DNA from: Naegleria gruberi | Taxonomy: Eukaryota | DNA length: 64,000 nt | Strand: one strand, 5' to 3' | NCBI GenBank assembly: GCA_000004985.1 | Contig: GG738850.1 | In this document: in pieces, positions 1 to 64,000 of the stretch | How positions within the stretch are numbered: position 1 is the first letter of the stretch | How the letters are laid out: each line of letters begins with the position of its first letter | The notes under the pieces: generated by a model | What the model saw: the letters and a program-made list of their open reading frames with translations, nothing else | Databases searched by the model: none | Told to the model about the DNA's origin: nothing | Program-made: the position numbers and the translations under genes

Positions 1-686
1 TGTTGTTTGGCACTGATGCTGTATTTTGGCCCTTCAGAAAATTCCAAATTGTCGTTGTAATAAAAGACTAATTGGTTGTTGTTTTTCAGGGAAGAATCGA
101 ATATGTTTATTCGATTAGCCATATACTTTACCAAGTGTGAGTCAACGGTTTTGTAAGAAGAACTCAACCCCAACTTGCAAAGTAAATCCACATCTCTTGC
201 ACTGACGCCTGTAGATATCAAAAACACACCAATTACTGAGGAGAATAGGGTAGCCCTTTCATTCATAGCATTGGCCAAAAGATTCATGGCAACAGAGATC
301 ATGCGAGTCTTTCTTTGGTAGAGTTGGAGGTTTTCTTTCTTGAGAGTTGAAAGTTTGGAGGAGTATTTTCGGCCAAAGCATATACGAGAAAGCATGTTGA
401 AGAGAGTAACATATATCTGCACTGGTTCATCACATAGGTCGAGAATGGAGGTGCTGGTGGAGAGGTGTTGTGTATTGCGATTTGCCAATTTCTCTAGTTC
501 TGATGATGATGTGTTGAATATTGTTTCCAAAGGAGATTGGTTAGATGCTCGGGCAATGTTAGGATTAGAGTAGAATATCTCTAGTGAATTGTTAACAGTG
601 GTGCTCAGGTTGTTAACATCTGCACCTTTGGCCACCATTAACTCGAAAACCTTGTTGCTAATACGAAGGGGCTTGTTGGAGGCCAT
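1..686 (-). CDS. partial CDS, hypothetical protein (ATG at 686, N-terminal ~228 aa, continues past window start)
   Basis: Minus strand translated by hand from ATG (rc of 684-686): MASNKPLRISNKVFELMVAKGADVNN...YYNDNLEFSEGPKYSISAKQ. Open with no stop to position 1. Missing from the ORF track only because there is no stop in the window. Several CTG codons. No family recognised. Confidence 0.45.
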   Translation of the reverse strand, partial: MASNKPLRISNKVFELMVAKGADVNNLSTTVNNSLEIFYSNPNIARASNQSPLETIFNTSSSELEKLANRNTQHLSTSTSILDLCDEPVQIYVTLFNMLSRICFGRKYSSKLSTLKKENLQLYQRKTRMISVAMNLLANAMNERATLFSSVIGVFLISTGVSARDVDLLCKLGLSSSYKTVDSHLVKYMANRINIFDSSLKNNNQLVFYYNDNLEFSEGPKYSISAKQ

Positions 687-1671
687 TTTTTTGTTAAAAA
701 TATGTTTTTAAATTTAACGGTTATTTTCCTAAAGATTCAGCGGCAACTGCTGGGCGCGAAATTACCGTGGTGTAACATTTTTTCCATCACCTCCCTCGGT
801 CTATCTATTTGAATTTCCTTTTGACGAATTTTCTCTTTCTAAATGGGATATTCACTATTAATCCTCATTATTCCTGCAATTTATACCGCTTCATCTCAAT
901 CATTTTCATAGTTTTTCAATTAGCTTCTTCATTATCTTCATTATCTTCTTAGTATTAATTTCATAATTGTTTAATAATCACCATCATCATCATGTGATTC
1001 CAAATAGCACTTTGAAGGCCCGATTAATTCCAACACCATAACAAGACAACAAATAGAAGAATAGCTTCGCGCCTCCTACCCAGTGTCGTCTTCCTCACAC
1101 TATTCTATTACTCTCTCTGCTCTCCTTATTCAAACACCACTTGCCATTCAAGAGTTTCATTATTTTTTCTTCTTCAACTCCTCTCTCTTCGTTAGTGCAA
1201 CACCCATTACAGTGAGAAGCATAGCAAGATCTTCTTTAAAAAAAAACAATCAAAATCTCCCGCTAATAGCGCATTAGAGAAAAAGCTTTTGTTGCGTTTT
1301 TTAAAGTGGTGCGCTTGCAAGTTCTATTCAGGTTCATCAAGTAGAGTTTGAAGAAGATTTTTTCGGTTTGCGACACAAGTGGTGATATATTGTTTGATAT
1401 TACTTGTTCATCATATTGTTGTTATTGGTGCTATTTTTTGAGTGTGGTGGTTAATTAGTAGAATAGTAGTAATACAACATCAGTTCATTGGATTTTTTGT
1501 AAATATTCGCTCCGAATCTAAATTTCAACTGGTTGGATATAGATAGTATTTGTAATTGTGTGATAATAGTTAGTGATATTCGGTTAGCACGACAACCCCT
1601 CTAATAGTACTATTACTTTTTAGTGTAAATATATTATCTATTGGTAAATATTTAAGAACTCGGAACTAGAA

Positions 1672-2613
1672 ATGGAGATTACAACAACTTCATATATTAA
1701 TACTTCGTTTGATTGTATGTGTTGTAACGAATCGGAGCAATGCACTTGTTGTATTGAGATTACAACAACAATCAATATGACTACGACTACATGTTTTGAA
1801 TCGAATGAATCTAATTTTGTAAATAATCAAAAAAGGGCTTTGAAAAGACAAGCCAATTCATGCAATCACTCACGAACTAACAGTTATAGCTCATCTTGCA
1901 GTAGTACAAATAGTCATACTATGGAAGATCAAGATTTAACTCCTTTGTGTGGACTCTATCAAAACGATTATAATGAAAACGATTATTGGAGTGATGATTT
2001 GGAAGAAAATCTCTTCTCACCTATATATTATGATTCCTCAAAAATCAAACTGAGAAAGACGCCATTCCTTAACAAAAATGTTTGTCTAGACGAAAAAAAG
2101 ATATTATTTGTAGATAATGTACAAAATTGCGTAATTGAAATACCTGAAAATCATTCTTCCAATCCACCATCCATACTGACAAGATTTTTCAAACATCCAG
2201 AGAGAATTTGCTCCCACCAAACTCTTGTTTCCCTTCTATTTATTCTCACCATGGTTGGGGAGTTATTTGATCCTCACTATTCCTCTTTTATAGCCATTCA
2301 GGCTGTTTTAGCAACACTGTTGGGTATATTTGCAATTTATCGCCGAAATCAAACATTGGTGACCATTCATTCAGTATGGATTTCCGCCATTACCTCATTT
2401 ATGCTTTTACAATTTGTATTTTACATTGTTTTTGATTTTGCACAGGCTGTACATGACTATCAATTGAGTACAGGGGACTTGTTGCATTTGTGGCGATTTG
2501 GCTCTTCTCTCACTCTAATCTTTCTCGTTTTCCTTGAGTCAATCAAAGCCAGTAAAGAGTTATCAATTGTTGACACTCTGAGGAATGCTTTGAACAACAA
2601 GACCAAAAATTGA
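1672..2613 (+). CDS. hypothetical protein: Cys/Thr-rich N-terminus, C-terminal multi-pass membrane region (313 aa)
   Basis: True ATG at 1672. Several predicted TM helices near the C-terminus (LVSLLFILTMVGELF, LATLLGIFAIY, ISAITSFMLLQFVFYIVF, SLTLIFLVFL). Typical codon usage. 3' end converges on the 2781..6545 gene. Confidence 0.45.
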   Translation: MEITTTSYINTSFDCMCCNESEQCTCCIEITTTINMTTTTCFESNESNFVNNQKRALKRQANSCNHSRTNSYSSSCSSTNSHTMEDQDLTPLCGLYQNDYNENDYWSDDLEENLFSPIYYDSSKIKLRKTPFLNKNVCLDEKKILFVDNVQNCVIEIPENHSSNPPSILTRFFKHPERICSHQTLVSLLFILTMVGELFDPHYSSFIAIQAVLATLLGIFAIYRRNQTLVTIHSVWISAITSFMLLQFVFYIVFDFAQAVHDYQLSTGDLLHLWRFGSSLTLIFLVFLESIKASKELSIVDTLRNALNNKTKN

Positions 2614-2780
2614 ACATAACATGAAGACTTGAGCTGAGTCATTTGGTTTCTGATAGGTCCAATCAAACATGAATCATCAATGAAAATAAGAAAATATTCA
2701 AATGTTATGATTTCTGTAAAAGGAATTGGTCATGAATAAACTTGTTTATTTTACATTGATAATATTTTGTACATTAAATT

Positions 2781-5700
2781 TTACATCTTCTTAATAAAAA
2801 GTGGCAGGCTACTGATAGCCATTCCTTTACAATATCTACTCTCAAACAAGTAGGAAACAAATTCAAAATTGGAAAAATCAGGTGAAACTCTAAGGGTCAA
2901 TAAATAACTTTCTTCATCACACCCACCAGTAAATCCACTACATTCATATTTGATTTTTAGGTAGTAGTGATAAATGTGACTGTCAACATGTTTGCTTCTA
3001 TAATCCAAGATCCATTGTTGAAGCCTTTCTCTTGATGCTTCTGGATCTGTGCATATGGTATCCAATTGATCATTTTCCATCATTTCATGAAGAGAAGTAA
3101 CCCCAAAGTACAACTCTGAACGATCATACATTGGGCCTGTACAAATAAAAAAGAGCAGCTTTAGCACATACTGCAAGACAAACTCAATTTGATAGAGTCC
3201 CAATTTTTGCAACTCACAAATCCATTTAGAGATTGTACCATTAAATTGTTCACAAAGTTCAGGATCAGCCAATTTGATACTAGGATATTCACCGTGTGGA
3301 TCATTTCGGAATTGGGTCATTTCATGGTAGCAGTGCTCAATATTGGAGGTAATTCTATTCGTTTTATCGGTAGCCTTACTAGCAGAAAAAGGTATAGGAG
3401 AAGGACAATCCTCATCTTCTGGAAAAACTACCTCATTCTTCATTCGGGCCAAACTGAATTGAGAAAAGTATTTGACAATCTTTTCGTGAACCAATATTGG
3501 TTTTTCATGATGATGGTGATGACCTGTTGTGACAATAGTTTGATGATGGTTATGTTGAGAGTTGGGTGATGGTGTTGGATAGGCTCTGTCTTGCATATCT
3601 GATTGATCCTTATCGATGGTTCCATAAGCAAAGAACCAACATGTCTTGATTTCATTAATCATATCAACAAGAGTACTTTGATGTTGTGCCAACTGTTTGG
3701 TGGAGGGAGAGGTGGATGTGGTGCTGAAATTCAAAAGTGGAGAGTTTGGAGGATTGAGAGTGCTCGATTGTGTTGTTGAAGATTCAGTCCTATCGGGAGA
3801 ATAATCATTCAATGTACGAGTATCTACAGATCGAAGAAGTGGGCTATTTGCCACGAGGGAGAGTTTTCTAGTTGGATTAACATTTGGAGAGAGGGTTGGA
3901 GAGGCACATGCACTATTCACACCACTACCTGGTGGTCCACTTAAAGATAAAAAGGCTTGTGAAGGTGAAATAGTTTCCTCGTGATTATATTTGATTTTCA
4001 GCAAGACTTGAACACGTTGTTGGAATTCACCATCAACCTTTTCCACAAATCTCAAGCTTCTCTTGGCAAGATACAAATAGATAGGGCACTGGAAGTGTTC
4101 ATAGGGAGAGAACCAAGTTGGAGAGGTGAGCTTGTAGAACATGTTTGCCTTATCCGTGAGTCCCAACAAGTCAGGAACCTCTGATCGAAGAACCTCCTTA
4201 AAAACTGCACGATTGAAAATCTTTTCCTTATGTAAGGATCTTCTGTAGAGGCCGAATAGAACCATCAGCATTCGTTTGGACATTTCCAAATGTGATAAAT
4301 TTCTGGCAATTTGGGTGGCAAGCATAATTTGCAACTCATCCTTTTCTTCCCACACCGAGATGGAAGATAAGAGTTGAGGAAGGAAGTAGATGAAATTCTC
4401 TTTAGAGTGTGAAATTCTCAAATGCCATGCCCTACATACAAGGTCACATCTCAAAACGTCCTTATACGAGAGGAAACCTCCTAAAACAACGGTCCTAAAG
4501 ATATTTTCATTGGGTGAGTTTGGAAGCTTGAATTCATCTCCATATTCAATGCCAACATGTTGTGGTAATTGTTGTTGTAATGATGCTTGTGGTTGGAATT
4601 GTGGTGAATAATTAGATACAGTTGAATAGGATTGTTCAGTTTCTTCCTCTTCTGTACTGGTTGATGTAGAAATGATACTCATCGATTCAGGAGAGAGAGG
4701 AGATGCAGCTCTTGCACTATCCGCACCTTTCATTGATGAAGTTGGTGTTGATAGTAATTTGTTTTCATTCGTATTACTACTTTGTGAATTATTAGAACTA
4801 CTGGTATTAATATTATTACTATTATTTGCAAGTGTTGAACTGGTAATAGCAGTTGTGGTATTAACACATAATATTTCCTTCCACTTTCTTCTATTGACAA
4901 AAACATCCAATAATTGTTGTGTTCCTGTTGCTCTTTGTGTGCCACTTTGACCCATTATTGATGATGACGACTGTTGAGAATTAATATTAGACCCTACAGA
5001 ATAGTATTGTTGCTGATTATGATTACCCAATGATGATGACGACGATGTTGAATTATTCAATAATGGACTTTGTGAGGCCATCATAAGCATCATGGAGGGT
5101 GAGTGAGGCTCAAAGAAACTTGGGGAGCAATGATTGCTTCCACTACTACCTGTACCAATATATGAATTATTTGTTGTTGTTGTTGCTGAATATGTTGTTG
5201 TTGAAGAATAATTGCTGGAATAATGTTGCTGTTGTTGACTCGCAGATGGTGTTGTTGCTGAGGATTGAGTGTGGCTATTAGAGAGTCCCACTGTAATAAC
5301 ATTTAGACTTTTTCTTTTACTGTTATTGTTGTTGTTGTTATTGCTAGTAGTGGATGAAGAAGATGATGAGACTTGTTCTGTTCCCGCCAAAATGGGAGTT
5401 GCTGTAAAGGAGGAAAGTAAGTGGGGTTGTAAGGATTGATGTTGGGCATGATGATGATGAGGTTGAGCAGAGGCGAAGGAGAGAGGGCTCATTGGACTGG
5501 TTGGAGGAGAGTTTGGAGTGTACAAGAGTTGGTCTGGATTTTGATTGTTATTATAGCCCAGATAATTGGAATTATTATTGTTTTGTGTGGTGGTACTTGC
5601 TGTGGAGGAGAGAATGCTATTACTCGAGGAGAAGGAACCTCCATAATTATTGTTATTATTATGATTATGGATTGGAATGGAAGAGGTGGATGAAGATTGA

Positions 5701-6545
5701 CTCATCATTAAATCAGCAAAATTAATTGGTAAGCCAATTACACCGGCAGACATTGTGTCTGAATGTTGTTGTTGGTAAGTAGTAGCATTATTGGCTGATG
5801 AACTCTTCTTCAGTGAGAGCCTTCGTAGGGCATTCGATAAGGAAGAACGTCTCTTTGGTGTTATATTACCAGCCGTAGTACCTCCTGGTGTTGAGGAAGA
5901 AGGAGATGGTGATGATTGACCATTATTGTTCATATAATGATGATGATTACTAACATCAGAAGACGATGAGGAAGTATTACCACGTGGAGAGTGTTGCATC
6001 ACATTGGGACTACTCCTTGTCTGTACAACCAATGACGAATCAGTGCCACCATTCGAAGAGGAGGACAACACACTCGAATTACTCGACTGTTTCGAAAGGT
6101 TCGTATTAAAGTATTGATGACCACCATTGGTATGGCCGTAGCTACTCGAGAGGGCATTCAAACTCTGTGGATATTGTACATTGGAAGCAGAGGCACCTGA
6201 TAGATAATTTGCCTCAGCATCATGATGATGATCAAATTCTTCTCCACCATCTGAATCATCCTCCAAACCACTGTCATCAGGCCTAGCGAGACAACCTGTT
6301 GTGTTGGAGTGATGTTGTTGTTGGGAGGCAACTCTTTGATGATAATTAGTGGTAGCCGAAGAGGATGGCAACTGCGAGGATGAAGATGAGAAGAGGGATT
6401 TGGTTCTATGTGATGATTTCTTCTTCTTCTTTGAATCATCATCCTTATTATTGTTGTTGTTGTTGTTTGAGTTTGCATCAATCATATCATCGACAGCTCT
6501 ATTGTGAGCACTGCCTGGAAGGAGATTTCTCAATAGGGCTTTCAT
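2781..6545 (-). CDS. F-box domain protein with very long N/S/Q/H-rich low-complexity N-terminal half (1254 aa)
   Basis: True ATG at 6545. F-box-like segment NIFRTVVLGGFLSYKDVLRCDLVCRAWHLRISH (L..DVLRC.LVCR.W). Structured C-terminal ~450 aa. N-terminal ~800 aa of poly-N/poly-S/poly-Q/HHHH tracts. Confidence 0.65.
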   Translation of the reverse strand: MKALLRNLLPGSAHNRAVDDMIDANSNNNNNNNKDDDSKKKKKSSHRTKSLFSSSSSQLPSSSATTNYHQRVASQQQHHSNTTGCLARPDDSGLEDDSDGGEEFDHHHDAEANYLSGASASNVQYPQSLNALSSSYGHTNGGHQYFNTNLSKQSSNSSVLSSSSNGGTDSSLVVQTRSSPNVMQHSPRGNTSSSSSDVSNHHHYMNNNGQSSPSPSSSTPGGTTAGNITPKRRSSLSNALRRLSLKKSSSANNATTYQQQHSDTMSAGVIGLPINFADLMMSQSSSTSSIPIHNHNNNNNYGGSFSSSNSILSSTASTTTQNNNNSNYLGYNNNQNPDQLLYTPNSPPTSPMSPLSFASAQPHHHHAQHQSLQPHLLSSFTATPILAGTEQVSSSSSSTTSNNNNNNNSKRKSLNVITVGLSNSHTQSSATTPSASQQQQHYSSNYSSTTTYSATTTTNNSYIGTGSSGSNHCSPSFFEPHSPSMMLMMASQSPLLNNSTSSSSSLGNHNQQQYYSVGSNINSQQSSSSIMGQSGTQRATGTQQLLDVFVNRRKWKEILCVNTTTAITSSTLANNSNNINTSSSNNSQSSNTNENKLLSTPTSSMKGADSARAASPLSPESMSIISTSTSTEEEETEQSYSTVSNYSPQFQPQASLQQQLPQHVGIEYGDEFKLPNSPNENIFRTVVLGGFLSYKDVLRCDLVCRAWHLRISHSKENFIYFLPQLLSSISVWEEKDELQIMLATQIARNLSHLEMSKRMLMVLFGLYRRSLHKEKIFNRAVFKEVLRSEVPDLLGLTDKANMFYKLTSPTWFSPYEHFQCPIYLYLAKRSLRFVEKVDGEFQQRVQVLLKIKYNHEETISPSQAFLSLSGPPGSGVNSACASPTLSPNVNPTRKLSLVANSPLLRSVDTRTLNDYSPDRTESSTTQSSTLNPPNSPLLNFSTTSTSPSTKQLAQHQSTLVDMINEIKTCWFFAYGTIDKDQSDMQDRAYPTPSPNSQHNHHQTIVTTGHHHHHEKPILVHEKIVKYFSQFSLARMKNEVVFPEDEDCPSPIPFSASKATDKTNRITSNIEHCYHEMTQFRNDPHGEYPSIKLADPELCEQFNGTISKWICELQKLGLYQIEFVLQYVLKLLFFICTGPMYDRSELYFGVTSLHEMMENDQLDTICTDPEASRERLQQWILDYRSKHVDSHIYHYYLKIKYECSGFTGGCDEESYLLTLRVSPDFSNFEFVSYLFESRYCKGMAISSLPLFIKKM

Positions 6546-7588
6546 TGTGTAAATTTTGGTCTGAATGATTGTGTTATATTAAATGATTATTGTTGTACAA
6601 TTTGATTAATTATTAATTATTATTATTTGAAATATAATAATAAAAGTGATGATGATTAATATTTGGATTCAGGTAAATATTAAAGAGGTGATGAGAAGGA
6701 AATCAGCATTGATGTTGTTGTGGTTTTTAAAATCGTGCAGTGTCAACCAATTGTTGTTGAATTGTTTCGTCTAGGTGATATGAGAGTTTCAAGATCACTC
6801 CTCGTTCTTGCTTGTTACGTATCAAAGCAGATAGAGTTTCTCTCAGCTCGGCTGGTTGTTATAATTCGTTTCGGTAAGTTTCTCTCGAGTTGTTGTAATA
6901 ATTCAATGTTGTTGTTCTTCAAGAGAGATGAAAGAGAGAATTAATACTTCTCAAAATGTTCGTATTGACTCTTGAAAATCTCAGAACAAAAGAGGAATCA
7001 GACTTCAAATAGATGATTCGACTTGGATTTGTATTTTGTTTTTTTTCTTTAGTTTTATTGAAAGCTAAACACAATAGGTTGTGATGGTAAGAAGTGGAGC
7101 TGAGTGTTGTTAGGTTATTCATTCACCTGTTTTTACCTCGTATCAAGAAAGAGGTTTTCACTTTAGGAAACTTGTCAAAAAAATTAATATGATTAAAGGC
7201 ATACAATTCAGTGTTCAGGAAAGCACTTCTCTTTACCCTAGCAAGGCTTTGGTGTTGATTTTCAAAGGAGAACTTGCATTTACAATACTAATCGTGTTGT
7301 ATCATTGTTTTTTTCATTTGCTGCTATTTTGGGCCCTAGGACTAAGGTTTGAATCAAGTCTAAATTTAAGAGAATTTGAAATGATATTAGTTGCATATGG
7401 AAGACAAGCATGATTTATTCTAGAATTGAAACTTCTCTTCATCTCAATGAATATCAAAATTCGTTTGATCAACTCAATATTTGGTGAGGAAGGCGAGCAG
7501 ATGATAACCGCTTGAATTTGGCGCCAAAAATCAGTTGTATGGAAGTAAATGTAGTTCGTGCAAAACTACAGAAAATACAACTAAAAAA
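6546..7588. promoter_or_regulatory. divergent intergenic/promoter region between the F-box gene (minus) and the dynein gene (plus)
   Basis: About 1 kb of very AT-rich DNA between two divergently oriented start codons, with no credible ORF. No specific motif claimed. Confidence 0.3.
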
Positions 7589-7723
7589 ATGCCCCCAAAA
7601 CAAGAAGTTGACGATAGCAAAATTCTTGATGAGAGGCAAGCTTGGATTGAAAGGGCTGTGAGGAATACATTCAGAGTCTCTGAGAAGGATACTAAAAAAT
7701 TGTTAGAAACTGAGGATTATAGG
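7589..7723 (+). CDS. probable exon 1 of the axonemal dynein heavy chain gene (45 codons, MPPKQEVDDSKILDERQAWIERAVRNTFRVSEKDTKKLLETEDYR)
   Basis: ATG at 7589. Exon ends in phase 0 immediately before GTATGT (7724-7729). In-frame acceptor CAG at 7922-7924 joins to 7925 (...EDYR|ISISMPSQYSKKV...). The exon resembles the extreme N-terminus of DNAH5-type chains (LDARHNYLFAIV...EVEDAILEG). The main ORF alone lacks about 100 aa of N-terminus present in homologues. Confidence 0.5.
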
Positions 7724-7924
7724 TATGTAGAATTCAGTTCAAGAACTGTTGAGCTAATTATTAATGCTGTAAATTGAATCAAATCTCCGTTCTTCTTCTA
7801 TTTATTATTGTGATGATATCATTCTTGAATATACAACAACAATAGAAAAATAACAAGTACCTTCTTTGAGAATGCTGAAGCAAAGCAAATTTTCATTTTC
7901 ATCAATAGTACTGGATCATTCCAG

Positions 7925-10900
7925 ATTTCAATCTCAATGCCTTCTCAATATTCAAAGAAAGTCATCTGCTTCTTTAAAAAGACTAAAGTTAGTATTACAC
8001 CTGAAAATATTGGAACTGCACTTATTCATTTTGAAGTGTTGGAATCACCTCTAGAAACACTTTCACTTATTTCCAACAAATTGTTCTTACCAATTTTAAA
8101 AAATAGTGTAGAACAAACATCAGCATCCGACCAAGAGGATGAAGATAAAGTCTCCCGTGATGTTGTTACCTATTTCCAAAAATTCATAGCTTCTACCTAT
8201 GTTACATCAGGACAAGTTGAAGGAAAGACACTATTGCCAATTCCACCAGATGATGTTATTCAAGAAACTTCATCCGAAAATTCGGATCAAGATAAGGATA
8301 TGATCCACACACTCGAAACAGCAGTAGTAAATTGGGCAAATCAAATCAAGGAAGTTTTAAACAAGGATCCAGAATCATTATTTGTACCAAATTATAATCC
8401 TGGTCCTCTAGATGAAATGAATTTTTGGAATTCAAAATATCTTGACTTGGAATCTGTAGCCAAACAATTAGCTGGTGAAAAGGTTACTAAAGTAATTGAA
8501 ATTTTGAAGGAAAATCAAAGTACATATATTCCATCCTTTTTAAAGATGGTCGAAGAAGTTGAAATTAGAAAACATGAAGCCTTTGAAAATCACAGATTTT
8601 TAAAACCTCTCCGTAAATATTTCGAAAGTGTAAATTTAAAGAGTGACAATCATGCAGAATATTCAGAATTACCAAATGTCTTTAGAAGTATTTTCCATTT
8701 AATTTTCATGATTTGGAAAACATCTACAACCTATAACAAGAGCGAACGTCTTGTTGTTCTTGTAAGAGAATTGTGTAATGATCTTATTGATCACTCTAGA
8801 GAATATATTGGTGGTAGAGAAATTTTCAATATGGAATTCCCAGATGCTGTTGAAAAATTTGAAAATACTCTCTCAACCTGTGGTTTGGTTAAAAAGTATT
8901 ACTTTGCTTACAAGTTAAAGGTAGAACAAGAGTGTCCAACAAATCAATGGAGAGTTCCTCCTGCTTCTCTCTTCCACAGACTTGATCACTTTTTGGAAAG
9001 ATGTAGAGATATTCTTAATATTTTTAATCAAGGTAGATTATTCGGTAAATTGGCAACACTCCAAATTGGTGGTACTAAGGGTGATTCACTCAGTAGAGAA
9101 GTTAAGGATATTTATGTACATTTCAGTGAAGAAATTGCCAAGTTTAAGGAAATTCAATATGATGCATTGGTAGTTGAAGAACAAAAGTTTGAAGAAGATT
9201 TCTATCATTTTAAGAATCAAATTAAGGAATTTGAAAAGAAAATTGGTTCTATCATTTCTAAGAGTTTTGAAGATTGTAGTACTATTCATGCTGGTGTAAA
9301 GGTTATTGAAAGTTTTGAAGGTTTACTTGATCGTGAGGCTGTTCAACAAGAAATTGTCAAAAAGCAAGGTGATTTATTACAAACCTATAGAAAAGAATTG
9401 AAGAGAGTTCAACAAACATTTACAGAATCAAAGACTAGTCCAATTATTTTCCATAACATGCCTCCAGTAACAGGAGCTATTCAATGGGCTGAATCTTTAT
9501 TGGAAAGAATTAATGGACCAATGAATAGATTAATTTCTTTGAGTAAGACCATCTTTGATAACTCTGAAGGAAAGGAAACTGTAAAACTCCATTCAAACAT
9601 TGTTGGAAAGATTAAACAATACCAACAACAAAAGTATGCTGAATGGGCCAAATCAGTTGGTGAAATTTCCGAAACTAAACTCAATGAAATGTTATTGAAG
9701 AGAACTGATGATGGAATGGTTATTGTAAATTTTGATCCTGCCCTTGTTAAACTTTTGAGAGAAGTAAATTATCTCCAAAAGATTAATACTCTCCATGAAG
9801 GAGAACCAGCATGGTCCATTCCACAAGAAGCTATTGATCTCTTTTCCAAGAATGAAAAATATAGAACTCAAACTGGTAGTTTGGAATATATTGTAAATAT
9901 GTATAACATTGTCCAAGGTTCTCTTACTCCAGTTGAAAGACCTTTATTCCAAACACAAATCCAAAAGATTGATGGTATTCTTGAAAGAGCTTTGAATAGT
10001 CTCAGTTGGAAGAATGATGTTGAAATTGATTCATTCTTATCTGAAGCCATGAATTCTGTCAAATTGGCCAGTACAACTTTATCAATTATCAAGAAGAATA
10101 CTGGAGAAATTGAAAAGGCTTTAATGAAATGGGAAAAGAACCCAATGTTCCAAAGAAAGGAAACTAGAACTTTGACAATGAAGGAGCTCGACGGAAGAAA
10201 TAAGGAAATGAAGGTTACATATGAAAAGATGGTTAAAAAGACAGGTGAACTCATTGTTGCTAAGCTTTCAGACTGTTTAGAAGTTTTGAAAGGAGGTAAA
10301 CAAAAATCTTCGGAAGAACAACTTCCAGAAGAACTAGGTTGTATCGGAGTTGATGAAAGTGCTGAGCCATGGAAGAATTTTGTCAAGCATATTAACGATA
10401 TTGTTGTAGATGGTATTTGTAAATCAGTTATTGCTTCTGTAAGAGCTCTCATGGATCAAATGAATGTTGAATATTTACTCAAGACTGAACAAAGTCCATT
10501 CCTTGAAATTTCTCTTAACCTTGTAAAGAAACCAAATAGTGAAGTGCACTTTGCTACTTTCACTCCTAGCTTGGATGAAAAGGGTGAAAATTCATTTGTA
10601 CATGTTGTTGATTCATGGATTAATGATTTTACAACAGTATCAGCTTCGATACCTAGATTGGATTCATCTTCTGGTGATTACATTAAGGAAGTTAAATCTA
10701 ATACTGATGTCATTTCTACCATTTCTCAAATTCATGAAAGTATCAAGACTGTTACAGTCGAATGTAACAAATTTGCTGAGCAATTTATTGCTCAAAAGGC
10801 TATTTATGAGACTGACCAAAAGGAATTCTTTGATGAATTCTTAGAAGTTAACTTCCCTCATGGCTCTCATGGTAAATCTCATCATGTTGAATTGCCAAAG

Positions 10901-13900
10901 TTTGATGAACAAATCAAAAAGTATCACAACATTCATGAACAAATCAAAGAACTTACTGCTTGTGATAATGCTGGTTGGTTGAGAGTCGATGCTAAACCAA
11001 TCAAGCAAGAATTACTCAAGATTTGTACCTCTTGGGAAAAGCTCTTCTCTAACTTCTTGGTACAAAACGTTTCTGAAAGATTGAACGATATTTATCAATT
11101 CATGAATACTGTTGAAAGTGGTATTGATAAAGAAGTTACTGATGGTGATATTACAACTCTCAGAGAAGTTATCAGATATATCAGAGATATTAAATCTGAA
11201 ACAGAGAGCGAAAATGGTATCTTCCAACCTCTTCAAGAAATTGTAGTTTTGCTTTCTCAATACGGAATTGAACTTGCTCCAAATCTTGTTCATACACTAG
11301 AACAAGCTCCAGTTAAATGGGATGGCCTCTATAAGAGATCATTGGTCAGAAGAACAGAACTTAGTGACTTGCAAGATAAGGAATCTCAAAAGGTTAAGGA
11401 ACAAGGTTTACAATTTGGTAAGAGGGTTTTGAAATTCCAAGAAGAATTCAGAGATATGGCTGCTTTCTTCTACAAGTCGGGTTCTCAAGATGCTTATAAA
11501 TCAATTGATAAGTGGCAAGTACTTTTGGTGGATATGGAAAAGGAAGCAACAAAGTTGAGAGAATTGCAAGACTTGTTTGAAATTACAGTAAGCGAATATA
11601 ATGCCCTCAAGACTTGTCGTGAAGAAGTTATGCTGCTCAAGTCTTTGTGGGATATCATTTCTCATATCTTGTCATTGTTCAAGGATTGGATGAAGACTTC
11701 CTTCAAGAAGGTAGATGTTGACGCACTCGTTGAAGAATCAAAGAAACTTAAAAAGACTATTCAAAACTTTAATACCAAGGCAAGAGCATGGGACAGTTAT
11801 TCAGGACTTAACAATGCTGTTAATAACATGCTTACCTCACTTCCTCTTGTTCAAGATTTGAGAAATCCTGCAATGAGAAGAAGACATTGGGATGAATTGC
11901 TCGAAGAAACTCACAAGAAGGGTGCTATTGATCCTGATGATAACTTTAATTTGGATCAATTGCTAGATCTTGGTTTGCACAGTTATGTAGATACAGTTCA
12001 AACTATTGTTGATAAGGCCAGCAAGGAATTAATTATTGAAAAGGCCCTCACAAAGGTTGAAAGTGTATGGTCTACACTCAATTTTGACTTTGGCTATGAT
12101 GGTGAATTGAAGTGTTCAATTATGGGAGCAGTAGAAGATATTGTTGAAATTCTCCAAGACAATCAAGTTCAATTGCAAAATATGTCCACTATGAAATATG
12201 TTGAATTCTTTATAGAATCATTGACCAAGTGGCAAATTGCTCTCTCCACAATTGATAGTATTATTACTGAATGGGTTGGTGTTCAAAAGAAGTGGCAAAA
12301 CCTTTATCCAATCTTTATGATGTCAAAGGATATCAAGGAAAAGTTGCACGAAGATGCTGTTCGTTTCGCTGAAGCCGATACTGAATGGAGAAACTTTATG
12401 GAAGTTGCTAAAGCTGTTCCAAAAATTGTTGAAGCTTGTACTGAACCAACTATTCGTACCAAGTTAGATACAAGTAAGGACGTTTTAGAAATCCTTCAAC
12501 ACATTGAAGAAAAGCTTGAATTGTGTCAAAAATCCTTGTCTGAATATCTTGAAACTAAGTGTAAAGCTTTCCCAAGATTCTATTTCATCAAAGCTGGTGA
12601 CGTTATTGATATTTTATCAAAGGGTTCATTCCCAAAGCTTGTCATGAAACACATGTCAAAGATTGTAGAAGCTGTTGAAACCTTAACTTTTGATGAAAAT
12701 AGTGATCTTACTAATGGTATGATTAGTAAGGAAGATGAAATCATTACCTTCCCAGATAAGTATGAATGTAAAGGACCTGTTGAAGATTGGCTCAATGGAG
12801 TTTTGAATACTATTGTTAGTTCATTGACTCATACCTTAGGTGATGCTCATGCCGCCTACGTTGAACAACAAAGAGATCAATGGGTATTCCAATTCCCTGC
12901 TCAAATTGTCATTGTTGCTTCTCGTGTTTGGTTCACAAGTGAAGTTAATTCTGCCTTTGAAAGACAAGAAGAAGGTAACAAGAATGCCTTGAAGGATTAT
13001 TACAATCAATTGAAAGATCAATTGGCTAAATTAACAACACTTGTTCAAGGTGAATTAACTCCAGGAGACAGAAAGAAGATTATTACCTTGATTACTGTCG
13101 ATGTCCACAATAGAGATATTGTTTTGAAACTTATTGAAGAAAAGGCAGAAAGCTCTCAGGTATTTACCTGGCAATCACAACTCAGATACAGTTGGGATGA
13201 TACAAAGGGTTGTACTATTAATATTGCTGATGCTGAATTTAAATATGGTTATGAATATATTGGTAACTGTGGTTGTTTGGTTATTACACCACTTACTGAC
13301 AGATGTTATATTACATTGACACAATCACTCAGATTGATTATGGGTGGTGCTCCAGCTGGTCCTGCTGGTACTGGTAAAACAGAAACAACTAAAGATTTGG
13401 GTAGAGCACTTGGTATTCAAGTCTACGTCTTTAACTGTACTGAACAAATGAATCCAGCTTCTCTTGGTAATATTTTCAAGGGTTTGTCAATGACTGGTAC
13501 ATGGGGTTGTTTCGACGAATTCAATCGTATTAGAGTTGGTGTCTTGTCTGTCGTTGCTACTCAATTCAAGTCTATTCTTGATGCTATCAAGGCTCAAAAG
13601 AAGGAATTTTTGTTTGAACAAGAAACTATTTCCCTCATTCCAACTTGTGGTGTCTTTATTACCATGAATCCTGGTTATAAGGGTCGTACTGAATTGCCAG
13701 AAAATCTTAAAGCATTGTTTAGACCATGTGCTATGATTGTTCCTGACTTTATGAATATTTGCGAAATCATGTTGGCTTCTGAAGGTTTTATCAATGCAAA
13801 GGAATTGGCTAAGAAATTCGTTACCTTGTATAGATTGAACAAGGAATTGCTCTCAAAACAAGATCACTACGATTGGGGTCTCCGTGCCGTTAAATCTGTA

Positions 13901-16900
13901 TTAGTTATTGCTGGTGGTTTGAAGAGAGCTGAACCTCAAGTTTCTGAAGACAGAATTCTCATGAGAGCTCTCAGAGATACCAATTTGGCCAAACTTTCAA
14001 GAGATGATATTGAAATCTTCAGAGGTTTAATTAGAGATTTGTTCCCAAAGATTGAAATTGAAGCAAAGAGTGATCCAGAATTGGTCAAGGCTGTCAAACA
14101 AGCAACTGAAGAAAAAAGATTACAAACAGGTGAAAATGATATTTTCATTGGAAAGGTTGTACAATTTAAGGAATTGCTTGATGTTAGACACTCTGTCTTT
14201 GTTTTAGGTCCTGCAGGTTCTGGTAAATCATGTGTTTGGAAAACTTTATCTAAGGCCTTTGAAATTCAAGGTCGTAGAACTTGGGCACACGTACTTAATC
14301 CAAAATCTGTTACCAGTGGTGAACTTTATGGTTATACTCACCCAGTTTCAAAGGATTGGAAGGATGGTCTGCTCTCCAATACTATGAGAGAAATGTACGA
14401 AACCAAGACACCATTACCAAAATGGATTGTTTTGGATGGTGATATCGATGCTGAATGGATTGAATCTATGAATACAGTCATGGACGACAATAAGGTTTTG
14501 ACATTGGCAAACAATGAAAGAATTCCTTTGAGTCCAAGTATGAGAATGCTTTTCGAAATTGATCACTTGAGAAATGCTACTCCTGCAACTGTATCAAGAG
14601 CCGGTATCTTGTTCTTGAACGAAACTGATATTGGTTGGAATCCATTCAAGGAAAGTTGGATTGAAACAAGATCTGTTGAAAAGGAAAAGCAAAATCTTGA
14701 TCGTTTGTTCTATACTTATGCACCACACATTTTGTTCTGGTTGAAGAAACACAATCACATTATTCCAAGACAAGATATCAGCATGATTCAAACATTGTGC
14801 TACTTGTTAGAAGGTTTGATTACACCAGAATCTTGTCCACCAGGTTGTTCTCATGAAATTTATGAATATTACTTTGCTTTTGCTTGTATTTGGGCATTTG
14901 GTGGTGCTTTGGAAGATGATGAAAGAGTTTTATTCAATGCCATGTTCAAGAAAGACTTCCCTCAAGTTAAATTCCCTGAAAATGCAACTGTATTTGATTA
15001 CTTTGTTGTTACTGAAGGTGAAACTGTTAGACTTGAACCTTGGGCTACAAAAGTTAAGGAATATAATCATGACTTTGAATTGCCATTCAATGAAATTGTC
15101 GTCTCTACAGCTGATACAGCACGTTTAACTTATTTGATGGACTTGTTGGCTGACAGAAGAAGACCTGTATTACTTGTTGGTACTGCTGGTACTGGTAAGA
15201 CAACCATTGTTAAGGGTAAATTGAGAAGTCTTGATGAAGAAACTCTCTACACTACAATTAACTTTAACAGTAATACTGATGCTGAATCATTCCAAAATAT
15301 TCTTGAACAATCTATTACCAAGAAGGCTGGTAAAATGTACGGTCCACCAGGTAGAAAGAAGCTTATTTACTTTATTGACGATCTTAACATGCCTAATCCT
15401 GACAAATATGGTACTCAATCTGCTGTTGAATTCCTCCGTCAACATATGGACTATGGATTTTGGTATGATAGAAATAATATGGGAGTCAAGGAAGTTACCA
15501 ATGTTCAATACCTTGCCGCTATGAATCCAAAGGCTGGTTCTTTCACAGTTACTGGTAGATTACAAAGACATTTTGGTATGTTTGCTTGTACATTCCCTGC
15601 AGATGCTGATTTGAAGACAATTTATTCTCAAATCATTTCTGCTCACGTTGAATCATTCGATAGAAGAGTTCAAACAATTAGTACTAAATTGGTTGATGCT
15701 ACAATCAAACTTCATAAGGAAGTTGCCAAGTTCTTCTTGCCAACTGCTGTCAAGTTCCACTACCAATTCAATCTCAGAGAAATTTCAAACATTTTCCAAG
15801 GTTTGTGCCGTTCTACTAAGGAACACTACAGTGATCCTGTTCACATGATTAGATTGTGGATGCACGAAGCTTTCAGAGTTTTCTCTGACAGAATGACAGA
15901 ACAAGATGATGTTAACAAATTCTCTGCTATGGCTACAAAGATTAGTAAGGATGTTCTCGATTGTGAAATTCAAGATGGGCAAAGCTTGTTGTTCAGCTCT
16001 TTCGTTGTTGAAAGTGATAACGGTACTGGTGTCTATTGTGAAGCCAATGATTTTAACAAGTTGAAGCTAGTTTTAGAAAAGAAGCTCGAAGAATACAATT
16101 CATCAAGATCAATTATGAATCTAGAATTGTTTAAGCAAGCTATTTGGCACGTTTGTAGAATTAGTCGTATTTTGTCAAATCCAAGAGGTAATGCCTTGCT
16201 GGTTGGTGTAGGTGGTAGTGGTAAACAAAGTTTGGCTAAATTGGCATCATTCATTAATAATTATGAAATTTCTCAAATCACTGTCACACCTTCCTACAAG
16301 ATTATCGATTTTAAGAAGGATCTTTTGGAATTGTACAAGAAATCTGGTGAAAAGGATATGAAGATTTCATTCATTCTTACAGATTCTCAAATCTTTGACC
16401 AAAAGCAATTGGTCTTTATTAACGACTTTTTGTCTTCTGGTTTCATTCCAGAATTGTTCACTCCTGATGATGTTGAAAAGTCAATTCAAGCTGTTCAACC
16501 TGCAGTTAAATATGCTGGTAAGGATCACAATGATAAGAAGGTTTGTTGGGACTTCTTCTTGGAAAAGGTCAAGAAGAATTTGCACTTGGTTCTTTGCTTC
16601 TCACCTGTTGGTGAACAATTGCGTGTTTGGTGCAGAAAATTCCCAGCCATTATGAACTGCTCTGTTATCGATTGGTTCCACGAATGGCCAAGAGATGCTT
16701 TAATTTCTGTTGCCTATAGATTCTTGACTGATGCTGATATGAATTTGGGTGATGACGAAATGATTAAGAATATTTCAGAACATATGGCCTTTGCTCACGA
16801 ATCTGTCTCAATGGCTTGTAAGAGCTATCAACACATTGAAAGAAGATACAATTATACCACACCAAAGAGTTTCTTGGAACTTATTGAAGTATACAAGACA

Positions 16901-19900
16901 TTGTTGGCCAAGAAGAGAGAAGAATTGAACGGAACAATTGAACGTTTGAGTAATGGTTTGACCAAGATTAATGAATCTGAAGAAAAGGTCAAGGAATTAT
17001 CAACTGTACTTGCTCAAGAAGCTATCATTGTCGAAGAAAAGAAGAGAGCAACAGAAGAACTCTTGGCTAAGGTTACAAAAGAAAATACCTTCTTAGCCAG
17101 TCAGCAAAAGATTGTCGAAGAGGAAGAAGTTAAACAAAACAAGGTTGTTGATGAAGTTAATGCCCTTGCTAAGGTCTGTACAGATGAATTGAAACAAGCT
17201 GAACCTCTTATTGAAAAGGCTAAGAAGTCATTGGAAGTTTTGAATGTTAAAGATTTCCAAGAATTGAAGTCATTTACCAATCCTCCAGCATTTGTCGACG
17301 TTGTTTTGTCTGCTGTCATGATTTTGAAGGCACAAAGAGGTGTACCAAAGAATGTTGTTTGGGCTGAATCCAAGAAGATGATGAATAATCCAAACCAATT
17401 CATGGTTGAATTAGTTTCTTACAATGCTGAATCCATTCCAAAGATTCCACAAGAAAATATTGATGCTTTGAAGAATAGCAAATATCTTCAACATCCAAAC
17501 TTTGTTCCATCCTTCATTGAAAGCAAGTCAACAGCTGCTGCTGGTTTGTGCGATTGGGTTATTAACGTTGTTGCTTTCTATGATTTGGACAAACAAATTG
17601 AACCAAAGAGACAAAAGTTGTCCCAAGCTATGGAAGAAAAGGAAAAGAACGAATCTCACTTGAAGAAGATTAGTGACAAATTGAACACACTCAGAAAGGC
17701 AAAGGAGCAAGCTGAAACTGAACACAATAATGCTGCTCAAGAATTGGTTAGAATTGAAAAGCAAAGAAAGAAGACTGAAGACAAATTGAATCTTGCTCAC
17801 AGATTGGTCAATGGTTTGTCTGATGAAAAGATCAGATGGGCTGAATCTATCAAGGATTTAAGAGAAAGAGAAAAGACTCTCGTTGGTGATGTATTGTTGG
17901 CCGCTGCTTTCCTTTCATATGTCGGTCCTTTCACCAAAAAGTATAGAAATATGCTTATTGAAGAAAAGTGGATTATCGATCTCAAAGAAAGAAAGATTCC
18001 AACATCAGAAGGTATTGATCCTCTCTTTGGTGTACTTGCTGAAGAAGCTCAAGTTGCCCAATGGAACAACGAAGGTTTGCCATCAGATAGAGTTTCAGTT
18101 GAAAATGGTTCCATTGTTACCAATTGTAAACGTTGGCCATTGTTGATTGATCCACAATTGCAAGGTGTTAAATGGATTAAGAATATGGAAAGTAAGAATA
18201 ACTTGCAAGTCATTCAATTGACAAAGAAGGGATATTTGGAAACTCTTATCCACGCTATTATGAATGGTTATCCTGTTTTGATCGAAAATATTGGAGAAAA
18301 TATTGATCCAATTCTTGATCCATTGCTTGCACAAAGTTATACAAGAAAGGGTAACTCTGTATCTATCAAGCTTGGTAATCGTGAAGTTGATTTTGATCCT
18401 AAATTCAGACTTTACCTTCAAACCAAATTACCAAATCCTCACTATAGACCTGAAATTGTTGCTCAAACAACCTTGTTGAACTTTATGGTCACTGAACAAG
18501 GTTTGGATGATCAATTGCTTGGTACTGTTGTCAATAAGGAAAGACCTGACTTGGAAGAATTGAGACTTTCATATTTGAGACAACTTAGACAATTCAAGAT
18601 TGAACTTAAGGGGTGTGAAGATGCTCTTAGAAATGAATTGTCAAATGCCAAGGGTGATTATTTGGAAAATCACAGACTTATTGATAACTTGGAAGCAACC
18701 AAGAAGAAATCTCAACAAATCAACGTCAGTCTTAAAGAAATTCTTGAAAATAACAAGATGATTGATGAAAGTCGTTCAGTTTATAGAACCGTTTCTACAA
18801 GAGGTTCCATGTTGTATTTCCTTATTGACCAATTGTCAAAGATTGACCACATGTATCAATATTCTCTTGAAGCCTTTATGGTTGTATTTAACAAGGCTCT
18901 TGAAAAGGCTGAACCAGCTGATAATGTAGATAAGAGAGTTGAAAACATTGTCGATAGTATTACAGAAACATTGTTCAGTTACGTTTCTAGAGGTCTCTTT
19001 GAAAGACACAAGCTCATCTTCTCAATGATGTTGTGTATTGAAATTATGAGAAAGAAGGGAGAAATTGAACCAAACCAAATTGACTTTTTACTTAGAGCTC
19101 CTAGAGTTGATGGTGTTGAAAGAAAGGAAACTGTTATTGGTTGGTGTTCTGAATTGAGTTGGGCCTATGTACAAGCACTTACTGCTATTGAAGGTACTAG
19201 TCCAGCATTCTCACTCTTACCAGATGATATGGCTGGTTCTTGGAGAAGATGGAAAGAATGGACTGAATTTGAAAAGCCAGAAGAAAAACCATTACCATTA
19301 GAATGGAAGAACTTGTTACCATTCCAAAAGTTGTTGATTATCAGATGTCTCAGACCTGACAGATTAACTATGGCTGTAACAAACTTTGTAAAGGAGAGAA
19401 TTGGTGAGAAATACGTTAAGGATATTCCTGTTGACCTTGAAGTTTCATATGGTGATGCAGGTCCTACTACACCATTATTCTTTATCCTTTCTCCTGGTGT
19501 TGACCCTGTAAAGGCTGTTGAAAGAATTGGTGAAAAGTTTGGTTTTACAGAATCTGCAGGTAAATTCAAGAACGTTTCTTTGGGTGAAGGTCAAACAGTT
19601 GTTGCCGAAAATGCCCTTCAACATGCTTTCAGAACTGGTGGTTGGGTCATGTTGAACAATCTTCACTTGACTCCTGAATGGTTAGGTGCTTTGGAAAAGA
19701 AATTGGATCAATATGCTGAACAATATGGTAGACAAGAAATGAGAGAAAAGAAGAGAAGAGAAAAGGAAGGATTAAAGAGATCATCCTCTGCTGCTGCTTC
19801 CAGGAGATTAGAAGAGGAAGAACAAGTTGAAGGTGAAAAGGGAGAAGAACCTGAAGTTGGTATTTCTATTGATCCAACCTCCCCACAAGAAGATAAGAAA

Positions 19901-21472
19901 GCAGAAATTCCAGAGGTTGAAGAAGATTCTGAAGAATCAGATGAAGAAGAAGATTTGGGACATCCAGACTTTAGAGTATTCCTTTCAGCTGAACCTTCTA
20001 ACCAAATTCCAATTGGTATCTTGCAAAGATCTATTAAGCTAACTAACGAACCTCCAAGTGGTTTGAGAGCCAACTTGTTCAGATCCCTTATGCAATTTGA
20101 TGATAATATTTGGGAAGGAAGTTCCAAACAAACAGAATTCAAGGGAATCTTGTTCTCACTCTGTTTCTTCCATGCTTGTATTGTTGAAAGAAAGAAGTTC
20201 GGTCCTCAAGGTTGGAACAGAAACTATCCATTTAACCTTGGTGATTTAATTACCTGTATTCACGTCTTGAACAATTACTTGGAAGATAGACCAAAGGTTC
20301 CATGGGAAGATTTGAGATACGTTTTTGGTGAAATTATGTATGGTGGCCACATTACTGATGACTGGGATAGAAAACTCTGTAAGACCTATTTGGAGAAGTT
20401 TATTAGACCTGATGTTGTTGATCAACTTGAGTTGTGTCCAGAATTCCTTTCACCTCCAACCAACTTGACTTATAAGGGATATTTGGAATATGTTGAAAAG
20501 GTTTTGCCACCTGAAAGTCCAGTTGCCTTTGGTTTGCATCCTAACGCTGAAATTGGTTTCAGAACCACTCAAGGTGAAAATATGTTCAACATGATTGCAG
20601 AAATGCAACCTCGTTCAACTTCTGCTGGTGATGGTATGTCCTACCAAGATAAGGTTCAAGCAGGTATTCGTAGAATTTTGGACACTTTACCAGAACCATT
20701 TAACCTTGAAGAAATTGCTGATAGACTTGATGAAGAAAGAACTCCATACCAAAACTCATTCTATCAAGAATGTGAATACATGAATAGATTATTGGTAGAA
20801 TTAGATAGATCACTCAAGGAATTGCAAAGTGGTTTGGATGGTTTGTTGACAATTACTGAAAAGATGACCATTCTCCAAGATTGTATCTATCAAAATAAGG
20901 TTCCAGAAACTTGGTCATCTCTTGCTTATCCATCTCCAAGAAAATTGGACTCATGGTTTGATGACTTGATGCAAAGATATGCACAATTATTGAATTGGAC
21001 AGGAGACTTGCAAACACCAAAGGTTGTTTGGATTTCTGGATTGTTCAATCCTCAATCATTCTTGACTGCCATTATGCAAACTATTGCCAGACAAAAGACT
21101 TGGGCTCTAGATGAAATGACTCTAGTTGCTGAAGTAACAAAGAAGTATGCTGTAGATGAAATTGAACAATCTGCCAGAGAAGGTGCCTATGTTACTGGTA
21201 TGTTCTTGGAAGGTGCTGGTTGGGATCCAAAGAAGAATCACTTGATCGACTCCAAATTGAAGGATTTGCATCCAAGAATGCCAATTATCCACATTAAGGC
21301 TGTTCAAAATGAAAAGTCTGATCCAAACAGCTTCTACGATTGTCCTGTTTACAGAACACCTGATAGAGGTCCTGATTATATTTTCACATGCAAGTTAAAG
21401 ACTCGTGATCATCCAAGTAAATGGATTATGGGTGGTGTTGCTATGATTTTGGATCAAGTGGATACATTGTAA
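7925..21472 (+). CDS. axonemal outer-arm dynein heavy chain (DNAH5/8-like), main exon (~4.5k aa, uninterrupted)
   Basis: Four P-loops typical of axonemal heavy chains: GPAGTGKTETTKDLGRALG...CFDEFNRI (AAA1), GPAGSGKS (AAA2), GTAGTGKTT (AAA3) and GVGGSGKQSLAKLASFI (AAA4, axonemal signature). N-terminal VICFFKKTKVSITPENIGTALIHFEVL aligns to the DNAH5 tail. Stalk/MTBD and C-terminal domains are all in one frame. The track ORF starts at 7937 (internal Met); the frame is open upstream to 7829. Confidence 0.93.
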   Translation: MSISMPSQYSKKVICFFKKTKVSITPENIGTALIHFEVLESPLETLSLISNKLFLPILKNSVEQTSASDQEDEDKVSRDVVTYFQKFIASTYVTSGQVEGKTLLPIPPDDVIQETSSENSDQDKDMIHTLETAVVNWANQIKEVLNKDPESLFVPNYNPGPLDEMNFWNSKYLDLESVAKQLAGEKVTKVIEILKENQSTYIPSFLKMVEEVEIRKHEAFENHRFLKPLRKYFESVNLKSDNHAEYSELPNVFRSIFHLIFMIWKTSTTYNKSERLVVLVRELCNDLIDHSREYIGGREIFNMEFPDAVEKFENTLSTCGLVKKYYFAYKLKVEQECPTNQWRVPPASLFHRLDHFLERCRDILNIFNQGRLFGKLATLQIGGTKGDSLSREVKDIYVHFSEEIAKFKEIQYDALVVEEQKFEEDFYHFKNQIKEFEKKIGSIISKSFEDCSTIHAGVKVIESFEGLLDREAVQQEIVKKQGDLLQTYRKELKRVQQTFTESKTSPIIFHNMPPVTGAIQWAESLLERINGPMNRLISLSKTIFDNSEGKETVKLHSNIVGKIKQYQQQKYAEWAKSVGEISETKLNEMLLKRTDDGMVIVNFDPALVKLLREVNYLQKINTLHEGEPAWSIPQEAIDLFSKNEKYRTQTGSLEYIVNMYNIVQGSLTPVERPLFQTQIQKIDGILERALNSLSWKNDVEIDSFLSEAMNSVKLASTTLSIIKKNTGEIEKALMKWEKNPMFQRKETRTLTMKELDGRNKEMKVTYEKMVKKTGELIVAKLSDCLEVLKGGKQKSSEEQLPEELGCIGVDESAEPWKNFVKHINDIVVDGICKSVIASVRALMDQMNVEYLLKTEQSPFLEISLNLVKKPNSEVHFATFTPSLDEKGENSFVHVVDSWINDFTTVSASIPRLDSSSGDYIKEVKSNTDVISTISQIHESIKTVTVECNKFAEQFIAQKAIYETDQKEFFDEFLEVNFPHGSHGKSHHVELPKFDEQIKKYHNIHEQIKELTACDNAGWLRVDAKPIKQELLKICTSWEKLFSNFLVQNVSERLNDIYQFMNTVESGIDKEVTDGDITTLREVIRYIRDIKSETESENGIFQPLQEIVVLLSQYGIELAPNLVHTLEQAPVKWDGLYKRSLVRRTELSDLQDKESQKVKEQGLQFGKRVLKFQEEFRDMAAFFYKSGSQDAYKSIDKWQVLLVDMEKEATKLRELQDLFEITVSEYNALKTCREEVMLLKSLWDIISHILSLFKDWMKTSFKKVDVDALVEESKKLKKTIQNFNTKARAWDSYSGLNNAVNNMLTSLPLVQDLRNPAMRRRHWDELLEETHKKGAIDPDDNFNLDQLLDLGLHSYVDTVQTIVDKASKELIIEKALTKVESVWSTLNFDFGYDGELKCSIMGAVEDIVEILQDNQVQLQNMSTMKYVEFFIESLTKWQIALSTIDSIITEWVGVQKKWQNLYPIFMMSKDIKEKLHEDAVRFAEADTEWRNFMEVAKAVPKIVEACTEPTIRTKLDTSKDVLEILQHIEEKLELCQKSLSEYLETKCKAFPRFYFIKAGDVIDILSKGSFPKLVMKHMSKIVEAVETLTFDENSDLTNGMISKEDEIITFPDKYECKGPVEDWLNGVLNTIVSSLTHTLGDAHAAYVEQQRDQWVFQFPAQIVIVASRVWFTSEVNSAFERQEEGNKNALKDYYNQLKDQLAKLTTLVQGELTPGDRKKIITLITVDVHNRDIVLKLIEEKAESSQVFTWQSQLRYSWDDTKGCTINIADAEFKYGYEYIGNCGCLVITPLTDRCYITLTQSLRLIMGGAPAGPAGTGKTETTKDLGRALGIQVYVFNCTEQMNPASLGNIFKGLSMTGTWGCFDEFNRIRVGVLSVVATQFKSILDAIKAQKKEFLFEQETISLIPTCGVFITMNPGYKGRTELPENLKALFRPCAMIVPDFMNICEIMLASEGFINAKELAKKFVTLYRLNKELLSKQDHYDWGLRAVKSVLVIAGGLKRAEPQVSEDRILMRALRDTNLAKLSRDDIEIFRGLIRDLFPKIEIEAKSDPELVKAVKQATEEKRLQTGENDIFIGKVVQFKELLDVRHSVFVLGPAGSGKSCVWKTLSKAFEIQGRRTWAHVLNPKSVTSGELYGYTHPVSKDWKDGLLSNTMREMYETKTPLPKWIVLDGDIDAEWIESMNTVMDDNKVLTLANNERIPLSPSMRMLFEIDHLRNATPATVSRAGILFLNETDIGWNPFKESWIETRSVEKEKQNLDRLFYTYAPHILFWLKKHNHIIPRQDISMIQTLCYLLEGLITPESCPPGCSHEIYEYYFAFACIWAFGGALEDDERVLFNAMFKKDFPQVKFPENATVFDYFVVTEGETVRLEPWATKVKEYNHDFELPFNEIVVSTADTARLTYLMDLLADRRRPVLLVGTAGTGKTTIVKGKLRSLDEETLYTTINFNSNTDAESFQNILEQSITKKAGKMYGPPGRKKLIYFIDDLNMPNPDKYGTQSAVEFLRQHMDYGFWYDRNNMGVKEVTNVQYLAAMNPKAGSFTVTGRLQRHFGMFACTFPADADLKTIYSQIISAHVESFDRRVQTISTKLVDATIKLHKEVAKFFLPTAVKFHYQFNLREISNIFQGLCRSTKEHYSDPVHMIRLWMHEAFRVFSDRMTEQDDVNKFSAMATKISKDVLDCEIQDGQSLLFSSFVVESDNGTGVYCEANDFNKLKLVLEKKLEEYNSSRSIMNLELFKQAIWHVCRISRILSNPRGNALLVGVGGSGKQSLAKLASFINNYEISQITVTPSYKIIDFKKDLLELYKKSGEKDMKISFILTDSQIFDQKQLVFINDFLSSGFIPELFTPDDVEKSIQAVQPAVKYAGKDHNDKKVCWDFFLEKVKKNLHLVLCFSPVGEQLRVWCRKFPAIMNCSVIDWFHEWPRDALISVAYRFLTDADMNLGDDEMIKNISEHMAFAHESVSMACKSYQHIERRYNYTTPKSFLELIEVYKTLLAKKREELNGTIERLSNGLTKINESEEKVKELSTVLAQEAIIVEEKKRATEELLAKVTKENTFLASQQKIVEEEEVKQNKVVDEVNALAKVCTDELKQAEPLIEKAKKSLEVLNVKDFQELKSFTNPPAFVDVVLSAVMILKAQRGVPKNVVWAESKKMMNNPNQFMVELVSYNAESIPKIPQENIDALKNSKYLQHPNFVPSFIESKSTAAAGLCDWVINVVAFYDLDKQIEPKRQKLSQAMEEKEKNESHLKKISDKLNTLRKAKEQAETEHNNAAQELVRIEKQRKKTEDKLNLAHRLVNGLSDEKIRWAESIKDLREREKTLVGDVLLAAAFLSYVGPFTKKYRNMLIEEKWIIDLKERKIPTSEGIDPLFGVLAEEAQVAQWNNEGLPSDRVSVENGSIVTNCKRWPLLIDPQLQGVKWIKNMESKNNLQVIQLTKKGYLETLIHAIMNGYPVLIENIGENIDPILDPLLAQSYTRKGNSVSIKLGNREVDFDPKFRLYLQTKLPNPHYRPEIVAQTTLLNFMVTEQGLDDQLLGTVVNKERPDLEELRLSYLRQLRQFKIELKGCEDALRNELSNAKGDYLENHRLIDNLEATKKKSQQINVSLKEILENNKMIDESRSVYRTVSTRGSMLYFLIDQLSKIDHMYQYSLEAFMVVFNKALEKAEPADNVDKRVENIVDSITETLFSYVSRGLFERHKLIFSMMLCIEIMRKKGEIEPNQIDFLLRAPRVDGVERKETVIGWCSELSWAYVQALTAIEGTSPAFSLLPDDMAGSWRRWKEWTEFEKPEEKPLPLEWKNLLPFQKLLIIRCLRPDRLTMAVTNFVKERIGEKYVKDIPVDLEVSYGDAGPTTPLFFILSPGVDPVKAVERIGEKFGFTESAGKFKNVSLGEGQTVVAENALQHAFRTGGWVMLNNLHLTPEWLGALEKKLDQYAEQYGRQEMREKKRREKEGLKRSSSAAASRRLEEEEQVEGEKGEEPEVGISIDPTSPQEDKKAEIPEVEEDSEESDEEEDLGHPDFRVFLSAEPSNQIPIGILQRSIKLTNEPPSGLRANLFRSLMQFDDNIWEGSSKQTEFKGILFSLCFFHACIVERKKFGPQGWNRNYPFNLGDLITCIHVLNNYLEDRPKVPWEDLRYVFGEIMYGGHITDDWDRKLCKTYLEKFIRPDVVDQLELCPEFLSPPTNLTYKGYLEYVEKVLPPESPVAFGLHPNAEIGFRTTQGENMFNMIAEMQPRSTSAGDGMSYQDKVQAGIRRILDTLPEPFNLEEIADRLDEERTPYQNSFYQECEYMNRLLVELDRSLKELQSGLDGLLTITEKMTILQDCIYQNKVPETWSSLAYPSPRKLDSWFDDLMQRYAQLLNWTGDLQTPKVVWISGLFNPQSFLTAIMQTIARQKTWALDEMTLVAEVTKKYAVDEIEQSAREGAYVTGMFLEGAGWDPKKNHLIDSKLKDLHPRMPIIHIKAVQNEKSDPNSFYDCPVYRTPDRGPDYIFTCKLKTRDHPSKWIMGGVAMILDQVDTL

Positions 21473-21596
21473 ATAAACAATTTATTATTTAATTAAAAAC
21501 GTTTTTCTAATTTTTGAGGAGTTTTTATGTTCTAAACTTTGAATACTTATGGTATATACGAGTAGCCGAATTTAAATTATTAAGATTAAAAAGGTG

Positions 21597-21667
21597 TAGG
21601 AAGACAGGGAATCGAACCCTGATCTTAGGAACCACAATCCCATGTTCTACCACTGAACTATCTCCCT
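21597..21667 (-). tRNA. tRNA-His (anticodon GTG)
   Basis: 71-nt cloverleaf read by hand: acceptor AGGGAGA/TCTTCCT with one G-U pair, D arm GTTC-AGTGGTA-GAAC, anticodon arm TGGGA-TTGTGGT-TCCTA (U33, GTG, G37), T arm CAGGG-TTCGATT-CCCTG, discriminator A. Followed by a T-run (CACCTTTTT). Identical to the copy at 48613..48683. Confidence 0.85.
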
Positions 21668-21726
21668 TCTTGCTTAAAACTAAATGAATTCATAATTTTA
21701 AAACCTCAAACTCGTCAACTCTCCGA

Positions 21727-21739
21727 TTAAGGTGGCGGT
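21727..21739. repeat. left terminal inverted repeat core TTAAGGTGGCGGT
   Basis: Exact reverse complement of 24156-24168. Confidence 0.5.
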
Positions 21740-22145
21740 AGGTGTTTCCGAAAATATTCCTTCAATAAAAAAAAAAATTGTTGTGATGAAATACTTTTCT
21801 GTTCCTTTGCTCTCCTTTCCGTCTGCTAATAGTGAACCAATATGTGCTAATCTTTTATATCGTAAATAATATTATTGTCTAGTTGTTTTTCAAATTTTGA
21901 TCAATAGATACTAGCTTTCACAGAGAAAATTTAGAGTTTTACATTTAAAAATTAAATTAGATTTTTCACTATTTGATCCTCCTTGATCCCACGATCGGAA
22001 GAGTTTCTAAATTCAAAATAATGTAGACTGTGTGTTGGTTACTTTTCGTCATGCTTTGTCATGCTTTAATTGTGATTTTACCTTCAGTTCCACAAGAACG
22101 AAAATTGGCAAACAAAGAACAACAACAACAAACAATCACAAAAAA

Positions 22146-24044
22146 ATGCAAAGAAAATTTTGTTTTGTTTGTGGAGTCTTGACAGGTGTTTTTGCAGCAA
22201 AATTCTACACAGTTAAGAATGGATTTGTTGGTAAAATACCTATTCATCATGCATGCCACGATGGTATAATTTGTGGAAAACATTATAACATATTCAGGAG
22301 ACAATTTAATAATTTAGATGAGAACTTTACAAATATTGAATTTGGAACAAATGAAACAGTACAACATAATCACTCTAACAAAACTCAATCATATCAATTT
22401 CACATTCATAATGAAAGTAACATTTTACCCTTAGACCCACAGTCATTTAAAAGTTTAGAAAATCAAAATATCGGCCTTACCATTATTCCAACTGACCACT
22501 TGATTCGTATTGTGAAACCAGTACAGTGTAAAATCTGTGAGAGCACAAATATACATTTAAGAGAAATTACTAAAAATGGATTTGAACAGATATTCCGTTT
22601 TACTTGTTTGGCTTGTAATACGGTATTTGTTTTTAGAACATGTCCAAGGAATCTTAAATTGAATAGACATATTATTCAATCATTTGAACTCTCGAACTCT
22701 ACCTATGAATCATTTAAAACATTTACAACCCTTGTCGGATTGCCAATAATTAATAAGAAATCATATTATCAAGCAACAAACAAGTTATGGAGCAGTAGTA
22801 GTCAAGTATTAAATCAAGAAATGGACAAGGAATTGGAAAAGATTGCAAATCAGAAAATGAAACAAGTGCTTGGTCCTTTAATTTCTGCATTTGAACTGGG
22901 AAGAGAAGTTCCGGCATTGATTTACTCCTTCATTCATGATGCAATATTTTTGGATATATCAGTTGATGCAAGATATTCATCTAGGAGAAATGTTTACGAA
23001 TGTACTCTTGTGGTATTCGAAACAAAGGCAAAAAAAACAATTGAACGATCACACGTTATCAAGAAAAGAGCATCTAATAGAAAAAGTGCCTTACAATGGT
23101 TTATGGGAGCCTCTAAATTAATGGAGCCAGAAGCATGTCGTTTAGCAATTACATCTTTGAAACACAAGTCATTTCCAGTAATGGGTTATGGTATTTTACA
23201 TTTCAAAATTGGCTCTTTTGTTCATGACAAAGACTCAACTGTGGCAGCAGTCATCAAGAAATTAGAACCAACAGCATTAGAAAAGTTAGATCCAAATCAT
23301 GTAATCAAAAATCTGAGCAAGGAAGTAGAAGAAAAAGCACCCCGTATTGCCAGTATTATTGTATCATCCTTTAGGAAAGCTCTAAAATTAGCCAACACCA
23401 CCACTAATTCAAATGAGAAACTCCAAGCATTATTGAAAGCTTATCCACAACATTTACAAAATAACCATTCTCTGTGCGATTCAGGTTGTCCACACACAAT
23501 TAAACCAGAAAAATTGATCACTAAAGAGGAAGCACAAGTTGTTAAAGAAATATTTGACAAACGAATCAAATATAGTCACAAATTTTGTGATATTGCATGC
23601 AATAGCCAAAACAATGAGTCCATACATAGTACTATTTGTCATACAACACCAAAGACATTAGATTTCAGTCGAAATTATTGTGGAAGAGCTGATCTGGCAA
23701 TAGGTGAACGATTGCTTGGAAAATTTGCACAATTAAGAAAAATTCAAAGATTTATTGGTAGTCTCTTCGTGATTCCAAAAGAGCAGGCCATCAAGTTAGA
23801 TACTCAATATCATCAGGATAAAATAAGGAAACAGTCTAAAGCTTATAAGGAAAGAAGAGTGGAGCTTCGGAAAACAAAACTTAAGGTAAAAGAATCTCCA
23901 CAGCCAAAGGGAACAATTGGAAGTTGCACATGTTCGAAGGGTTCGACATGTACAAAAGCTTGTCCATGCAGAAAAGCCGGGAAATCATGTACTTCCAAAT
24001 GCTCTTGTTCCCTTACCAAATGTTCAAACAACAAAAAAGTTTGA
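22146..24044 (+). CDS. putative transposase-like protein: N-terminal zinc-ribbon motifs plus C-terminal tesmin-like CXC cysteine-rich tail
   Basis: Track ORF is 22032..24044; first ATG is at 22146 (MQRKFCFVCG...). Motifs CFVCG...HHACHDGIICGKH and CKICES-x19-CLACN (CxxC...CxxC ribbon). Central segment FIHDAIFLDISVDARYSSRRNVYECTLVVFETKAKKTIERSHV loosely resembles the first-D region of ISXO2/IS1595-Merlin DDE transposases. C-terminal CTCSKGSTCTKACPCRKAGKSCTSKCSCSLTKC. No cellular family recognised. Flanked by the inverted repeats above. Confidence 0.5.
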   Translation: MQRKFCFVCGVLTGVFAAKFYTVKNGFVGKIPIHHACHDGIICGKHYNIFRRQFNNLDENFTNIEFGTNETVQHNHSNKTQSYQFHIHNESNILPLDPQSFKSLENQNIGLTIIPTDHLIRIVKPVQCKICESTNIHLREITKNGFEQIFRFTCLACNTVFVFRTCPRNLKLNRHIIQSFELSNSTYESFKTFTTLVGLPIINKKSYYQATNKLWSSSSQVLNQEMDKELEKIANQKMKQVLGPLISAFELGREVPALIYSFIHDAIFLDISVDARYSSRRNVYECTLVVFETKAKKTIERSHVIKKRASNRKSALQWFMGASKLMEPEACRLAITSLKHKSFPVMGYGILHFKIGSFVHDKDSTVAAVIKKLEPTALEKLDPNHVIKNLSKEVEEKAPRIASIIVSSFRKALKLANTTTNSNEKLQALLKAYPQHLQNNHSLCDSGCPHTIKPEKLITKEEAQVVKEIFDKRIKYSHKFCDIACNSQNNESIHSTICHTTPKTLDFSRNYCGRADLAIGERLLGKFAQLRKIQRFIGSLFVIPKEQAIKLDTQYHQDKIRKQSKAYKERRVELRKTKLKVKESPQPKGTIGSCTCSKGSTCTKACPCRKAGKSCTSKCSCSLTKCSNNKKV

Positions 24045-24155
24045 CTTGTAATAATAAATGATTTTTTATTAAAATTGCTAAATTTGTAATTTTGCCAATA
24101 ATAGATATTCGAATATTTGTAAACCAACATTTGCACTTCCAATTAAAATAGGTAG

Positions 24156-24168
24156 ACCGCCACCTTAA
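24156..24168. repeat. right terminal inverted repeat core ACCGCCACCTTAA
   Basis: Exact reverse complement of 21727-21739. Lies in the 3' flank of the CSN2 gene. Confidence 0.5.
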
Positions 24169-24250
24169 AATCGTTTACTTAACTTTCGAATAACTTACTC
24201 CGTGCCATGAACACATATCAAAATTTAATTTACAATTAAAGATTTATTAT

Positions 24251-25585
24251 TTAATTTACTCTTTGGAGAATTGCTTGGTGAACATCGTTAAGTTTGACAG
24301 TCCATTGGCTCAAAGCCTTGTATCGGGTCAATTCTTGTCCTTGTGAAGAAAGTGTGATCATTTGGTTGACTTGATCAACATAACCATCCAATTTACCATC
24401 CAAAATCATGTCAATAACTAAAGCTTCAACATCTTCAGCAGAAATGCTCAATTCCTTTCCTAAGAAGGTCATCTTGATACGAGTGTATGGCTTCATAATC
24501 TTACCCAAGACACGTGTACGAATTGTCTTTAACAAATCTTCAATATATTCCTTCATGAAATTGTCTTCTAAAATAGCCTTCTTGTTATTCTTCAAAACCT
24601 TGTCGAATTCCTTGATATTGGCTTGTTGGTAGTGTTGAACAAGATCAGTCATGGCTACAATATCAGAGTGACCCTTGTATGGTTTAGCTTCGTTGGCATC
24701 AAAAGGATTGATAGAAGATTGAGACAAGATTGAAGCCAAAACCAAATACTTCAAACAATCAATACGACGTGGATTACCAGCTTCATCATATGATTTGAAA
24801 GCTTCGAAAAAGTCATTAAAAGCTTCACTCCACTTCTTTTCACGCATATACATTTTACCACCACATTCACGAATAATACCAGTAATACGAGGATTCAAAA
24901 CGACAGCACCTCCTGAAATGATACCAATACATCTTTGATAAAGTTGGGCAAGTTTCTTGAGTTGATTTTGTTCACTGTACATTTGAATTTCAAGAACATA
25001 AACATCCAACATGTTAGATGACTTCTTTTCATCGGGCGTAACACCATCTTCTAACATACACCACTTTTTAAGATCGGTAATACAAGTGTTGAGCTTTTCA
25101 AAATCACGTGTTTGTGTAAACAATTGACCTTGCTTGAGTTTGGTATTAAACCACAACTTTTCATTGTTAGCCTTTAACAAAACTTCAAGAGTCATTCCGT
25201 AGATTTGATCAAGCATATTCTTATCTGTTGATGATGATACCATAGATAAAACCTTGTTGATAGCCTTTTCACTTTCATTTCTAGAAACAATACTCATGTA
25301 GGTGAGCAATTCCTTGTAACGTTGTACCATTTGTTCCATCATACCAGCCTTGAAAAGAGTCTTGACCATTTGCTTGAGTGATTTAAAACCCCATTGTCCC
25401 TTCTCTTCTTCCAAGTCAAGGACAGTTTGGAAAAGTTCGAGGGCTTCATCCAAGTTTTCATCAACTTCACCCTTGGCAGTGTAGTAAGTATTTTCGACAA
25501 GGTTTTCATCGACTTCATCGTCCAACATTTCATCATCTCCCTTGTCATTATCATCGAGACCTACAACTTCACCTTCATCATCTTC
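24251..25585 (-). CDS. CSN2: COP9 signalosome subunit 2 (CSN2), exon 2
   Basis: Near full-length alignment to CSN2 (e.g. GEWGFKALKQM vs GQWGFKSLKQM, IRECGGKM, FDFFEAFKSYDEAGNPRR, INPFD..EAKPYK, KPYTRI). PCI domain. The frame is open upstream of the track Met (25528) to an acceptor TAG at 25586-25588. Encodes EDDEGEVVGLDDNDKGDDEMLDDEV..., matching the acidic CSN2 N-terminus. Confidence 0.9.
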   Translation of the reverse strand, partial: EDDEGEVVGLDDNDKGDDEMLDDEVDENLVENTYYTAKGEVDENLDEALELFQTVLDLEEEKGQWGFKSLKQMVKTLFKAGMMEQMVQRYKELLTYMSIVSRNESEKAINKVLSMVSSSTDKNMLDQIYGMTLEVLLKANNEKLWFNTKLKQGQLFTQTRDFEKLNTCITDLKKWCMLEDGVTPDEKKSSNMLDVYVLEIQMYSEQNQLKKLAQLYQRCIGIISGGAVVLNPRITGIIRECGGKMYMREKKWSEAFNDFFEAFKSYDEAGNPRRIDCLKYLVLASILSQSSINPFDANEAKPYKGHSDIVAMTDLVQHYQQANIKEFDKVLKNNKKAILEDNFMKEYIEDLLKTIRTRVLGKIMKPYTRIKMTFLGKELSISAEDVEALVIDMILDGKLDGYVDQVNQMITLSSQGQELTRYKALSQWTVKLNDVHQAILQRVN

Positions 25586-25820
25586 CTATTATTATTATTT
25601 TGTTATTAATGAATTAGTATTTTCATGATGATCAGAGAATATGTTGAGATATGGAAATTGTTAAATTCAACAATATAATGATCAGCAAGAGAAAATATAT
25701 TCATATATGATAATATTAAAAAATCATGAATTAAATGTTGAATATTTTTGATCATTATCAAAATACATCATCATAAAAGATCTTGATCAATCACTACTAT
25801 CAAAAAACATTACTACGTAC

Positions 25821-25850
25821 AATTTCGAATTCAACATCATCATCAGCCAT
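25821..25850 (-). CDS. CSN2: CSN2 exon 1 (MADDDVEFEI), followed by a GTACGT donor
   Basis: ATG at 25850. Ten codons, then GTACGT (25820-25815). A 235-nt AT-rich intron ends in AATAG at 25586. Phase 0 to phase 0. Restores the conserved acidic N-terminus (human MSDMEDDFMCDDEEDYD...). Confidence 0.55.
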
Positions 25851-26880
25851 TTTGTGTGTGTTTATAGAGTACAAGGATACCAAGTGGTAATTATTTTTTA
25901 AAAATAAAAATTGATGATCTTTTTTTGCTGTGTGTTGTTGGGTGGAACTCGTTACAAAGTCGAACAAGCCACTGATTTCCACTGTGCAAGTTCACTTTAA
26001 AAAAATATTTTTAGAACACCTGATCCGATGAGCAGAAGAAAACAATCATCTACTTTTGACTAAATTACAAATAATAAATATTGGTGGTAGATTAATAAGT
26101 AGATTATCAAGAATTTATAATGTAATTTATGTTGTAGAATATTGTGGATCATCGCGATGATGATTATTATTTGTGAATATATTTAATTACCATAAATGAG
26201 GATTGTTTTGTAGTAAAATAATTTCATCATGATGGTTGTTATCATTAATCTTTATTACTCTAAACGTCTTGTAACCTGGAAGTTTTCTCTTGAAAGAGGG
26301 CCTTCCATTCATGGAGAGACCATACAGAGAGCTGTGGTTTCCATCGCGGACAGAGAATAAGGTCACACGCCTAATTTCTGTGGTACTACCCGCTTACATA
26401 CTCAAATTTTATTACTTTTACACTTATTAAGCATTATCAATCATTTATTGATTGTACTTTGAATGAAACAGGAGTTGACAAGAAGCTCAATTCACTTTTT
26501 ATTAGAAATTTTATGAAAGCTTATCAAATGTTGAGCTCAATGGACCAATGTCACTGATACCAAAAAGGATGGAATAGTTGATAGCTTGGCAGCAAGCTCT
26601 TTACTCTTGAAATTTGATTGTCATCACCTCTTCAAAACAATAACTGAAATTCTATCATTGTGAACAATAGCATTCAATGATTTTAGTCGCTAGTAGTGAT
26701 TGCTATGTTTCTTTCTTTTTTATTACATGAGGTAATTTGAAATGATTTACTTTCCTCTTGCTATTTATTTGATAAACGAACTATTGATTTACCTTCAGTT
26801 TACAATTTTCATTCATGTTGTACATCATTTTCTTTTGTGTGGATTCAGCAATAAGAATAATAGAAACAGGACAGCTTTAT

Positions 26881-29800
26881 TTACACATAAATTTCATCAC
26901 CAACAGCAAGGGATACGTGAAGTGGTTTGGACCATGTTTCTTCATTACAAAAATTTAGAGGGAATACACACAAATTTCCTTTCAATTGTTTCAATAGCTT
27001 TCGTTTTTCCTTTTCAGAGAGAGTTGAATCAATTTGCTTACTACTTCCAAAGTTCATGGATCTTAGACGAATATCATTGAAGGAATCTTTTGATTCTTCA
27101 TGAATTTCAATTTCTTCCTCTTTTGATTTCTTTGGCTCCTTTGCATCTGACGATTTCTCCTTCTTCTTTTCTTCCTTTACACTACCTTCCTTATTGACAT
27201 TTAATCGGGCAGATTGTAAATATTGTTCCATTGTTTTAAACTTGTCAGAAATGACAGAGTCTGGAAAGACAGTTTCATAGATCTGTGAATTATGTTTGGC
27301 TGTTTTTATCCAAACCTCCTTATAGGTTGCATCACATATTGGATCGTTTCTAATGAGCTTTTTAATCTTGTTTTGTTCTCTCTGCTTTTGCCACTTTTTC
27401 CATCTATCTTGACCTTTGTATCTACCAATTTTCAAATTCAAAATCTTTGGATCATCATCAGAGTCAGATTCATGTTCATTATCATTCTCTTCCTCAGATT
27501 CAACACGAGAACTTGAGGCTGGTTCATTATCATAGTCATATTCATCCTCATTTTGAGATGGAAGCAAGCCCAAGTGTTCTCTCCAACATCTAATTCTCAA
27601 ACTGTGAGCAAATTTACCAGACTTGTAATGTCTACCATTCATCTTGGTGTGAATGACACTAGTTGGATGATCTTGAATCACCACAGCAATTTCAGAATCT
27701 CTCGTGCCGAGCATACTTCTATCGTTAATGTTGGCACTTCCAATAATTGTAATATAATCGTCAACAATCATCATCTTGCTATGTACATAGATATGCTCAG
27801 TAACAGCCTTTTTGCCATAATCAGTTGTTTTCATCATCATGAGAGCTCTGAATCTATCACTGTTAGTTGTGAAGGAATCTTCACTCGATTCTTCTTGATC
27901 TTCAATGTCTGTATATGCATCTGACCCCAATCTGATAGTATTGGTGTCCTCGAGAGAGCCTCTCCAATCATTATTTACAAATCCATAGTTTCTCAATGTA
28001 CAAAAGAAGATGTAATTTTCAATGTCCTTATCTGTGGCACCAGTTACATGTTTCTTAATGTAACTGAACATTGAGTTTGGACCATTCTTGATGGTATTAT
28101 ACGAGTATTTCATAATTTGCTGTGTTGTTGATGCAGCCATATCGCCTTCAGGATGTGATGGAACAACAATAATTACTCTGAAAACTTCCTTTGCTTTCAT
28201 CTTTTCAACAACCTTTCTAGCAATATATTCTGGAATGACATTTTTTGGCAAATCTGATGTAGAACCAATAAAGTATTGGTTCTCAATATAAATATAATGT
28301 TTGGCATTATCTATGAGATGGAGATAGGCTGCATAGACACTCTGTTCATCTCGAGGCGAACCACTCCACTTACACAGAGATCTCACTAACTGGGCATTGC
28401 ACAGGAAACCTTCATCTGCGCACTGGAACTTTTTAATCTTTTGCTCCCGAGAATTTCTGGAGGAGTTTACGTTGGCTACTGGAAGGAGGGTCTTGGATTT
28501 GTTGTGGTTGAGATGTTTTTTCTTAATCTTGGGGGCTGAATCAAAAACACTCTTATGTTGATCGATTGATTTGATAACTGGCGAAATCACATCAACATCT
28601 GATGGATCAGTATCAGAGTATTCGAAGTTTTTCTTGAATTGTTCATCGACCTTTTCTTTCAAATCCTGTTCGATTTGCGCCAACTTGTTATCTTCATCCT
28701 CGTACTTTCTTCTTCTATTTCTTGGATCCAATTCGGTGAGTTTGCTGATAATTTCCTTAGCTCTATTACCATCATCATCATCTCCAGATTTAGTACCCTG
28801 AAGAGCTTCATTGAGCGTATTCAAATTGAAGGGATTCAAAAGGAGGTTCTTCTTTTTCTTAATGTCGTAATATTCCAATAGAGGATTCTTTCCAGGATTT
28901 TTCAAAATTAGAGTTTTAAGACTCTTATTTTCCTTTGAATCTTTTGAGCCATTAATTGAAAAATTCCATCTCTCAACAAAATTGAATGAGCAATCTTTGG
29001 CAGCAAGTCCAGTTACACTGCAATGAATATCGTGCCAAGCTTGTCTGGTCGAATATTCTCTATCAATAACATCAGTAAAACTGTCCAATTTATCTGCGTA
29101 CTTGTAGTAGGCGTGATAATTTGGATTTTGGTAATCATTTCCTGGATATTTTGAGTGGGAATGATTCATATCAGTAATGTTATGCTTATAGTCATCCCAC
29201 CTTCCATAACACATGTCCAAACCCCCAAGAAATCCAATCGATTGGTCAATAACAACTAATTTCTGATGGTGAGACCACTCGACTGGATACTGCTTTGGAT
29301 GAGTCTTGACATAAATATTCTTTGGATACAAACTTTTCAGATAATTCTTTGTTTTCTTTGTGTTCAAATTGAGCCCAGCCAAAGATGTTTCATTCCATAA
29401 GAGAATGTATATTCTAACACCTTGACTTGCTTTCTTTTTCAGTAAAATATCCAATCTCGAGTCGGCAACTTCCTTACCATCACCTCTCAAAAGATAAAGA
29501 GTTGGGTGTAGACACCAATCGGCAATGAAAATTTCCTCCTTTGCCAAACTAATAGCAAGTGCAATATCTTGGAAGGCATCCTTTCCGTCGACATACCATT
29601 TGGCTCTAACTTTTTGTCTCTCTGGGGCATATGAATTGAATCTACAAGCTTCACCTTCGGCACCCTTTCTATTATCCAAATGATACATGAGAACGGTGAA
29701 AATCCACTTCATTTTCAATTCTGATGACTCAGAAACAAGGAGGAGCTTTCGTTTTTCATTCTTACTTGCCTTCTTTTTCTTCTCGGATTGAGATCGAACT

Positions 29801-31302
29801 GGAACAATAGGATTCAAAACTAAGCCATCAAACATTTCATCGAAAAATATTTTTGAAAGAGTGATACTGAAAGTGGGAGAAAGAGCCATTGAATTGGTGG
29901 GTCTAGTCGGGAATGAACTAGTTCTATTATGGTTTGGTCTAGAAAAAATTAAAGTGGGGCTGTGTATTTCTGGCTCTTTCTCACCTTCTGAGTCTGATTC
30001 CTCAATATTAATTTGGGATTTTTCAATTTCTTTCAATAGTGGCACAGTAACTATTTGAGTTTCATTTTCAACAGAGTCGATTTTTCTCAAATCAACACTT
30101 AAAACTTTTCTTCTGTCCATGCCCCCAATTGTAAAGTGCTCAGCATCCGTGGTCATATATCCGTTGAGAAAACCTCCTCTAATTTCGATATGAAGTTTAA
30201 CGAACTTGTTATGATCGGCAATATCAGCTGCTATTGACAAATCTCTATCAACAATATCAGAATAGGAGAGGTATAGCTCTCCCTCAAACTCGTATGGATT
30301 TTCACATCTGACAAATTCATCAATTGGTCTCAAAATTGGTAAAAAGAAATTCTCAACAATACCCATCCCATTGAGGAATGTTTGATCCTCCTTGCAAACT
30401 GTCACAAATGTATGTAAATCCATTTTATCCGTAGCTGATTCGGGTGGTGAACCAGTTTCAACTTTTTTGAAAAGTGTCCTGTCATTTTGTGTTGATTTTG
30501 CCTTTTCAAAAAATGATTCCACAACTTGCTCAATATCAGAAGTTTTAGAATTCTTAATAGTTAAAATTCCTACATGTTTTAAGGCTCGCATTAAATTCAC
30601 TAATTTAGATTTTGTAATAAAACCCTCATGGTTATGATCATATAATCCAAAACACCACTCGGCTCTCTCCTCTATTGTTCCTCTACACATTGTACTAATA
30701 GTAACTACAAATCTGTGAAATGTCAAATACTTTCTCTTATTAAAATCACTTGTTGCATTAAATAGGGAATTAATCACAATTTTTTCATAGTCAGTATATG
30801 CATCCTCATATGAAGTTGGTAGTTCCTTATGTGATTTTTCAAAATTTCCTAGATCTAACGAAAATTTATCCATTAATTTTGGAAAGAATATTTTGGCAAA
30901 CTCTCCCACACTTAAATAGAGTGAATAATCCTCTGATTTCTTTGTTGTCTTTTTTGATGGGGTATTCGAGGATTTGTTGGGTGATTGTCCATCACCATCA
31001 TTTAAACATTCCTTACAGAATGATGTAAACAAGCTCCGCAACATTCGGAATTCATCCTTAGCTAAATGTGTTTTCGATAACAATTCCATATCGTTCTTGT
31101 ATCTCTCCAATCTTGCTTGCATGGCTTTTAATTGCTGTTGAAACCTTACATTCTTCTTGCCTGGTGCCAAAATTGCAGGTAACATGGCAAAATCATCTCC
31201 CACATCTCCAGACACAGATGAAATAAAAGCACTAGTCTTGGCACTTTGTGATGATGTTGGTTTCCGATCGGAATCCTTTGATTTTGGAGGTCTTTGTCCC
31301 AT
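26881..31302 (-). CDS. phospholipase D with two HKD motifs and an N-terminal EF-hand-like region (~1473 aa)
   Basis: HHQKLVVIDQSIGFLGGLDMCYGRWD and HSKMMIVDDYITIIGSANINDRSM (HxKxxxxD x2). Track ORF starts with TTG at 31317; true ATG at 31302 (MGQRPPKSKDSD...). EF-hand-like segments near the N-terminus (FGLYDHNHEGFITKSKLVNLMRAL). Apparently a single exon. Confidence 0.9.
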   Translation of the reverse strand: MGQRPPKSKDSDRKPTSSQSAKTSAFISSVSGDVGDDFAMLPAILAPGKKNVRFQQQLKAMQARLERYKNDMELLSKTHLAKDEFRMLRSLFTSFCKECLNDGDGQSPNKSSNTPSKKTTKKSEDYSLYLSVGEFAKIFFPKLMDKFSLDLGNFEKSHKELPTSYEDAYTDYEKIVINSLFNATSDFNKRKYLTFHRFVVTISTMCRGTIEERAEWCFGLYDHNHEGFITKSKLVNLMRALKHVGILTIKNSKTSDIEQVVESFFEKAKSTQNDRTLFKKVETGSPPESATDKMDLHTFVTVCKEDQTFLNGMGIVENFFLPILRPIDEFVRCENPYEFEGELYLSYSDIVDRDLSIAADIADHNKFVKLHIEIRGGFLNGYMTTDAEHFTIGGMDRRKVLSVDLRKIDSVENETQIVTVPLLKEIEKSQINIEESDSEGEKEPEIHSPTLIFSRPNHNRTSSFPTRPTNSMALSPTFSITLSKIFFDEMFDGLVLNPIVPVRSQSEKKKKASKNEKRKLLLVSESSELKMKWIFTVLMYHLDNRKGAEGEACRFNSYAPERQKVRAKWYVDGKDAFQDIALAISLAKEEIFIADWCLHPTLYLLRGDGKEVADSRLDILLKKKASQGVRIYILLWNETSLAGLNLNTKKTKNYLKSLYPKNIYVKTHPKQYPVEWSHHQKLVVIDQSIGFLGGLDMCYGRWDDYKHNITDMNHSHSKYPGNDYQNPNYHAYYKYADKLDSFTDVIDREYSTRQAWHDIHCSVTGLAAKDCSFNFVERWNFSINGSKDSKENKSLKTLILKNPGKNPLLEYYDIKKKKNLLLNPFNLNTLNEALQGTKSGDDDDGNRAKEIISKLTELDPRNRRRKYEDEDNKLAQIEQDLKEKVDEQFKKNFEYSDTDPSDVDVISPVIKSIDQHKSVFDSAPKIKKKHLNHNKSKTLLPVANVNSSRNSREQKIKKFQCADEGFLCNAQLVRSLCKWSGSPRDEQSVYAAYLHLIDNAKHYIYIENQYFIGSTSDLPKNVIPEYIARKVVEKMKAKEVFRVIIVVPSHPEGDMAASTTQQIMKYSYNTIKNGPNSMFSYIKKHVTGATDKDIENYIFFCTLRNYGFVNNDWRGSLEDTNTIRLGSDAYTDIEDQEESSEDSFTTNSDRFRALMMMKTTDYGKKAVTEHIYVHSKMMIVDDYITIIGSANINDRSMLGTRDSEIAVVIQDHPTSVIHTKMNGRHYKSGKFAHSLRIRCWREHLGLLPSQNEDEYDYDNEPASSSRVESEEENDNEHESDSDDDPKILNLKIGRYKGQDRWKKWQKQREQNKIKKLIRNDPICDATYKEVWIKTAKHNSQIYETVFPDSVISDKFKTMEQYLQSARLNVNKEGSVKEEKKKEKSSDAKEPKKSKEEEIEIHEESKDSFNDIRLRSMNFGSSKQIDSTLSEKEKRKLLKQLKGNLCVFPLNFCNEETWSKPLHVSLAVGDEIYV

Positions 31303-31770
31303 TCTCACTTTTATCAACTTGATACAAAATATATCAACAAAATATTCTGATTCCTACAAAATATCAACAATTGTTAACTTGTTGATGATAACACTGGTGT
31401 GATACAATGAACTTTCCTCTTTAAATATCTCAATTGTTTCCAAGTTCTTTGTTGTTTCTTTCTTGATGACCTATTGTTATTTGTTGTTGCTTTTTTTCTT
31501 ATTAAAAAGAGCGAACTGTTTTCTCCTCAACAGCTATTACACTACAAAAATACAATTTCTAAAGTTCAAGCGGGAAAATTTCAAGCAAGGAAAATTCCAA
31601 AACTGAATTTACTTACCCCTTAACTGTATTTCGTTTGTTAGAAATAATGATTTGATGAAGAAGGGAATAAGGTGTTATGAAACATTAAGGGATGGATAAT
31701 GAACAAGATAAATAATAAAACGTCTTCGAGCATAATAGAAATAATGAAGCAACCTGAAGGCCAAAAGCAA

Positions 31771-31843
31771 CTCCCCCTGGTGGGCTCGAACCACCGACCT
31801 GCAGATTAACAGTCTGACGCTCTACCGACTGAGCTAAGGGGGA
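31771..31843 (-). tRNA. tRNA-Asn (anticodon GTT)
   Basis: 73-nt cloverleaf: acceptor TCCCCCT/AGGGGGA, D arm GCTC-AGTCGGTA-GAGC, anticodon arm TCAGA-CTGTTAA-TCTGC (U33, GTT, A37), variable AGGTC, T arm GGTGG-TTCGAGC-CCACC (the Asn-typical T arm), discriminator G. T-run downstream on the gene strand (TTGCTTTTGG). Confidence 0.8.
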
Positions 31844-31958
31844 TCACATCAAACTGTTAAAATAAGAAAACAAAGAAATTACAAGTATTTACACCCAAAT
31901 TGTATGTAATCTTTTTCTTCCTGTCATCAGTATTTAATATTCCAAGTATTCCAATACT

Positions 31959-32315
31959 TTATTCATGTGAATTAGCAATTTGTTTAGCTTTTTTCATTTT
32001 ATCCTGCAAATCATTCTCATCCTCCTCCTGCCAATCATCAATTGTCATGGCATTCTTCTTCTTGTGTGTAATTACCGAATCCAAATCATCATTAGCATTG
32101 ATAATGTGAAATTTACTCGTACTTGAATTATCTTCCTGTGGTATGGCACTTCTCTTTCCGAGAGAAAGTGTCGAGAGTCGGAGATTCAAACTATTTGTCG
32201 TGATGTTTTGTTGAGTGTTTTGTCTATTCTTGATGATCATTAACAGAAAGAATATTATAATGGATATGAAGAGAAGTGAGATGAGAAAACGAAAGTTTTG
32301 AAATGATGATGCCAT
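31959..32315 (-). CDS. small hypothetical single-pass membrane protein (118 aa)
   Basis: True ATG at 32315. N-terminal hydrophobic anchor (FLISLLFISIIIFFLLMII) followed by a polar, acidic tail. Lies between tRNA-Asn and the Sec6 gene. Coding status uncertain. Confidence 0.35.
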   Translation of the reverse strand: MASSFQNFRFLISLLFISIIIFFLLMIIKNRQNTQQNITTNSLNLRLSTLSLGKRSAIPQEDNSSTSKFHIINANDDLDSVITHKKKNAMTIDDWQEEDENDLQDKMKKAKQIANSHE

Positions 32316-32714
32316 GCTACTTGATTATTATTACTAATTAATATCAGAAATCTGTTCGGTGTTTGTATTTGGTGATAAGTTTTTGGAAGGGAAAGGTTTC
32401 GGATAGGAAGAATCAATTTTTTGTAGAATGATGATGAAAATGTTTTTTGTATTCAATCACTACTTCAATGTATTTCCAATAGTAGAGAGGGCAGTAGTTT
32501 TGGCAATTTTTTCAATCTTGAAAAGGGTGGAACACGGTTCATATCATTTGATTTCTCTCTTTCATCATACAACGGTCAAAAAGCAAAGATGACATTTTGT
32601 AATCAAGTTTCTCAATAAAAAACGCATCTGAAACAATACTAATTTAAAAATCCATTATTCGAAACCTTTCTTCCAAATCTAATTTTCAATAATTTAAATT
32701 TTATTTATTAAAAA

Positions 32715-33600
32715 ATGCAAAACAAAAACCTGCTTGGAGTTTCCGATCAGCAACAAATCGGTCGATCACGAAAATCCTCTGCCGTCGATCAAATCATCAA
32801 CCGACAAGGAAACAAGGAAAGTTTATCATCACTTTTAAATTCAAGCACTCCGAGTAGGTTTACAGTTGCTGTTTCGTCGTCTCCGAATTTTTCAACGAGT
32901 CCCTTGACGACGAATCCATTTCTATCTTCGTCTGGAGAACAATTTAATGGTGCTGTTGGGGATGAGTATAATATGGATGGAAATGTTGGAGAGAATGGAC
33001 CTAGTTTGGCAACGAGTCCTTCGGTTTCGAATAATGGATTTTTAAATTCGTTTAGTGGAGGAAATAGTGGATATAATAGTGGTATGGCAAATCTTTTTGG
33101 GAAGTCGGCAAATTTGGGATTTGATTCCGAGGAGAATGTTTTTATTTCAATTATTAAAAAATCATCACAACAGAATGCCATTGAAAGTATTTGTAGATTA
33201 TTGGAAACTCCACAAGATTTGGAGAAATTGGACGATTTGAAAAATTCTACTGAAAAACAAGTGGAAAAACTTCAAACCCAATTAACCAATTTGGCGGGAA
33301 CTCAAGTTGAAGAAGCAGATCAGGCCATTAATTTGATGGGAAAAATCAGAGATGATTTAAATGTAAAATTAAATGAAAATACCGAAAATTCCCTATTTAA
33401 CATGATGAAAGTATTGGGAGAAAATAATAGACAACTCATCGATGATTATCATATTGTGAGTGAAGTATTGTTGGCACACAACAATATTAAAAAGACAATT
33501 GAGAAATTGGAAACATTGACAGTTTTGAGAAGGAAATTGAGAAAGATTAAAGCAAAATTGAGTTACCATGATGATCAATATGTACTCAGTGCTCACTCTG
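32715..33600 (+). CDS. SEC6: exocyst complex component Sec6 (EXOC3), exon 1
   Basis: ATG at 32715. Low-complexity N-terminus, then a coiled-coil region LETPQDLEKLDDLKNSTEKQVEKLQTQL. Ends in phase 1 at a GTAAGT donor (33601). Confidence 0.8.
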
Positions 33601-33682
33601 GTAAGTTATAATTGTATTTTTGAATGGACATTCTAAATATTTCTATATTGTTGGTAATTCTCCAAAAAATTATTGTAAATAG

Positions 33683-34705
33683 ATATCATTCTATTGGAGG
33701 AAATTAAGGATGACGCTCTCAGAGAAGTTAAAGCCAAAGTCACACGTTCTGATTATATTGACATTTTCGAGGATTATTTCCACATGATTGATGATATAAG
33801 AACTCGTTTTGAAGATTTATTGTGGATGCGTATTGCTGACTTGGAATATACAGCTGAGAACGAACCCGAAACTGTGGTAAGAATTGCAAGAATGATCGAT
33901 AAGGAAGAAGAAAGAGATCAACGTAAATTAGTGGAATACGATGAAAGACTCGAAGCTCTCAGAAAGAAGAAAAAGAATAAGAGATCAGATGAAGACGATA
34001 TCCATGAAAGTTCTGTACTTGAACCTAAATTGAGAAGAATGAAAGAGGAATTCTTCAAGAGACTTCGTCAATCAGTGAGTGACAAGTTCAATGAAGCAGT
34101 TTATGCCACCGAAGGGAGAAAGAGTGTCGATGAAAAGATTAATGATTTGACAACCTTATTGGGTGAAAAATTGAATATTGGTGTTACTAGATATGTGTCG
34201 ACATGCTTCCCTTCCTCTTGGAAGATTGTTCCATTCCTTGCCAGTGCCTATGAGGAAGAGTTGGTAAAATACATTGAAGGATTGGTAAATCCAAAGAGTG
34301 CCAGTTACAATACTCTTGGTATTGGTGACAAACTCAAAGTTATCAATTGGCTCGATGATTATAAGAATTTAGTGGATGAAGTCACTACCAATCCAAGATC
34401 ATTTGAAAATGAAAAGAAACAACTCATTGGAGATTATATCAGTACTAGATCCAGTTTTATGATTGAATATACCAATAGTACAGTTTCTTTGGACTTTAGA
34501 GATTTTGAGAATATTCCGCTCAATGCCAACATTAGAGGTTATCCATATACTGCTGCCTGTGTTGAAGTATTTACATTTATCAATCAGCAATTGGATGAAT
34601 TGATGGAAACTGAAATTCCAGAAGTGATTCCACCATCTATGGGTGGTTTGAAAGCCTCACTCAGATTCTTTATTGACACCTCCTTTGAAAAAGTTGAGGA
34701 AAATA
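33683..34705 (+). CDS. SEC6: Sec6 exon 2
   Basis: Acceptor AATAG at 33678-33682. Contains TVVRIARMIDKEEERDQRK, matching human EXOC3 LLVSVVRIIEREEKIDRR. Ends in phase 1 at a GTAAGT donor (34706). The next intron is only 44 nt. Confidence 0.75.
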
Positions 34706-34749
34706 GTAAGTTTTTTTCAAAATTATACATGAATATTTATCAAACATAG

Positions 34750-35386
34750 TTGAGGATATTCCACTTGTTGTCATTTGTGCTCTCATTAACAATAACACTA
34801 CCAGTATTGACTACTTGAAAGCAGTGGTTGAGAGAATTGAACACTTACTTGTGGAAGACAATCTCTTCGACTTGGAAGATCAATTCAAAAAGAATGGATA
34901 CAAAATGGTCGACTTGTTATGTGAACGTGTCATTATGGCCGATGTTAAGGATTTACTGAATGAATTATTTACAGAAAATTGGATGGTTGTTCCTTTGGAA
35001 GAAAAACTCGAAAAGGAGGATTTGATTGTTGTTCTGAGAGATGCACCAGTTTACAAGATGGTTGAAATGATCTTTGAACCATATTATAAGGAATTGGAGG
35101 AGGATTTACTTGAGGCAGAATACAGAGATCACCTCACTGAAAAACTTGCCGAAATATTTGTTGGAAAATATATGGAGAAACTCTTATTCAATAAGGTACA
35201 TTTTGATGACCCAATTGATGCCTCCAATCAAATGAAGGAAGATATTAGAATTATTAAGAGATTCTTCACTGCAGAATATAATGCCAAGGAAGACGATGTT
35301 GAATATTCGGCACAGAGAATGGATGTGGATATGTTTAGTATGAATTACTACGAACCTATGAAGAGTATCTTTTTAATTTTGAAAGC
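34750..35386 (+). CDS. SEC6: Sec6 exon 3
   Basis: Acceptor ACATAG at 34744-34749. Frame continuous with track ORF 34815..35396. Ends in phase 2 at a GTATGT donor (35387). Confidence 0.7.
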
Positions 35387-35493
35387 GTATGTTTAATTTT
35401 GAATTTTATTCGAATCATTTATATTCGTATCATAATTATTTCGTATCTTGGCCATTGAATGCTTTAAATATTATTTCAAACCCTTTTTGATAG

Positions 35494-35572
35494 TCAAACT
35501 CCTGAAGATGTCATGAAAAACATCAAGAAATTATTAGAATTATATAAGGACGTTTCTCTCGACTTGTTATAT
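35494..35572 (+). CDS. SEC6: Sec6 exon 4 (26 codons)
   Basis: Acceptor TGATAG at 35488-35493. Encodes (A)QTPEDVMKNIKKLLELYKDVSLDLLY. Ends in phase 0 at a GTAAGT donor (35573). Confidence 0.5.
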
Positions 35573-35671
35573 GTAAGTTTCCTTAACAATGAAAATATAC
35601 CAAATTGAATTCCATGAATTTTATGATTTCAATGAATCTCATGTGCGATATCATGTAATATATTCGAATAG

Positions 35672-36040
35672 AATATTCTGCACCTCAGAGGGGATATTCC
35701 TAAAAAGGATAAGCAAGATATTGAACTACGATTGGAAACCATGTACGATGAATATCTTGAAAATCCGAATCCAGATGCACGTTTGTCACTATTTGGTAAA
35801 ATTGATAAAACTCCAGAATCAAAGAAAAGAAAAACAAAGAATCAGATTTCTAAAAAGGGTGATAAGAATGATAAGAATGAAAAATCAGAGAAACAAAACG
35901 AATCTCAAACCACCAACAAGAAAGATCCAAAACTCGAAGTACCAGATGGAGCAACCAGTTTAGGCGATTTACTTGGAGATGAAAAATTGGATTTCTCATT
36001 CGATGAGGATGACGAAGAAGATTATGAAGAAGATGAATAA
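35672..36040 (+). CDS. SEC6: Sec6 exon 5 (acidic C-terminus, stop at 36038-36040)
   Basis: Acceptor AATAG at 35667-35671 is the only nearby AG that restores the frame of track ORF 35732..36040. The alternative CAG at 35686-35688 gives an immediate stop. Five exons total 2994 nt, 998 codons. Confidence 0.55.
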   Translation, partial: NILHLRGDIPKKDKQDIELRLETMYDEYLENPNPDARLSLFGKIDKTPESKKRKTKNQISKKGDKNDKNEKSEKQNESQTTNKKDPKLEVPDGATSLGDLLGDEKLDFSFDEDDEEDYEEDE

Positions 36041-36861
36041 ACTATTTGGAAATTTGTATTTTGTGAATATTCAATCATTTCGAATTTGTAAAGTGAGCAT
36101 GCTCAACTATATTGAGCCAGCTCCTTCTCAAATTGTTGACATTCTGCATTCTTCGTAATATCAGTTTCTTAAAATCCTTTCGACAGTTCACACTCATAGT
36201 GTTGAGTTAACAAAGGAGCGAAATTTATCCTACTCACTCCAATTTATACCAAACCAAGGAAAAGTATAAAGATTTTTTTGCATTATCTTTTAAACTCTAC
36301 CCAATCAACTACATTCCCACAACATTACAACCACATATCTCAATAGTTACACCATTTTCAATTAAAGTGTTCCATTTCCAAACATTTCCATTCCGCACTT
36401 TCATGTTTGCCATTATTGACCATTCATGCCGCTGCGCAAAAAATTCAAAACCTAACAATTTAGGCGGGAAACCAAAAAACCCTTTGGAAATGAGAGTTTT
36501 TTATGCTACAAGCAATGAAACAGCTCTGATGCTGTTGAAGCAACAAACACAATGCTCTCACAGTTGCTCGAACCTGAAAAAAAAACGAACAAGTCCCTCC
36601 ACCACCTACAACCTTTATCGCAGCACGGCAGCCTCACTTGTAGTAGCCGGCCGGATAGAGAGTTTGATTTTCTTGTATTTGTGTGGACAAAGTCTTGCTA
36701 CTTTAAAAATCGACAATAGTAACGGAAAGGAGAATAATCAAGTAGATAGGATTAGTAGTTGTTACGGAATAACCGATCATCTTGTCATCTTTTGTATAAA
36801 AACTATACATTGCTGATTTGAAGCATTTTACATTGATTCTTTCTCCCTTTCGAATAGATTA

Positions 36862-37764
36862 ATGACACCAGAAGAGAAGCAGAAAGCATTGCTCATGATA
36901 CTGAGCAGATATACCAAGAAAGATGACAATTCACAACAATCACAGGACCCATCTGCATCATCATCGAATGGCCCATCCATTGTAGACCAATTAGTACATC
37001 AACAACAACCACTTTTTAACACAAATGTCATTAATCCTCCTCCTCAACAATATGTAAATAATTCAGTATCTACTAACACTATTCTTATGAACGGTGGTCA
37101 ACCAGTAATGGCCACTACGAACCTAATTGAACTAGTCAATTCTGGCATTATCCCATCTAGTAATAATAATTCCAATTGTAGTGTAGCTGACCAAGTTGAA
37201 ATTATTGCACCCTTGATGATAAATTTGAATTTAAATAATACTTTTTTGGGATCACAACAATTCACAATGTCATCCACCCCAGTTGACCAATACAGTCCTG
37301 CTAGCAGCTCACTATCCACACCAACTAGCTCTTCATCCCAATCTTCTGCCAGTCATTTATCTGACAATAGTATTCCACAAATGACCCAAACCACAAACAA
37401 GAAGAAGAAGAAGAATAACAAGAATAAGATTGGTAAGCAAAACAAGATGAATCGTGACATGATATCCACTGGCTACAATTCTAGCTCTGTACATCAAGTA
37501 GGCAGTTCATCATCTATTGCATCATCATCAGCCACCAATTCACCTGTTTCATCCAGTTCCACGACTGGCACGAGTGTGCAATTTATTAACTTGAGCAATG
37601 AAGAAATGAAGATTAAATACGATTCAGAATCATCACTAAATTCTCAAGTGAAACCAAAGAGAAAAAGAGGAAGACCAAAAAAACCAGAACCAAAGAAACC
37701 AACCAAAATAACGTATCAATTCGTTCAAGAAGATGGCACGGGTGATCCCAAAAGCAAAAAGTAA
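36862..37764 (+). CDS. AT-hook (KRKRGRPKKP) low-complexity nuclear protein (300 aa)
   Basis: True ATG at 36862. S/N/Q-rich body. C-terminal PKRKRGRPKKPEPKKP AT-hook. Confidence 0.5.
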   Translation: MTPEEKQKALLMILSRYTKKDDNSQQSQDPSASSSNGPSIVDQLVHQQQPLFNTNVINPPPQQYVNNSVSTNTILMNGGQPVMATTNLIELVNSGIIPSSNNNSNCSVADQVEIIAPLMINLNLNNTFLGSQQFTMSSTPVDQYSPASSSLSTPTSSSSQSSASHLSDNSIPQMTQTTNKKKKKNNKNKIGKQNKMNRDMISTGYNSSSVHQVGSSSSIASSSATNSPVSSSSTTGTSVQFINLSNEEMKIKYDSESSLNSQVKPKRKRGRPKKPEPKKPTKITYQFVQEDGTGDPKSKK

Positions 37765-38154
37765 TCTTGATTGAACGAATGGATACGCCAACAACAATTG
37801 TCAATCCATTTGTAGTTTCTGTTCTGTTATCTACAAATAAAAATTTGATTGACAATTAAATTCTTCATGTATTAACTCATTAATTTCTTTATCATTTAAC
37901 AATTTAATAGTCCAGTTCCCTAACTACAAAATATTCGAAACCTTGGGAAAGCAAGCTTGTAATTATCTTGCTGAGCATGAAAAGGGAAGAAAGTTCTTAT
38001 TCAAGAACAATGATTCCAATTCAACGTTCGACACAGCGATCATTCTTCCTTTTTACAAGACAGACCCATCAAACTAGTGATGACATTCAACAACAAAAAA
38101 TTGCAAGCAAGAAATAACAACATCATGAAAATTCATCATCCACAAAATCTCTAA

Positions 38155-38495
38155 ATGTCATCATCAATACAATTTTCATCTAATAATTATCGGTCGAGGA
38201 GAGCCCTCACTATTCAATTTATATTTCTTATAATTTCCATCAGTTTCGTCTTGTTTCATAAATCTTTACGAGAATATACAGACCAGCAGCAACAAGTAGG
38301 CTTTTATAAATCGGATAACAACAATAATTTGTTAATAACCTTCGTCAATGCACAGAACGAAACTAGAGCAACAACTTCATACAATCCCTTCTCATCAATT
38401 AGTGAGAAAATTGCCTCTTTCAAATTAAATCTCTACCGATTGACTTTTACTGGTAAACAAGCTCCAGATAAATTCGATCCAGAATCATCAGATTA
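38155..38495 (+). CDS. exon 1 of a multi-pass membrane protein gene (signal-anchor segment)
   Basis: ATG at 38155. Ends in phase 2 at GTAAGT (38496-38501). The TAG that ends the track ORF overlaps the donor. Confidence 0.55.
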
Positions 38496-38602
38496 GTAAG
38501 TTTTAAATTACTGTACAATAATTTAATCTAAATGATTGTTTCAATGTAAATTAAATTATTGGAATAATTTTTCAATATTATTATTCGAAATATTTCATCT
38601 AG

Positions 38603-39857
38603 TTGGCAAGGAATTGGTACGAGTGCATTGGGAGGAGGTATTGTTTCCATTCTGGCCATTCTTGCATTACTCTTTTTCGATACAGTTCGTGGATTGGGAT
38701 GTTTTGGTGGTATTGAACCAACCAAGCAATTATTCTATGGAAGAGAACAAAGAAAACAACCGTATGGACAATGTCAGACATTTTCATTGAAAATTATCTT
38801 GGCAGTCATGTTAGTTTTGATTGGAGGATTGTGCACATTGCTGATTATTGGTAATGTGATTTTCAATGTTTCATTTGAGAATGGTAGAGTTTATTTCAAG
38901 GCAACTCTGGTTGACATGTTTAATACGACTGTTAATTTGCAAACTGTTGCTAATAGAATTCAAGTTGCAAGTGGATCGACTTCAGATATTACTGACATTA
39001 ACACTTTAATTTCACAACAGCAAACTGCATTGAATTCTACCAATACTTTGGTTAGAGAAATTAGACATTTGAACTTTTTGAGATACTTTTTATTGATGGT
39101 TATTGCTGTGGTCATGTTATCGGTTCCATTATTGGGTTTATTGGGTGGTTTAACCCATTGGAAGGAGTTTGCTTTGTATGGTGTCAGATTTGGTTACATG
39201 ATGCTTGTTTGTGCTTGGATTTTGTTTACCATTCACTTTGCATTTGCAATGGTCACTCAGGATATGTGTGCAACAGCAGACAGATATTTGCAGGGTACAG
39301 AGGGAAATACTACATCTAGTTCTGAACTTGTTTCTCAAGTTTCATCATTGGTTTCCATATTTTCTCAATGTTCAAACTCATCTCAACTTGTTAAGAATAG
39401 TGGTGTCAGTATGAGTTTAGTTGATGGCATGTTAACAAGTTTGAACCAACAATTGACAAATGCAGACAGTCAAAAACGTGATTTCCATCTCGTATTGTAC
39501 AATGTTACCAATGCCACAAGTATTGATTTTGTTGCTGCCAATCCAGATACTAAGGCCAATGTTCAAAAATCGGTTGATAGTATTCTATTGTTTGCCTATG
39601 ATTTGATTCCATCCTTTTTGACATACAATAATTGTTCAAGTGTTGGAGAAAAGTTTGTACAATTTGTGGATTCAGGTTGTGTTGGCATGTTGTCAAGTAT
39701 TCATATTTTGTGGGCTGTCTTTTTAGTTATAGGATCAGCGCTTATTCCACTCACTTGGTTCAATTGTTTAGGATATAAGAGATTCAGAAAGAAGCGTTTC
39801 GTCATTCCAAAAGAAAGACAACCAGAAGGTGTTGAAATTGCTCTCCATCTTACTTAA
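38603..39857 (+). CDS. exon 2 of the multi-pass membrane protein (4-5 TM helices; tweety/Prm1-like topology, family not established)
   Basis: Acceptor TCTAG at 38598-38602 is phase-compatible (ta + t = TAT). Frame open from 38568. Track ORF 38628..39857 starts with TTG. Several long hydrophobic helices with large intervening loops. Confidence 0.55.
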
Positions 39858-39984
39858 TTTGTTGTTTATACGAGATTAGAAATATTGTACTATACTTTTG
39901 AAATAAATTATTTGTTGTAATTTTACACAAACATATGGGAATCTCAGGTTTACAAAATAATAATTTAATAATGTTTAAATAGTC

Positions 39985-42900
39985 TTACAAAAAGTCATCA
40001 TCCAAATCATCAAAAAGTTTTGATGTGGTTGCCTTCTTCTTTTTCTGGAGTTCTTCTTGCTTCTTCTTAAGAGCAACTTCATCTTCCAAATCATCTTCAA
40101 ATAAGAAACTAGCCTTTGGTTTGTTTTCAATAACTGCACTTGTGGCAGTTGATTGCAACCATGGATCGATCTGACTGGCATCAGTAGTTTCCTCAAAAAC
40201 AGAAGGAAGCTTCTTGGCACTTCCATTGGATGGTCTATCTTCTTCGAGAGAAGGCTGTGTCGAATCTACATATTCCAAATCATCAACTTCTTCTTTTGTT
40301 TCAGTAACAGAAGTATCTTGAGCTGGCTCTTCAACAACAATTGGAGCTTGTTCAACAGGTTCTTGTTCACCGCTAACTTCTGGTGTAGATTGTTCAGTCA
40401 CTGGTTCAGTTTCACTTATTGTTGGCTCAGCTGTAGTTTCTTCAGCTTGTTGTTCTGTATCAACAGGATCAACAGTTGTTTCAGTAGATTCTGGAACTGT
40501 TTCAACTGCTGGTTCTTCTTGTGTTGATGGTTCTTGAACAGTTTCAGTTGTTTCAGTAGATTCTGGAACAGTTTCGATAGCAACAGGTTCTTCAACAACT
40601 TGAGCAGGTTCTTCTTGTGATGGCTCCTCTTGAACAACTTCTGGAACTATTTCAACAGCAGGTTCTTCTTCAACAACTTGAGTTGGTTCTTCTTGTTGTT
40701 CCTCTTCAACAACAACACTTTCTGGCTCTGTTGTAACAACTTGAGTTTCTGGCTCAACTTGTTCTTCTTCAGCAGCTTCAGGTTCTTCTTGTTCTTGTTC
40801 TTCAACAACAACTGGAGCTTGTTCAACAGGTTCTTCTTGTGTTGGTTGTTCAACAACAATTGGTTCATCCTTGGTTTGTTCTTCAACAATGGCTTCTTCT
40901 GGTTCTTCTTCCAAAGTATTTGGAGTGGTAACAACTTCTGGTTCAGCAGCAGCTTGTTGAATAACGACAGGAGTTTGAGTCTTGGCCAAAGCAACTTCTT
41001 CCTTCAAAGACTCGATTTGAGATTCGTACTTGGCAATTTCTTCCTTCAATGAAATATCGAATTCTGATTTGAGGTCATCAAGTTTGACATTCCATTCACT
41101 TTCTAATTCTTGACGAATAACAGCTTCCAAAGCAGCCTTGGAAACTTCTTCTTTTGGTTCTTCTTCTTCCTCTTCATCTTCCTCCAATTCCAAATCTTCA
41201 GCTTCATCTTCTTCCAAATCGAGAAGAATCAATGATCTTCTTCTGGAAACATCCTCATCAATTTCTTCCTCTTCATCTTCATCATAATCAATATAGACAT
41301 TTGGATCAATGTTCAACAAGTCCAAACCACTGAATTCTTCAGTAATGAGACTCATAACCTTCAAACTGAACTTTTTAACAATTTGTCCCAAGAAGGAAGA
41401 AACCTTGGCATGAGAAAGTTTCTTACCATTAATACCAGTAGAGAAGGTACGATAGACCTTATTGATGAGATTTCTAAAGACAGTCTTGAAAAGAGTTCTA
41501 ACATTATCAGACTTGGTATTCAAAGCTTCAAGGAACTTTTCACGCATCTTTTGAAGATTGGAGACGTTGGTGCTTTCCAAATCAGAAACTTCTTCAGTCT
41601 TGGCTTCAAGTTCTTGAGTGAGTCTGGCAATTTGAGTGGTTTGAGAAGAGTTGGATGCTGATAGATTGGCAACAGATTGCTTCAATCCTTCAATTTCTTC
41701 TGTTGTTTGTTCTTCGAGATTCTTCATCTTTTCCTTCCACAATTTTTCAATGCTTTCTCTCAAAGTTTCAGCTCCACTTTCAGAACTCTTCAAGTTTCTT
41801 TCCAAATCTTGGCTTGCTTCAGTTTTGATTCTTTCAATTTCTTGCTTTTGTTCTCTCTTGAGTTTTTGAAGAGCAAGGTTATGTTCATTTTCCAATTTTT
41901 GAAGCTTTTCTTGCCATTCCTCTTCCAAGGAAGCAATCTTTTCTTTATGATCAGCTTCAGTCCTGTTTTTCTTCTTTTTGTTTTCATTGTTGATTTCTTC
42001 AATTTCCTTCTTCAAGACTTCAATTTCTGATTGCAGATTTTCAATATTTTCCTTTTCAGATTGAACTTGTTCTTGAGCTCTGGAGGTCTTTCTCTTTTGT
42101 TCAGCCAATTGCTTTCTGAGAGAGGCAATGGTTTCATTGAGCTTTTGCAATTCTTCTTCGTACATTCCCTTTTCAGAAAGGTTGCTACTCTCCAAAGACA
42201 AGTGAGTGAGTTCGAGTTGTTGTTGAGCATACTTTTCTTGCTTTTTACGAAGTTGTGAAATCTTTTCAATGAGAGAGTCAACTTGTTCTCTTTCCTTTTG
42301 AAGATCAGTTTGGAGCTTGGAATTGGTAGCTAACAAGTGTTGTATATTTTCAATCAAGAGAGGACCAGACATGTAAATGTGAGACTTTTTAAACTTTTTG
42401 AGTTGGTATCCATTGATCAAAATGTCCTTCTCGGCAGAGTTTTCTTCTTCATCACCTTCGTGATCCTTATCTTCCTCTTCATCGAGTTCATTTCCAAACT
42501 TGGAAGTATTTCTGATCAATTGTGTGAAAGAAAGATTGTCAATATTTCTTTCAATTTTATCCAATCTAGACAAGAGTACAGAAACATCATCAATCCATTG
42601 ATTTGATGGTGCCTTCTTTTCGGCTGGCTTTTCTACAATAGGTTTTTCAACTGGTTTTTCAACAGCAGTTGTAACAGTAGTAGTAGTAGTTGTTGGAGTT
42701 GCTGTTGTTGGAGTGGAAACTGTTGTTGTTGCTGGTTGTTGTTGAGAAATTAAGGATTGCAATGAGGCAAGTTGTTGTTTGAGAGCTTCAATTTCACTAT
42801 TAGAACCAGATGTACTTGTTTCAGTTGTATTCTCTGGAACAGTTGTGGCAGTAGTAGTATTAATAACTGGAGTAGAAACTGGTTGTTCTTGTACAATAGG

Positions 42901-43846
42901 TGTAGAGACTGGTTGTTGTTGTTGAACTGGTTGAGCTTGTTGAACAACTACTTCTGGTTGTTGTTGTTGTGGCAAGACAACTCCATAAGATTGAGCCCCA
43001 ATACGAGCCATTCTCACTTTCAAATTATCAGATTCAACCATTGGTTGTGCTTGTTGTTGATTTAAATTTACAGGAGAAGAAACTGTTTGTACAATTGGTT
43101 GTTGTTGTTGTTGCTGTTGGCTAGTCATAATGGTTGGCATTGAACCAGTTGTTGAACTAGTAGTAGAAGATTTGATCTTTTTGATTTTAACAACTTCAAT
43201 TTGGAAGCAGAGAATTGAATTTGGTGGAATAACATTGGCAGCACCACGTTCTCCATAAGCTAAATGAGAAGGAATAACACAGAATTTCTTTCCGCCTTGA
43301 CGAACATTTTTCAATGCATGTTCCCATCCACTTATTACTTCAGATTCTCCAAATTTAAATCCGAACAAGTTATTTGAATTCTCATTAGTGTCAAATAATT
43401 TACCCAATGAAAAACCCTTCTTTGGATCATTATCGACAATCCAACCACTGTACTTGACATAGATTTTCAATCCATCCCTACAGGCAGCAACATTTGGATC
43501 AACTGCACCAGAATTATTTCCCAATTCATTCAAATTAACAGTAGTGACATCCATAGTTTGTTGTCCCATAAACTTGGCCACACAAACCATTTTGGCAAAA
43601 TGGGTAGCAGCATCAGCATTTTGGAATCCAATGGATAAAATTCTATTAGAGTGCAAATCGTGAAGAGATGCAAAATTTGAGGTAGCACCCAATTGAAGAG
43701 TCAATAGAGTATGTTGAGCAGTGATTGGAACTTGGAGAACAATATCTGATGGATTACGATAGAAAATCAAGTTTGGAATTGGATGATTATTCAAGATGGC
43801 AGCTCCAACTTTTCCGAAAGGTTGATATTGTCTTACTTCATTTGAA
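39985..43846 (-). CDS. FKBP15/WAFL-like protein, exon 3: WH1-like region, FKBP-type PPIase domain, long coiled coil and acidic repeat tail
   Basis: GKVGAAILNNH and FAKMVCVAKF match human FKBP15 (GKFGAAVLGNH, FNKQVCIAKC). FKBP domain ...SGWEHALKNVRQGGKKFCVIPSHLAYGERGAANVIPPNSILCFQIEVV. Track ORF starts with TTG at 43794; frame open to acceptor AATAG at 43847-43851. Confidence 0.85.
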
Positions 43847-43943
43847 CTATTTTAAAATGATTATTGCAATTAAATGATTATTTTTAAGAGGTTTTGAAAT
43901 TAAATAATTAGAGAAATAGAGTTGAAATATTTGAAAATATATG

Positions 43944-43967
43944 ATAATAATAATAATAATAATAATT
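43944..43967. repeat. (ATA)n microsatellite inside an FKBP15-like intron
   Basis: ataataataataataataataat read directly. Confidence 0.6.
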
Positions 43968-44067
43968 GATAGTAATGTTGAAACATTTGAAAATATATGA
44001 TAATAAATAATAATAAAACATAATAGGATGAATATTAGAAAAAATAAATTATGTGAAATAAACATAC

Positions 44068-44322
44068 AATAAGAATAATTCAACAACAAGAGCATGAATG
44101 ACAGTGCCATTCTCACCACGAACCTTATTTTGAACATTGGCTGTAGAAACAGAAGGAGTGACTGCTGAATTTGTTGTTGAAGTAGAGCTAATGGAAGCAG
44201 ATGAAAGTTTTCTTTGCATTTGAGATGAACCATTACTACTGGTAGGAGAAGGTTTGAATTTAAAATCGGAATCTGTCGAATCGGAATCACCACCTCCAAA
44301 GAGGGTTCCTAATCTTGCTCCA
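44068..44322 (-). CDS. FKBP15-like exon 2
   Basis: Encodes (T)GARLGTLFGGGDSDSTDSDFKFKPSP...NGTVIHALVVELFL. GARLGTLFG matches the FKBP15 N-terminus GARLASLFG. Bounded by acceptor AAATAG (44323-44328) and donor GTATGT (44067-44062). Length 255 nt, phase-consistent. Confidence 0.6.
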
Positions 44323-44545
44323 CTATTTAATCATGATCAAATATTGTTATTATTAAATAATCCGTGATCAACATTTTGATTATATTCCGTAATATAATAT
44401 TATATTCATATCATATTCATCCAATCATGTTAATTTTCCAATAACAAGTCGATAATAATTTAAGTAATATAAAACATGTTAATAACAAAATTGACAAAAC
44501 AATCCAAATTATTATAGTACTTCTATTCAATAACAACACACTTAC

Positions 44546-44631
44546 GTCGAAGAAGCAAGTGGATTACCACCGATCATACCTCCACCAAATGAAACTGTAC
44601 TCTCATCATCACTATCATCGAGGAAGCTCAT
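44546..44631 (-). CDS. FKBP15-like exon 1 (MSFLDDSDDESTVSFGGGMIGGNPLASS...)
   Basis: ATG at 44631. Ends in phase 2 at GTAAGT (44545-44540). Acidic N-terminus as in human FKBP15 (MFGAGDEDDTDFLSPSGGARL). Confidence 0.55.
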
Positions 44632-45643
44632 TTTTTCAAAAGTAATAAATCATCAAATGGCTTGAGAAGTAGTGAAAAAATCTTTCGGAGTTGTTATGAA
44701 GTTGTTAGGAAGAGGAGATGGTTTAATATATTGATGGAAGGTTACCTGTTGAATTTGTGCCTATTCTTATTACTGTTGAATGATGACTTTCGAGTGTACA
44801 ACAATAGTAGAATATATTGGTGTGGATATTTTGTTGTTATATGGTTGGATGATGAAAATTAGAAAAAGACAAATATGTGCATTGAATGGATTTGGTAGAA
44901 TTCAATTTATTAATTTAATACTAATTGATAAAGTATTCAATATTACATGATGATAGTATCATCTTGATTGTGATGATTAAAATTTTCTTTTCTTCGTTTC
45001 TCTGAGTTCTACGTATTGTTTGTGTGAATTTTGATCTTTTATCTTGATCAAATATATATTCGGTTATAGATGAAGAGTTTCAATTCAACAAACTTCTTTT
45101 TCATTATCCTATCACTCAACGTGTATTGAGTAATATATTGTAGTGAGTAACCTTCAAAAAAGATAATTGTAGATTGATGTGGTGGCTTTGTGATCCTTTT
45201 CATAATTTACATGACATTGTATTCTTTGTAATGTCTAGTCATCCTCGATTACAAGACCAATTGTTTGTGAGCAACTCGCCGATTGGCCCGTTCTTCAGAT
45301 TGACCGTGTTTGATTAAAGTGTGATGGGTTGCGTGGCGCCAATTAATTCTTGTAAGTTCACCAGCCAAATTGTTGCTTTTTAGAAGATGGAACACGCCAT
45401 ATAATGACCTTCCACTTTTAAATAAACGTTGTAATTCTGTTCGGCATGTGTTCAATTTCTCACGCTGTGTTTGTTACTTTCTCATCTGTTGGCAAACAAC
45501 GGAACCAACAACCGCCGTGAGCCATTATCGAGGCGATGCTGGAAAGTGAAGCCTTCAAAATGTTCAGCAGCGATATTGTTATAAAACTCGTGCATCTACT
45601 ATCATTTTAAAAAAAAACACAACAACAATAATAATACAACAAA

Positions 45644-46135
45644 ATGTCTGAAACCAAGCAAGTCGAATTAACATCCAAGGATAAAGTTTCCTTCAAGGTT
45701 GATAGAGATGTCATCTTGATGTCCGGTCTCGTTAAGGATATGTTAGAAGAAGGTGATGAAGATGAAACACCAATCATCCCAATTCCAAACGTTGATTCCA
45801 AGCCATTGCAAAAGGTTATTGAATATTGTCAATATCACCACAAGGAACCAGCCCAAGAAATTGAAAAGCCATTGAAGGGTAAGATTGAAGATGTTATCTG
45901 TGATTGGGACAAGAAGTTCTTGGAAATTGATCAATCTCTCTTGATTGAACTTATCATGGCTGCCAACTATTTGAATATTAAGGATCTTTTGGATTTGACC
46001 TGTGCTAAGGTTGCCTCCATGATCAAGGGCAAGTCACCAGAACAAATTAGAGAAATGTTCGGTATTGAAAATGATTTCACCCCAGAAGAGGAAGCCAAAA
46101 TTAGAGAAGAAAACAAGTGGTGCGAAGAAGCATAA
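45644..46135 (+). CDS. SKP1: Skp1 (SCF ubiquitin ligase adaptor), 163 aa, single exon
   Basis: True ATG. Full-length Skp1 hallmarks: IEYCQYHH, the dimerisation C-terminus DLLDLTCAKVASMIKGKSPEQIREMFGIENDFTPEEEAKIREENKWCEE. Confidence 0.95.
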   Translation: MSETKQVELTSKDKVSFKVDRDVILMSGLVKDMLEEGDEDETPIIPIPNVDSKPLQKVIEYCQYHHKEPAQEIEKPLKGKIEDVICDWDKKFLEIDQSLLIELIMAANYLNIKDLLDLTCAKVASMIKGKSPEQIREMFGIENDFTPEEEAKIREENKWCEEA

Positions 46136-46343
46136 ATTGTATTATAAATTTGTTAATTTTAATTTTTATTTAATTTTTATTTAATGTTATTTAATTTTTA
46201 TTTCAATATTATTAAATTATTGTTGGAATTAGTGAAATTGGGTAGCATGCTGAGATAATTTAAAATTGCTAGGATTAATAAAGTATGAATATTGACAGTT
46301 GACAATGATTTTAAAATCTCAAATATTATTTGTTTTTATTGGA

Positions 46344-48170
46344 TTAGTCACTCTCTTCCTCTTCTTCTCTTTTCCTCTTGTTCTTTTCATTCCTATTTTC
46401 ACTGACCAGTTTGTGAAATTCTTGCTTGATAGAGACTGTGTTTGCATTTGGTTTCAACAATGAGCGAGTCAATGAAAGCATGTTTGCAATCTTTAACAAA
46501 TTGATATCTTTGGTAGAGAGAGAACCCAATTTGTTTCTCAAATATTTAACCAAACTGTTTCTGTCAGCAGAGCCATAATTTTGCTCAGTGATCATGGTGG
46601 GCTCAATTTTGATACTTCTTCTATTTGAACCAGATGGAATGAATGAGTGATCAACACTAGTATCTATGGCACCTTTGGCTTTAAATAATTTAACTTCGGT
46701 TTTCAACAAGCCAAAATCAATTCTGAAAAACTTTTCAGACTCTAACCGAACAATTTTCAAAATTTTCCAACACTCTACAATGACACGATAGCCTCCTGTA
46801 TATCTGGGAATCATGTTACCAATTCTTGCAATGTGATCAGAAATGTAACAACAATCTGGAAAATCAATAATTGTTGGTGATTTGGTATCGTAAAAACCTT
46901 CTTCTTGTCCAAGTAACCAATTCAAGCATTCACCATATTCAATATTGCCTCTAATCTTTTCTAAAAGCTCAGGACATTCCTTGTACATTGGATTTGGTGT
47001 GTTAGCTTTAACTATTTTCCAAGTTGAATCCATAATTCTTCTTTTAGTAATGATTGGATTCTTATTCTTATAAGGAGCTAATGGAGTAAGCTTCTCCCAA
47101 AATTCATTTGCAGTAATTTCATCACCATTGACTTTTCTTGGCAATGGATATTGGGACTGGGCAATCTTTTCCAATTTCATATCAGCATTTCTTGTTGGAT
47201 TGCTTGCCAATTCACTACTATTACCATTGATTGCCTTAGGTGTAGTTGGTAGAGCATTTTGAACACCCAATTGAATGGCAGCAATCAAGTCTTGGATTGT
47301 CATGTTATTCAACATGAGAGGCTGTGCTGGTGTAATAGATGATTCTGTAGAGGTGAGGAGAGTTCCTTCATCTTGTTTGACAATTCCTTCATCTTGTTTA
47401 ACATCCTCCTTGTAACAAGTGAGCTCCTTGTACAAATCGAGTGATTTTTGTCTATCAAAATGTACAAACAATCTATAGATCATTACTAATCTATCATTGG
47501 TGGATATTTCCATGTCAAATCCTAATTGCTCTGACTTGGCATCAATCCACTTGTTCAAAAAGGATGTAAATACCTTTCCAAATAGAATATTTTCATCAGT
47601 AGAGCTATATTGAACAATTGAATCGTAAATATAGGTAGGCAAATGAAACTTGATTCTTCTAAAGAATGAGTCACTTGTTACATTATCCAATGGAGGTTCT
47701 TCTCTCAATACATTGATAAATTTCTCCTCTGTGTAGTCATTATCTTCAGCAGTTTTAATACCCATGAGTATACTGTTAGGGTCAATTAAATGTAGGATTT
47801 TCTTGTCAACATAACGACGATAGACATTGTTACCTGGTGTTAACTTCCATCCATACCAACGAATGATTAGTTCAAACTCGTCAACCTTTAAACTTTGGTG
47901 TTGGATCATGATTTGCACAGCAGCCCATGTAGCTCCAGATCTTCTCATACTATAAGGAACAATATGTTGCTGAATTCCAACAAATAATCTAGAATTGGTA
48001 ATTTCTTTAGCAAATTGACTCAAATTGTGAGGTACAAAACCATTTCCAATAGAGGAGAATAAATGCATTTCCAAACATTCTTCCTTAATAGAAAAGTCAC
48101 AATTTTTCAAACATGACTCCAAGTTACCACTTTTGAAAATTCCTCTCAAAGCCAAATATTCTAAAAGCAT
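46344..48170 (-). CDS. protein with Crypton/DIRS-type tyrosine-recombinase-like N-terminal motifs (possible domesticated YR-derived gene or Crypton remnant), 608 aa
   Basis: True ATG at 48170. Residues about 70-125 read PYSMRRSGATWAAVQIMIQHQSLKVDEFELIIRWYGWKLTPGNNVYRRYV. These resemble eukaryotic YR boxes (G)HSxRRGGAT...LGRWKS...YIR, with H to Y at the first position. ALRG at residues 7-10 may be the box-I Arg. No family recognised for the rest. Internal tandem repeat KQDEGIVKQDEGT. Confidence 0.55.
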   Translation of the reverse strand: MLLEYLALRGIFKSGNLESCLKNCDFSIKEECLEMHLFSSIGNGFVPHNLSQFAKEITNSRLFVGIQQHIVPYSMRRSGATWAAVQIMIQHQSLKVDEFELIIRWYGWKLTPGNNVYRRYVDKKILHLIDPNSILMGIKTAEDNDYTEEKFINVLREEPPLDNVTSDSFFRRIKFHLPTYIYDSIVQYSSTDENILFGKVFTSFLNKWIDAKSEQLGFDMEISTNDRLVMIYRLFVHFDRQKSLDLYKELTCYKEDVKQDEGIVKQDEGTLLTSTESSITPAQPLMLNNMTIQDLIAAIQLGVQNALPTTPKAINGNSSELASNPTRNADMKLEKIAQSQYPLPRKVNGDEITANEFWEKLTPLAPYKNKNPIITKRRIMDSTWKIVKANTPNPMYKECPELLEKIRGNIEYGECLNWLLGQEEGFYDTKSPTIIDFPDCCYISDHIARIGNMIPRYTGGYRVIVECWKILKIVRLESEKFFRIDFGLLKTEVKLFKAKGAIDTSVDHSFIPSGSNRRSIKIEPTMITEQNYGSADRNSLVKYLRNKLGSLSTKDINLLKIANMLSLTRSLLKPNANTVSIKQEFHKLVSENRNEKNKRKREEEEESD

Positions 48171-48306
48171 AAAAGATAAAGCAATTGTTATTCAAACCCC
48201 AATCCACAAAGTTTAGATTCACTCTCTTTCAATCATTGATAAAATGAATTTGTTAGCTTTTATTTTGAATTTTATTACCAGTTCTCTATTCCACACAAAA
48301 AGATAC

Positions 48307-48426
48307 AAGACTACAGCACCACAGGTTCCCAAGTTGTCTCCAACCTCAGTACTGATGTGGTTCGACGATGCTTAACTTCTCAAATCGGACGGGATGAGGT
48401 GCATTCATCGTGATATGGCCGTAGCC
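48307..48426 (-). rRNA. 5S ribosomal RNA (~120 nt), dispersed copy
   Basis: Reverse complement reads GGCTACGGCCATATCACGATGAATGCACCTCATCCCGTCCGATTTGAGAAGTTAAGCATCGTCGAACCACATCAGTACTGAGGTTGGAGACAACTTGGGAACCTGTGGTGCTGTAGTC. It matches the universal 5S consensus (GCCTACGGCCATACC...CCCGTCCGATCTGCGAAGTTAAGC...GTACTGG...GGGAATACC..GGTGCTGTAGGC). Terminal helix pairs. T-rich stretch (TCTTTTG) downstream. Confidence 0.85.
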
Positions 48427-48612
48427 AATCATATTATCAAAATAATGTTAGTGAACTATTAATATTTCTAAATTGCTTAACTTATCTATCACAATGAGTG
48501 AAATTCTCAAAAAAAATGTTATGTCTAAATCATAATTAAACAGATCTCGTTTTTCATTATTAACTTTAACTTGTACTGATTATAAAATAAACTAATTTAC
48601 ATCAATTAGAGA

Positions 48613-48683
48613 AGGGAGATAGTTCAGTGGTAGAACATGGGATTGTGGTTCCTAAGATCAGGGTTCGATTCCCTGTCTTCCTA
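48613..48683 (+). tRNA. tRNA-His (anticodon GTG), second identical copy
   Basis: 71/71 identical to complement(21597..21667). Followed by CC + TTTTTT. Confidence 0.85.
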
Positions 48684-48685
48684 CA

Positions 48686-48691
48686 CCTTTT
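48686..48691 (+). terminator. Pol III terminator T-run (TTTTTT) after tRNA-His
   Basis: Six consecutive T residues starting 3 nt after the discriminator base. Confidence 0.4.
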
Positions 48692-48772
48692 TTAACAACA
48701 GAAAGAAAAGATTTAACTTAAGGATTATTGTTGACGGACAGATATTTACATTTGAGATTTATCGGGTACAAT

Positions 48773-50701
48773 TCAATTTTCAGTAATTACTTCACGATAG
48801 GATTGAGCCACTTCTAATGTATTATCTTTTGGAACAAATTTGATTCTTGGATGGTGGGGAATTATGTATTTCGAAAATAATTCACTATTATTCGAATCAT
48901 ACTCAAAATACTCTAAACTTGGTGGCAAATCTAACTTTGGATAAATATCTTGAACAAAATCAGAACTATCACTAAAATTAAAATGCCACACTAGCTTTTT
49001 GAGCTGTCTGAATTTCTTGATTGATTTTACAATATCCATATCATTTTGTGCATATGTATTCGTTCTTATAATTAATTCTTTGAGATTGGGTGATCTTTTT
49101 GCTAGATTTCTAATCACCCTCCCACTAATAGCACCATGACTCGTATTTATAGATTCTACATCAGTCAGTAATGCCTTCTCAACATCTCTATTTTCAATAT
49201 AGAAATGTTCAGAGCCATAGGTTAGAGGTTGCATCATGTAATAAACTGTTCTTTTTCCAGGTTTTTTCAAATAATAATTGAAAAAGGAAGAGTTCAAAGT
49301 GTGGCCAAGTATTTGCATACCATTAACTCTTTCATGGCTTGGCATGAATAATTTTTCTTTCAATGATGATGTGTGATTGTGTTTCTCTAACTGTCTGTCA
49401 GCATTATTAATTAAATTTCTAAATGAAATTTCAAGAATGTCATCATTGACCACACTTTTCATGGCAATTTCTCTCCAATATTTACAAGTTCTTGAAATGA
49501 GCATTCTATTATAGACAGGTAGGAATGAAAATATTAATTCTGTAGAGTTATCATCCAATAGGCGGTAACTAAATGCTGAAATTATTTTAGTATTAGGATT
49601 GAGAGCTTTGGCTTTTTGAATATATACATCACGTTCCTTTTTCATGTCTTTTCTTCCATAGACATAGGCAATCATTTTAGCACATTCATCACTATTAATA
49701 ATACTCATTGATTGTAAAAAATCATCCAATGCCAAATCAACTTCATGTGAATAATAGTATGAAAGTCCTCTATTATAAATATAATGGCCCAAATTTGGAT
49801 GATCCTTTCCAATTTCAATAGCCTTATTGTAACATTCAATAGAATCTCTGTAATAGGTTGAAAAATAATATGAAATTCCAGCTCTGAAATATAGCTCTTC
49901 AAGAGATATTATTGAGGAAGGAATTTTAACCTTCTCTGTCTGTTCTTCCTGGGGAGCAGTGACTTCCTGTACTTGTTTCCCCAACTTGCTCTTTATCAAG
50001 TTTCCAGCATGTTTGAAATAGGATTTGGTTTGTTCATGAAATTCATTCAAATTCTCCATCACCTTCTCAGCAGTATGTTTCATAACATTTTGAATTTCAA
50101 AAACCTTCTTCTCCACCTCATTGGATTTGCTATCGTTGGCTTCTTTCAACTCTATTGCCTTTTTGAATGCATGAGCAGATTCCAAATAATCTCCAGTCAC
50201 ATAGAGAAGAAACCCTTCCAAATATTTGACAATATAGGTCTCTTTCAGCGTGTAATCCAAATAGATAGCAAATTTGAGATCGTTCATTGCCTTTTCATAC
50301 TTATTAGAGGCACATCTCACCAAAGTTCTTTGCAAGTATAAAATTGCATCTTCAGATGATAATACAACTTTTGGATCTGATGAGTTTTCCATTGGTGCTG
50401 AATTTTCTATTGCTGAATTTTCATTCTTTTCATCGGCTGTAATTAATTTCGCATCGTCACCATCAACAATTTTCATCTTGTTATTCAACATCTTCTCGGC
50501 CTTATCTTGCTTTCTATATAAAATCTTCTCCTTCAATTCTCTTCTTTTAATCTTCCAGTTGGAATCAATCTTTTGATTGTTTTCTCTAATTTTACTATCC
50601 ATCGAGGAGAAGGTACTATGAATGAAATTGTATGCAGAGCCACCCAAGATGAGCGGGAAAAGAAGGATCAGAACAGGACCAGAAGGTACACTTCCACACA
50701 T
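48773..50701 (-). CDS. TPR-repeat protein with an F-box-like segment and C-terminal LRR-like region; N-terminal hydrophobic anchor (642 aa)
   Basis: True ATG at 50701. TPR-like repeats (AMNDLKFAIYLDYTLKETYIVKYLEGFLLYVTGDYLESAHAFKKAIEL; YNKAIEIGKDHPNLGHYIYNRGLSYYY). F-box-like ELIFSFLPVYNRMLISRTCKYWREIA. Confidence 0.6.
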   Translation of the reverse strand: MCGSVPSGPVLILLFPLILGGSAYNFIHSTFSSMDSKIRENNQKIDSNWKIKRRELKEKILYRKQDKAEKMLNNKMKIVDGDDAKLITADEKNENSAIENSAPMENSSDPKVVLSSEDAILYLQRTLVRCASNKYEKAMNDLKFAIYLDYTLKETYIVKYLEGFLLYVTGDYLESAHAFKKAIELKEANDSKSNEVEKKVFEIQNVMKHTAEKVMENLNEFHEQTKSYFKHAGNLIKSKLGKQVQEVTAPQEEQTEKVKIPSSIISLEELYFRAGISYYFSTYYRDSIECYNKAIEIGKDHPNLGHYIYNRGLSYYYSHEVDLALDDFLQSMSIINSDECAKMIAYVYGRKDMKKERDVYIQKAKALNPNTKIISAFSYRLLDDNSTELIFSFLPVYNRMLISRTCKYWREIAMKSVVNDDILEISFRNLINNADRQLEKHNHTSSLKEKLFMPSHERVNGMQILGHTLNSSFFNYYLKKPGKRTVYYMMQPLTYGSEHFYIENRDVEKALLTDVESINTSHGAISGRVIRNLAKRSPNLKELIIRTNTYAQNDMDIVKSIKKFRQLKKLVWHFNFSDSSDFVQDIYPKLDLPPSLEYFEYDSNNSELFSKYIIPHHPRIKFVPKDNTLEVAQSYREVITEN

Positions 50702-50877
50702 TTTTTTTTGATGAAAAGAAACAATGATGAACTTTTGAAACTCATGGTTGACAAGTTGTTTTTACAATGATATCACAAAATCAACATTATGTAAATTCCT
50801 CAAAAGTTCAATAAATAAATTTCTCCACTGTCATTTTCAATAAAGTTTCCAACAAACATTTCATATTGACACATTTT

Positions 50878-51259
50878 ATGGAGAAAATTCAACAACAAAA
50901 TAAAATTCTTGTGCCATCTCGAACTCCAAAAAAACAAAAAAAAATGAAAAAACGAACCTTTGATGAAATCAGCAGCAGCAAACAAGATTTAGAAGAACCA
51001 AAGCAACAATCTCCACCAATATTGAGAGGTAAATCTTTACTTCCTCCACGAGGAGGAGGAGGATCCATCATGACCAATTCAACTATCCATTCAATCCGTG
51101 CAACTGAATCAGTGGTAGTACAATCTTCCTCATCATCCAATTCACAAAAATCGAATAATAGCACTAGTAGACTCCGAATCATAAAAAAGCCTTCCGTGAC
51201 GATTAAAGTTATTGAAGAAGAAGAAGTAGAGGAGAAAGAAAATGCACTGATTAATAATA
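50878..51259 (+). CDS. possible exon 1 of the AlkB homolog gene (Lys-rich, RGGGGS-containing N-terminal extension)
   Basis: Track ORF 50866..51282 (TTG start; first ATG at 50878, MEKIQQQNK...). Donor GTAATA at 51260 and acceptor CTACAG at 51306-51311 give a 52-nt intron. It joins in frame (a + tg = ATG) to the AlkB-domain ORF. Alternatively the two ORFs are independent and the AlkB gene starts at 51275. Confidence 0.4.
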
Positions 51260-51311
51260 GTAATAATTATTTCAATGGTTGATGAAACAAGGGAAAAGAA
51301 TCAATCTACAG

Positions 51312-51985
51312 TGATGAATTCTAATGTTGTACTTAATATTCCTATTAATCTTGTAATTCATCCATTGGTTTCGAAACCTTCCTATATTATTAAGGAGGCT
51401 AGCATTGGGGTTCAGGTTCAATACTTTGAGAGATTCTTGCATGCTCACTTTGCATCAATTCTGTTTAAGAAGTTTAATGAATCGATGGATTTGTTTACAA
51501 AGGATCAATTGGTAATTCATGGAAAACATATTGAAGCTCCAAGAAAAACTCTATCCTATTCAGATTCGAATATTGTATACTCTTATTCTGGAATGCAGAG
51601 ATCGTCAATACCTTGGTTTCCTGAATTGCTCAAATTGAAAACCTTGATTCAAGAAAAGACAGGTGAGGTTTTTAATTATGCTCTTGTAAATGTGTACGAT
51701 AATGGCAATGACTATATTGGCTGGCATTCAGATAAAACAAAAGATTTGGTCGAAAATTCTTCCATAGTTTCCTTGACACTTGGAGAAACAAGACCATTCC
51801 AATTTAAACCATCAGAAGGCAAACAGAAAAATTCTGACAAATCTATCATTACAAAATATCTGCCAAATGGTTCAATGATAATTATGAATTGGAATACACA
51901 GTTTTACTACAAACATTGTCTACCAAAGAGAAAAAACATTTCAAAACAGAGAATTAACATTACTTTTAGACATGTGAAGGTGTAG
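51312..51985 (+). CDS. alpha-ketoglutarate/Fe(II)-dependent dioxygenase AlkB homolog (ALKBH2-like), catalytic domain
   Basis: Collinear match to ALKBH2: VQYFERFLHAHF..., PWFPELLKLKTLIQEKTGEVFNYALVNVYDNGNDYIGWHSDKTKDL, SIVSLTLGETRPFQFKP, LPNGSMIIMNWNTQFYYKHCLPKR, RINITFRHV. HxD...H iron triad present. Stand-alone ATG alternative at 51275 (MVDETREK). Confidence 0.85.
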
Positions 51986-52118
51986 TGCAAATATTTACAT
52001 ATCAATCTTTCTTGAGCTAGCGGAAGTGTAAGAAACTAATCCAAATGAATTATAATAGTCTGCTCGATTAATTTCAATCTGTTGTTTATTATATGATTGG
52101 ATGATAAAGTAACTTTTC

Positions 52119-52679
52119 TTATTCATTTCCACATTTTTCATTACAATTACATTGAGTACTGGAATATGTTGAGGTTTGATATAAATAGTAAATTCCACTT
52201 CCCAATCCAACAGTAACTGCAACTGTTCCCAATACTGGTGCACTCATAATTGCACCTGTAGCTCCAATCACTTGTAAACCGGAAACCAATGATCCAGCAG
52301 CGACTCCTTAACCATTTGCAACAGCACTCATCGCCATTAGTTTAGCACCAACGCTGCCAGCAGAAATTCCTGCTTTGGTAAACCCAGCCCATCCCACAAT
52401 AGTTGGAAGAAATGAAAGAGTGGCTGCAGAGACAATTGTGGTTCCAGCTGCTGCACTAAGAAGAAGATTTGATTTCCTTGTTGTTTTGAATTCACAAGAG
52501 GTACTCCTTTTAAAATTCATTCTGTCAGAATATTTTGGGTGAATTGTGATTTCTGTGCTAGATTCCTCTTGTTTTACTTCTGTCTTTGATGAATCACCAG
52601 TAGATTCTACTACTATTTCCTCTTCTTGTTTGATTGTTTCAAATTCTCTTGGTTTAGTGCTGAACCACCTTCTGAACAA
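52119..52679 (-). pseudogene. IFI6/IFI27 (ISG12, Ifi-6-16)-family gene interrupted by an in-frame TAA at a conserved Gly codon
   Basis: Track ORF 52308..52679 ends ...GFTKAGISAGSVGAKLMAMSAVANG*. The same frame continues GVAAGSLVSGLQVIGATGAIMSAPVLGTVAVTVGLG... to a stop near 52119. Human IFI6 reads ...AAGSIAAKMMSAAAIANGGGVAAGSLVATLQS..., so the TAA occupies a Gly position (ANG-G-GVAAGS). Nonsense mutation, assembly error or read-through. Confidence 0.5.
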
Positions 52680-52934
52680 GAATCTCTAAATATCAAACAG
52701 AGAATTACTTTCGGAATGATCGGTTTCAGCACTTGCTTGATGAACGAAAATTCCTCCGAGAAGGAAAAATAACAGTAAAATTACGAGAATTCGCATTTGC
52801 ATTTTTTTAAAAGAATTTTTAAATTGAAATTCCAAATGTTTACAATAACTCATGAAACGTTGTTCGTTTCATGGATAGGAATAGGATCTTTTTAAATAAA
52901 ATGTCTATTTACAAAGTGGTATGAATTTGAATGT

Positions 52935-54280
52935 TTAGAATTGAAAGGAGGCACCCTGAAGGAACATTTGTAACATGTCTTCATTGGAAAGGAATGGATC
53001 AAAATTATCTGAATCGCAATTAGTTGTTGGACTCTCTAAACAACTTGAATTGTTGGTTGGTGTGGTTTTCAAAGTATTTTCCTGTCTCTTGTGGAGAATT
53101 TCCTCAATTTCTGTTATTATCGAATTGTAATCCACTTCCACTCTCTTGTATTTCTTTCCCATTGATTTGAGAGCCGTATAATCCTTTTCTAGAATTTGAT
53201 AATAATCAATTGGAACTATGGCATTATCAAGAGTAACTCCTGTTAATAAATTCTGACGGAGACCCTGTTCAATTTTGTTAACAATTCTCAAATGAACTCT
53301 GGCAGCCATAGCAATGTAGGTCAGTACAACCACTGAAAAGTAGGAAAACAAGTCTTGTTCTGTGAGGAGTGTGATCTTTAAAGCAGCTTCCTCTACTGTT
53401 GGACAGTCGCCATAACCTGCTTTGGTTAAGAGACTGATTTTCACACCATTGGAAATGATGGATTTAAATAATTCAGTTGCTCTTGCCTTAGTTTCATCTG
53501 ATTCTTCATCCTTATCTTTGCAAACCATATGTTTTCTAATAAAAGTTCCTACAACCTCGAATAATCTCAAATGTTCATGATAATTTTCTGGTGTAATTGG
53601 CTGTTGGAGGGCTTTTGCAATCTCTGGTGGAAGCTTCTCAGAGGTGAAATATTCAAAAATCTTTGGAAAGTCCTTAACCATCATGCTTAAACAAAATTCA
53701 TTATTTGATAGGAAAATATCCATCATGAATAGTCCCTTCTTGAATGCCAATTCATTTTGATTCAATTCTTCATCCTTTTTTCCATCAACGTAACATCTTG
53801 CAGCTCCAATATAGAATTTACACAAACTTCTTTTCCCAGATCCAGATTCATAAGAGGCCAGTAACGAATAGGTGCATGCAACATTGAAATTATCAACAAC
53901 AGTGTCAAAAAATGGTGCCAACAAATCTCTAGATTTCTTAATAGAGGCCTCTGCTGTAGAAATTCCAAGTCTTTGCTCAACCAATCCCTTAATAGCATAA
54001 AAGAGGGCATGAATTTCCTTCTTGTCACTTCTTTGTAAAATGTGATCTTCCAACATTTTCCTATCAATTGTTCCATTTTCATGAAGAGAGTAGAAAAATT
54101 CAATCACTTCCTTTTTAGAGAGTTTTTGAGGAGTTTTCTGGTTTAACACATTTGAGGAAGGTTTTGATTTCTTTGTTTTTTGCTGTTGATTATTCTTGTG
54201 ATATCTCATTCTCTTTGGAGTTTTATATTCACATGTAATACCCTTCTCTGAACATCTATCACATATTGGTAATACCTTTG
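52935..54280 (-). CDS. Zn(II)2Cys6 (Gal4-type) zinc-cluster transcription factor, exon 2 (second half of zinc cluster plus fungal-type TF middle region)
   Basis: Frame open upstream of track Met (54209) to acceptor AACAG at 54281-54285. Encodes (T)KVLPICDRCSEKGITCEYKTPKR..., then a roughly 400-aa alpha-helical region typical of fungal zinc-cluster factors. Confidence 0.8.
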
Positions 54281-54371
54281 CTGTTAATTTTCAAGAGAAA
54301 AAAAAATAACACCATGTCACATTAACACATATCAGTTATATAACTATAATAAGTAAAAGATAGAAACATAC

Positions 54372-54840
54372 TACAAAACTTGTGAACTTTGCGACATTGT
54401 TCACAAGCAATTGGGTGAAAGTTGGGAGAAGTATCAGTTGTTGCTGTTTCATGTTCATTATCATTGACAGTATTTGCTCCAATACGTTGTTGCTCATTAT
54501 TATTACTGTAATTACTACCACCACTATGATTATGATTATTCGTACTAATAGATGCATTATTGGTTGGATAATTTGTATGATTATACATTGGATTTTGGCT
54601 ATGCCCACTTTGCATCAATCCCGATAAGGAAGATGAAGTTGTTAGTGGGGATGTTGTTGGATACTGAAGAGATTGAAAGTAGGAAAAATCTTGAGGCTCT
54701 CCAATCATGGATAGTCGTGGTAATAGTGAAGAGGATGATGATGGCTGTTGTTGTTGTTGGTGCATTCTTTTTCTTCTTGTTGTAACTGAAGTTATTCTTA
54801 GAGCGCCAATACCGATGATTGGTTGCGGATTTGTCGTCAT
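54372..54840 (-). CDS. Zn2Cys6 transcription factor exon 1 (S/N/Q-rich N-terminus and first half of zinc cluster ACEQCRKVHKFC)
   Basis: ATG at 54840. Ends in phase 1 at GTATGT (54371-54366). A 91-nt intron. The spliced product has CX2CX6CX6CX2CX6C (C-EQ-C-RKVHKF-C-TKVLPI-C-DR-C-SEKGIT-C), the canonical binuclear cluster. Length 1815 nt, 605 codons. Confidence 0.7.
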
Positions 54841-54970
54841 TAGAGCTTGTGTGGGTTACGCGTATTGCTTCTTTCTTGGAATGCATTAAGCATCTCAAGA
54901 AGATTATTCAATAAATCACAAAGCCGACTTCCTCTACTTTCGTATATTTCTTTCAAACTCATCCAAAATT

Positions 54971-57241
54971 TTATTGACTAATTTCCATAACCTTCTTGTA
55001 TCTTTCAATGAGTTGAGGTGTAATTGGCCATTTTTCCTTTCCCTTTTCATTTTGTAAAAAGTAGACATGAGTTGGGAATGGCAGAGTCCAATAACGTTTC
55101 TCATTCTCTTTAAAGTGTTGCATACCAATGACATATTCGTGTTTTCCTTGCTCGGCTAATAAGTGACCCGTACAGAGTGGTGTCGAATCTGGATGAAGCA
55201 TTCTGCCATACTCTGTATCAGTCCACTCTGGTACGAATACTGCAAAAGAAAGAGGTTCGTCTGAGGCTTTCAATAATTGTAAGCAGTATTCTGCAGTCTT
55301 GTTCATGACTTCCAGTGTATATGGAGGTCCACATTCAAAGAAACCTTGAGTAGGTCTAAATTCAAAGAATGATCCTCTCGATCCAAAATAAACATCCGTA
55401 TCAGGGAAAGCACTGCAAAATGAGCTAAAGTAACAATTAATTGGGGAAGCAAAGCATTCGTGACAAACATTGAATTCCTTATAGAGAAATTCAAATCCCT
55501 TCTCAGGTAAAGCTGCATGGAAATTTGCACCTTCTTCACTCTCAGAATCACCAAAAAAGGTTTGATATCTTCTCAATAATGCATAGAGTCTATATGGGAA
55601 AATCTTTAAATCTGGATCAATTTCTTGATTGTGCTTTTGATAGAGCAATCTCAACTTGTTAAAATGTACCAAGTTCAATTTAAATGAATCAACAACAGTT
55701 CCTTCACTATACAATTCTACTATACAGAGTGGTTCAGAATCATTCTCAATATATTCTAATTTAATTAACCATTCACTTTCAGAGAGTGGTTTCCTAGTTG
55801 AGATGAGTTCATCCAATTCTTGTGTAATCTTCTTGGAATGTTCAACGAGACGAGCACAAACCTCATCTACTCGTTCCTTAAGGGCATCCTTGAAGAGTGA
55901 TGTACAATTGCTTGTCAAGTCCTTTTGCTTTTGCTCAAGGGTTGCCAAGTCAAATTTATGCCTAGAATTTTGATCCAAAAATTCTTTCAATTCTTTCAAT
56001 TCTTGTCCAATCTTTTCACAAATTTCTCTTCCAGTATCATTTGTTGTATCTAATTCTGCAAAGAACCTCTTGATTTTTTGTAACCAATCCAATCCATTCA
56101 TATAATAGCTGTCAAGAGATTTTGAGGCTTGAGCAATTCCTCTGCATCTGAGTCTACTTGGAATTTCAGAATAGATTTCTGCCTTTAAAACAGGACTTTC
56201 AATGGCAAATTCAGGTCTCTTTAAGAGTGAATCATGTGTTGATTGCTTTTCCACAACTGCTGTTCCATTTTCATCAACTAGTTGATTGTTAACAGAGGAT
56301 AATTGTTCAAAGAGCCATCTATTCAGAGATTCTTTAGGTGCTTCCAAACCAAAAAGTAATTCTTTCACATCATCCTCATAGAGATTTCTCAACTCTTTGA
56401 TTTTTTTGAATCTATGATATTCAATAAAGGATGCAAAAGGAGCATTACTGGTACCTTCCTTCTCAGCTGTTTCAAAGAATCGTTTACGTTGCTCATCACC
56501 ATTAGATTTCATATCCGTGTCAGTATATTGATGAGAAAAATTCCAAATCGGAATATTATTTCTGAGAGGAACCTTGTCATCATGAGCTTTAATATTTAAA
56601 GTGTTGGAATCTAATCCTTGAGGAATGGCCTTGTTATATGATGATTGGTTGTTGTTATTGTATTTTCTATTCTTTGATCTATCATAATTATTACTATTAG
56701 AACGATCATTACGATCATTACGTGGTCTATAATCATTTCTATTTTCATTTCTATTATCATTTCTATTGTCGTAATCACGTCTCTTTCTATTATCGTTTCT
56801 ATCATTCCTATCATTTCTATCTGATGAACGTGAATAATTATCATGATAGGATCTATTACTATAACTATTACTCGATGGTTGTTGATAATATTGATTATTA
56901 TCCCTACTAGAATATTGATTATCCCGTGGAGGAGCATAATAACCACCATATTGTTGAGGTGGAGGAGGATGATTATTTACATTTCCATAATGACCCATCT
57001 GGGGTGAAGGTCTTGCAGCAGGTGGTGTATAATGGCCTCCGTAAGCTTGCTCAAAATCACGAACATGCTGTTGTGGTGGTGGAGGATTTGGATTGTAGTA
57101 ATAATTATTGCCTCCTTGAGCTCCTACATAGCCATATTGTTGCTGTTGTTGTTGTTGTGGATGATGGTGATGTGGAGGACGACCCGAACCACCAGAAGAA
57201 TTATTGTTGTAGTATGGATTTTGGTGGTGATTATTACTCAT
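54971..57241 (-). CDS. PCIF1-like protein: low-complexity N-terminus (poly-Q/H, NDR repeats) and a conserved C-terminal domain with an N6-adenine-methyltransferase-like GPPY motif (756 aa)
   Basis: True ATG at 57241. C-terminal FNVCHECFASPINCYFSSFCSAFPDTDVYFGSRGSFFEFRPTQGFFECGPPYTLEV...; [DNSG]PP[YFW] signature. NDRNDRNDNRKRRDYDNRNDNRNENRNDYRPRNDRNDRS repeat block. Family assignment tentative. Confidence 0.6.
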   Translation of the reverse strand: MSNNHHQNPYYNNNSSGGSGRPPHHHHPQQQQQQQYGYVGAQGGNNYYYNPNPPPPQQHVRDFEQAYGGHYTPPAARPSPQMGHYGNVNNHPPPPQQYGGYYAPPRDNQYSSRDNNQYYQQPSSNSYSNRSYHDNYSRSSDRNDRNDRNDNRKRRDYDNRNDNRNENRNDYRPRNDRNDRSNSNNYDRSKNRKYNNNNQSSYNKAIPQGLDSNTLNIKAHDDKVPLRNNIPIWNFSHQYTDTDMKSNGDEQRKRFFETAEKEGTSNAPFASFIEYHRFKKIKELRNLYEDDVKELLFGLEAPKESLNRWLFEQLSSVNNQLVDENGTAVVEKQSTHDSLLKRPEFAIESPVLKAEIYSEIPSRLRCRGIAQASKSLDSYYMNGLDWLQKIKRFFAELDTTNDTGREICEKIGQELKELKEFLDQNSRHKFDLATLEQKQKDLTSNCTSLFKDALKERVDEVCARLVEHSKKITQELDELISTRKPLSESEWLIKLEYIENDSEPLCIVELYSEGTVVDSFKLNLVHFNKLRLLYQKHNQEIDPDLKIFPYRLYALLRRYQTFFGDSESEEGANFHAALPEKGFEFLYKEFNVCHECFASPINCYFSSFCSAFPDTDVYFGSRGSFFEFRPTQGFFECGPPYTLEVMNKTAEYCLQLLKASDEPLSFAVFVPEWTDTEYGRMLHPDSTPLCTGHLLAEQGKHEYVIGMQHFKENEKRYWTLPFPTHVYFLQNEKGKEKWPITPQLIERYKKVMEISQ

Positions 57242-57827
57242 ATTTTTTAAAATGTTGTCAAAGTCTTTTTTTAGCTCATCACGAATTATTTTTATTATTT
57301 TTAATTATTTCATTTTGTAAAGTTTAGATGAGATCGGAATTCATAACAATTGATAACATGAATAGCATTCAGATACAACAATTCTAAAAGATTTGAAAGA
57401 TCTCTCAGAATTTATTGTAAAACCTTAATGAAAATCCTCAAATTTTACCATTCATCCTCAATTTGGAACTACCTCAATCTAGAATTTCATCCCACAATAA
57501 GGAACAACCAACAAACCTTTGATTTACCGTCCATTTCAAGAACTTCCATTGTAAAGACACTTCCAAAAATCTTCAATTTTAAACTATTAATACATTGTAC
57601 AGCGATCATCATTTCATGCACGACTTTGATTTATCATCTTAAAAAAATAGAGTTTCATCTCCGACAAGAGATTTACATCGAGGAAGATCTGCATCTGAGG
57701 AGGGATTGTGTTTCTAGGATTTCCCTTTATTCTTGTTATTTTCATTGTTATTGTTGTTTTTTAAATTATTTAAAATATATATAGATCGGTTATTGTACAT
57801 AATATACATAAATATAGAGTGAGAAAC

Positions 57828-58988
57828 ATGTTGAATCGTTTCAGAATAAGAAGGTTTTTTAATAATATTAATTATTATTATTTGGGAATTATTTGTTGTT
57901 TGATGATGGCAATGATCGGAGGAGTGATGGCACAGAGTGGAGGAGAGTTTATTCATCCACATGGGCATCATCATGATCATTACAAGGTTCTAAATCATAG
58001 TGTGGCTCTACTTTTTGAGGGAAGAGAAAAGGAATCCTTCTTTTCCATTCCAGAGGAAAGAACCAAGCTGATTGCCATGATTAAACCAGAACTTGAAATT
58101 CATACTGATGTTTATGATATTTATATTAGGACAACTTTGTATTCATATATTGCTTTCACAATATCTTATTTGGTGTTGAGAATGATTATTGTTCCGAGCT
58201 TGTTAAAGTTGCTTGGAAAGAGTTATGTTGAATATTTTCAAAAGAGTGTTACACCATACGAAAAGGCACATCACAGTCAAGTTGCCCTAAGCTTTGCTCA
58301 TGCCATTATTGCAACTGTTGGATCATATTATTGTACTATTCATATTTATGGAATGGATTTGTTGAATTTTGCATTGCAAAATGCATACAATCAACCATTC
58401 GATTTGGAGATTTTCAAAACTAGACATTGGTTCTTGGCAATTACATTGGGATACTTTATTGCTGATTTGACATTTTACTTTTTCAATCACTTTCATCCAT
58501 TCTCTCCGAACGATCAAAATTCCCTTTCACATGTTCTTGGTGTCATGATTAAGCAAGCATTCAGTTTGGATTTGCTTCATCACTATATCAGTTGCTTGGC
58601 TTACGTTTACTTCTTCTCGATCAATGTTGGAAGCTTTTTGATCATTTCATTCGAGATTAATGAAATTAGTACACCATTCTTACATGTGAGATATTATGCT
58701 AGACAGTGGGAACAAACCAGCAAATGGTGGTATCACTTGAATCAAGCTTGCTTTGTAGTCACATTCTTTGTTTCAAGAATTCTTTACAATGGCGTATTGA
58801 TGTATTTTGTGTTTTGGTCACAATTCCACAGATCTGTTCTCTTCCCAGTATTACAAGTTGACAGCACTGCACTCATTTCATCCTTTGTTTTCCCAATTCT
58901 TTATTATGGAGTTCAATGTTTGTGGTGGATTGCCATCTCTAAAATTATTATTGGAAAGATTACTGGAGCCAAGCAAAAGGAAGAATAA
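57828..58988 (+). CDS. multi-pass membrane protein, TLC (TRAM/LAG1/CLN8)-like topology (387 aa)
   Basis: Track ORF starts with GTG at 57819; first ATG at 57828. N-terminal signal-like helix, His-rich stretch (HPHGHHHDHY), then about 6 hydrophobic helices with conserved-looking W/H residues (HHYISCLAYVYFF). Family tentative. Confidence 0.5.
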   Translation: MLNRFRIRRFFNNINYYYLGIICCLMMAMIGGVMAQSGGEFIHPHGHHHDHYKVLNHSVALLFEGREKESFFSIPEERTKLIAMIKPELEIHTDVYDIYIRTTLYSYIAFTISYLVLRMIIVPSLLKLLGKSYVEYFQKSVTPYEKAHHSQVALSFAHAIIATVGSYYCTIHIYGMDLLNFALQNAYNQPFDLEIFKTRHWFLAITLGYFIADLTFYFFNHFHPFSPNDQNSLSHVLGVMIKQAFSLDLLHHYISCLAYVYFFSINVGSFLIISFEINEISTPFLHVRYYARQWEQTSKWWYHLNQACFVVTFFVSRILYNGVLMYFVFWSQFHRSVLFPVLQVDSTALISSFVFPILYYGVQCLWWIAISKIIIGKITGAKQKEE

Positions 58989-59442
58989 TTTATTTTGTAA
59001 ATTAAAATTGTACATAAAATCACTTTTAATGAACTCTAGTGATTAGTGATAGACAGTCAACCAAAATATGATAACTAGAAATATATTACAACCTTTATTC
59101 TATAGGATAGAATTGAATCCTGTTTATTGAGGCAAATTAATTACTGGATTCTTTTCAATTAAAAATTGTCTTCAATGAATTCTATAACAATGGAGATCAC
59201 GACAATATCTTTATTCCGTATTCAAAAGACACGTATTCCATTCGGAAGGATTAAAGATATCCAATTTCAGATTCTGTTAATTGGATGTTCTCGGTAGGAC
59301 TCATTTTGAAATCCAACTTCTGCTTTCCCAATTACTCCTCTGACTAAATTGGAAATTTATTGCAAACTATCTCTAATGCTTAAAGCCGTTTCAGAAATGT
59401 ATGAGTAAACATACAATTCTGACTTGAAACTATTCGAAAGGA

Positions 59443-59736
59443 TCACCTCATAACGATTTCAATCAATTCTCGAATGCTTTCTGTAAGAAAGCTGTCGATT
59501 TTCATCATGTATTGAAGGTGTATATCAAGCAATCGAAAGTCCTCATGGCCTCTCTCTAAACAACATTCACATTCCCAACCATTAATACACCATGATGTTG
59601 TATCTGATTGTAGACTAATCTCAATATCTTCTAATTCAAAGAAGTGAAACGAACTAAACACAAGTCCTAACACGCAAAAGACGATTTGCATTATGACCTG
59701 TATGATGTTTTTTTTGTGGAATGAAATCAACATTGC
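59443..59736 (-). CDS. possible small Cys-rich membrane protein (~97 aa), weakly supported
   Basis: ATG-initiated ORF MLISFHKKNIIQVIMQIVFCVLGLVFSSFHFF...WCINGWECECCLERGHEDF... nested in track ORF 59443..59856 (alternative start). No homology recognised. Confidence 0.2.
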   Translation of the reverse strand, partial: AMLISFHKKNIIQVIMQIVFCVLGLVFSSFHFFELEDIEISLQSDTTSWCINGWECECCLERGHEDFRLLDIHLQYMMKIDSFLTESIRELIEIVMR

Positions 59737-60104
59737 ACCACATTGGACTGTTCCAGGTTGGTTTCGAAGAAGGCCACGCAGCAACTTCCTTTCTGAGAAA
59801 GATTCCCTTGATCTCAACATGGGATAGAGTGGACAAACAATTAAGTACATGCTCAAAATCCCTTATAACTCCGTTACTTAATATCCACACACCAATATCG
59901 TCATCACCAACAAACTTGTTTTGTGACTCTTATTTCTCTTCCTATTCTCCATTCTCCATTCTCCATTGTCTTAGACATACAAAAACACACCAAGTAAGAT
60001 CAATGAAATTCTTCCTTCGAACATGAAGTGTGAACATTTTATATTACTGTAGTTGTAAATTATTTACAGTTGGGATCAAATTGATACAATCTTTTTACAA
60101 AAAA

Positions 60105-60911
60105 ATGCCTCGATTGATTGGTTGGATGAAACAATCACCTAGTAGGAATAACCAACAAGAAGCTGCGGATGATATTTCACAAGTTGTTTCAAAGTCGATA
60201 TCGGAAAGTTTAATTTCCACATCGGAAACAGTAGTGGAAAGTACTACCATCAAGAAATCTAATTCTACATGTATTATTGTCAAGACATCTTCTGATCTTT
60301 TTCTTGATGAAATTTCAATTCATATTGCTGAATATTTGGATTTGAAAAATTTAAATTCTTTTGCTCGAGTTGACTCGAATTTATTGAAATTATTATTTAA
60401 TAGACAAGTTAATGAAACAAAACCTATCAATTATGTATTGGACGAAAATTCAGATTTTGAAAGGATTCAATAATTAATTTGGAAACCTCTTGTTTTTCGT
60501 CATTTTCCCAATTTTGGAAAACAGTTAAATGTAAAAAATTGGATTCATGTTTTACAACGTAGATTAAGGCACATTAAAATCCACAAAAACAAATCATCTC
60601 ACTCATTCCAAATTCCCACTCCATCCTTTGCCAAAACAGTTGAAGATCAGAAATTTATTGAAAATTGTGAATGGATTTACAAATGCCCGCTGTCATTCAA
60701 ATCTCTAAAAGCTGATCCACAAGAATTAAATCTTTCTCATTGTAATGTTTGTAATAGAGAGGTGCATTTGGTTCATAACATGATTGAAATGAAATCCAAC
60801 TTAATGAAAGGAAATTGTGTTGCTTACTCAACTAAACCAATGATACCAGTAATGTTGGGATATATTGCACCACCTATTCCTCCACCATTACCACCACCTC
60901 CACCTGGTTGA
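60105..60911 (+). pseudogene. F-box protein paralog A, interrupted by an in-frame TAA (60471-60473); frame stays open and homologous to paralog B through 60911
   Basis: ATG at 60105 (MPRLIGWMKQ...). F-box-like LFLDEISIHIAEYLDLKNLNSFARVDSNLLKLLFNR. ...DFERIQ*LIWKPLVFRHFPNFGKQLNVKNWIHVLQRR...CEWIYKCPL...GNCVAYS...PPPLPPPPPG is collinear with paralog B (...DFERIQTLIWKPLVFHYFPKFGEKLNVKNYLHVLRRR...). The TAA aligns to the Thr codon ACT in B. Confidence 0.45.
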
Positions 60912-61131
60912 AAATTCCATCATGTAATTTTTCATGTTCTGTAAAGTTCTTCCTTTTTTATTATAGTAATTCTTGTTGATAAGTGACAGGTTGAGTAACA
61001 TTTACTATCCATCAAGATTTTGAAAGAAAATCGAACATACTACTGAATCAGATAAAAAAAGTGTTGGTATTAGAGAGCCACTTTCTAATATCTTTCTTGA
61101 GGAGATTGCTGTTTATGGGCAGTTTTTAGAG

Positions 61132-61746
61132 TTGAAGGATTTGAATAGTTTCGCTCAGGCAGATTCGAATACATTTAACCTATTTTTTAATAGAAATTTG
61201 AAGGATAAACAATCAAAGAATGTTGAATATGAAACAGATGAAATAATGGATTTTGAAAGAATTCAAACTTTGATTTGGAAACCTTTAGTTTTTCATTATT
61301 TCCCCAAATTTGGTGAAAAGCTGAATGTTAAAAATTATTTACACGTTTTGAGGAGAAGAATTCAATACATAAACCTTGGGAAACCACAACACATTAAAAT
61401 TGAAACTCCACAATTCACCAAAACAGTAGAAGATCAGCAATACATTGAAAATTGTGAATGGATTTACAAATGTCCACTGGAATATGACACTTTGAACACA
61501 ATGTTCTCTCACAATGATAGGAAGTTTTGCGAAGTATGTCAGAAGGATGTTTATCTAGTCGATGATATGTCAAATTTCAAGACACAAATCACTCAAGGAA
61601 ATTGTGTTGCTTACTCACCAAATCCAATCAAGAATATTCCAAGGCTTGTTGGTTCCATGGCTCCTCCAAGACCATTTATTATTCCTAATAATATCAACAC
61701 GACTCTTGTACCACCACCCCAAATCAATAGAATTTCCAAGAAATAA
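61132..61746 (+). CDS. F-box protein paralog B (C-terminal Cys-rich CEWIYKCPL...FCEVCQ...GNCVAYS and Pro-rich tail); 5' end unresolved
   Basis: Track ORF starts with TTG. The frame is open from 61024 and already encodes the F-box (PLSNIFLEEIAVYGQFLELKDLNSFAQADSN) with no in-frame ATG, so an upstream exon or start is missing from my model. Confidence 0.6.
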   Translation: MKDLNSFAQADSNTFNLFFNRNLKDKQSKNVEYETDEIMDFERIQTLIWKPLVFHYFPKFGEKLNVKNYLHVLRRRIQYINLGKPQHIKIETPQFTKTVEDQQYIENCEWIYKCPLEYDTLNTMFSHNDRKFCEVCQKDVYLVDDMSNFKTQITQGNCVAYSPNPIKNIPRLVGSMAPPRPFIIPNNINTTLVPPPQINRISKK

Positions 61747-61978
61747 TACTTTTTACAATTTTCAATATTTCTCTCAACATTCTTATCCTAAACACACTCC
61801 TTTACTACTTCAAATTTATTAAGTCTGAAGTGATGGTGGCCTAATAAGAACTGGAAAGTTAGGAAAATAGTCATTCTCGTCATTGTCAATTGTTCAATTA
61901 TCAGAATTCAAAAAAGATCAATATCTTGGAAACCATCATCAAGCAGTGAACGCCTTATTGTACAATAAATTAGAATTT

Positions 61979-62905
61979 TCATTTCTTATCAACTCGAGAC
62001 ATTTGAATTTGAATGGATGGAGAAACCCAAATACCACAAGAACATTGAGATCCACTCCACTTGTAAGCTCCAACTCTGTGTCCACATTTACAGAAAATTC
62101 TTCCTTCATCGCCATCCATTGAACCCATCCAATCTATCTTTTCTCCCAAATAGAGAGAAGTACAATTCTTTGAAGTCTTTGAAACTCCTCTCTTGGCATC
62201 CTTTCTCAATTTCTTATATTCAAAATCTTTGAGTCCTCTCTTCTCCGAAGGAGAATGTTCAATCAATTCACCTGTTGAGAATAATTTCAATCTACAAATT
62301 TGACAATAGTATTCGGCATTGGCTTCCTTCTTTTCGTTAATGTAAAATCTCAATTGTTCAACAAAGATTGGAGAAAGCCAATCATGAAGACTTTCCTCAA
62401 GATTTTCAGGTCTCAATCTTTCATGAATAAATTCAATACTCTTTTCAATTGTTAGCTTCTTCTCCTCGGTTAAGTAAAAAGCCAAAGCAACTACACAAGG
62501 GCTATAATCAGTCTCATAGTCAGTTCTTATTAAAATTCCAAATGGTTTATCATCGGTTTTACACTTGAAGGCTTGAACAAGAAAATTTAAACAGCCTTCC
62601 ATAAAATCAGGCACAGATTCTGTTGTTTCCAAAGAGCCAACAATACTTCCATACGAGAGAAGACAATGAATAATATCATGTTGTTTTTTAGTATTATTAC
62701 TATTTGGTGTTTGTTCATTTACTATTGGTTTATCATGAACCAAAGAAAGGACATGAGTGATGGAGTGTTCCTTTAAATTCTTAGCTAATGTACTATCAAT
62801 TTCTGACAAGCCAACAACAGCCACGGAATGATGGTTTGCCATGTAAATACTGCTGGTGATTTTGACACCAATCATGGAAGCAGGAGTTTCAGACATTTTT
62901 TTCAT
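61979..62905 (-). CDS. Yvh1/DUSP12-like dual-specificity phosphatase with C-terminal zinc-binding domain; catalytic HCxxGxxR motif degenerate
   Basis: First ATG at 62905 (MKKMSETPAS...); track start is a GTG. DSP-fold N-terminus, but the active-site region reads DYSPCVVALAFYL with no His or Arg. C-terminal Cys/His cluster YYCQICRLKLFS...FCKCGHRVGAYKWSGSQCSCGIW, typical of the Yvh1 zinc-binding domain. Confidence 0.7.
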   Translation of the reverse strand: MKKMSETPASMIGVKITSSIYMANHHSVAVVGLSEIDSTLAKNLKEHSITHVLSLVHDKPIVNEQTPNSNNTKKQHDIIHCLLSYGSIVGSLETTESVPDFMEGCLNFLVQAFKCKTDDKPFGILIRTDYETDYSPCVVALAFYLTEEKKLTIEKSIEFIHERLRPENLEESLHDWLSPIFVEQLRFYINEKKEANAEYYCQICRLKLFSTGELIEHSPSEKRGLKDFEYKKLRKDAKRGVSKTSKNCTSLYLGEKIDWMGSMDGDEGRIFCKCGHRVGAYKWSGSQCSCGIWVSPSIQIQMSRVDKK

Positions 62906-63445
62906 AAGTTCAAACAAAATTTTAACCACAACAATCTAGGAAGCTAAGGATCTAGATACTTGGTAATATATTATCTTGTAATATTTGTCATCAGCAATGG
63001 ACCTGTTATATCCTAGCAAAACAATTTAAATACAAAATTTTCTTATTTCCATCGATAGATTTGAGAAAATACGCGATATTCTATCGCCAGAGAAAAAAAG
63101 CTTTTTTTTGAGATGTGTCGCGCATGTGGTCGCTTGCGCAAAATTACTTGTGTGCTGCATAAACTCCAGTTAATGTTTTGAAAAAATATTTGCCAATCAA
63201 ACTCATCAAATCCCGCAAACATCAATTCTCTCTCTTCATCGCGCAGTTGATAATTGTTGGTTATTAAACTTGGACAACAACTTGTTTATATTGAGAGGAG
63301 TCAAACAATTTGATTAAATTGATAATTATCAACACTACCTCAATAACATTTAGGGAATCATCATCAAAATATTGGTTTTTATTGTAGATAGAAATAATTT
63401 GATAATATTACTACTCTTTCTAGTATTATTTCATAGCAAAACATC

Positions 63446-64000
63446 ATGTTCAATCCTTTTAAACCAAAAAACGAGCCAGCAGAGCGCAAATGTATATTAG
63501 AACACTCTATTAACCAAACACTCTACACAATTGATGGTGAAACTTTCTTTAATGAATTAGAGGATGCATCTTCTACTATTCCTTTGGGAAATTATTCTTT
63601 CGATCAATACATCGATCCTTTAATAATAGCTCTTGGGCAACTCATCAATCCTTTTTCCTCACAACAATCCTCTCAGCATCAATTCTTTTTCAACCAACAA
63701 CTTTCTCATACTCCACTACCAACTACAGATCCACAGAAAGAACAGCAAATAATTTCAGAAGCACTAAATACTATCAAAACCTATGTTAATACTTGGACTC
63801 TTAAAAGTTTGAGAAAACACTACTTGCAAAATTATGCCACAGTGGATAAACTATTAATAGAGCTGAGAAGGTGTTTTGACAAGAATAATGTAACTCTTGA
63901 ACAACAAATGATAATATTGTACATTACGCACAAGTTTGCTATTGCTACCTGTGCTCCTCAATTAGTGATGGAGGTTTTAACTTATGGAACATTAATGTTA
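63446..64000 (+). CDS. partial CDS (5' complete, runs off window end): hypothetical protein
   Basis: ATG at 63446. 185 codons, open to the last base of the window. MFNPFKPKNEPAERKCILEHSINQTLYTIDGETFFNELED... Not in the ORF track because no stop is present. No family recognised. Confidence 0.4.
   Translation, partial: MFNPFKPKNEPAERKCILEHSINQTLYTIDGETFFNELEDASSTIPLGNYSFDQYIDPLIIALGQLINPFSSQQSSQHQFFFNQQLSHTPLPTTDPQKEQQIISEALNTIKTYVNTWTLKSLRKHYLQNYATVDKLLIELRRCFDKNNVTLEQQMIILYITHKFAIATCAPQLVMEVLTYGTLML

Follow-up and report, generated by a model that had tools for sequence, protein, structure and literature searches.

The 64,000-nucleotide stretch of Naegleria gruberi contig GG738850.1 analyzed here (assembly GCA_000004985.1; the window) contains an inverted repeat that, as the original prediction stated, brackets a single long open reading frame, which spans 632 aa when started at the first ATG and 670 aa when started at a GTG further upstream (Table 1). 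A tRNA-His gene lies outside the repeat and was the only hit in an Rfam scan of positions 20000-26000. The encoded protein is identical at 632 of 632 residues to N. gruberi XP_002681291.1 (NAEGRDRAFT_63184), which is deposited in the N. gruberi reference as a "predicted protein". It is also colinear along its full length with an N. gruberi paralog (P0001) that has an intact ORF and 61% identity.

Table 1. Positions of the element, its coding features and its neighbor in the window
Feature	Position	Strand	Remarks
tRNA-His(GTG), neighbor outside the element	21596..21667	-	ARAGORN; Rfam RF00005, 69.2 bits
TTAA, left copy of target-site duplication	21727..21730		from comparison with the empty-site contigs
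Complete element, assigned to Kolobok-1_NaeGru	21731..24164	+	2,434 bp; ends 5'-GG...CC-3'; exactly the segment absent in L001/L002
Left terminal inverted repeat, GGTGGCGGT	21731..21739	+	perfect complement of 24156-24164
Transposase ORF	22146..24044	+	632 aa plus stop; intron not needed
Putative N-terminal zinc finger, C-x2-C...C-x2-H	22161..22283	+	C6, C9, C43, H46; candidate DNA-binding domain
Zinc ribbon, CxxC-x22-CxxC	22527..22616	+	C128, C131, C154, C157; inside N-terminal part of PF20700 match
DDE catalytic core, aa 268-495	22947..23630	+	D274, D361/D363, DxxH 382-385, zinc finger, E491
CXC cysteine-rich C-terminal domain, aa 594-626	23925..24023	+	9 Cys; sub-threshold Pfam TCR match
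Right terminal inverted repeat, ACCGCCACC	24156..24164	-	9 bp, perfect
TTAA, right copy of target-site duplication	24165..24168		from comparison with the empty-site contigs

The ORF had initially been placed in no recognizable family; it matches Pfam PF20700 (E=4.5e-17; 62.5 bits, cut-off 26.5). Both cysteine motifs pointed out at that stage, the CxxC...CxxC ribbon and the CXC tail, are present. The ribbon is conserved in P0001 and in three other relatives (P0003, P0121 and P0018) and was modeled as a three-stranded sheet with pLDDT 86-96. Closer to the N-terminus, a putative finger with the arrangement C6-x2-C9-x33-C43-x2-H46 has THAP-like spacing, yet it gave no Pfam THAP match at E<=10 and has no AVPTIF box. 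Its four residues are invariant in both N. gruberi paralogs, and P0121 and P0011 carry a similar CxxC...CxH.

Within the DDE core, the DxxH motif reads D382-P-N-H385 and is followed by a zinc finger that precedes the catalytic E (H436-x4-H441-x2-C444-x3-C448-x-H450). Residues D274, D361, D363, H385, H436, H441, C448 and E491 do not vary among 8 relatives, and in a set of 30 they, like C444, are nearly invariant. The C-terminal CXC tail aligned with the full length of Pfam TCR (PF03638) but fell short of the threshold (E=0.029; 15.1 bits, cut-off 23.5); two relatives matched TCR, with E-values down to 7.6e-6, and one matched MSL2-CXC. The tail is kept in P0001, P0024, P0023 and P0018, is missing from P0003 and P0011, and is replaced in P0121 by a CCHC knuckle.

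Structure prediction and the PF20700 match both bore out the suspected transposase identity, as the ORF was predicted to adopt a DDE/RNase-H-like fold with a large helical insertion in its core. The AF2 model, built from 30 sequences, had a pLDDT of 80.7, compared to 30.6 for a two-sequence input. Its best structural matches were IS256/Mutator, hAT and P-element transposases, with the IS256/"Mutator family" ISCth4 transposase (PDB 6XG8, 6XGX) at the top; a sequence search of the ORF against solved structures gave no match. Sequence identity to the ISCth4, hAT Hermes and P element transposases is just 6-11%, and unlike the ORF, the IS256/Mutator, hAT and P enzymes have no zinc finger before the catalytic E.

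Terminal repeats, target site and empty allele

The 13-nt perfect inverted repeat of the original prediction, TTAAGGTGGCGGT (21727-21739) and ACCGCCACCTTAA (24156-24168), is present, but its outer 4 nt are the palindromic TTAA of a target-site duplication, leaving a true repeat of 9 bp. Its proposed CGATT extension is target DNA and is found at the empty site too. Perfect inverted repeats of at least 13 nt arose in 14 of 2000 trials with shuffled intergenic flanks of the ORF, so that chance occurrence is unlikely, if less extremely so than the 0.001 first estimated. The two 13-mers have no third occurrence in the window with up to 2 mismatches allowed, and apart from the one full copy, a search of the 64 kb gave neither additional copies or fragments nor MITEs bearing these ends.

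An allele lacking the element was found in two contigs, L001 (ENA) and L002 (Logan), which are two assemblies of one environmental run, ERR1078381. Both lack the 2,434 bp and align on either side of the gap, to window positions 26743-24166 and 21730-21043, with an identity of 98.6-99.3%; at the junction, position 21730 meets 24166, the two alignments overlapping by 3 nt (TAA). The sequence here is CCGA-ATAA-AATCG in the empty allele and CCGA-TTAA-element-TTAA-AATCG in the filled one. Since the empty allele has ATAA rather than TTAA, one SNP must be assumed, which is plausible because the local flanks diverge by 1-3.5%.

The two marks of transposition that remained to be sought when the element was proposed are therefore at hand: TTAA at both ends, and a precise empty site in an environmental Naegleria genome that is ~99% identical. 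This insertion polymorphism makes recent mobility of the element likely, and the pair of filled and empty alleles adds a small but clean record of recent mobility in Naegleria.

A second copy in N. gruberi, XP_002668216, lies on a scaffold of 3,888 bp and is identical to the ORF across aa 272-580. Its gene model looks chimeric and ends in a tail that is encoded nowhere in the 64-kb window. Together, the duplication, the empty site, the second identical copy and the DDE/RNase-H fold uphold the reading of an inverted-repeat DNA transposon with its own transposase, a real cut-and-paste element that was apparently mobile in recent times. Presence/absence polymorphism and near-identical copies at different loci are both partly shown. 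A contig-index look-up of P0001, the second copy and the window protein gave no match, nor did two metagenome scans, based on protein alignment in one case and on a back-translated DISVDARYSSRRN pattern in the other. A 642-aa ORF beside a second tRNA-His gene in the window (48773-50701) was considered as another copy and rejected, as it encodes an unrelated TPR/F-box protein.

The tRNA-His neighbor

The insertion site lies 59 bp from the 5' end of the tRNA-His gene, which the empty-site contig L001 retains without change (2646-2717). Such a position had suggested integration targeted to Pol III genes. In this reading, a Kolobok element would specifically select sites upstream of tRNA genes, e.g. 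by TFIIIB/TFIIIC tethering like Ty3 or Dictyostelium TRE. The distance itself fits, and the 60 bp upstream of tRNA genes account for just 1.2% of crude intergenic bases and 3.8% of intergenic TTAA sites in the window. This is, however, a single case that was spotted after the fact, and the proportion of intergenic TTAA sites rises to 7.5-9% when 60 bp on either side of a tRNA gene are counted, giving a base rate of 3.8-7.5% for the observed proximity. Furthermore, the spacer before insertion was only ~340 bp including the tRNA gene, so any insertion within it would look tRNA-proximal.

Other sites also argue against targeting. The readable flanks of L003 and of three P0121-family sites, several of them short, contain no tRNA gene, and the other two tRNA genes of the window have no element. 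Targeting of tRNA genes is not mentioned in PMC9587614 or PMC6004289. We therefore consider targeted integration very unlikely and the position upstream of tRNA-His most likely incidental, the element having presumably landed in one of the few TTAA sites of a short, gene-free and tolerant spacer. The terminal repeat was also considered as a motif shared upstream of tRNA genes, which was rejected as the two tRNA-His genes have unrelated flanks.

Assignment to the Kolobok superfamily

Kolobok elements are defined by TTAA duplication and 5'-RR...YY-3' termini, have been recorded from Naegleria in Repbase, and encode DDE transposases with a C/DxxH motif and, ahead of the catalytic E, a zinc finger reported as specific to Kolobok and not found in MuDR, P or hAT (PMC9587614). 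At this locus, the terminal inverted repeats give the ends 5'-GGTGGCGGT...ACCGCCACC-3', TTAA stands on both sides, the empty allele having one ATAA in its place, and the ORF carries the Kolobok catalytic motif and zinc finger along with homology to Kolobok proteins. PF20700 is common to the ORF, Kolobok-1_CGi, Kolobok-1_LHu and Kolobok-1_XT.

The closest identification came from the curated Kolobok alignment of Kojima & Bao (2022, Mob DNA 13:24; Data S5 in PMC9587614), where Kolobok_1_NaeGru_1p is identical to the ORF core at 224 of 226 positions; the differences have the look of OCR errors. For paralog P0001, 230 of 232 positions are identical to Kolobok_2_NaeGru_1p. The supposedly unclassified or undescribed family is thus already catalogued, as Repbase Kolobok-1_NaeGru, and the element is almost certainly an autonomous copy of this member of the Kolobok superfamily in the N. 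gruberi NEG-M reference genome. No difference from Kolobok-1_NaeGru and Kolobok-2_NaeGru was found, and judging from the protein core, the full element probably corresponds to the catalogued consensus in termini and length; for the nucleotide termini we infer identity.

By analogy, the transposase would bind the terminal repeats through at least one of its zinc modules (the N-terminal C2CH finger, the CxxC zinc ribbon or the C-terminal CXC domain) and excise the element by DDE-catalyzed cleavage. The 3'-OH ends would then be joined to both strands at a TTAA target, in positions staggered by 4 nt, and repairing this stagger would produce the TTAA duplication.

The Pfam name of PF20700, "Mutator-like transposase", invites assignment to the Mutator superfamily as a MULE/Phantom-type element. 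The PF20700 match, the structural match to "Mutator family" ISCth4 and the Ulp1 protease domains that some relatives bear would all fit this assignment. However, bona fide Kolobok cores match PF20700 far more strongly than the ORF does, at 1e-50 to 1e-53, and structural matches to Mutator, hAT and P enzymes are explained by the acknowledged relationship among Kolobok, MuDR, P and hAT. MULE groups have target-site duplications of 8-11 bp (PMC6446971) rather than the 4-bp TTAA seen here; a 9-bp MULE-type duplication was not apparent by eye at several candidate boundaries, as the TTAA duplication explains. The ORF also bears the zinc finger reported as Kolobok-specific, and the protein itself is both listed in the curated Kolobok alignment and placed within Kolobok in the published tree (Fig. 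4 of PMC9587614). A Mutator element is accordingly highly improbable, and the Pfam name can mislead superfamily assignment.

Duplication length and termini bear on other superfamilies as well. The TTAA-specific 4-bp duplication is shared with piggyBac, whose transposase has a C-terminal cysteine-rich domain like that of the ORF and whose termini are CCC...GGG. We rejected piggyBac on the GG...CC termini, the lack of a Pfam piggyBac match, and a core of Kolobok/MuDR/hAT/P type with DxxH. Elements of the hAT and P superfamilies make 8-bp target-site duplications, and IS1595/Merlin elements combine an ISXO2-like DDE domain with a duplication of 8-9 bp. The resemblance to IS1595/Merlin initially noted does not hold, as no ISXO2/IS1595-type Pfam match was obtained at E<=1 and the duplication is 4-bp TTAA. 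Kolobok is set apart from piggyBac by its RR...YY termini (PMC9587614).

That the ORF is instead a domesticated, single-copy host gene derived from a transposase, with the inverted repeat a relic or coincidence, is hardly credible. In its favor are the intact ORF and the intact paralog, which suggest selection on the protein, and the NCBI annotation of the two as ordinary predicted proteins. Against it, a ~99% identical genome lacks the segment exactly from one TTAA boundary to the other, the terminal repeats and duplication are perfect, a second identical copy sits at another locus, and every catalytic residue is retained.

Comparison with other Kolobok elements

Like animal Kolobok (Kolobok-1_XT; Xenopus XKol/T2-MITE; PMC6004289), the Naegleria element has a TTAA duplication and purine-purine termini (AG/AGGRR in Xenopus, GG here), and its transposase has the DDE triad, C/DxxH, an H2CH-type zinc finger preceding the catalytic E, and a match to the same Pfam model. 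Unlike animal Kolobok, in which THAP is usual but not universal, it has neither a detectable THAP nor the AVPTIF box, and the second ORF, KolX, is absent. It is also compact, at 2.4 kb with 9-bp repeats compared to 7-14 kb for animal Kolobok. The C-terminal CXC domain is not among the Kolobok features in PMC9587614 or PMC6004289, and the empty-site polymorphism and domain map come from the present analysis and are absent from both papers.

These findings matter little beyond annotation. The gene for XP_002681291 should be labeled Kolobok-1_NaeGru transposase, and the exact element ends (9-bp repeats, TTAA) and the domain map, with its CXC tail instead of a detectable THAP, are small additions. 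We think it very improbable that Kolobok-1_NaeGru moves at present in wild N. gruberi populations and that this heterolobosean lineage, which has a tesmin-type CXC domain rather than a recognizable THAP, uses the CXC domain to pick ends or targets, possibly favoring Pol III loci; the Pol III preference in this reading is based on a single case. If active, a compact, single-ORF, TTAA-specific element of 2.4 kb could speculatively serve as a candidate genetic tool for Naegleria.

Ends of this type also occur in more distant elements. Among metagenome relatives, TTAA is followed by GGTAGCGGTACACCAC at no fewer than 3 distinct sites and by GGAGCAATTTTA at another, and TTAA-flanked ends are present in relatives L003-L007. 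The first 10 nt of the element, GGTGGCGGTA, match the end of relative L004, GGTAGCGGTA, at 9 of 10 positions, and the L004 protein is ~24% identical. Conservation of the terminal sequence GGTRGCGGTA between elements with such divergent transposases is a further small addition.

Element ends and an empty allele

The original prediction described a DNA transposon bounded by a perfect 13-nt inverted repeat, and both the repeat (21727-21739 and 24156-24168) and the one long ORF between its arms were found, with no further occurrence of the repeat in the window at up to two mismatches. When the ORF's two intergenic flanks were shuffled, a perfect inverted repeat of at least 13 nt arose in 14 of 2000 shuffles, so the repeat is unlikely by chance, but less extreme than had been computed. 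The window, from an intron-poor eukaryote, is AT-rich (32-39% GC), and 124 bp separate the end of the dynein ORF from the tRNA-His gene. ORFs of 608, 313 and 298 aa at 46344-48170 (-), 1672-2613 (+) and 32715-33611 (+) had no Pfam match at E<=0.001. The tRNA-His(GTG) gene beside the element and another at 48613-48684 (+) are identical, including a few adjacent bases (83-bp match, 100%), and their wider flanks are unrelated.

Features and junctions at the insertion locus
Feature	Window position	Strand	Description
Dynein heavy chain, 4,511 aa	7937-21472	+	Single uninterrupted ORF; precedes element region
tRNA-His(GTG)	21596-21667	-	Beside insertion site
Transposase ORF, 632 aa	First ATG 22146; stop codon 24042-24044	+	Enclosed by repeat arms
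PCI-domain gene	24251-25528	-	Follows element region
Filled allele, left junction			CTCTCCGA-TTAA-GGTGGCGGT... (window)
Filled allele, right junction			...ACCGCCACC-TTAA-AATCGTTT (window)
Empty allele junction			CTCTCCGA-ATAA-AATCGTTT (L001/L002)

A look-up of the neighbouring PCI protein among public assemblies recovered two contigs, L001 (ENA) and L002 (Logan), which different assemblers built from a single environmental run (ERR1078381, project PRJEB11402) and which carry the same junction. L001 1-2585 matches window 26743-24166 at 98.6% identity and L001 2583-3271 matches window 21730-21043 at 99.3%; the two matches overlap by TAA, and the 2,434 bp between them in the window are missing. 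Comparison of the junctions therefore places the element at 21731-24164; its terminal inverted repeats are perfect over 9 bp, and its 4-bp target-site duplication is TTAA. The 13-mer is thus the palindromic TTAA plus the 9-bp terminal repeat, and the bases of a proposed "CGATT" extension also occur at the empty site and belong to the target DNA. The empty allele retains an unaltered tRNA-His gene.

The empty allele reads ATAA (L001 about 2585-2590, equivalent to window 21727-21730), whereas both filled sides read TTAA. One SNP in the environmental strain is a plausible explanation because the adjacent spacer diverges by 1-3.5%; an excision footprint is less likely. Together, the element ends, TTAA duplication, empty site and transposase ORF bear out the DNA transposon reading, and the exact ends and the filled/empty allele pair are modest new details.

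Classification of the element and its transposase

The window ORF is identical over 632/632 residues to XP_002681291.1 (NAEGRDRAFT_63184, "predicted protein"), encoded on a 707,703-bp scaffold of Naegleria gruberi, which places the window in that species' reference genome. It had been described as lacking a recognisable family, but it matches the Pfam model PF20700, named "Mutator-like transposase", with 62.5 bits (cut-off 26.5), spanning profile positions 5-351 of 357. A Mutator assignment was rejected, as a 4-bp TTAA duplication is not a Mutator feature and MULE target-site duplications are 8-11 bp (PMC6446971). The Kolobok superfamily is defined by TTAA duplications and 5'-RR...YY-3' termini, and Naegleria is among its known hosts in Repbase (Kojima & Bao, PMC9587614). 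Bona fide Kolobok cores themselves match PF20700 (oyster 1.5e-53, Lingula 1.2e-50, Xenopus 1e-8), so the Pfam name does not contradict a Kolobok assignment, and with curated cores matching at 1e-50 to 1e-53 it can mislead superfamily assignment.

The supplementary Kolobok transposase alignment includes Kolobok_1_NaeGru_1p and Kolobok_2_NaeGru_1p (PMC9587614). With gaps removed, the former is identical at 224/226 positions to window ORF residues 268-495, and the latter at 230/232 to P0001 (XP_002681476.1, 649 aa), a paralog that is on a 707,703-bp scaffold as well, shares 61% identity with the window ORF and is colinear from first to last residue; the few mismatches look like machine-reading slips in the PDF. 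Judged by its protein, the element belongs to the known, catalogued family Kolobok-1_NaeGru, which replaces the suggestion of an undescribed family, and the proposed likeness to IS1595/Merlin was wrong. The ORF is intact and carries every Kolobok signature: D274, D361/D363, D382-x-x-H385, E491 and the zinc finger H436-x4-H441-x2-C444-x3-C448-x-H450, a finger that nearly all Kolobok transposases have and their MuDR, P and hAT relatives lack (PMC9587614). These signature residues are invariant or nearly so in 8 to 30 distant relatives. A transposase fold is present in a confident AlphaFold2 model from a 30-sequence alignment (mean pLDDT 80.7, pTM 0.69), with which Foldseek matched ISCth4 at E=1.2e-5.

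A probable second identical copy of the element was found through P0002 (XP_002668216.1), a protein from a 3,888-bp N. gruberi scaffold whose residues 272-580 are identical to the window protein. It looks like a chimeric gene model that starts within the element in a different reading frame, continues through 309 residues identical to the transposase, and uses as splice donor the GT equivalent to window 23886. No part of the window encodes its 55-residue C-terminal tail, and P0002 therefore most likely represents a Kolobok-1 copy at another locus that the gene predictor joined to foreign flank; the scaffold is short, probably broken by repeats.

Insertion next to tRNA-His

The insertion site lies 59 bp upstream of tRNA-His, and the original prediction raised targeting of Pol III/tRNA genes. 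However, of the window's 160 intergenic TTAA sites, 6 (3.8%) are no more than 60 bp upstream of a tRNA gene, a share that rises to 7.5% when both sides of the gene are counted. The dynein-tRNA-PCI spacer before insertion was only about 340 bp, tRNA-His included, the window's other two tRNA genes are without an element, and no tRNA occurs in any readable flank of the related elements. A single case picked after the fact at such a base rate is not evidence of targeting, which is unsupported.

Distant relatives and the end signature

A profile search run exhaustively over 1.84 billion representative proteins returned no more than 119 relatives at E<=1e-3, of which 25 reached E<=1e-10. They include metagenomic proteins and further proteins of N. 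gruberi as well as a transcript from Pharyngomonas (Heterolobosea). One metagenomic protein, P0121 (726 aa, ENA), is about 24% identical to the window protein, and its element occurs on four contigs (L004 783-3199, L005, L006 and L007), two from the empty site's project. This element is bounded by TTAA|GGTAGCGGTACACCAC...GTGGTGTACCGCTACC|TTAA at no fewer than three different flanks, has a 16-nt terminal repeat (GGTAGCGGTACACCAC), and shares nine of its first ten terminal bases with the window element. A second, P0027 (820 aa, L003 312-4257), fuses PF20700 to an RNase_T/DEDDh exonuclease and so resembles the KolobokD lineage described in the literature. The boundary of its element reads TTAA|GGAGCAATTTTA, and a second ORF of 230 aa lies on the opposite strand. 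Both elements confirm the clade's end signature independently. By analogy with DDE cut-and-paste enzymes of the hAT/P/MuDR/Kolobok group, the zinc modules would bind the terminal GGTGGCGGT, DDE catalysis would excise the element, and integration would occur at TTAA with a 4-nt stagger.

The conserved terminal sequence and a CXC tail without a detectable THAP domain are further modest new details. The N-terminal C-x2-C...C-x2-H motif has THAP-like spacing and varies among relatives, and no THAP profile matched it. The C-terminal CXC domain is kept in several relatives and absent in others, with a CCHC knuckle in its place in P0121.

What the first reader, a model, noticed from the sequence alone, without database searches (positions are those of the whole stretch)
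21597..48683. Two 100%-identical tRNA-His(GTG) genes in opposite orientation 27 kb apart, each flanked by a mobile-element-like gene
complement(21597..21667) and 48613..48683 are 71/71 identical with similar immediate 3' flanks (ACACC + T-run). One sits 57 bp from the inverted-repeat element, the other 190 bp from a 5S gene and the YR-like ORF. This fits Pol III-transcribed genes acting as insertion landmarks, or segmental duplication or gene conversion of a Pol III cassette.
Basis: seen in the sequence. Interest (0 to 1): 0.5.

Follow-up and report, generated by a model that had tools for sequence, protein, structure and literature searches.

The report
Ordinary tRNA-His copies beside two transposons
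Two identical histidine-tRNA genes in the amoeba Naegleria gruberi are ordinary dispersed copies of a multi-copy gene family; one has a recently inserted Kolobok DNA transposon 59 bp upstream and the other lies 186 bp from a 5S rRNA gene that has a broken recombinase-type element 137 bp beyond it, but nothing shows that the elements aim at such genes.

Summary
The window is Naegleria gruberi NEG-M nuclear DNA. It holds tRNA-His(GTG) at 21597-21667(-) and 48613-48683(+), 71/71 identical, plus tRNA-Asn and a 5S gene.

Similarity between the two His loci covers the gene, 3 nt upstream and CACC+T-run downstream. It is weak to about -26/+13 and at background beyond, so there was no recent segmental duplication.

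Both neighbouring ORFs are mobile-element genes.
- **Kolobok transposon:** 21731-24164 is a 2,434-bp element with TTAA duplication, GG..CC termini, 9-bp inverted repeats and an intact 632-aa transposase. A ~99%-identical strain has the empty site, so the insertion is real and recent, 59 bp upstream of tRNA-His A.
- **Recombinase fragment:** 46344-48173(-) is a 5'-truncated copy of a ~1,100-aa tyrosine-recombinase (Crypton-like) gene. It lacks the first catalytic Arg and Lys. Its broken end lies 137 bp past the 5S gene.

Pol III targeting is untested genome-wide. A naive window permutation gives p~0.003, but it is post hoc with n=2. Only one of four other recombinase loci is tRNA-adjacent. Low interest.

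The parts
21597..21667 (-). tRNA-His(GTG) copy A. Eukaryotic type: A73 discriminator, no encoded G-1, A box TAGTTCAGTGG, B box GGTTCGATTCC. Terminator CACC+T5 lies at 21588-21596.
21727..21730 (.). Left copy of the TTAA target-site duplication of the Kolobok element. It lies 59 nt upstream of the 5' end of tRNA-His A.
21731..24164 (+). Kolobok-superfamily DNA transposon, 2,434 bp. Termini are 5'-GG..CC-3', with perfect 9-bp inverted repeats GGTGGCGGT/ACCGCCACC. It is absent from the orthologous site of a ~99%-identical strain (L002, L003).
22146..24044 (+). Intact transposase ORF, 632 aa (= EFC48547). It matches Pfam PF20700 at 3e-17. Motifs VDARYSS, HDKDST and NNESIH..PKTLDFSRNYCGR are colinear with KolobokP transposases. 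The C-terminus gives a sub-threshold match to the Tesmin/TSO1 CXC domain.
24165..24168 (.). Right copy of the TTAA target-site duplication.
31771..31843 (-). tRNA-Asn(GTT), the third tRNA gene in the window. No mobile-element ORF lies next to it, and its 3' flank (TTGCTTTT) differs from that of the His genes.
46344..48173 (-). 5'-truncated copy of a Crypton-like tyrosine-recombinase gene (608-aa ORF). It starts at the equivalent of residue 501/502 of the longer N. gruberi copy P0016. It keeps YSMRRSGAT..GW..Y but lacks the Arg-I and Lys motifs. The 3' limit of the element is undefined and lies between 46136 and 46343.
48308..48426 (-). 5S rRNA gene. Its 3' end is 137 nt from the break point of the recombinase fragment, and its 5' end is 186 nt from tRNA-His B (divergent orientation).
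48613..48683 (+). tRNA-His(GTG) copy B, identical to copy A. Terminator CACC+T6 lies at 48684-48693. It is 89 nt from the stop codon of a host TPR/F-box gene, and the same neighbourhood is seen in the second strain (L006).

Best explanation
The window is a gene-dense stretch of the Naegleria gruberi nuclear genome. The two tRNA-His(GTG) genes are two members of a dispersed, multi-copy nuclear tRNA family. They are identical because the whole Pol III transcription unit, from about -3 to the T-run, is under strong constraint, and perhaps because of occasional gene conversion. They are not identical because a segment was recently duplicated. Each sits in one of the few non-coding spacers of the region, and two unrelated mobile elements occupy the same spacers. 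(1) A Kolobok cut-and-paste DNA transposon inserted at a TTAA 59 nt upstream of tRNA-His A. It is intact and present/absent between closely related strains, so the event is recent. (2) A Crypton-like tyrosine-recombinase element survives only as a 5'-truncated, catalytically dead fragment next to the 5S/tRNA-His B pair. Shown: the identity and limits of all parts, the empty site, the truncation, and the unrelated flanks. Inferred: the co-location reflects insertion and retention in tolerant spacers of a compact genome, plus rearrangement at Pol III loci, rather than a dedicated Pol III targeting mechanism.
For: - Organism: exact protein matches to N. gruberi NEG-M on a 707,703-bp scaffold.
- tRNA and 5S calls.
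- Flanks: alignment shows identity limited to the gene, AGA upstream and CACCT5 downstream. Binned identity is 15/26 in the nearest 26 nt upstream (background P=0.0025) and 11/13 downstream, then 1-4 per 10 nt, which is the background level.
- Kolobok element: PF20700 transposase at 3e-17; perfect 13-nt TTAA+TIR pair found only at the two ends; window 21043-21730 and 24166-26743 are contiguous in L002 and L003 at 98.6-99.3% identity, with the tRNA-His present. The TTAA duplication and RR/YY termini fit the published definition, and Kolobok is already recorded in Naegleria (PMC9587614). Motifs are colinear with KolobokP transposases.
- Recombinase fragment: 120/120 identity to the C-terminus of P0016, whose 500 preceding residues are missing here. 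The R..K..[H/Y]xxR..W..Y motifs appear in the family alignment. Top Foldseek hits are Cre, XerH, Ndc10, QRICH1 and Flp.
- Rest of the window: all other large ORFs with a Pfam match are ordinary host genes and none matches a mobile-element family (five have no match): dynein heavy chain, PCI, PLD, Sec6, FKBP, Skp1, TPR/F-box and others.
- Other recombinase loci: N. lovaniensis L007 has its nearest Pol III genes 6.5 kb away. L001 has none in 10 kb upstream. L008 has none. L009/L010 has a tRNA-Ile 144 nt downstream.
Against: - Both mobile elements in 64 kb lie within 140 nt of a Pol III gene. Uniform placement in the 16.4 kb of non-coding, non-element DNA gives p~0.003. This figure is post hoc, n=2, and the window was selected for this pattern.
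- One distant relative of the recombinase element also abuts a tRNA gene.
- The residual similarity of the nearest ~26 nt upstream and ~13 nt downstream shows the two His loci share more than the mature tRNA. That fits common descent or conversion of a ~110-nt unit as well as it fits constraint.
- No genome-wide data could be obtained.
Confidence: 0.72

Rival explanations
1. Pol III genes are true insertion landmarks in Naegleria. On this reading the Kolobok transposase and/or the recombinase element is tethered to TFIIIB/TFIIIC or to nucleosome-free DNA near Pol III genes, as Ty1/Ty3 are in yeast and TRE5/TRE3/DGLT-A are in Dictyostelium.
For: Both elements in the window lie 59-137 nt from a Pol III gene (naive p~0.003). 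The Kolobok insertion is recent and lies upstream of the tRNA at a distance similar to Dictyostelium TRE5 (the latter from my own knowledge). A distant recombinase homologue sits 144 nt upstream of a tRNA-Ile. The genome is compact, with about 5% repeats (PMC6125883), a setting where safe-haven targeting has evolved elsewhere.
Against: There is only n=1 per family in the window. The end of the recombinase copy facing the 5S gene is an internal break, not an integration junction. L007, L001 and L008 show no adjacency. tRNA-Asn, and the N. lovaniensis 5S/tRNA-Glu pair, have no element next to them. The Kolobok papers read here define its target only as TTAA, and one states that KolobokP shows no strong target preference; neither reports Pol III targeting.
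Confidence: 0.13
2. The two His genes descend from duplication of a short Pol III cassette of about 110 nt, or are kept identical by gene conversion between dispersed copies. One possible route is retroposition of a primary transcript running from about -3 to the T-run.
For: Perfect identity spans exactly the expected primary transcript (AGA + tRNA + CACC + T-run). Similarity is above background to about -26 and +13. tRNA-Asn has a different trailer.
Against: The same pattern is expected from constraint on the leader, the trailer and an upstream TATA-like element. There is no poly(A), no target duplication and no other retroposition mark. With only two copies visible, conversion cannot be told apart from purifying selection.
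Confidence: 0.12
3. The inverted pair marks, or has caused, an inversion of the intervening 27 kb by recombination between the tRNA-His copies.
For: The identical repeats are inverted. Gene order breaks exactly after the PCI gene, at the tRNA-His A side, relative to another Naegleria species (L004/L005).
Against: Both junctions (PCI-tRNA-His A-dynein, and TPR/F-box-tRNA-His B) are the same in the second strain. Undoing the inversion does not restore the L004 gene order. Only about 83 nt of identity is available.
Confidence: 0.03

Closest known systems
Dispersed multi-copy nuclear tRNA gene families of eukaryotes (Pol III type 2 genes)
   Same: Identical mature sequences with unrelated flanks, internal A and B boxes, a T-run terminator, and the A73/no-encoded-G-1 arrangement typical of eukaryotic tRNA-His.
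   Different: Nothing unusual. The only extra is modest similarity in the nearest ~26 nt upstream and ~13 nt downstream.
Kolobok superfamily DNA transposons (Kapitonov & Jurka; Xenopus XKol/T2-MITE; KolobokP)
   Same: TTAA target duplication, 5'-RR..YY-3' termini, short terminal inverted repeats, and a DDD/E transposase with motifs colinear to KolobokP. The superfamily is already recorded in Naegleria (PMC9587614).
   Different: It is small (2.4 kb) with a single ORF. No THAP domain is detectable by Pfam. The C-terminus is only a sub-threshold CXC-like cysteine-rich tail. Similarity to KolobokP is weak (10 bits), and Pfam labels the catalytic domain 'Mutator-like'.
Crypton tyrosine-recombinase DNA transposons and their domesticated derivatives (Ndc10, QRICH1)
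   Same: A tyrosine-recombinase core (R-K-[H/Y]xxR-W-Y) is the only recognisable enzyme. No reverse transcriptase lies nearby and no terminal repeats are seen. Foldseek hits include Ndc10 and QRICH1.
   Different: The protein is about 1,100 aa with long N- and C-terminal regions of unknown function. Element boundaries and mobility are not demonstrated. Only about five relatives were found among 1.8 billion representative proteins. The window copy is a dead fragment.
tRNA-gene-targeted retrotransposons (yeast Ty1/Ty3; Dictyostelium TRE5, TRE3, DGLT-A)
   Same: Mobile elements lie tens of nucleotides from Pol III genes in a compact genome.
   Different: Those are retroelements with many copies at fixed distances and with demonstrated TFIIIB/TFIIIC or Pol III interactions. 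Here there is one DNA transposon and one recombinase fragment, and the pattern is not replicated.

Membership tests
Eukaryotic nuclear tRNA-His(GTG) gene | Cloverleaf or covariance-model match with anticodon GTG | tested here: met
   ARAGORN; Rfam RF00005 at 69.2 bits against a gathering score of 29.
Eukaryotic nuclear tRNA-His(GTG) gene | A73 discriminator with G-1 not encoded; A and B boxes; downstream T-run | tested here: met
   Read from the sequence: position -1 is A, the discriminator is A, the boxes are TAGTTCAGTGG and GGTTCGATTCC, and T5/T6 begins 5 nt after the gene.
Kolobok DNA transposon | TTAA 4-bp target-site duplication | tested here: met
   TTAA lies on both sides. The empty allele has a single ATAA at that position, which is one SNP or an excision footprint.
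Kolobok DNA transposon | Termini 5'-RR and YY-3' with terminal inverted repeats | tested here: met
   GGTGGCGGT...ACCGCCACC; definition taken from PMC9587614.
Kolobok DNA transposon | DDD/E transposase homologous to known Kolobok transposases | tested here: inconclusive
   PF20700 'Mutator-like transposase' matches at 3e-17. A profile of six KolobokP proteins gives only 10 bits (E 1e-5 for one target) over the catalytic-E block. BLASTP E-values are 0.006-0.03. The three catalytic blocks are colinear by eye.
Kolobok DNA transposon | THAP (C2CH) and H2CH zinc-finger motifs, which are usual but not universal | tested here: inconclusive
   There is no Pfam THAP hit at E<=10. The spacing C6-x2-C9-x34-C44-x2-H47 and the stretch HLQNNHSLCDSGCPH are compatible by eye only (PMC6004289).
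piggyBac | DDE_Tnp_1_7 transposase and CCC..GGG termini (it shares the TTAA duplication) | tested here: not met
   No such Pfam hit. Termini are GG..CC.
Mutator/MULE | 8-11 bp target duplication and long terminal inverted repeats | tested here: not met
   The duplication is 4 bp (TTAA) and the inverted repeats are 9 bp. Only the Pfam family name points to Mutator.
Tyrosine recombinase | Catalytic R-K-H-R-[H/W]-Y residues in order, on the Cre/integrase fold | tested here: inconclusive
   The family alignment shows GxR, HDK/KEK, [Y/H]SxRR, GW and Y. The AF2 model is poor (pLDDT 45), yet 24 of its best 26 PDB matches are Cre-type or XerH recombinases and the other two (Ndc10, QRICH1) are relatives of that fold, with Cre at E 1.7e-4. 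There is no significant Pfam or PDB sequence hit. The window copy itself lacks Arg-I and Lys.
Crypton | Tyrosine recombinase as the sole enzyme, with no RT/RNase H; no LTRs or TIRs | tested here: inconclusive
   No reverse-transcriptase domain appears in the neighbouring ORFs of the window, L001 or L007. No terminal repeats lie around the L007 gene. Element boundaries are unknown.
Crypton | Demonstrated mobility: multiple copies and insertion polymorphism | not testable with these tools
   There are at least two copies in N. gruberi, identical in protein sequence over the shared 120 residues, and the family occupies non-syntenic positions in other species. No empty site is available.
DIRS-like retrotransposon | RT/RNase H ORF next to the recombinase gene | tested here: not met
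   None found on either side in the window, L001 or L007.
Pol III-targeted mobile elements (Ty3/TRE-like behaviour) | Many copies at a fixed distance and orientation from tRNA or 5S genes | not testable with these tools
   The N. gruberi assembly is not searchable here. JGI metagenome scans were empty. The available loci are mixed.

The most novel reading that the evidence does not exclude
In the compact Naegleria genome, unrelated DNA-level mobile elements (a Kolobok transposase and a Crypton-like tyrosine recombinase) have evolved, or are selected for, integration within about 150 nt of Pol III genes. This would be a DNA-transposon counterpart of the tRNA-targeted retrotransposons of yeast and Dictyostelium, and for the recombinase an echo of bacterial integrases that use tRNA genes as attachment sites.
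Probability: 0.1. Interest if true: 0.6.

Novelty: new member of a known kind. Interest (0 to 1): 0.25.

Why it matters
As it stands, this is routine genome anatomy.

Two by-products have modest value:
- The strain-polymorphic, intact Kolobok copy indicates that this family has transposed recently in N. gruberi and gives exact ends for it.
- The tyrosine-recombinase family is very small, is missed by Pfam, and is not described for Naegleria in the literature I could search.

If a genome-wide census showed real enrichment next to Pol III genes, it would extend safe-haven targeting from retroelements to DNA transposons in a third eukaryotic supergroup.

Tried and rejected
- **N. gruberi paralogue contigs:** look-ups for P0016, P0003 and P0017 were not on record, so no flanks of the other Kolobok or recombinase copies could be read.
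- **JGI metagenome scan for the exact tRNA-His:** no matches.
- **JGI metagenome scan for recombinase relatives:** an alignment of seven proteins was too divergent to search with. An alignment of four matched 415 stretches, none of which was confirmed.
- **Sequence searches with the recombinase protein:** nothing significant in Pfam or PDB sequences.
- **Structure prediction:** the AF2 model was poor, so the fold matches are indicative only.
- **Possible partial tRNA at the end of contig L008:** not supported by Rfam at E<=1; dropped.
- **Inversion between the two tRNA-His genes:** both junctions are the same in the second strain; rejected as unsupported.
- **piggyBac and Mutator classifications for the TTAA element:** rejected on termini, duplication length and Pfam results.
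- **5S gene as part of a mobile cassette:** the flanks of the N. gruberi and N. lovaniensis 5S loci are unrelated.
- **Literature:** full-text searches turned up no paper on mobile elements near tRNA genes in Naegleria.
Full report
**Source and observation**

Eight ORF translations were looked up by exact sequence. Five are in the collection. Three of these (Skp1 EFC48551, the transposase-like EFC48547 and EFC48552) are annotated proteins of Naegleria gruberi NEG-M on a 707,703-bp scaffold; the other two (the PCI-domain protein and a 424-aa ORF) cluster with longer N. gruberi models on that scaffold. The window is therefore nuclear DNA of this amoeboflagellate (about 35% G+C).

ARAGORN and Rfam agree on four Pol III genes:
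- tRNA-His(GTG) at 21597-21667(-) and at 48613-48683(+), 69.2 bits each
- tRNA-Asn(GTT) at 31771-31843(-)
- a 5S rRNA gene at 48308-48426(-), 103 bits

The two His genes are 71/71 identical. They also share AGA just upstream and CACC plus a T-run downstream. They have the eukaryotic tRNA-His features, read from the sequence: an A73 discriminator, no encoded G-1, and canonical A and B boxes.

**Duplication or not**

A 470-nt alignment centred on the genes shows no similarity outside the genes and their immediate borders. In 10-nt bins, ungapped identity falls from 4, 7 and 5 upstream, and 9 and 5 downstream, to 1-4 per 10 further out, which is the background level for this AT-rich DNA. The nearest 26 nt upstream match at 15/26 (background P=0.0025), and the first 13 nt downstream match at 11/13. 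The inverted-repeat arms found by the repeat tool are only 106 nt long at 90%.

A recent segmental duplication is therefore excluded. What is shared is essentially the Pol III transcription unit plus a short promoter-proximal stretch. This is the usual picture for dispersed eukaryotic tRNA gene copies. It cannot separate constraint from occasional gene conversion or from an ancient duplication of a ~110-nt cassette. tRNA-Asn has a different trailer.

**Element next to tRNA-His A**

ORF 22146-24044 (632 aa) matches Pfam PF20700, 'Mutator-like transposase', at 3e-17. A perfect 13-nt inverted pair, TTAAGGTGGCGGT / ACCGCCACCTTAA, lies at 21727-21739 and 24156-24168 and occurs nowhere else in the window.

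The decisive result came from looking up the neighbouring PCI-domain gene in other assemblies. Two assemblies of run ERR1078381 (L002 and L003) are 98.6-99.3% identical to the window. In them, window positions 21730 and 24166 are joined directly, and tRNA-His is present 60 nt away. At the junction the window reads CCGA-TTAA-[element]-TTAA-AATCG, while the other strain reads CCGA-ATAA-AATCG.

So 21731-24164 is a 2,434-bp insertion with a TTAA target duplication, 9-bp inverted repeats and GG..CC termini. It is polymorphic between close strains.

These features fit the published definition of the Kolobok superfamily: TTAA duplication, 5'-RR/YY-3' termini, and a DDD/E transposase. The superfamily is already listed for Naegleria (PMC9587614).

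The blocks VDARYSS, HDKDST and NNESIH..PKTLDFSRNYCGR are colinear with KolobokP transposases printed in that paper's supplement. Statistical support for this is weak: a profile gives 10 bits, and BLASTP gives E of 0.006-0.03.

piggyBac and Mutator are rejected on termini, duplication length and domain hits. No THAP domain is detected. The C-terminal cysteine-rich tail gives a sub-threshold match to the Tesmin/TSO1 CXC domain, E 0.001-0.016.

The only paralogues found in 5.8 billion protein clusters are two further N. gruberi proteins: P0017 at 59% identity on the same scaffold, and P0003 at 99%.

**Element next to 5S and tRNA-His B**

ORF 46344-48170(-) has no Pfam hit. Its first 120 residues are 100% identical to the last 120 residues of P0016, a partial N. 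gruberi protein on a separate 4,461-bp contig. P0016 has 500 more residues upstream. In the window, homology stops at about 48173, and the in-frame upstream sequence is unrelated and full of stop codons. The window copy is therefore 5'-truncated.

An exhaustive HMMER search found only five relatives. One is an intact 1,007-aa protein of N. lovaniensis (P0018). The alignment shows the tyrosine-recombinase motifs in order: G-x-R, HDK/KEK, [Y/H]S-x-RR-x-GAT, GW and Y. The window fragment begins after the first Arg and the Lys, so it cannot be an active recombinase.

An AlphaFold model of P0016 is poor (mean pLDDT 45; residues 410-560 reach 65-88). Even so, 24 of its best 26 PDB matches are Cre-type or XerH recombinases, and the other two are Ndc10 and QRICH1; Flp follows more weakly. 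The best is Cre at E 1.7e-4.

No reverse transcriptase lies beside any copy examined, and no terminal repeats flank the N. lovaniensis gene. 'Crypton-like' is therefore the closest label. Element ends and mobility are not shown, so membership is not established.

**Are Pol III genes landmarks?**

Every other large ORF in the window that has a Pfam match is a host gene, and none matches a mobile-element family; five have no match. Both mobile elements lie 59-137 nt from a Pol III gene.

Placing two points at random in the 16.4 kb of non-coding, non-element DNA gives both within 140 nt of a Pol III gene with p~0.003. This number is post hoc, rests on two events, and comes from a window selected for the pattern.

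Four points weigh against targeting:
- The end of the recombinase fragment that faces the 5S gene is an internal break, not an integration junction.
- The N. lovaniensis homologue is 6.5 kb and four genes away from the nearest 5S/tRNA-Glu pair.
- Contig L001 has no Pol III gene in the 10 kb upstream of its copy, and L008 has none.
- tRNA-Asn in the window, and the N. lovaniensis 5S/tRNA-Glu pair, have no element beside them.

One point weighs in favour. A distant, frameshifted homologue on JGI contigs L009/L010 ends 144 nt upstream of a tRNA-Ile(AAT) gene.

N. gruberi contigs are not retrievable here, and both metagenome scans were empty.

**Verdict**

The finding resolves into known kinds of object: two copies of a multi-copy tRNA gene, a 5S gene, a recently inserted Kolobok transposon, and a dead fragment of a Crypton-like recombinase element.

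The most likely reason for their proximity is that the few spacers of a compact genome (about 5% repeats, PMC6125883) hold both Pol III genes and tolerated insertions. Rearrangement at Pol III loci may add to this. Gene order relative to another Naegleria species breaks exactly after the PCI gene, at the tRNA-His A side.

Directed Pol III targeting remains a minority possibility, at about 0.1-0.13, and it can be tested cheaply on the full assembly.

Noticed in passing
L002 2540-2730 and L003 (run ERR1078381) against window 21727-24168: The empty allele reads ATAA where the window has the duplicated TTAA. This is either a SNP in a strain about 1% diverged, or an excision footprint of the Kolobok element.
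   Followed up: partly
L004 6121-8322 and L005 6663-8864 against window 21600-25528: In another Naegleria species (PCI gene 86% identical) the PLD-PCI gene order is kept. Downstream come RRF and short-chain dehydrogenase genes with no tRNA-His, so synteny breaks exactly at the tRNA-His A/Kolobok spacer.
   Followed up: partly
L007 2857-2928 and 3341-3459 (N. lovaniensis PYSW02000005.1); window 48308-48683: In both species a dispersed 5S rRNA gene lies within 190-415 nt of a tRNA gene (tRNA-Glu and tRNA-His respectively). The 5S sequences are nearly identical and the flanks unrelated. This may point to a general clustering of Pol III genes in Naegleria.
   Followed up: partly
L009 530-2569 and L010 101-2139 (JGI metagenome contigs): A distant, frameshifted relative of the recombinase gene (box II reads GHSMRKGCAT) ends in a Lys-rich tail 144 nt upstream of a eukaryotic-type tRNA-Ile(AAT) gene.
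   Followed up: partly
L008 1-30: The 2.9-kb contig carrying the recombinase homologue P0020 starts with (CCCAAA)n. This looks like a telomeric repeat, so the gene may sit on a very short or subtelomeric chromosome of an unidentified protist.
   Followed up: no
window 23910-24044 (C-terminus of the transposase): A cysteine-rich tail, CTCSKGSTCTKACPCRKAGKSCTSKCSC, is conserved in the paralogue P0017. It gives a sub-threshold match to the Tesmin/TSO1 CXC DNA-binding domain (E 0.001-0.016).
   Followed up: partly
window 60610-60692 and 61397-61479: An 83-nt direct repeat at 83% identity, spaced 787 nt apart, overlaps ORF 61132-61746. It is probably a pair of tandem paralogous genes.
   Followed up: no
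window 40283-42488: The 1,269-aa FKBP-domain ORF (39985-43794, minus strand) contains degenerate 44-85-nt direct repeats.
   Followed up: no
window 33694-35396: The exocyst Sec6 homologue is split into two adjacent ORFs (33694-34749 and 34815-35396). This is most simply a short intron.
   Followed up: no

What the first reader, a model, noticed from the sequence alone, without database searches (positions are those of the whole stretch)
46344..48700. Crypton/DIRS-like tyrosine-recombinase motifs in a 608-aa ORF sitting beside a dispersed 5S rRNA gene and the second tRNA-His copy
The N-terminal ~125 residues carry SMRRSGATWAA ... IRWYGW ... VYRRYV. This matches the HSxRRGGAT / GRWKS...YIR boxes of eukaryotic Crypton/DIRS/Ngaro tyrosine recombinases, with H to Y at the first position. 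Such motifs occur either in active Crypton transposons or in host genes domesticated from them (DUF3504-type domains). The gene lies in the cluster [YR-like gene][5S rRNA][tRNA-His], mirroring the other tRNA-His copy which abuts the inverted-repeat element. The window therefore shows two independent associations of mobile-element-like genes with Pol III genes.
Basis: partly seen in the sequence, partly recalled or inferred. Interest (0 to 1): 0.68.

Follow-up and report, generated by a model that had tools for sequence, protein, structure and literature searches.

The report
Truncated tyrosine-recombinase transposon gene in Naegleria
The 608-aa ORF is the surviving back half of a larger recombinase gene from a rare, previously undescribed Crypton-like mobile-element family in Naegleria amoebae; this copy has lost the front half it needs to cut DNA, so it is a relic and not a working enzyme.

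Summary
The window is Naegleria gruberi NEG-M. It holds ORF 46344-48170(-), 608 aa, then a complete 5S rRNA gene 137 bp upstream (48308-48426, -) and tRNA-His (48613-48684, +).

The window copy starts after the beta-sheet. It lacks the core-binding domain, box-I Arg and hairpin Lys, and keeps only YxxR, GW and Y. There is no upstream exon.

N. lovaniensis has two tandem copies under purifying selection (dN/dS 0.24). An uncultured relative has a frameshifted copy. The three loci share no synteny and encode no reverse transcriptase.

Best reading: a 5'-truncated remnant of a new Crypton-like family. The link to Pol III genes is real in this window but is not seen in relatives.

The parts
46344..48170 (-). 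ORF608: the 5'-truncated copy of the family's YR gene. It corresponds to residues 502 to the end of a roughly 1,100-aa full-length protein.
47796..48170 (-). Remnant of the YR catalytic domain (ORF608 residues 1-125). It begins in the helix that follows the three-stranded beta-sheet. It keeps YxxR, GW and Y, and lacks box-I Arg and the hairpin Lys.
47925..47954 (-). Box II, YSMRRSGATW (Y73-x-x-R76), with Tyr in place of the usual His.
47847..47861 (-). RWYGW. G107-W108 is conserved and is the candidate equivalent of His/Trp-III (Cre W315).
47811..47822 (-). YRRY. Y120 is conserved in all three Naegleria-type homologues and is the candidate nucleophile.
46347..47795 (-). Conserved C-terminal extension of about 480 aa, of unknown fold. 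Its blocks include ELPLP, FW, KRR, EYG..WL and FPDCCYIS, a small helical module (residues ~520-575, pLDDT 75-86) and a basic tail. It is 30-45% identical to the homologues.
48171..48194 (-). Truncation junction. Protein homology to EFC35499.1 stops at the codon before the ATG. An in-frame stop lies at 48192-48194. There is no AG acceptor and no assembly gap.
48308..48426 (-). Complete 5S rRNA gene, 137 bp upstream of the ORF's ATG. It is a neighbour and not shown to be part of the element.
48613..48684 (+). tRNA-His(GTG), a neighbour.
46144..46171 (+). Left copy of an imperfect 28-nt direct repeat (22 of 28 matches) that brackets the ORF. It starts 9 nt after the Skp1 stop codon. Possible recombination-site remnant; weak evidence.
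48244..48271 (+). Right copy of the same repeat, 74 nt upstream of the ATG and 37 nt from the 3' end of the 5S gene.
45644..46135 (+). Skp1 (exact match to XP_002681295.1), convergent with ORF608. It limits the 3' boundary of the element to 46136-46343.

Best explanation
ORF608 is a 5'-truncated, non-autonomous copy of the single gene of a low-copy, YR-only (Crypton-like) element family. The family is so far seen only in Naegleria and a few metagenomic relatives. The full-length protein is about 1,100-1,300 aa and has three parts: a low-complexity N-terminus, a Cre-like two-domain tyrosine recombinase, and a conserved C-terminal extension of about 480 aa and unknown function. In EFC35499.1 numbering the candidate active site is R440 (GSRP), K478 (EHDK, in the beta2-beta3 hairpin), Y574-x-x-R577, W609 and Y621. 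By analogy with Cryptons, the intact protein would excise the element as a circle and reinsert it by site-specific recombination; this step is inferred and not shown. The window copy begins at residue 502. It has lost the DNA-binding core domain and two of the six catalytic residues, so it cannot recombine DNA on its own. Its reading frame is still open because the copy is young: it is identical to the full-length copy over the 120 overlapping residues. The adjacent 5S rRNA and tRNA-His genes are neighbours of the truncated end and are not demonstrated targets.
For: Shown:
- ORF608 residues 1-120 are identical to residues 502-621 of N. gruberi EFC35499.1. Its first 500 residues are encoded nowhere in the window.
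- Homologues in N. lovaniensis and in a metagenome contig code continuously across the junction, so the break is not an intron.
- Stops lie upstream, there is no AG acceptor, and the window has no N runs.
- The secondary-structure order and the motif positions match the R-K-H-R-H/W-Y layout.
- No reverse transcriptase or any other Pfam domain was found in the 621-aa and 1,007-aa proteins; the only large ORF in the ~4.7-kb N. lovaniensis unit (1,315 aa) is a near-identical copy of the 1,007-aa one with an unscanned extra N-terminus.
- Signs of repetition and mobility: at least two copies in N. gruberi; two tandem copies in N. lovaniensis, one of them 5'-truncated; a copy with two frameshifts reproduced in two independent metagenomes whose contigs break at the same base; and no synteny among the three loci.
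Against: - The structure model is low-confidence (pLDDT 55, pTM 0.44, 7 sequences).
- No sequence profile links the family to any YR family. hhalign against Cre gives only a 31-column match at 2% probability.
- Element termini are not defined, and no excision or empty site has been seen.
- Copy number in N. gruberi could not be measured.
- The two N. lovaniensis copies diverged under purifying selection (dN/dS 0.24). In the uncultured relative the same C-terminal portion stays open while the N-terminal half is frameshifted. Both observations would also fit a host-retained function for the part that survives here.
Confidence: 0.6

Rival explanations
1. ORF608 is a functional, host-retained (domesticated) or regulatory truncated protein. 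On this view the C-terminal half of the YR domain plus the 480-aa extension forms a selected unit, for example a DNA-binding or multimerising protein, or a trans-inhibitor or partner of the full-length recombinase.
For: - The 608-codon frame is intact, whereas the other two frames carry 36 and 69 stops.
- The same portion stays open over about 490 codons in an uncultured relative whose upstream YR half carries two real frameshifts. The surviving ORF there starts only about 20 codons upstream of the ORF608 start.
- In N. lovaniensis the C-terminal extension has dN/dS 0.26 between the paralogues.
- Crypton YRs have been domesticated repeatedly (PMC3212892).
Against: - Complete identity over the 120 overlapping residues with a full-length copy means the open frame needs no selection to explain it.
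- The locus is not syntenic with either homologue locus.
- The exact ORF608 sequence is absent from the protein collection that does hold the neighbouring Skp1 gene, and no annotated N. gruberi protein covers residues 122-608.
- Known domesticated YRs lose catalytic residues and keep the whole fold. Here the fold is cut in half.
Confidence: 0.2
2. The truncation is an assembly or haplotype artefact. On this view the real locus, or the other haplotype, carries the full-length gene, and the 4,461-bp scaffold with EFC35499.1 is its unplaced 5' part.
For: - EFC35499.1 is 'partial', sits on a 4.5-kb scaffold, and ends inside the region that is identical to ORF608.
- NEG-M was assembled from Sanger shotgun reads (PMC8040595).
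Against: - The window is continuous, with no N runs, from ORF608 through unique sequence into a complete 5S gene, tRNA-His and an F-box/TPR gene.
- Similarity to EFC35499.1 ends abruptly at the ATG, with stops upstream. A collapse artefact would not create a new unique junction.
Confidence: 0.1
3. The element is targeted to Pol III genes (5S or tRNA), as some Starship YR elements target 5S rDNA and Dictyostelium retroelements target tRNA genes. On this view the [YR][5S][tRNA-His] cluster reflects that targeting.
For: - The ORF lies 137 bp from a 5S gene and 442 bp from tRNA-His.
- The other tRNA-His is 365 bp from a Mutator-like transposase ORF.
- Starship 'Voyager' inserts into 5S rDNA; this is from my own knowledge and was not checked here.
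Against: - The end of the element that faces the 5S gene is a truncation breakpoint, not a terminus.
- The 5S gene is intact.
- In N. lovaniensis the nearest 5S/tRNA pair is 6.5 kb from the tandem copies. In the uncultured relative none was found in locus L001, which covers 10 kb on the upstream side of the gene; the contig ends about 56 nt past the called gene end.
- 5S flanks are not conserved between the two species.
- My own rough estimate puts the chance that both TE ORFs neighbour a Pol III locus in this window at about 0.05.
Confidence: 0.07

Closest known systems
Crypton DNA transposons (Goodwin 2003; Kojima & Jurka 2011, PMC3212892)
   Same: The element codes for a tyrosine recombinase and has no reverse transcriptase. 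It has no terminal inverted or long terminal repeats and occurs at low copy number. A lineage-specific conserved C-terminal region follows the YR, as in CryptonS and CryptonF. The box motifs resemble HSxRRGGA / GRW / Y.
   Different: No sequence-profile similarity to DUF3504, GCR1_C or Phage_integrase. Box-II His is replaced by Tyr. The protein is much longer (~1,100-1,300 aa). The host lineage (Heterolobosea) is not among those reported. The short 4-6-bp terminal direct repeats are not demonstrated. The window copy is only the 3' half of the gene.
Crypton-derived host genes: DUF3504 proteins (QRICH1, ZMYM2-4, KCTD1) and Ndc10/Gcr1
   Different: Those proteins keep the whole fold, lose catalytic residues, and are syntenic single-copy genes. 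Here the full-length relatives keep the candidate catalytic residues, the loci are not syntenic, and the window copy lacks half of the fold.
Cre and Flp recombinases
   Same: Both the N-terminal helical domain and the catalytic domain align (about 350 columns with Cre). Trp sits at the His-III position, as in Cre W315 (my own knowledge).
   Different: 11-16% sequence identity. This is a eukaryotic chromosomal gene with long extra N- and C-terminal regions.
DIRS1-like, Ngaro, PAT and VIPER YR retrotransposons (DIRS1-like fragments are reported in N. gruberi; PMC3266345)
   Same: They encode a eukaryotic YR with similar box motifs.
   Different: No RT/RNase H anywhere in the proteins or in the 4.7-kb unit. 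No split or inverted terminal repeats.
Telomere resolvases (ResT/TelK), from my own knowledge and not tested here
   Same: They use a YxxR box II in place of HxxR and remain catalytically active. This shows that the His-to-Tyr change need not inactivate the enzyme.
   Different: Prokaryotic or phage hairpin-forming enzymes; no relationship has been shown.

Membership tests
Tyrosine recombinase / topoisomerase IB superfamily (fold) | Catalytic-domain fold: helices, a three-stranded beta-sheet with a Lys hairpin, then C-terminal helices that carry HxxR, H/W and Y. | tested here: met
Tyrosine recombinase (catalytically competent) | Complete R-K-H-R-H/W-Y active site in one polypeptide. | tested here: not met
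   ORF608 starts after the beta-sheet, so box-I Arg and the hairpin Lys are absent. The full-length relatives have R, K, Y(for H)xxR, W and Y.
Phage_integrase (PF00589) / DUF3504 (PF12012) / GCR1_C (PF12550) / DUF3435 Starship captain | Match to the Pfam profile. | tested here: not met
   No hit at E<=10 for ORF608 and EFC35499.1, or at E<=1 for P0005, P0007 and P0008; P0009 was not scanned against Pfam. NCBIfam, which included P0009, and PDB sequence searches are also negative.
Crypton | YR is the only enzymatic domain; no reverse transcriptase. | tested here: met
   No RT/RNase H or any other Pfam domain in the 621-aa and 1,007-aa proteins. The 4.7-kb N. lovaniensis unit holds one large ORF.
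Crypton | No TIRs or LTRs; short (4-6 bp) direct repeats at the termini. | tested here: inconclusive
   No inverted or long terminal repeats around the copies. An imperfect 28-nt direct repeat brackets ORF608, with p about 0.004-0.13 depending on the scoring. The termini are not defined.
Crypton | Mobility: multiple dispersed copies, insertion polymorphism, circular intermediate. | tested here: inconclusive
   At least two copies in N. gruberi, non-syntenic loci in three genomes, and truncated or frameshifted copies. However, the N. lovaniensis pair is tandem and carries a duplicated piece of the flanking gene. The N. gruberi genome was not searchable.
Crypton | Phylogenetic placement within CryptonF, S, A or I. 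| not testable with these tools
   No reference Crypton sequences are available, and sequence similarity is below the detection limit.
DIRS / Ngaro / PAT / VIPER | RT/RNase H ORF in the same element. | tested here: not met
Domesticated YR gene | Orthologous and syntenic across species, single copy, catalytic residues lost. | tested here: not met
   No synteny, multiple copies, and candidate catalytic residues conserved in full-length members.

The most novel reading that the evidence does not exclude
The family may be a eukaryotic site-specific integrative element that inserts at the 3' end of housekeeping genes and carries a surrogate 3' end for the target, as bacterial integrases do at tRNA genes. 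In N. lovaniensis each tandem copy is followed by the last 9 codons plus stop of ribosomal protein S23. The orphan fragment and the live gene differ at 7 of 30 nt, and all seven differences are synonymous. This is far more synonymous divergence than in the YR genes themselves (dS 0.11). In the window the ORF is likewise convergent with Skp1 and is bracketed by a 28-nt imperfect direct repeat that starts 9 nt after the Skp1 stop codon. On this reading ORF608 would be an internally deleted, possibly trans-mobilisable derivative.
Probability: 0.1. Interest if true: 0.8.

Novelty: new member of a known kind. Interest (0 to 1): 0.38.

Why it matters
It adds a deep-branching, profile-invisible tyrosine-recombinase element family to Heterolobosea. 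Open-literature searches turned up no Crypton report for this lineage. The family has a natural His-to-Tyr box-II variant and a large conserved C-terminal module of unknown function. For genome annotation, it explains an unannotated 608-aa ORF in the N. gruberi reference and links it to the 'predicted protein' EFC35499.1. The window locus itself is a truncated relic, so its direct biological importance is modest. The rpS23 and Skp1 3'-end observations give a concrete, testable lead on how such elements might choose their targets.

Tried and rejected
- Pfam, NCBIfam and PDB sequence or profile searches of ORF608, EFC35499.1, P0005, P0007 and P0009 gave no YR or other informative hit.
- The AlphaFold model of the whole ORF608 was too poor to use (pLDDT 43.5). 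Foldseek found nothing with E<1, so the C-terminal extension remains unassigned.
- The afdb50 fold library was unavailable.
- An upstream exon was rejected: tblastn finds no trace of the N-terminal 500 residues in the window.
- A larger duplication around the two tRNA-His genes was rejected: only the tRNA plus about 10 nt on each side is shared.
- Conserved linkage to the 5S gene was rejected.
- A duplicated Skp1 3' fragment was not found in the window.
- Scans of the JGI metagenome collection (two) and IMG/VR (one) found no further relatives.
- Exact-product look-ups of EFC35499.1, ORF608 and Skp1 returned no N. gruberi DNA. The paralogous scaffold and the genome-wide copy number therefore could not be examined.
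Full report
**What is there**

The window is Naegleria gruberi NEG-M. The Skp1 ORF at 45644-46135 (+) is an exact match to XP_002681295.1 on a 707-kb scaffold. The flagged ORF is real: 46344-48170 (-), 608 aa. On the same strand, 137 bp upstream of its ATG, lies a complete 5S rRNA gene at 48308-48426 (103 bits against a gathering score of 38). Beyond that is tRNA-His(GTG) at 48613-48684 (+). An F-box/TPR gene follows at 48773-50701 (-). The window has no N runs.

**The ORF is the back half of a longer gene**

Pfam finds nothing in ORF608. A search of 5.8 billion proteins gave two hits:
- P0001, from a metagenome, 42% identical over 66% of the query.
- P0002, which is N. gruberi EFC35499.1 / XP_002668243.1: 'predicted protein, partial', 621 aa, on a 4,461-bp scaffold.

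P0002 residues 502-621 are identical to ORF608 residues 1-120. Its first 500 residues are encoded nowhere in the 64-kb window (tblastn).

Upstream of the ORF608 ATG the similarity stops at once. In-frame stops lie 8, 13 and 15 codons upstream, and there is no AG dinucleotide in the last ~20 nt to serve as a splice acceptor. Both other homologues code straight across this point, so the break is not an intron.

**Is it a tyrosine recombinase?**

By sequence profile, no. Pfam (E<=10 for ORF608 and P0002, E<=1 for P0005, P0007 and P0008), NCBIfam and HMMER against all PDB sequences give nothing relevant for ORF608, P0002 or the relatives; P0009 was scanned only against NCBIfam.

An exhaustive HMMER scan of 1.84 billion representatives with P0002 residues 270-621 found only five other proteins:
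- P0005, 1,007 aa, 36% identical.
- Two fragments of the metagenome homologue.
- P0007 and P0008, a second and more distant family. P0009 was added.

The alignment shows invariant G-x-R ('GSRP'), a conserved 'EHDK', 'PYS[MF]RRSGATW', 'YGW[KR]' and 'R[RK]Y'.

I modelled P0002 270-621 with AlphaFold on a 7-sequence alignment. The model is weak (pLDDT 55, pTM 0.44). Its topology is a four-helix N-terminal domain, then helices, then a three-stranded sheet, then helices.

The conserved motifs fall where the YR active site lies:
- R440 sits after the long helix (box I).
- K478 sits in the beta2-beta3 loop.
- Y574-x-x-R577 sits at the start of a helix (box II).
- W609 sits at the end of the next helix.
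- Y621 sits on the last helix.

Two refinements apply. The conserved Trp is the one in 'GW', and the conserved Tyr is Y120 of ORF608, because N. lovaniensis has IRYYGW and IARKY. From my own knowledge, telomere resolvases use YxxR in box II and remain active, so the His-to-Tyr change need not kill activity. This was not tested here.

**What the window copy retains**

ORF608 starts in the helix just after the sheet, at model residue 233. [quoted passage not shown] It keeps Y73xxR76, W108 and Y120. It also keeps the whole C-terminal extension of about 480 aa, which is 30-45% identical to the homologues.

Neither Pfam nor a model of ORF608 (pLDDT 43.5) assigned that extension to any fold. Only residues ~520-600 fold confidently, as a small helical module ahead of a basic tail.

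**Relatives and evidence for mobility**

P0005 comes from GCA_003324165.2, which is the N. lovaniensis ATCC 30569 PacBio assembly (PMC8040595). That locus has two tandem copies:
- B, a 1,315-aa ORF at L003 13816-17763.
- A, at 9834-13364, 5'-truncated, with a further 310-bp deletion and a 1,007-aa ORF.

The two are 95.6% identical over 3.1 kb. Between them dN/dS is 0.24 (61 synonymous against 60 non-synonymous differences over 611 and 2,392 sites). For the YR part alone it is 0.08. The protein has therefore been under purifying selection.

The metagenome homologue (L001) has two frameshifts bracketing the box-I and Lys segment, but an open frame over the part that corresponds to ORF608. An independent JGI contig (L005) is 99.96% identical to it, carries the same frameshifts and ends at the same base. 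The frameshifts are therefore real, and the shared end suggests a repeat boundary.

The three loci share no synteny apart from the gene itself. No reverse transcriptase or other enzyme domain was found in the scanned proteins, and the 4.7-kb unit holds only that one large ORF. This sets the family apart from the DIRS1-like fragments reported in N. gruberi (PMC3266345).

A YR-only element, without TIRs or LTRs, at low copy and with a lineage-specific C-terminal region, fits the Crypton description (PMC3212892). Literature searches for Crypton or tyrosine recombinase together with Naegleria found no prior report.

**The Pol III neighbourhood**

The 670-aa ORF at 22032-24044 (+), 365 bp from the other tRNA-His, is a Mutator-like transposase (PF20700, E 3e-17). 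Four observations argue against targeting:
- The 5S-facing end of ORF608 is a truncation breakpoint, and the 5S gene is intact.
- In N. lovaniensis the nearest 5S/tRNA-Glu pair is 6.5 kb from the tandem copies. In L001, which covers the 10 kb on the upstream side of the gene (the contig ends about 56 nt past the called gene end), no Pol III gene was found.
- 5S flanks are not conserved between the species.
- The two tRNA-His genes share only the tRNA plus about 10 nt on each side.

I treat the association as unproven. It may simply reflect the fact that the few permissive intergenic spaces of a compact genome collect both kinds of gene.

**An unexplained lead**

In N. lovaniensis the homology between copies A and B runs past the stop codon, through about 130 bp, and into the last 9 codons plus stop of the convergent ribosomal protein S23 gene. 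The intact gene lies at 18008-18445 (-). An orphan fragment 'KGKKEKPRN*' lies at 13338-13364 (-) after copy A. The two 30-nt pieces differ at 7 positions, and all seven are synonymous. Codon choice is close to randomised, even though the YR genes have dS of only 0.11. Upstream of the orphan fragment the rpS23 similarity decays immediately.

Two explanations remain open:
- The element carries an attP-like surrogate of its target's 3' end, as bacterial integrative elements do.
- There was an old [YR + rpS23] segmental duplication, followed by gene conversion of the YR genes and later loss of one rpS23 copy.

In the window, ORF608 is likewise convergent with a housekeeping gene (Skp1). It is bracketed by an imperfect 28-nt direct repeat at 46144-46171 and 48244-48271. 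The repeat matches at 22 of 28 positions. Only 2 of 500 shuffles of the two flanks reach that value. With general local scoring, however, p is 0.017 to 0.13. No second Skp1 3' fragment is present. This lead is suggestive only.

**Verdict**

The YR interpretation is supported at fold level but not by sequence profiles. ORF608 is most likely a young, 5'-truncated, catalytically incomplete remnant of a new Crypton-like family (confidence about 0.6).

The rival readings are a retained or domesticated truncated protein (about 0.2), an assembly or haplotype artefact (about 0.1) and Pol III-targeted insertion (about 0.07).

Novelty: a new member of a known kind. Interest is moderate to low for the locus itself, and higher if the lead on gene-3'-end targeting proves true.

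Noticed in passing
window 22032-24044 (+): This 670-aa ORF is a Mutator-like transposase (Pfam PF20700, E 3.2e-17) with a Cys-rich C-terminal tail. It starts 365 bp from tRNA-His 21596-21667 (-), just past the end of a 4,511-aa ORF (7937-21472; dynein-heavy-chain-like by eye, not scanned).
   Followed up: partly
L003 13338-13364 (-) and 18008-18445 (-): In N. lovaniensis, an orphan copy of the last 9 codons plus stop of ribosomal protein S23 follows YR copy A, and the intact rpS23 gene follows copy B. The two 30-nt ends differ at 7 nt, and all seven differences are synonymous. This could be an att-like surrogate 3' end or the relic of an old segmental duplication.
   Followed up: partly
L003 9834-18037: N. 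lovaniensis carries two tandem copies of the YR gene. One is 5'-truncated and has an extra 310-bp deletion. They are 95.6% identical, with dN/dS 0.24 overall and 0.08 in the YR domain.
   Followed up: yes
L001 9104-11289 and L005 1-2427: An uncultured relative, seen in ENA ERZ27315067 and JGI 3300002220, has the same gene with two frameshifts bracketing the box-I and Lys segment. The two independent contigs are 99.96% identical and end at the same base inside the gene, which suggests a repeat boundary.
   Followed up: yes
window 48308-48684; L003 2857-3459: In both Naegleria species a dispersed 5S rRNA gene sits within 200-400 bp of a tRNA gene: His in N. gruberi and Glu in N. lovaniensis. Only the 5S sequence itself is conserved. 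5S/tRNA pairs may be a general feature of these genomes.
   Followed up: partly
window 45644-46135 (+) and 48773-50701 (-): The YR remnant and the Pol III genes lie between a Skp1 gene and a gene for an F-box plus TPR protein. These are two SCF ubiquitin-ligase components located close together.
   Followed up: no
window 47358-47399 (-): A 21-nt tandem duplication inside ORF608 encodes (I/V)VKQDEG twice, in the poorly conserved linker of the C-terminal extension.
   Followed up: no
L002 1542-3143; L004 624-2756: There is a second, more distant YR-like family: P0009 (533 aa, GCA_037189345.1), P0007 (710 aa, Logan SRR31579443) and P0008. Members have GLRG, KEK, TRSCR(T/S)G and VGWK motifs. The source organisms were not identified.
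   Followed up: no

Follow-up and report, generated by a model that had tools for sequence, protein, structure and literature searches.

Gene content of the window and structure of the ISG12-like gene

We analysed a 64-kb window (here, the whole stretch of 64,000 nucleotides) from a 707,703-bp scaffold of the Naegleria gruberi NEG-M reference. The window, AT-rich at ~35% GC, is densely packed with genes, and its intronless ORFs reach 4,511 codons; the one of that length, at 7937-21472 on the plus strand, is a single ORF for a complete dynein heavy chain and uses none of TAA, TAG or TGA as a sense codon. The ORF at 2781-6545 is an exact match to the N. gruberi protein EFC48696.1 (NAEGRDRAFT_56967), that at 51275-51985 is an exact match to EFC48552.1 (NAEGRDRAFT_63194), a 2OG-Fe(II) oxygenase, and positions 52935-54209 form the main exon of NAEGRDRAFT_63195. 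Between NAEGRDRAFT_63194 and NAEGRDRAFT_63195, on the minus strand, lies an ISG12-like gene with two in-frame stop codons, whose features are given below together with the corresponding sequence of L001, a near-identical metagenome contig.

52119-52802, minus strand: whole ISG12/IFI6-like gene remnant, 227 sense-codon positions from the ATG at 52802-52800 to the terminator, with two in-frame stops inside
52728-52802, minus strand: signal-peptide-like N-terminus MQMRILVILLLFFLLGGIFVHQASA, codons 1-25 (hydropathy segment 1-26)
52686-52688, minus strand: first premature stop, TAG, codon 39; TGG (Trp) in L001
52352-52524, minus strand: 173-nt segment present in the window and deleted in L001, from the alignment to L001
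52308-52310, minus strand: second premature stop, TAA, codon 165; GGA (Gly) in L001 and Gly in 11 of 11 family members
52206-52436, minus strand: Ifi-6-16 (PF06140) domain with Gly/Ala-rich hydrophobic helices, from the Pfam match and hydropathy
52119-52121, minus strand: natural terminator, TAA, from the reading frame

The first-pass annotation had placed this gene at 52119-52679, a span that covers its 3' part but is incomplete, as the frame upstream of the TTG at 52679 runs on through the TAG at 52688-52686, which had been missed, to the ATG at 52802. Both L001 and P0001, a second N. gruberi copy described below, begin with MQ(I/M)RILVILLLFF, and the preservation of the upstream frame in these two sequences indicates that the ancestral start lies at 52802. 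The true start of the gene is therefore the ATG at 52802 and not the TTG at 52679. A crude hydropathy scan, made with no dedicated predictor, marked residues 1-26 at the N-terminus as hydrophobic and gave further hydrophobic segments that run continuously over residues 111-207, in accord with the small multi-helix membrane proteins of the Ifi-6-16 family, which often carry a targeting or signal peptide at the N-terminus. By our own reading of the sequence, MQMRILVILLLFFLLGGIFVHQASA contains putative n, h and c regions followed by an ASA-E cleavage-like site, suggestive of a signal peptide. The ancestral gene is thus one of 227 codons, encoding a signal peptide, an acidic linker of ~70 residues, the Ifi-6-16 domain and a Cys-rich tail (QCNCNEKCGNE).

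No product of the gene was recovered from the protein collection by exact-sequence look-up, either with six ORF fragments taken from the window or with eight hypothetical repaired versions of the gene. The same look-up did find the 112-aa product of L001, which served as the positive control, and the annotated 122-aa fragment of an unrelated interrupted gene in the window, gene A.

The second stop replaces an invariant glycine of the Ifi-6-16 family

Around the second stop the minus strand reads GCA AAT GGT TAA GGA GTC GCT GCT, with the TAA at 52310-52308. The frame is open for 125 codons ahead of the TAA and for 62 codons beyond it, and the chance of finding 62 open codons past a stop is P ~0.025 at this base composition; translation bore out both the count of 62 downstream codons and the peptide quoted in the first-pass annotation. 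When the translation was compared with Pfam with an X at the stop, Ifi-6-16 (PF06140) matched at E = 5.7e-15 and 55.4 bits (cut-off 29.1), over residues 82-158 of the 186-aa query from 52679 and positions 4-81 of the 84-position profile. The stop (residue 124) falls inside this match, and the proposed membership of the IFI6/IFI27 (ISG12) family is supported.

Relatives were gathered by an exhaustive HMMER search of 1.84 billion representative proteins, for which the query consisted only of the 70 residues ahead of the stop, so that the search carried no bias for the sequence after it. Eleven family members were recovered besides the truncated P0001, and when these hits were aligned at full length the column of the TAA held glycine in all eleven, within the motif ANGGGV, as expected from the earlier suggestion that the stop occupies a conserved glycine position. 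The window copy retains all 17 alignment-invariant columns, including those of GFT.AGI..S..AK.M and N..V..G..V..L...G, and the core motif GFT.AGI.AGS..AK.MS..A.ANGGGV.AGS.VA.LQS.GA is broken at one point only, where the stop takes the place of the central Gly of ANGGGV. Eight distant family loci (L002-L009) obtained by a protein-pattern scan all carry ANGGGV as well, a count biased by the inclusion of ANGGGV in one of the search patterns. Scanning of JGI metagenome contigs with a DNA pattern that spans the stop gave no match. When the C-terminal 76 residues were used in a word-based homology search, only weak vertebrate matches came back; the negatives of this tool are weak because it did not return the 112-residue product of L001, which is ~97% identical over most of its length and forms a cluster representative of its own in the collection.

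A near-identical genome carries sense codons at both stops

Our sole comparison genome was L001, a 4,067-bp metagenome contig (ENA ERZ929261) retrieved via the neighbouring 424-residue protein. It aligns to window positions 56452-52225, ending within the ISG12-like gene at 52225, and differs by 26 substitutions in ~4,055 bases (0.64%; 99.4% identity) and a few indels. At the position of the TAG this contig has TGG (Trp) and at the position of the TAA it has GGA (Gly). Because the comparison with a related genome, which had been put forward earlier as a check, gives sense codons at both sites, the two stops appear to be young and derived in the NEG-M lineage.

We then classed every difference between the window and L001 by codon. 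Across three flanking coding regions (~3.6 kb) there were 16 synonymous and 2 non-synonymous changes, whereas the ISG12-like gene had 1 synonymous change and 4 that were non-synonymous or nonsense (Met/Ile, Ser/Phe, stop/Trp and stop/Gly). This contrast between gene and flanks is significant by Fisher's exact test (p = 0.0078) on a small sample, with five changed codons in the gene, and the density of substitutions is likewise higher in the gene (~1.5%) than in its flanks (~0.55%). The skew looks unconstrained, the pattern that would be expected of a gene freed from purifying selection. The 62 codons downstream of the TAA are identical in the window and L001 and are thus uninformative on constraint.

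As assembled, the L001 copy is itself disrupted. It lacks the segment equivalent to window positions 52524-52352 (junction at L001:3940-3941), a loss of 173 nt that puts the rest out of frame and takes away the initial hydrophobic helices of the domain, leaving a product of 112 aa that ends in ...KYSDWC. No microhomology was seen at the deletion junction, and the deletion is carried by a single metagenome contig, where it could be an assembly artefact. If it is real, each of two strains has this locus disrupted by a lesion of its own.

The TAA at 60471-60473 lies in an unrelated gene

The first-pass annotation had paired the stop at 52308 with another in-frame TAA at 60471, said to occupy a conserved position in an unrelated gene.

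60105-60911, plus strand: gene A, of an F-box-like Cys-rich family unrelated to ISG12, with an in-frame TAA at 60471-60473

This second TAA is confirmed as an in-frame stop, which has 148 open codons on one side and 145 on the other. The family of gene A is Naegleria-specific, some of its members are named F-box domain proteins, and the repaired gene A protein had no Pfam match. Its first 122 codons correspond to the truncated model NAEGRDRAFT_63198, which ends at the TAA, so the public reference contains the stop. Residues in the stop column vary across the 17 sequences aligned (8 Q, 4 T, 2 V, one F, one L and one E), the column lies between the invariant residues Q122 and W126, and all downstream invariant residues are kept. 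A tandem paralogue at 61084-61746 on the plus strand, 48% identical to gene A and with the conserved Cys, has ACT at the position of the stop.

The TAA is one transition away from CAA, which encodes Gln, the commonest residue in this column. We consider the gene A stop to be probably a separate, ordinary and recent nonsense mutation from CAA, or possibly a single-base error of the reference. The contexts of the stops at 52308 and 60471 differ, as do the residues replaced (Gly and Trp in the ISG12-like gene, probably Gln in gene A), and the pairing of the two stops does not point to a shared mechanism. Further candidates for same-frame stops in the window, TGA at 36814, TAG at 35961 and TGA at 60024, were rejected as one or both sides of each are not coding-like.

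Alternative explanations for the in-frame stops

We considered whether the TAG, the TAA and the TAA at 60471 might be passed by programmed read-through, with a near-cognate tRNA inserted at each and full-length proteins made. Open frames and family-invariant residues do persist after the stops, and three in-frame stops in 64 kb are suggestive at first sight; however, the two in the ISG12-like gene are not kept in L001 at 99.4% identity, which fails the key criterion for such a mechanism, and read-through would be needed at two different stop codons within one gene. TAA is the main genuine terminator in the window and is the least leaky of the stop codons. Known leaky contexts include UGA-CUAG and UAG-CAR-YYA, and to our knowledge none of the three contexts observed here (TAA-GGA-GTC, TAG-AGA-TTC and TAA-TTA-ATT), which have no motif in common, matches a known leaky one. 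RNA structure in the 100 nt downstream of each of the three stops was no better than in shuffled sequences (z = -1.2, -0.9 and +1.0), and the 64-kb window contained no suppressor tRNA, its tRNA genes being the following.

21596-21667, 31771-31843 and 48613-48684: three tRNA genes, tRNA-His-GTG (two copies) and tRNA-Asn-GTT, none a suppressor

A literature search on Naegleria gruberi and read-through yielded nothing, by title or abstract, on read-through of stop codons in Naegleria, and one on Naegleria and ISG12 gave nothing useful. Programmed read-through, which had been offered as one of three options for this gene, is therefore very improbable, with nothing in the comparison with L001, the stop types, their contexts or the downstream structure to speak for it. 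We are equally doubtful of the broader proposal that, at certain genes, N. gruberi exploits or puts up with a low level of read-through at TAA and TAG, such that all three stops in the window are translated and the genes are functional. It is scarcely credible that the stop is hidden, whether by a variant genetic code or by a very small in-frame intron. TAA ends 12 of the 17 window ORFs of at least 250 codons and is absent from within their >15,000 codons, which excludes a variant code, and the sequence G|GTTAAG|GA around the stop, although superficially similar to GT...AG, offers only the 6 nt of GTTAAG as an intron, a length impossible for the spliceosome, where L001 is collinear with GGT GGA GGA.

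An error of base calling or assembly in the NEG-M reference, such that the gene is in truth intact, with GGA and TGG at the two sites, would be in keeping with the sense codons of L001 at both sites and with the finding that ORF fragments of the gene derived from the window are not found in the other data sets searched. This option, also raised in the first-pass annotation, would need three wrong bases within 380 nt with both altered codons becoming stops, and it has to contend with the neighbouring coding sequence, where 16 of 18 differences in ~3.6 kb are synonymous, the signature of real polymorphism and the opposite of what random sequencing errors there would give, and with the two missense changes in the ISG12-like gene, which also fit relaxed constraint. 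We regard it as unlikely, and the stops are probably real in the NEG-M culture. The copy might instead encode a functional short product, started at an internal ATG at 52520 and ended at the TAA, with 70 residues that cover the first half of the domain. This ATG-initiated 70-codon ORF (52520-52308) does hold the most conserved stretch, GFTKAGISAGSVGAKLMAMSAVANG, but its product would be without a signal peptide as well as the latter half of a domain that is found whole in most aligned relatives, the exceptions being a handful of short entries that break off just past the motif. The upstream frame, moreover, is kept in L001 and P0001 with an ancestral start at 52802, and we saw no sign of a promoter within the gene, so that a functional short product is decidedly improbable.

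A probable young null allele or pseudogene in the NEG-M reference

We conclude that the ISG12-like copy is probably a young null allele or pseudogene in the NEG-M reference. What favours a young nonsense pseudogene, the remaining option of the first-pass annotation and the one we adopt, is the second stop further upstream, the sense codons of L001 at both sites, the unconstrained substitutions within the gene and the apparent separate disabling deletion in L001. A change of TGG to TAG would end translation at codon 39, and a change of GGA to TAA, involving two adjacent bases, would add the second stop at codon 165, at the invariant middle Gly of ANGGGV. The latter may have arisen by one tandem mutation, or by GGA to TGA and a subsequent neutral change to TAA. 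If both stops work as ordinary terminators, no full-length protein would be made. The downstream frame is still open, and it would owe its recognisable state solely to the youth of the lesions, which is suggested by their absence from a strain that is 0.64% different. The gene thus presumably yields no full-length product and would appear to be dispensable.

Naegleria has been described as a heterozygous diploid (PMC9928731). Given this heterozygosity, an intact second allele may exist, in which case "null allele" would be the right term and "pseudogene" too strong.

The linker of the window copy and the paralogue P0001

P0001, either a paralogue or a diverged allele from N. gruberi, comes from a scaffold of 1,081 bp whose end cuts it off ahead of the domain. 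Relative to the window copy it has ~105 extra codons between SLFDI and TKPREF (P0001 residues ~39-150). The string PPSEQESPN in P0001 has equivalents on the opposite strand, PPSEQESLN in the window (plus-strand ORF 52626-52772) and PPSEQESPN in L001. Since a near-identical string is found on opposite strands, the comparison implies that the linker of the window copy has undergone a short inversion and a deletion relative to P0001. The TAG/TGG codon falls within the inverted piece of the linker.

Neither the HMMER search nor the word-based searches, of which the latter are weak, returned a Naegleria protein with an intact Ifi-6-16 domain. With the window copy disrupted and unrepresented in the protein collection, and with P0001 ending short of the domain, the Ifi-6-16 family may be missed in heterolobosean proteomes, an omission that would be relevant to tracing the deep origin of the family.

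Significance and comparison with known systems

We read the stop at 52308 not as a signal for recoding but as the mark of a gene copy that broke recently and in an ordinary way, a reading that follows from the second stop upstream and from the sense codons at both sites in L001. The finding matters little beyond annotation, but it is useful as a calibration: a very young nonsense allele looks like this, with a stop in frame at an invariant residue and a clean frame after it, and such a picture is not by itself a sign of recoding.

The gene resembles animal IFI6/IFI27 (ISG12, FAM14) in matching nearly the whole PF06140 profile and in keeping the 17 invariant columns, and differs from it in its heterolobosean amoeba host, its acidic linker of ~70 residues, its Cys-rich tail QCNCNEKCGNE and its two stops. 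We know of no interferon system in Naegleria or other heterolobosean amoebae. The signal-peptide-like N-terminus followed by a hydrophobic domain is similar to the layout of shrimp IFI6-16, which consists of a signal peptide, a TM region and the IFI6-16 domain (PMC9144789).

Programmed read-through is exemplified by viral genes of the gag-pol or TMV type and by the UGA-CUAG cases of Drosophila and mammals. All that the ISG12-like gene has in common with these is a stop in frame with homologous coding sequence beyond it; unlike them, its stop is unconserved in the nearest relative and has neither a leaky context nor significant downstream structure, and the gene contains two different stops. 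Although it departs from the typical set of pseudogenes and null alleles in its few lesions, its intact downstream frame and the possibility of an intact second allele, it is like young unitary pseudogenes and segregating null alleles in that its protein is absent from the collection, its premature stops stand against intact homologues, its non-synonymous changes are in excess over those of its neighbours, and another disabling lesion appears to be present in a related genome.

What the first reader, a model, noticed from the sequence alone, without database searches (positions are those of the whole stretch)
60105..61746. Tandem F-box gene pair; upstream copy carries an in-frame TAA where the downstream paralog has Thr
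Paralog A (60105..60911) and paralog B (61024..61746) share the F-box, DFERIQ, LIWKPLVF, VKN..HVL.RR, CEWIYKCPL, GNCVAYS and a Pro-rich C-terminus. In A the codon after ERIQ is TAA; in B it is ACT. The frame of A remains open and conserved for 146 codons beyond the stop, implying recent inactivation or read-through. Paralog B has no in-frame ATG for its F-box, so it needs an upstream exon I could not place.
Basis: seen in the sequence. Interest (0 to 1): 0.52.

Follow-up and report, generated by a model that had tools for sequence, protein, structure and literature searches.

The report
Freshly broken F-box gene pair
Two neighbouring copies of a Naegleria-specific F-box gene each carry one recent defect (a premature TAA in one, a missing start codon in the other), which is the ordinary turnover expected in a fast-evolving gene family and not a new coding mechanism.

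Summary
The window is Naegleria gruberi nuclear DNA, which uses the standard genetic code. A (60105-60911) and B (61024-61746) are tandem paralogs, 48% identical over 216 aa. They belong to a family found mainly in Naegleria: a divergent F-box, a helical linker and a five-Cys C-terminal module. A has an in-frame TAA at 60471-60473. The closest intact relative has CAA there in a near-identical codon context, so one C>T transition explains the stop. The 145 codons after the stop are open and show no decay by conserved columns, profile score, relative rate or dN/dS. The lesion is therefore very young, or a null allele of a heterozygous diploid, or less likely a base-call error. TAA is the commonest true terminator in this window, and the site has no leaky context, downstream RNA structure, suppressor tRNA or usable intron, so read-through has no positive support. 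B lacks an ATG for its F-box, and the public model (166 aa) starts at internal Met75. Relatives are single-exon genes and the A-B spacer has no GTAWGT splice donor, so a missing upstream exon is unsupported and loss of the start codon is more likely. This is an ordinary finding of low interest.

The parts
60105..60470 (+). Paralog A, translatable part (Met1-Gln122). It holds the family's N-terminal MP...DDIS motif and the divergent F-box (about 60291-60419), and ends at ...DFERIQ.
   Evidence: Translation. Alignment A1. It retains 10 of 11 family-conserved columns. It scores 46.9 bits against a family profile built without A and B, versus 26-56 bits for intact members.
60471..60473 (+). In-frame TAA (codon 123 of A), most simply derived from CAA (Gln) by one C>T transition.
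   Evidence: Sequence. Codon contexts: A is AGG ATT CAA TAA TTA ATT TGG, P0001 is AGA GTT CAA CAA TTG ATT TGG, and B has ACT. The column reads Q in 7 of 16 homologs and T in 4, and all 16 have a sense codon.
60474..60911 (+). Paralog A, post-stop segment: 145 open codons plus TGA. It encodes the helical linker (LIWKPLVF...LNVKNW.HVL.RR), the five-Cys module (about 60657-60830) and a Pro-rich tail. It is not translatable without read-through.
   Evidence: It retains 37 of 42 conserved columns and all invariant residues. It scores 152.7 bits, versus 120-213 for intact members. A-unique versus B-unique changes are 15 versus 16. dN/dS is about 0.20-0.25. The first in-frame ATG after the stop is at 60780, which leaves only 43 codons.
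60912..61023 (+). 112-nt A-B spacer. In B's frame it holds ATG-TAA (60922), a 10-codon uORF (ATG 60934) and stops at 60964, 60967 and 61021. It has no GTAWGT splice donor.
   Evidence: Spacers in the N. lovaniensis tandem array are 150-225 nt.
61024..61245 (+). Paralog B, open frame of 74 codons without an ATG. It encodes an F-box-like region (about 61084-61209) with a one-codon deletion in helix 1 (IAVY-GQFL).
   Evidence: Translation and alignment. It scores 44.4 bits, within the range of intact members. Evolution is accelerated: 18 B-unique versus 5 A-unique changes, chi2 7.35, and dN/dS is 0.62-0.71 versus 0.34 for A against P0001.
61246..61746 (+). Paralog B, the annotated CDS (166 aa plus TAA) starting at Met75. 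It contains the linker and the five-Cys module (about 61444-61617) but no F-box.
   Evidence: It is identical to P0002, 'predicted protein [Naegleria gruberi]', on a 707,703-bp scaffold. It scores 167 bits against the family profile. Six upstream ATGs lie between A's stop and Met75.

Best explanation
A and B are old tandem duplicates of a family found mainly in Naegleria. The family appears to encode SCF substrate adaptors built from a divergent F-box, a helical linker and a five-Cys, probably zinc-binding, C-terminal module.

Each copy carries one young disabling lesion:
- In A, a CAA (Gln) codon became TAA by a single C>T transition. Ribosomes should stop after residue 122, giving at most an F-box-only stub. 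The downstream 145 codons are a still-pristine relic. The lesion may be fixed, or it may be one allele of a heterozygous diploid that the consensus assembly happened to capture.
- B has lost the initiator codon that relatives have about 20-30 codons upstream of the F-box. Only the 166-aa F-box-less product from Met75 can be made, if anything is made.

This is birth-and-death turnover in a lineage-specific F-box family.

Shown here: paralogy, the lesions, the sense codons at the site in all homologs, the absence of decay, standard use of TAA as a terminator, and the absence of splice signals.

Inferred: Skp1 binding, the substrate-adaptor role, zinc binding, and that the TAA is a real base and not an error.
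For: Organism and code:
- B's annotated CDS and the neighbouring TLC gene are identical to N. gruberi proteins on one 707,703-bp scaffold.
- The code is standard. A 4,511-aa dynein ORF is uninterrupted, and TAA ends 16 of 28 long ORFs, often followed by T as at this site.

Origin of the stop:
- The closest intact relative has CAA at the stop column in a near-identical codon context, and all 16 homologs have sense codons there.

No decay in A's post-stop segment:
- It retains 37 of 42 conserved columns.
- It scores 153 bits, versus 120-213 for intact members.
- Unique changes number 15 in A versus 16 in B.
- dN/dS is about 0.2.
- 5.4% of point mutations in the segment would create a further stop. 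The open frame would be half-lost after about 12 substitutions (about 3% divergence), whereas dS between A and B is saturated at 2.4.

No rescue route:
- There is no GTAWGT donor in A or the spacer.
- The conserved codons abut the TAA on both sides.
- The downstream RNA is not structured, z = +0.59.
- The window holds no suppressor tRNA.

B's start:
- Relatives are single-exon genes.
- B's N-terminal part shows elevated dN/dS of 0.62-0.71 and 18 versus 5 unique changes.

F-box identity:
- Weak Pfam hits occur in 4 of 17 members.
- Distant relatives combine a Pfam F-box-like domain with the same module.

Allele possibility:
- Naegleria is described as mainly a heterozygous diploid (PMC9928731).
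Against: - No reads, second assembly or ortholog of A could be obtained, so the base itself is unverified.
- Two independent young lesions in adjacent genes, each leaving an otherwise perfect frame, is somewhat unlikely. It could point to a shared cause that I cannot see, such as assembly problems, relaxed selection in the long-cultured NEG-M strain, or an unrecognised expression mechanism.
- B's ATG-less part still scores like an intact F-box region, so it may still be translated in some way.
- An in-frame ATG at 60934 with a weak GTAAAG donor and a CAG acceptor (111 nt) would give B a full F-box.
Confidence: 0.62

Rival explanations
1. The TAA is a base-call or consensus error. The true codon is CAA and A is an intact 268-aa gene.
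For: Everything except this one base looks like a functional gene. The required change is a single base. No independent sequence could be found to confirm it.
Against: The site is not in a homopolymer or a low-complexity run. From general knowledge and not tested here, the substitution-error rate of a finished Sanger consensus is of the order of 1e-5 to 1e-4 per base. That makes an error which also creates a stop in one given gene far rarer than a real nonsense allele in a fast-evolving gene family. The public annotation left A unmodelled: no database protein matches either half. That is consistent with the stop being present in the deposited assembly.
Confidence: 0.12
2. Gene fission by complementary degeneration. 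After duplication, A is kept as an F-box-only protein (residues 1-122) and B as a protein carrying only the linker and Cys module (166 aa). Both would be functional, possibly acting together or against each other.
For: The break points coincide. A's product ends at DFERIQ and B's product begins at M-DFERIQ, within 7 residues. B's unused N-terminal part evolves faster than A's. The Cys module exists on its own in many organisms, and at least one Naegleria model (P0013) lacks the F-box.
Against: A stop placed at random in A would fall within 10 codons either side of B's first Met in about 7% of cases, so coincidence is plausible. The Met at that position is ancestral, since P0001 has V-M-E-F-E-R, and is not a newly evolved start. 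A's discarded half shows no decay at all. Six upstream ATGs precede Met75 on any transcript that starts in the spacer. There is no expression evidence.
Confidence: 0.08
3. B is an intact gene whose first coding exon lies upstream. One possible form is ATG at 60934, a 7-nt exon and a 111-nt intron (60941-61051), giving MFYKKSVGIREPLSNIFLEEI...
For: B's F-box-encoding frame is open for 73 codons (P = 4.5e-4 by chance) and scores like intact members. A GT..AG combination that preserves the frame exists within the spacer.
Against: All relatives with readable DNA are single-exon genes. Five of five credible local introns have GTAWGT donors, and none exists in the spacer. The best candidate is GTAAAG, which lacks the +5 G. 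B's N-terminal part shows relaxed constraint. The public model starts at Met75.
Confidence: 0.1
4. Translational read-through of the UAA keeps A functional. From general knowledge of near-cognate decoding, UAA is usually read as Gln, Tyr or Lys, so read-through could restore the ancestral Gln.
For: The downstream frame is open and conserved. The codon before the stop is CAA, and A-rich positions just upstream of a stop favour read-through in yeast (general knowledge).
Against: UAA is the commonest terminator here, and UAA followed by U is an ordinary terminator context in this window. The downstream RNA is not structured (z = +0.59) and there is no Rfam match. No homolog has a stop at this column. 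No other conserved gene in the window has an internal stop. The pristine downstream frame is explained equally well by a young lesion.
Confidence: 0.04
5. TAA is a sense codon in this organism, as in the nuclear codes of some ciliates.
For: Both A and the neighbouring gene at 61979-62929 end in TGA.
Against: Sixteen of 28 long ORFs, including PCIF1, phospholipase D, dynein and B itself, end in TAA. The standard code gives ORFs of up to 4,547 codons. The only tRNAs in the window are two tRNA-His and one tRNA-Asn.
Confidence: 0.01

Closest known systems
Unprocessed (duplicated) pseudogene, or segregating nonsense allele, in a lineage-specifically expanded F-box gene family. Birth-and-death evolution of this kind is described for F-box families of plants and nematodes (general knowledge).
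   Same: It is a tandem duplicate with a single premature stop at a position that is a sense codon in every relative. The rest of the gene is intact, and the family is expanded and variable between species.
   Different: There is no measurable decay yet, so 'pseudogene' may be premature: it could be a heterozygous null allele. The partner copy has a different, complementary lesion, a lost start codon.
F-box proteins with an alpha-helical linker after the F-box (Cdc4, Fbw7, beta-TrCP, FBXO31), the substrate receptors of SCF ubiquitin ligases.
   Different: A and B score below any Pfam threshold, and the A/B/P0001 subclade lacks the canonical Pro of the LPxE motif. The substrate-side domain is not WD40, LRR or Kelch. 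It is a roughly 60-aa five-Cys module with no Pfam, NCBIfam or PDB match.
Programmed stop-codon read-through genes (viral gag-pol and TMV-type sites, and Drosophila or mammalian read-through extensions).
   Same: An in-frame stop is followed by a long, conserved open frame.
   Different: Known cases usually involve UGA or UAG in a leaky context (a following C, or CARYYA) or a downstream structure, and the stop itself is conserved among orthologs. Here the stop is UAA followed by U, the downstream RNA is unstructured, and no homolog has the stop. It also interrupts the core of the protein and does not add a C-terminal extension.

Membership tests
F-box domain (Pfam PF00646 / PF12937) | The sequence matches the F-box profile at or above Pfam's gathering score. 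| tested here: not met
   A and B give no Pfam hit even at E <= 5. Four of 17 family members give F-box or F-box-like hits, with best E-values of 3.4e-4 and 5.7e-4, near or below threshold.
F-box domain (Pfam PF00646 / PF12937) | A three-helix fold superimposable on F-boxes solved in complex with Skp1. | tested here: met
F-box domain (Pfam PF00646 / PF12937) | The protein binds Skp1 and assembles into an SCF ligase. | not testable with these tools
Pseudogene / null allele caused by a nonsense mutation | A premature in-frame stop lies at a position that is a sense codon in homologs, and truncates essential domains. | tested here: met
   The TAA at codon 123 of 268 removes the linker and the Cys module. 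All 16 homologs have sense codons at that column, and P0001 has CAA.
Pseudogene / null allele caused by a nonsense mutation | Relaxed constraint after the lesion: extra stops, frameshifts, loss of conserved residues, or dN/dS approaching 1. | tested here: not met
   There are no further disruptions. The segment retains 37 of 42 conserved columns, scores 153 bits, has dN/dS of about 0.2, and shows equal branch changes compared with B. This limits the age of the lesion and does not contradict it.
Pseudogene / null allele caused by a nonsense mutation | The stop is a real base in the genome (read support), and no full-length protein is made. | not testable with these tools
Two metagenome scans found nothing.
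Programmed stop-codon read-through | A leaky stop context or a stimulatory RNA structure downstream. | tested here: not met
   UAA followed by U is the same context as many true gene ends here. The 120 nt after the stop fold no better than shuffles (z = +0.59). There is no Rfam hit.
Programmed stop-codon read-through | The stop codon is conserved among orthologs, together with a conserved downstream frame. | tested here: inconclusive
   No ortholog of A was found. The nearest relatives are 48% identical, and there is no positional ortholog in N. lovaniensis or N. fowleri. None of the 16 paralogs and homologs has a stop at that column.
Stop-codon reassignment (variant nuclear code) | TAA occurs in frame in many conserved genes, is not used as a terminator, and a cognate suppressor tRNA exists. 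| tested here: not met
   TAA ends 16 of 28 long ORFs, a dynein of 4,511 codons has no internal stop, and the window holds no suppressor tRNA.
Spliceosomal intron that bypasses the TAA or supplies B's start | GT..AG boundaries with the local donor consensus (GTAWGT), and an exon junction that preserves the conserved residues. | tested here: not met
   The only GTAWGT between 59900 and 61800 is at 61534, inside B's conserved coding sequence. The conserved codons abut the TAA on both sides. Relatives are intronless. Only weak-signal candidates exist for B.

The most novel reading that the evidence does not exclude
The two lesions may not be independent accidents. They could be the two halves of a gene fission caught in progress: A would now supply a free F-box (Skp1-binding) stub, and B a free linker-plus-Cys-module protein, split at the same DFERIQ boundary. 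Alternatively, A's UAA might be read through as Gln often enough to keep the full-length adaptor under selection.
Probability: 0.1. Interest if true: 0.45.

Novelty: new member of a known kind. Interest (0 to 1): 0.15.

Why it matters
On the best-supported reading it matters very little biologically. It is one more young nonsense allele or pseudogene in a rapidly turning-over, lineage-specific F-box family.

It does have some practical value for annotation of N. gruberi:
- A is an unannotated gene relic.
- B's public model is an N-terminally truncated fragment.
- The family, a divergent F-box with an uncharacterised five-Cys module, has no domain model.

If the minority readings were true, the locus would be a tidy natural example of gene fission by complementary degeneration, or of UAA read-through in a heterolobosean. 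The present evidence gives no positive support for either.

Tried and rejected
- **Variant genetic code.** Rejected. The standard code gives ORFs of up to 4,547 codons, and TAA is the main terminator.
- **Other interrupted genes in the window.** I scanned for them. The 36211-37764 case is just upstream sequence that is open in the same frame as a low-complexity gene.
- **A third, degenerate family copy.** None was found by tblastn or by a profile HMM over all six frames.
- **Orthologs of A and B.** The first database search gave nothing closer than 48-52% identity. Two metagenome scans, one with protein patterns and one with a degenerate DNA pattern for DFERIQxLIWKPLVF, gave nothing.
- **N. 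gruberi DNA outside the window.** N. gruberi genes are not in the contig index. Look-ups for P0002, P0005 and P0010 all failed, so I could not see why other N. gruberi paralog models are truncated.
- **Positional ortholog through the neighbouring TLC gene.** TLC orthologs were found in N. lovaniensis and N. fowleri, but neither has a family member nearby, and synteny breaks immediately after TLC.
- **dN/dS between A and B.** Synonymous sites are saturated (dS 1.0-2.4). The ratios only show long-term purifying selection and do not report on the period since the stop arose.
- **A's His in 'VHLV' as a sign of decay.** The other 15 aligned family members that cover this column have Tyr or Phe there, but a distant stand-alone module (P0117) also has His, so this idea was dropped.
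- **Structure searches.** Foldseek against the PDB and a profile search of PDB sequences found nothing significant. The afdb50 library was unavailable.
- **Literature.** No paper was found on this family or on read-through in Naegleria. The N. gruberi genome paper is not in the held library.
Full report
**What the window is.** The window has 34.5% G+C and is densely packed with long ORFs under the standard code. These include an uninterrupted 4,511-aa dynein heavy chain. B's downstream part is identical to a 166-aa 'predicted protein [Naegleria gruberi]' (P0002). The neighbouring TLC-domain gene is 100% identical to another N. gruberi protein on the same 707,703-bp scaffold. The window is therefore N. 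gruberi nuclear DNA. TAA ends 16 of the 28 longest ORFs, TGA 9 and TAG 3, and TAA followed by T is common at real gene ends. The only tRNAs present are two tRNA-His and one tRNA-Asn. There is no sign of a variant code.

**Checking the observation.**
- A starts at the ATG at 60105. It has TAA at 60471-60473 between ...DFERIQ and LIWKPLVF..., then runs open for 145 codons to the TGA at 60909-60911.
- B's frame opens at 61024, just after an in-frame TGA, and ends with TAA at 61744-61746. Its first ATG is codon 75 (61246).
- The two translations are 48% identical over 216 aa (E = 2e-71).
- Zero of 20,000 shuffles kept A's post-stop segment open. B's ATG-less 73 codons stayed open in 4.5e-4 of shuffles.

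**What the genes encode.** Pfam finds nothing in A or B.

Distribution of the family:
- The first database search found only Naegleria proteins (N. gruberi and N. lovaniensis) plus four unnamed proteins from ENA and JGI metagenome assemblies.
- An exhaustive profile search found 47 cluster representatives of the full-length architecture at E <= 1e-30.

Layout of a family member:
- a short N-terminus, often MP.F...DD[IL]S;
- an F-box-like stretch;
- a conserved helical linker (F..VQ..IWKPLV.YFP.F...LNVKNWMHVLRRR);
- a compact five-Cys module (IENCEWIYKCPL...FC.VC...VY.V...G.CVA).

Evidence that the N-terminal part is an F-box:
- Four of 17 members give weak Pfam F-box or F-box-like hits (best E = 3.4e-4).
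- More distant relatives, including a Balamuthia SPRY protein, combine a Pfam-detectable F-box-like domain with the same module.

The F-box label is therefore reasonable, although A and B fail the sequence-profile criterion. The C-terminal module has no Pfam, NCBIfam or PDB match. Its cysteine pattern and its beta-hairpin CxxC suggest zinc binding, which is an inference. The likely role of an intact member is substrate receptor of an SCF ubiquitin ligase, also an inference. A Skp1 gene lies about 14 kb away at 45644-46135.

**The TAA in A.**
- *Origin.* At the stop column the 16 homologs read Q (7), T (4), V (2), L, F and E. The closest intact relative, P0001, has AGA GTT CAA CAA TTG ATT TGG where A has AGG ATT CAA TAA TTA ATT TGG. 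A single C>T transition from CAA is the obvious origin.
- *Conserved residues.* Downstream of the stop, A keeps every invariant residue and 37 of 42 columns that are at least 80% conserved. Intact members keep 75-100%.
- *Profile score.* Against a family profile built without A and B, the segment scores 152.7 bits, versus 120-213 for the same half of ten intact members.
- *Relative rate.* With P0001 as outgroup the segment has 15 unique changes against 16 in B, and five other outgroups give similar results.
- *dN/dS.* The ratio is 0.20-0.25 against B and P0001. Synonymous sites are saturated, so this reflects the long history of the gene and not the time since the stop arose.
- *Age limit.* 5.4% of possible point mutations in the segment would create another stop. 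The frame would be half-lost after roughly 12 neutral substitutions (about 3%) and 95% lost after about 54 (about 12%), and sooner once indels are counted. The lesion therefore dates from a small final fraction of A's history.

**Ways round the stop.**
- *Splicing.* The conserved codons abut the TAA on both sides, so no intron can remove it without deleting conserved residues. The only GTAWGT between 59900 and 61800 is inside B's coding sequence.
- *Re-initiation.* The first in-frame ATG after the stop leaves only 43 codons.
- *Read-through.* The context is UAA followed by U, the 120 nt downstream fold no better than shuffles (z = +0.59), and there is no Rfam match.
- *Precedent.* No other conserved gene in the window has an internal stop.

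Read-through therefore has no positive support. Basal near-cognate decoding of UAA, which often inserts Gln (general knowledge), would produce traces of the ancestral protein.

**Is the base real?** I could not test this. N. gruberi contigs are not in the contig index, and two metagenome scans were empty. The site is not in a repetitive context. No database protein corresponds to either half of A, which is consistent with annotators having met the stop in the deposited sequence. Naegleria is described as mainly a heterozygous diploid, with long-cultured strains accumulating SNPs (PMC9928731). A null allele captured in the consensus, or a mutation specific to the culture line, is therefore as plausible as a fixed pseudogene. 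I rate an outright base-call error at about 0.12.

**B's missing start.**
- *Gene structure of relatives.* Every relative whose DNA I could read is a single-exon gene with its own ATG about 20-60 codons before the F-box. These are the three tandem N. lovaniensis genes in L002, P0003 in L003 and P0001 in L001.
- *Spacing.* The distance from A's stop to the start of B's frame is 112 nt, in line with the 150-225-nt spacers of the N. lovaniensis array.
- *Splice signals.* Five credible local introns all have GTAWGT donors and YAG acceptors: Sec6 33601-33682 and 34706-34749, 38496-38602, and on the minus strand 54371-54281 and 44067-43847. The spacer has no such donor.
- *Best in-spacer candidate.* It consists of the ATG at 60934, a 7-nt exon, a GTAAAG donor and a CAG acceptor at 61051 (111 nt). 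It lacks the +5 G.
- *Constraint on B's N-terminal part.* It has a one-codon deletion in F-box helix 1. It has 18 unique changes against 5 in A (chi2 7.35). Its dN/dS is 0.62-0.71, against 0.34 for A versus P0001. It still scores 44 bits, within the intact range of 26-56.

The simplest reading is that B lost its initiator codon fairly recently and can at most express the annotated 166-aa F-box-less product. Six upstream ATGs would precede Met75 on a transcript that starts in the spacer. An unrecognised 5' exon remains possible, at about 0.1.

**A coincidence worth stating.** A's translatable part ends at DFERIQ, and B's annotated product begins at M-DFERIQ. This is the pattern expected from gene fission by duplication and complementary degeneration. 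Three points argue for coincidence. A randomly placed stop would fall this close in about 7% of cases. The Met is ancestral, since P0001 has it too. A's discarded half shows no decay. I keep fission as a minority rival (0.08).

**Genomic context.** No further family copy exists in the window. The TLC gene upstream of A has orthologs in N. lovaniensis and N. fowleri, where it sits next to Sec6. Neither locus contains a family member or relic, and the downstream genes are unrelated. The A-B pair therefore has no positional ortholog in those species.

**Verdict.** The locus is best described as two old tandem paralogs of a mainly Naegleria F-box/Cys-module family, each with one young disabling lesion. 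That is ordinary gene-family turnover, or a null allele in a heterozygous genome. Interest is low. The one experiment that matters is read or PCR support for the T at 60471.

Noticed in passing
window 60657-60830 and 61444-61617; proteins P0108, P0081, P0087, P0117, P0148, P0071: The family's C-terminal module of about 60 aa with five Cys (IENC.F.FKCP..W..L..FC..C..V[YFH]..G.CVA) is far more widespread than the full-length family. The profile search gave 1,868 hits at E <= 1e-3. These include 72-94-aa stand-alone proteins, some on 3-4 Mb contigs of bacterial size, and a Balamuthia protein with SPRY, F-box and the module. No Pfam, NCBIfam or PDB match exists.
   Followed up: partly
window 45644-46135 (+) and 48773-50701 (-): A canonical Skp1 gene (Skp1_POZ plus Skp1 dimerisation domains) and a TPR+F-box gene lie 10-14 kb upstream of the A/B pair. 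This may be coincidental clustering of SCF components.
   Followed up: no
proteins P0002, P0005, P0006, P0010, P0013 (N. gruberi paralogs elsewhere in the genome): Five of the seven annotated N. gruberi family members among the first 16 hits are truncated models: they start inside or after the F-box, lack it, or end early at 'FCTR'. All five N. lovaniensis models are complete, and the four whose loci I read are single exons. This could mean more hidden stops or lost starts in N. gruberi, or mis-modelling. Their DNA could not be fetched.
   Followed up: partly
window 32715-35396 and 57819-58988; L004 6388-11215; L005 4624-11137: Sec6 and the TLC-domain gene are adjacent in N. lovaniensis and N. 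fowleri but about 22 kb apart in this N. gruberi window. Synteny ends immediately downstream of TLC.
   Followed up: partly
window 33601-33682, 34706-34749, 38496-38602 (+); 54371-54281, 44067-43847 (-): All five credible short introns (44-221 nt) have a GTAAGT or GTATGT donor and a TAG or CAG acceptor. This is a useful local splice consensus.
   Followed up: partly
window 22032-24044 (+): A 670-aa ORF has a Mutator-like transposase domain (PF20700, E = 3e-17), so it is a possible MULE element or a domesticated copy.
   Followed up: no
window 58989-60104: A 1.1-kb stretch without any recognisable gene lies between TLC and A. It contains an (ATTCTCC)x3.4 microsatellite at 59944-59967 and ORFs of 100-137 aa on both strands; the one I scanned against Pfam (59446-59856, minus strand) has no hit. 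One 106-codon open stretch (59706-60023) is in A's frame, separated from it by a TGA.
   Followed up: partly
window 61979-62929 (-): A 316-aa ORF downstream of B has no significant Pfam domain but has a Cys-rich C-terminus (CQICRLK...CKCGHRVGAYKWSGSQCSCG). It is not homologous to the 316-aa gene at the comparable position in N. lovaniensis.
   Followed up: partly
protein P0044 (N. fowleri FDP41_004214, 745 aa): This N. fowleri model joins most of this family's profile (positions 8-204, up to the start of the Cys module) to eEF1A-like domains 2 and 3. It is probably a fused gene model, or possibly a real fusion.
   Followed up: no
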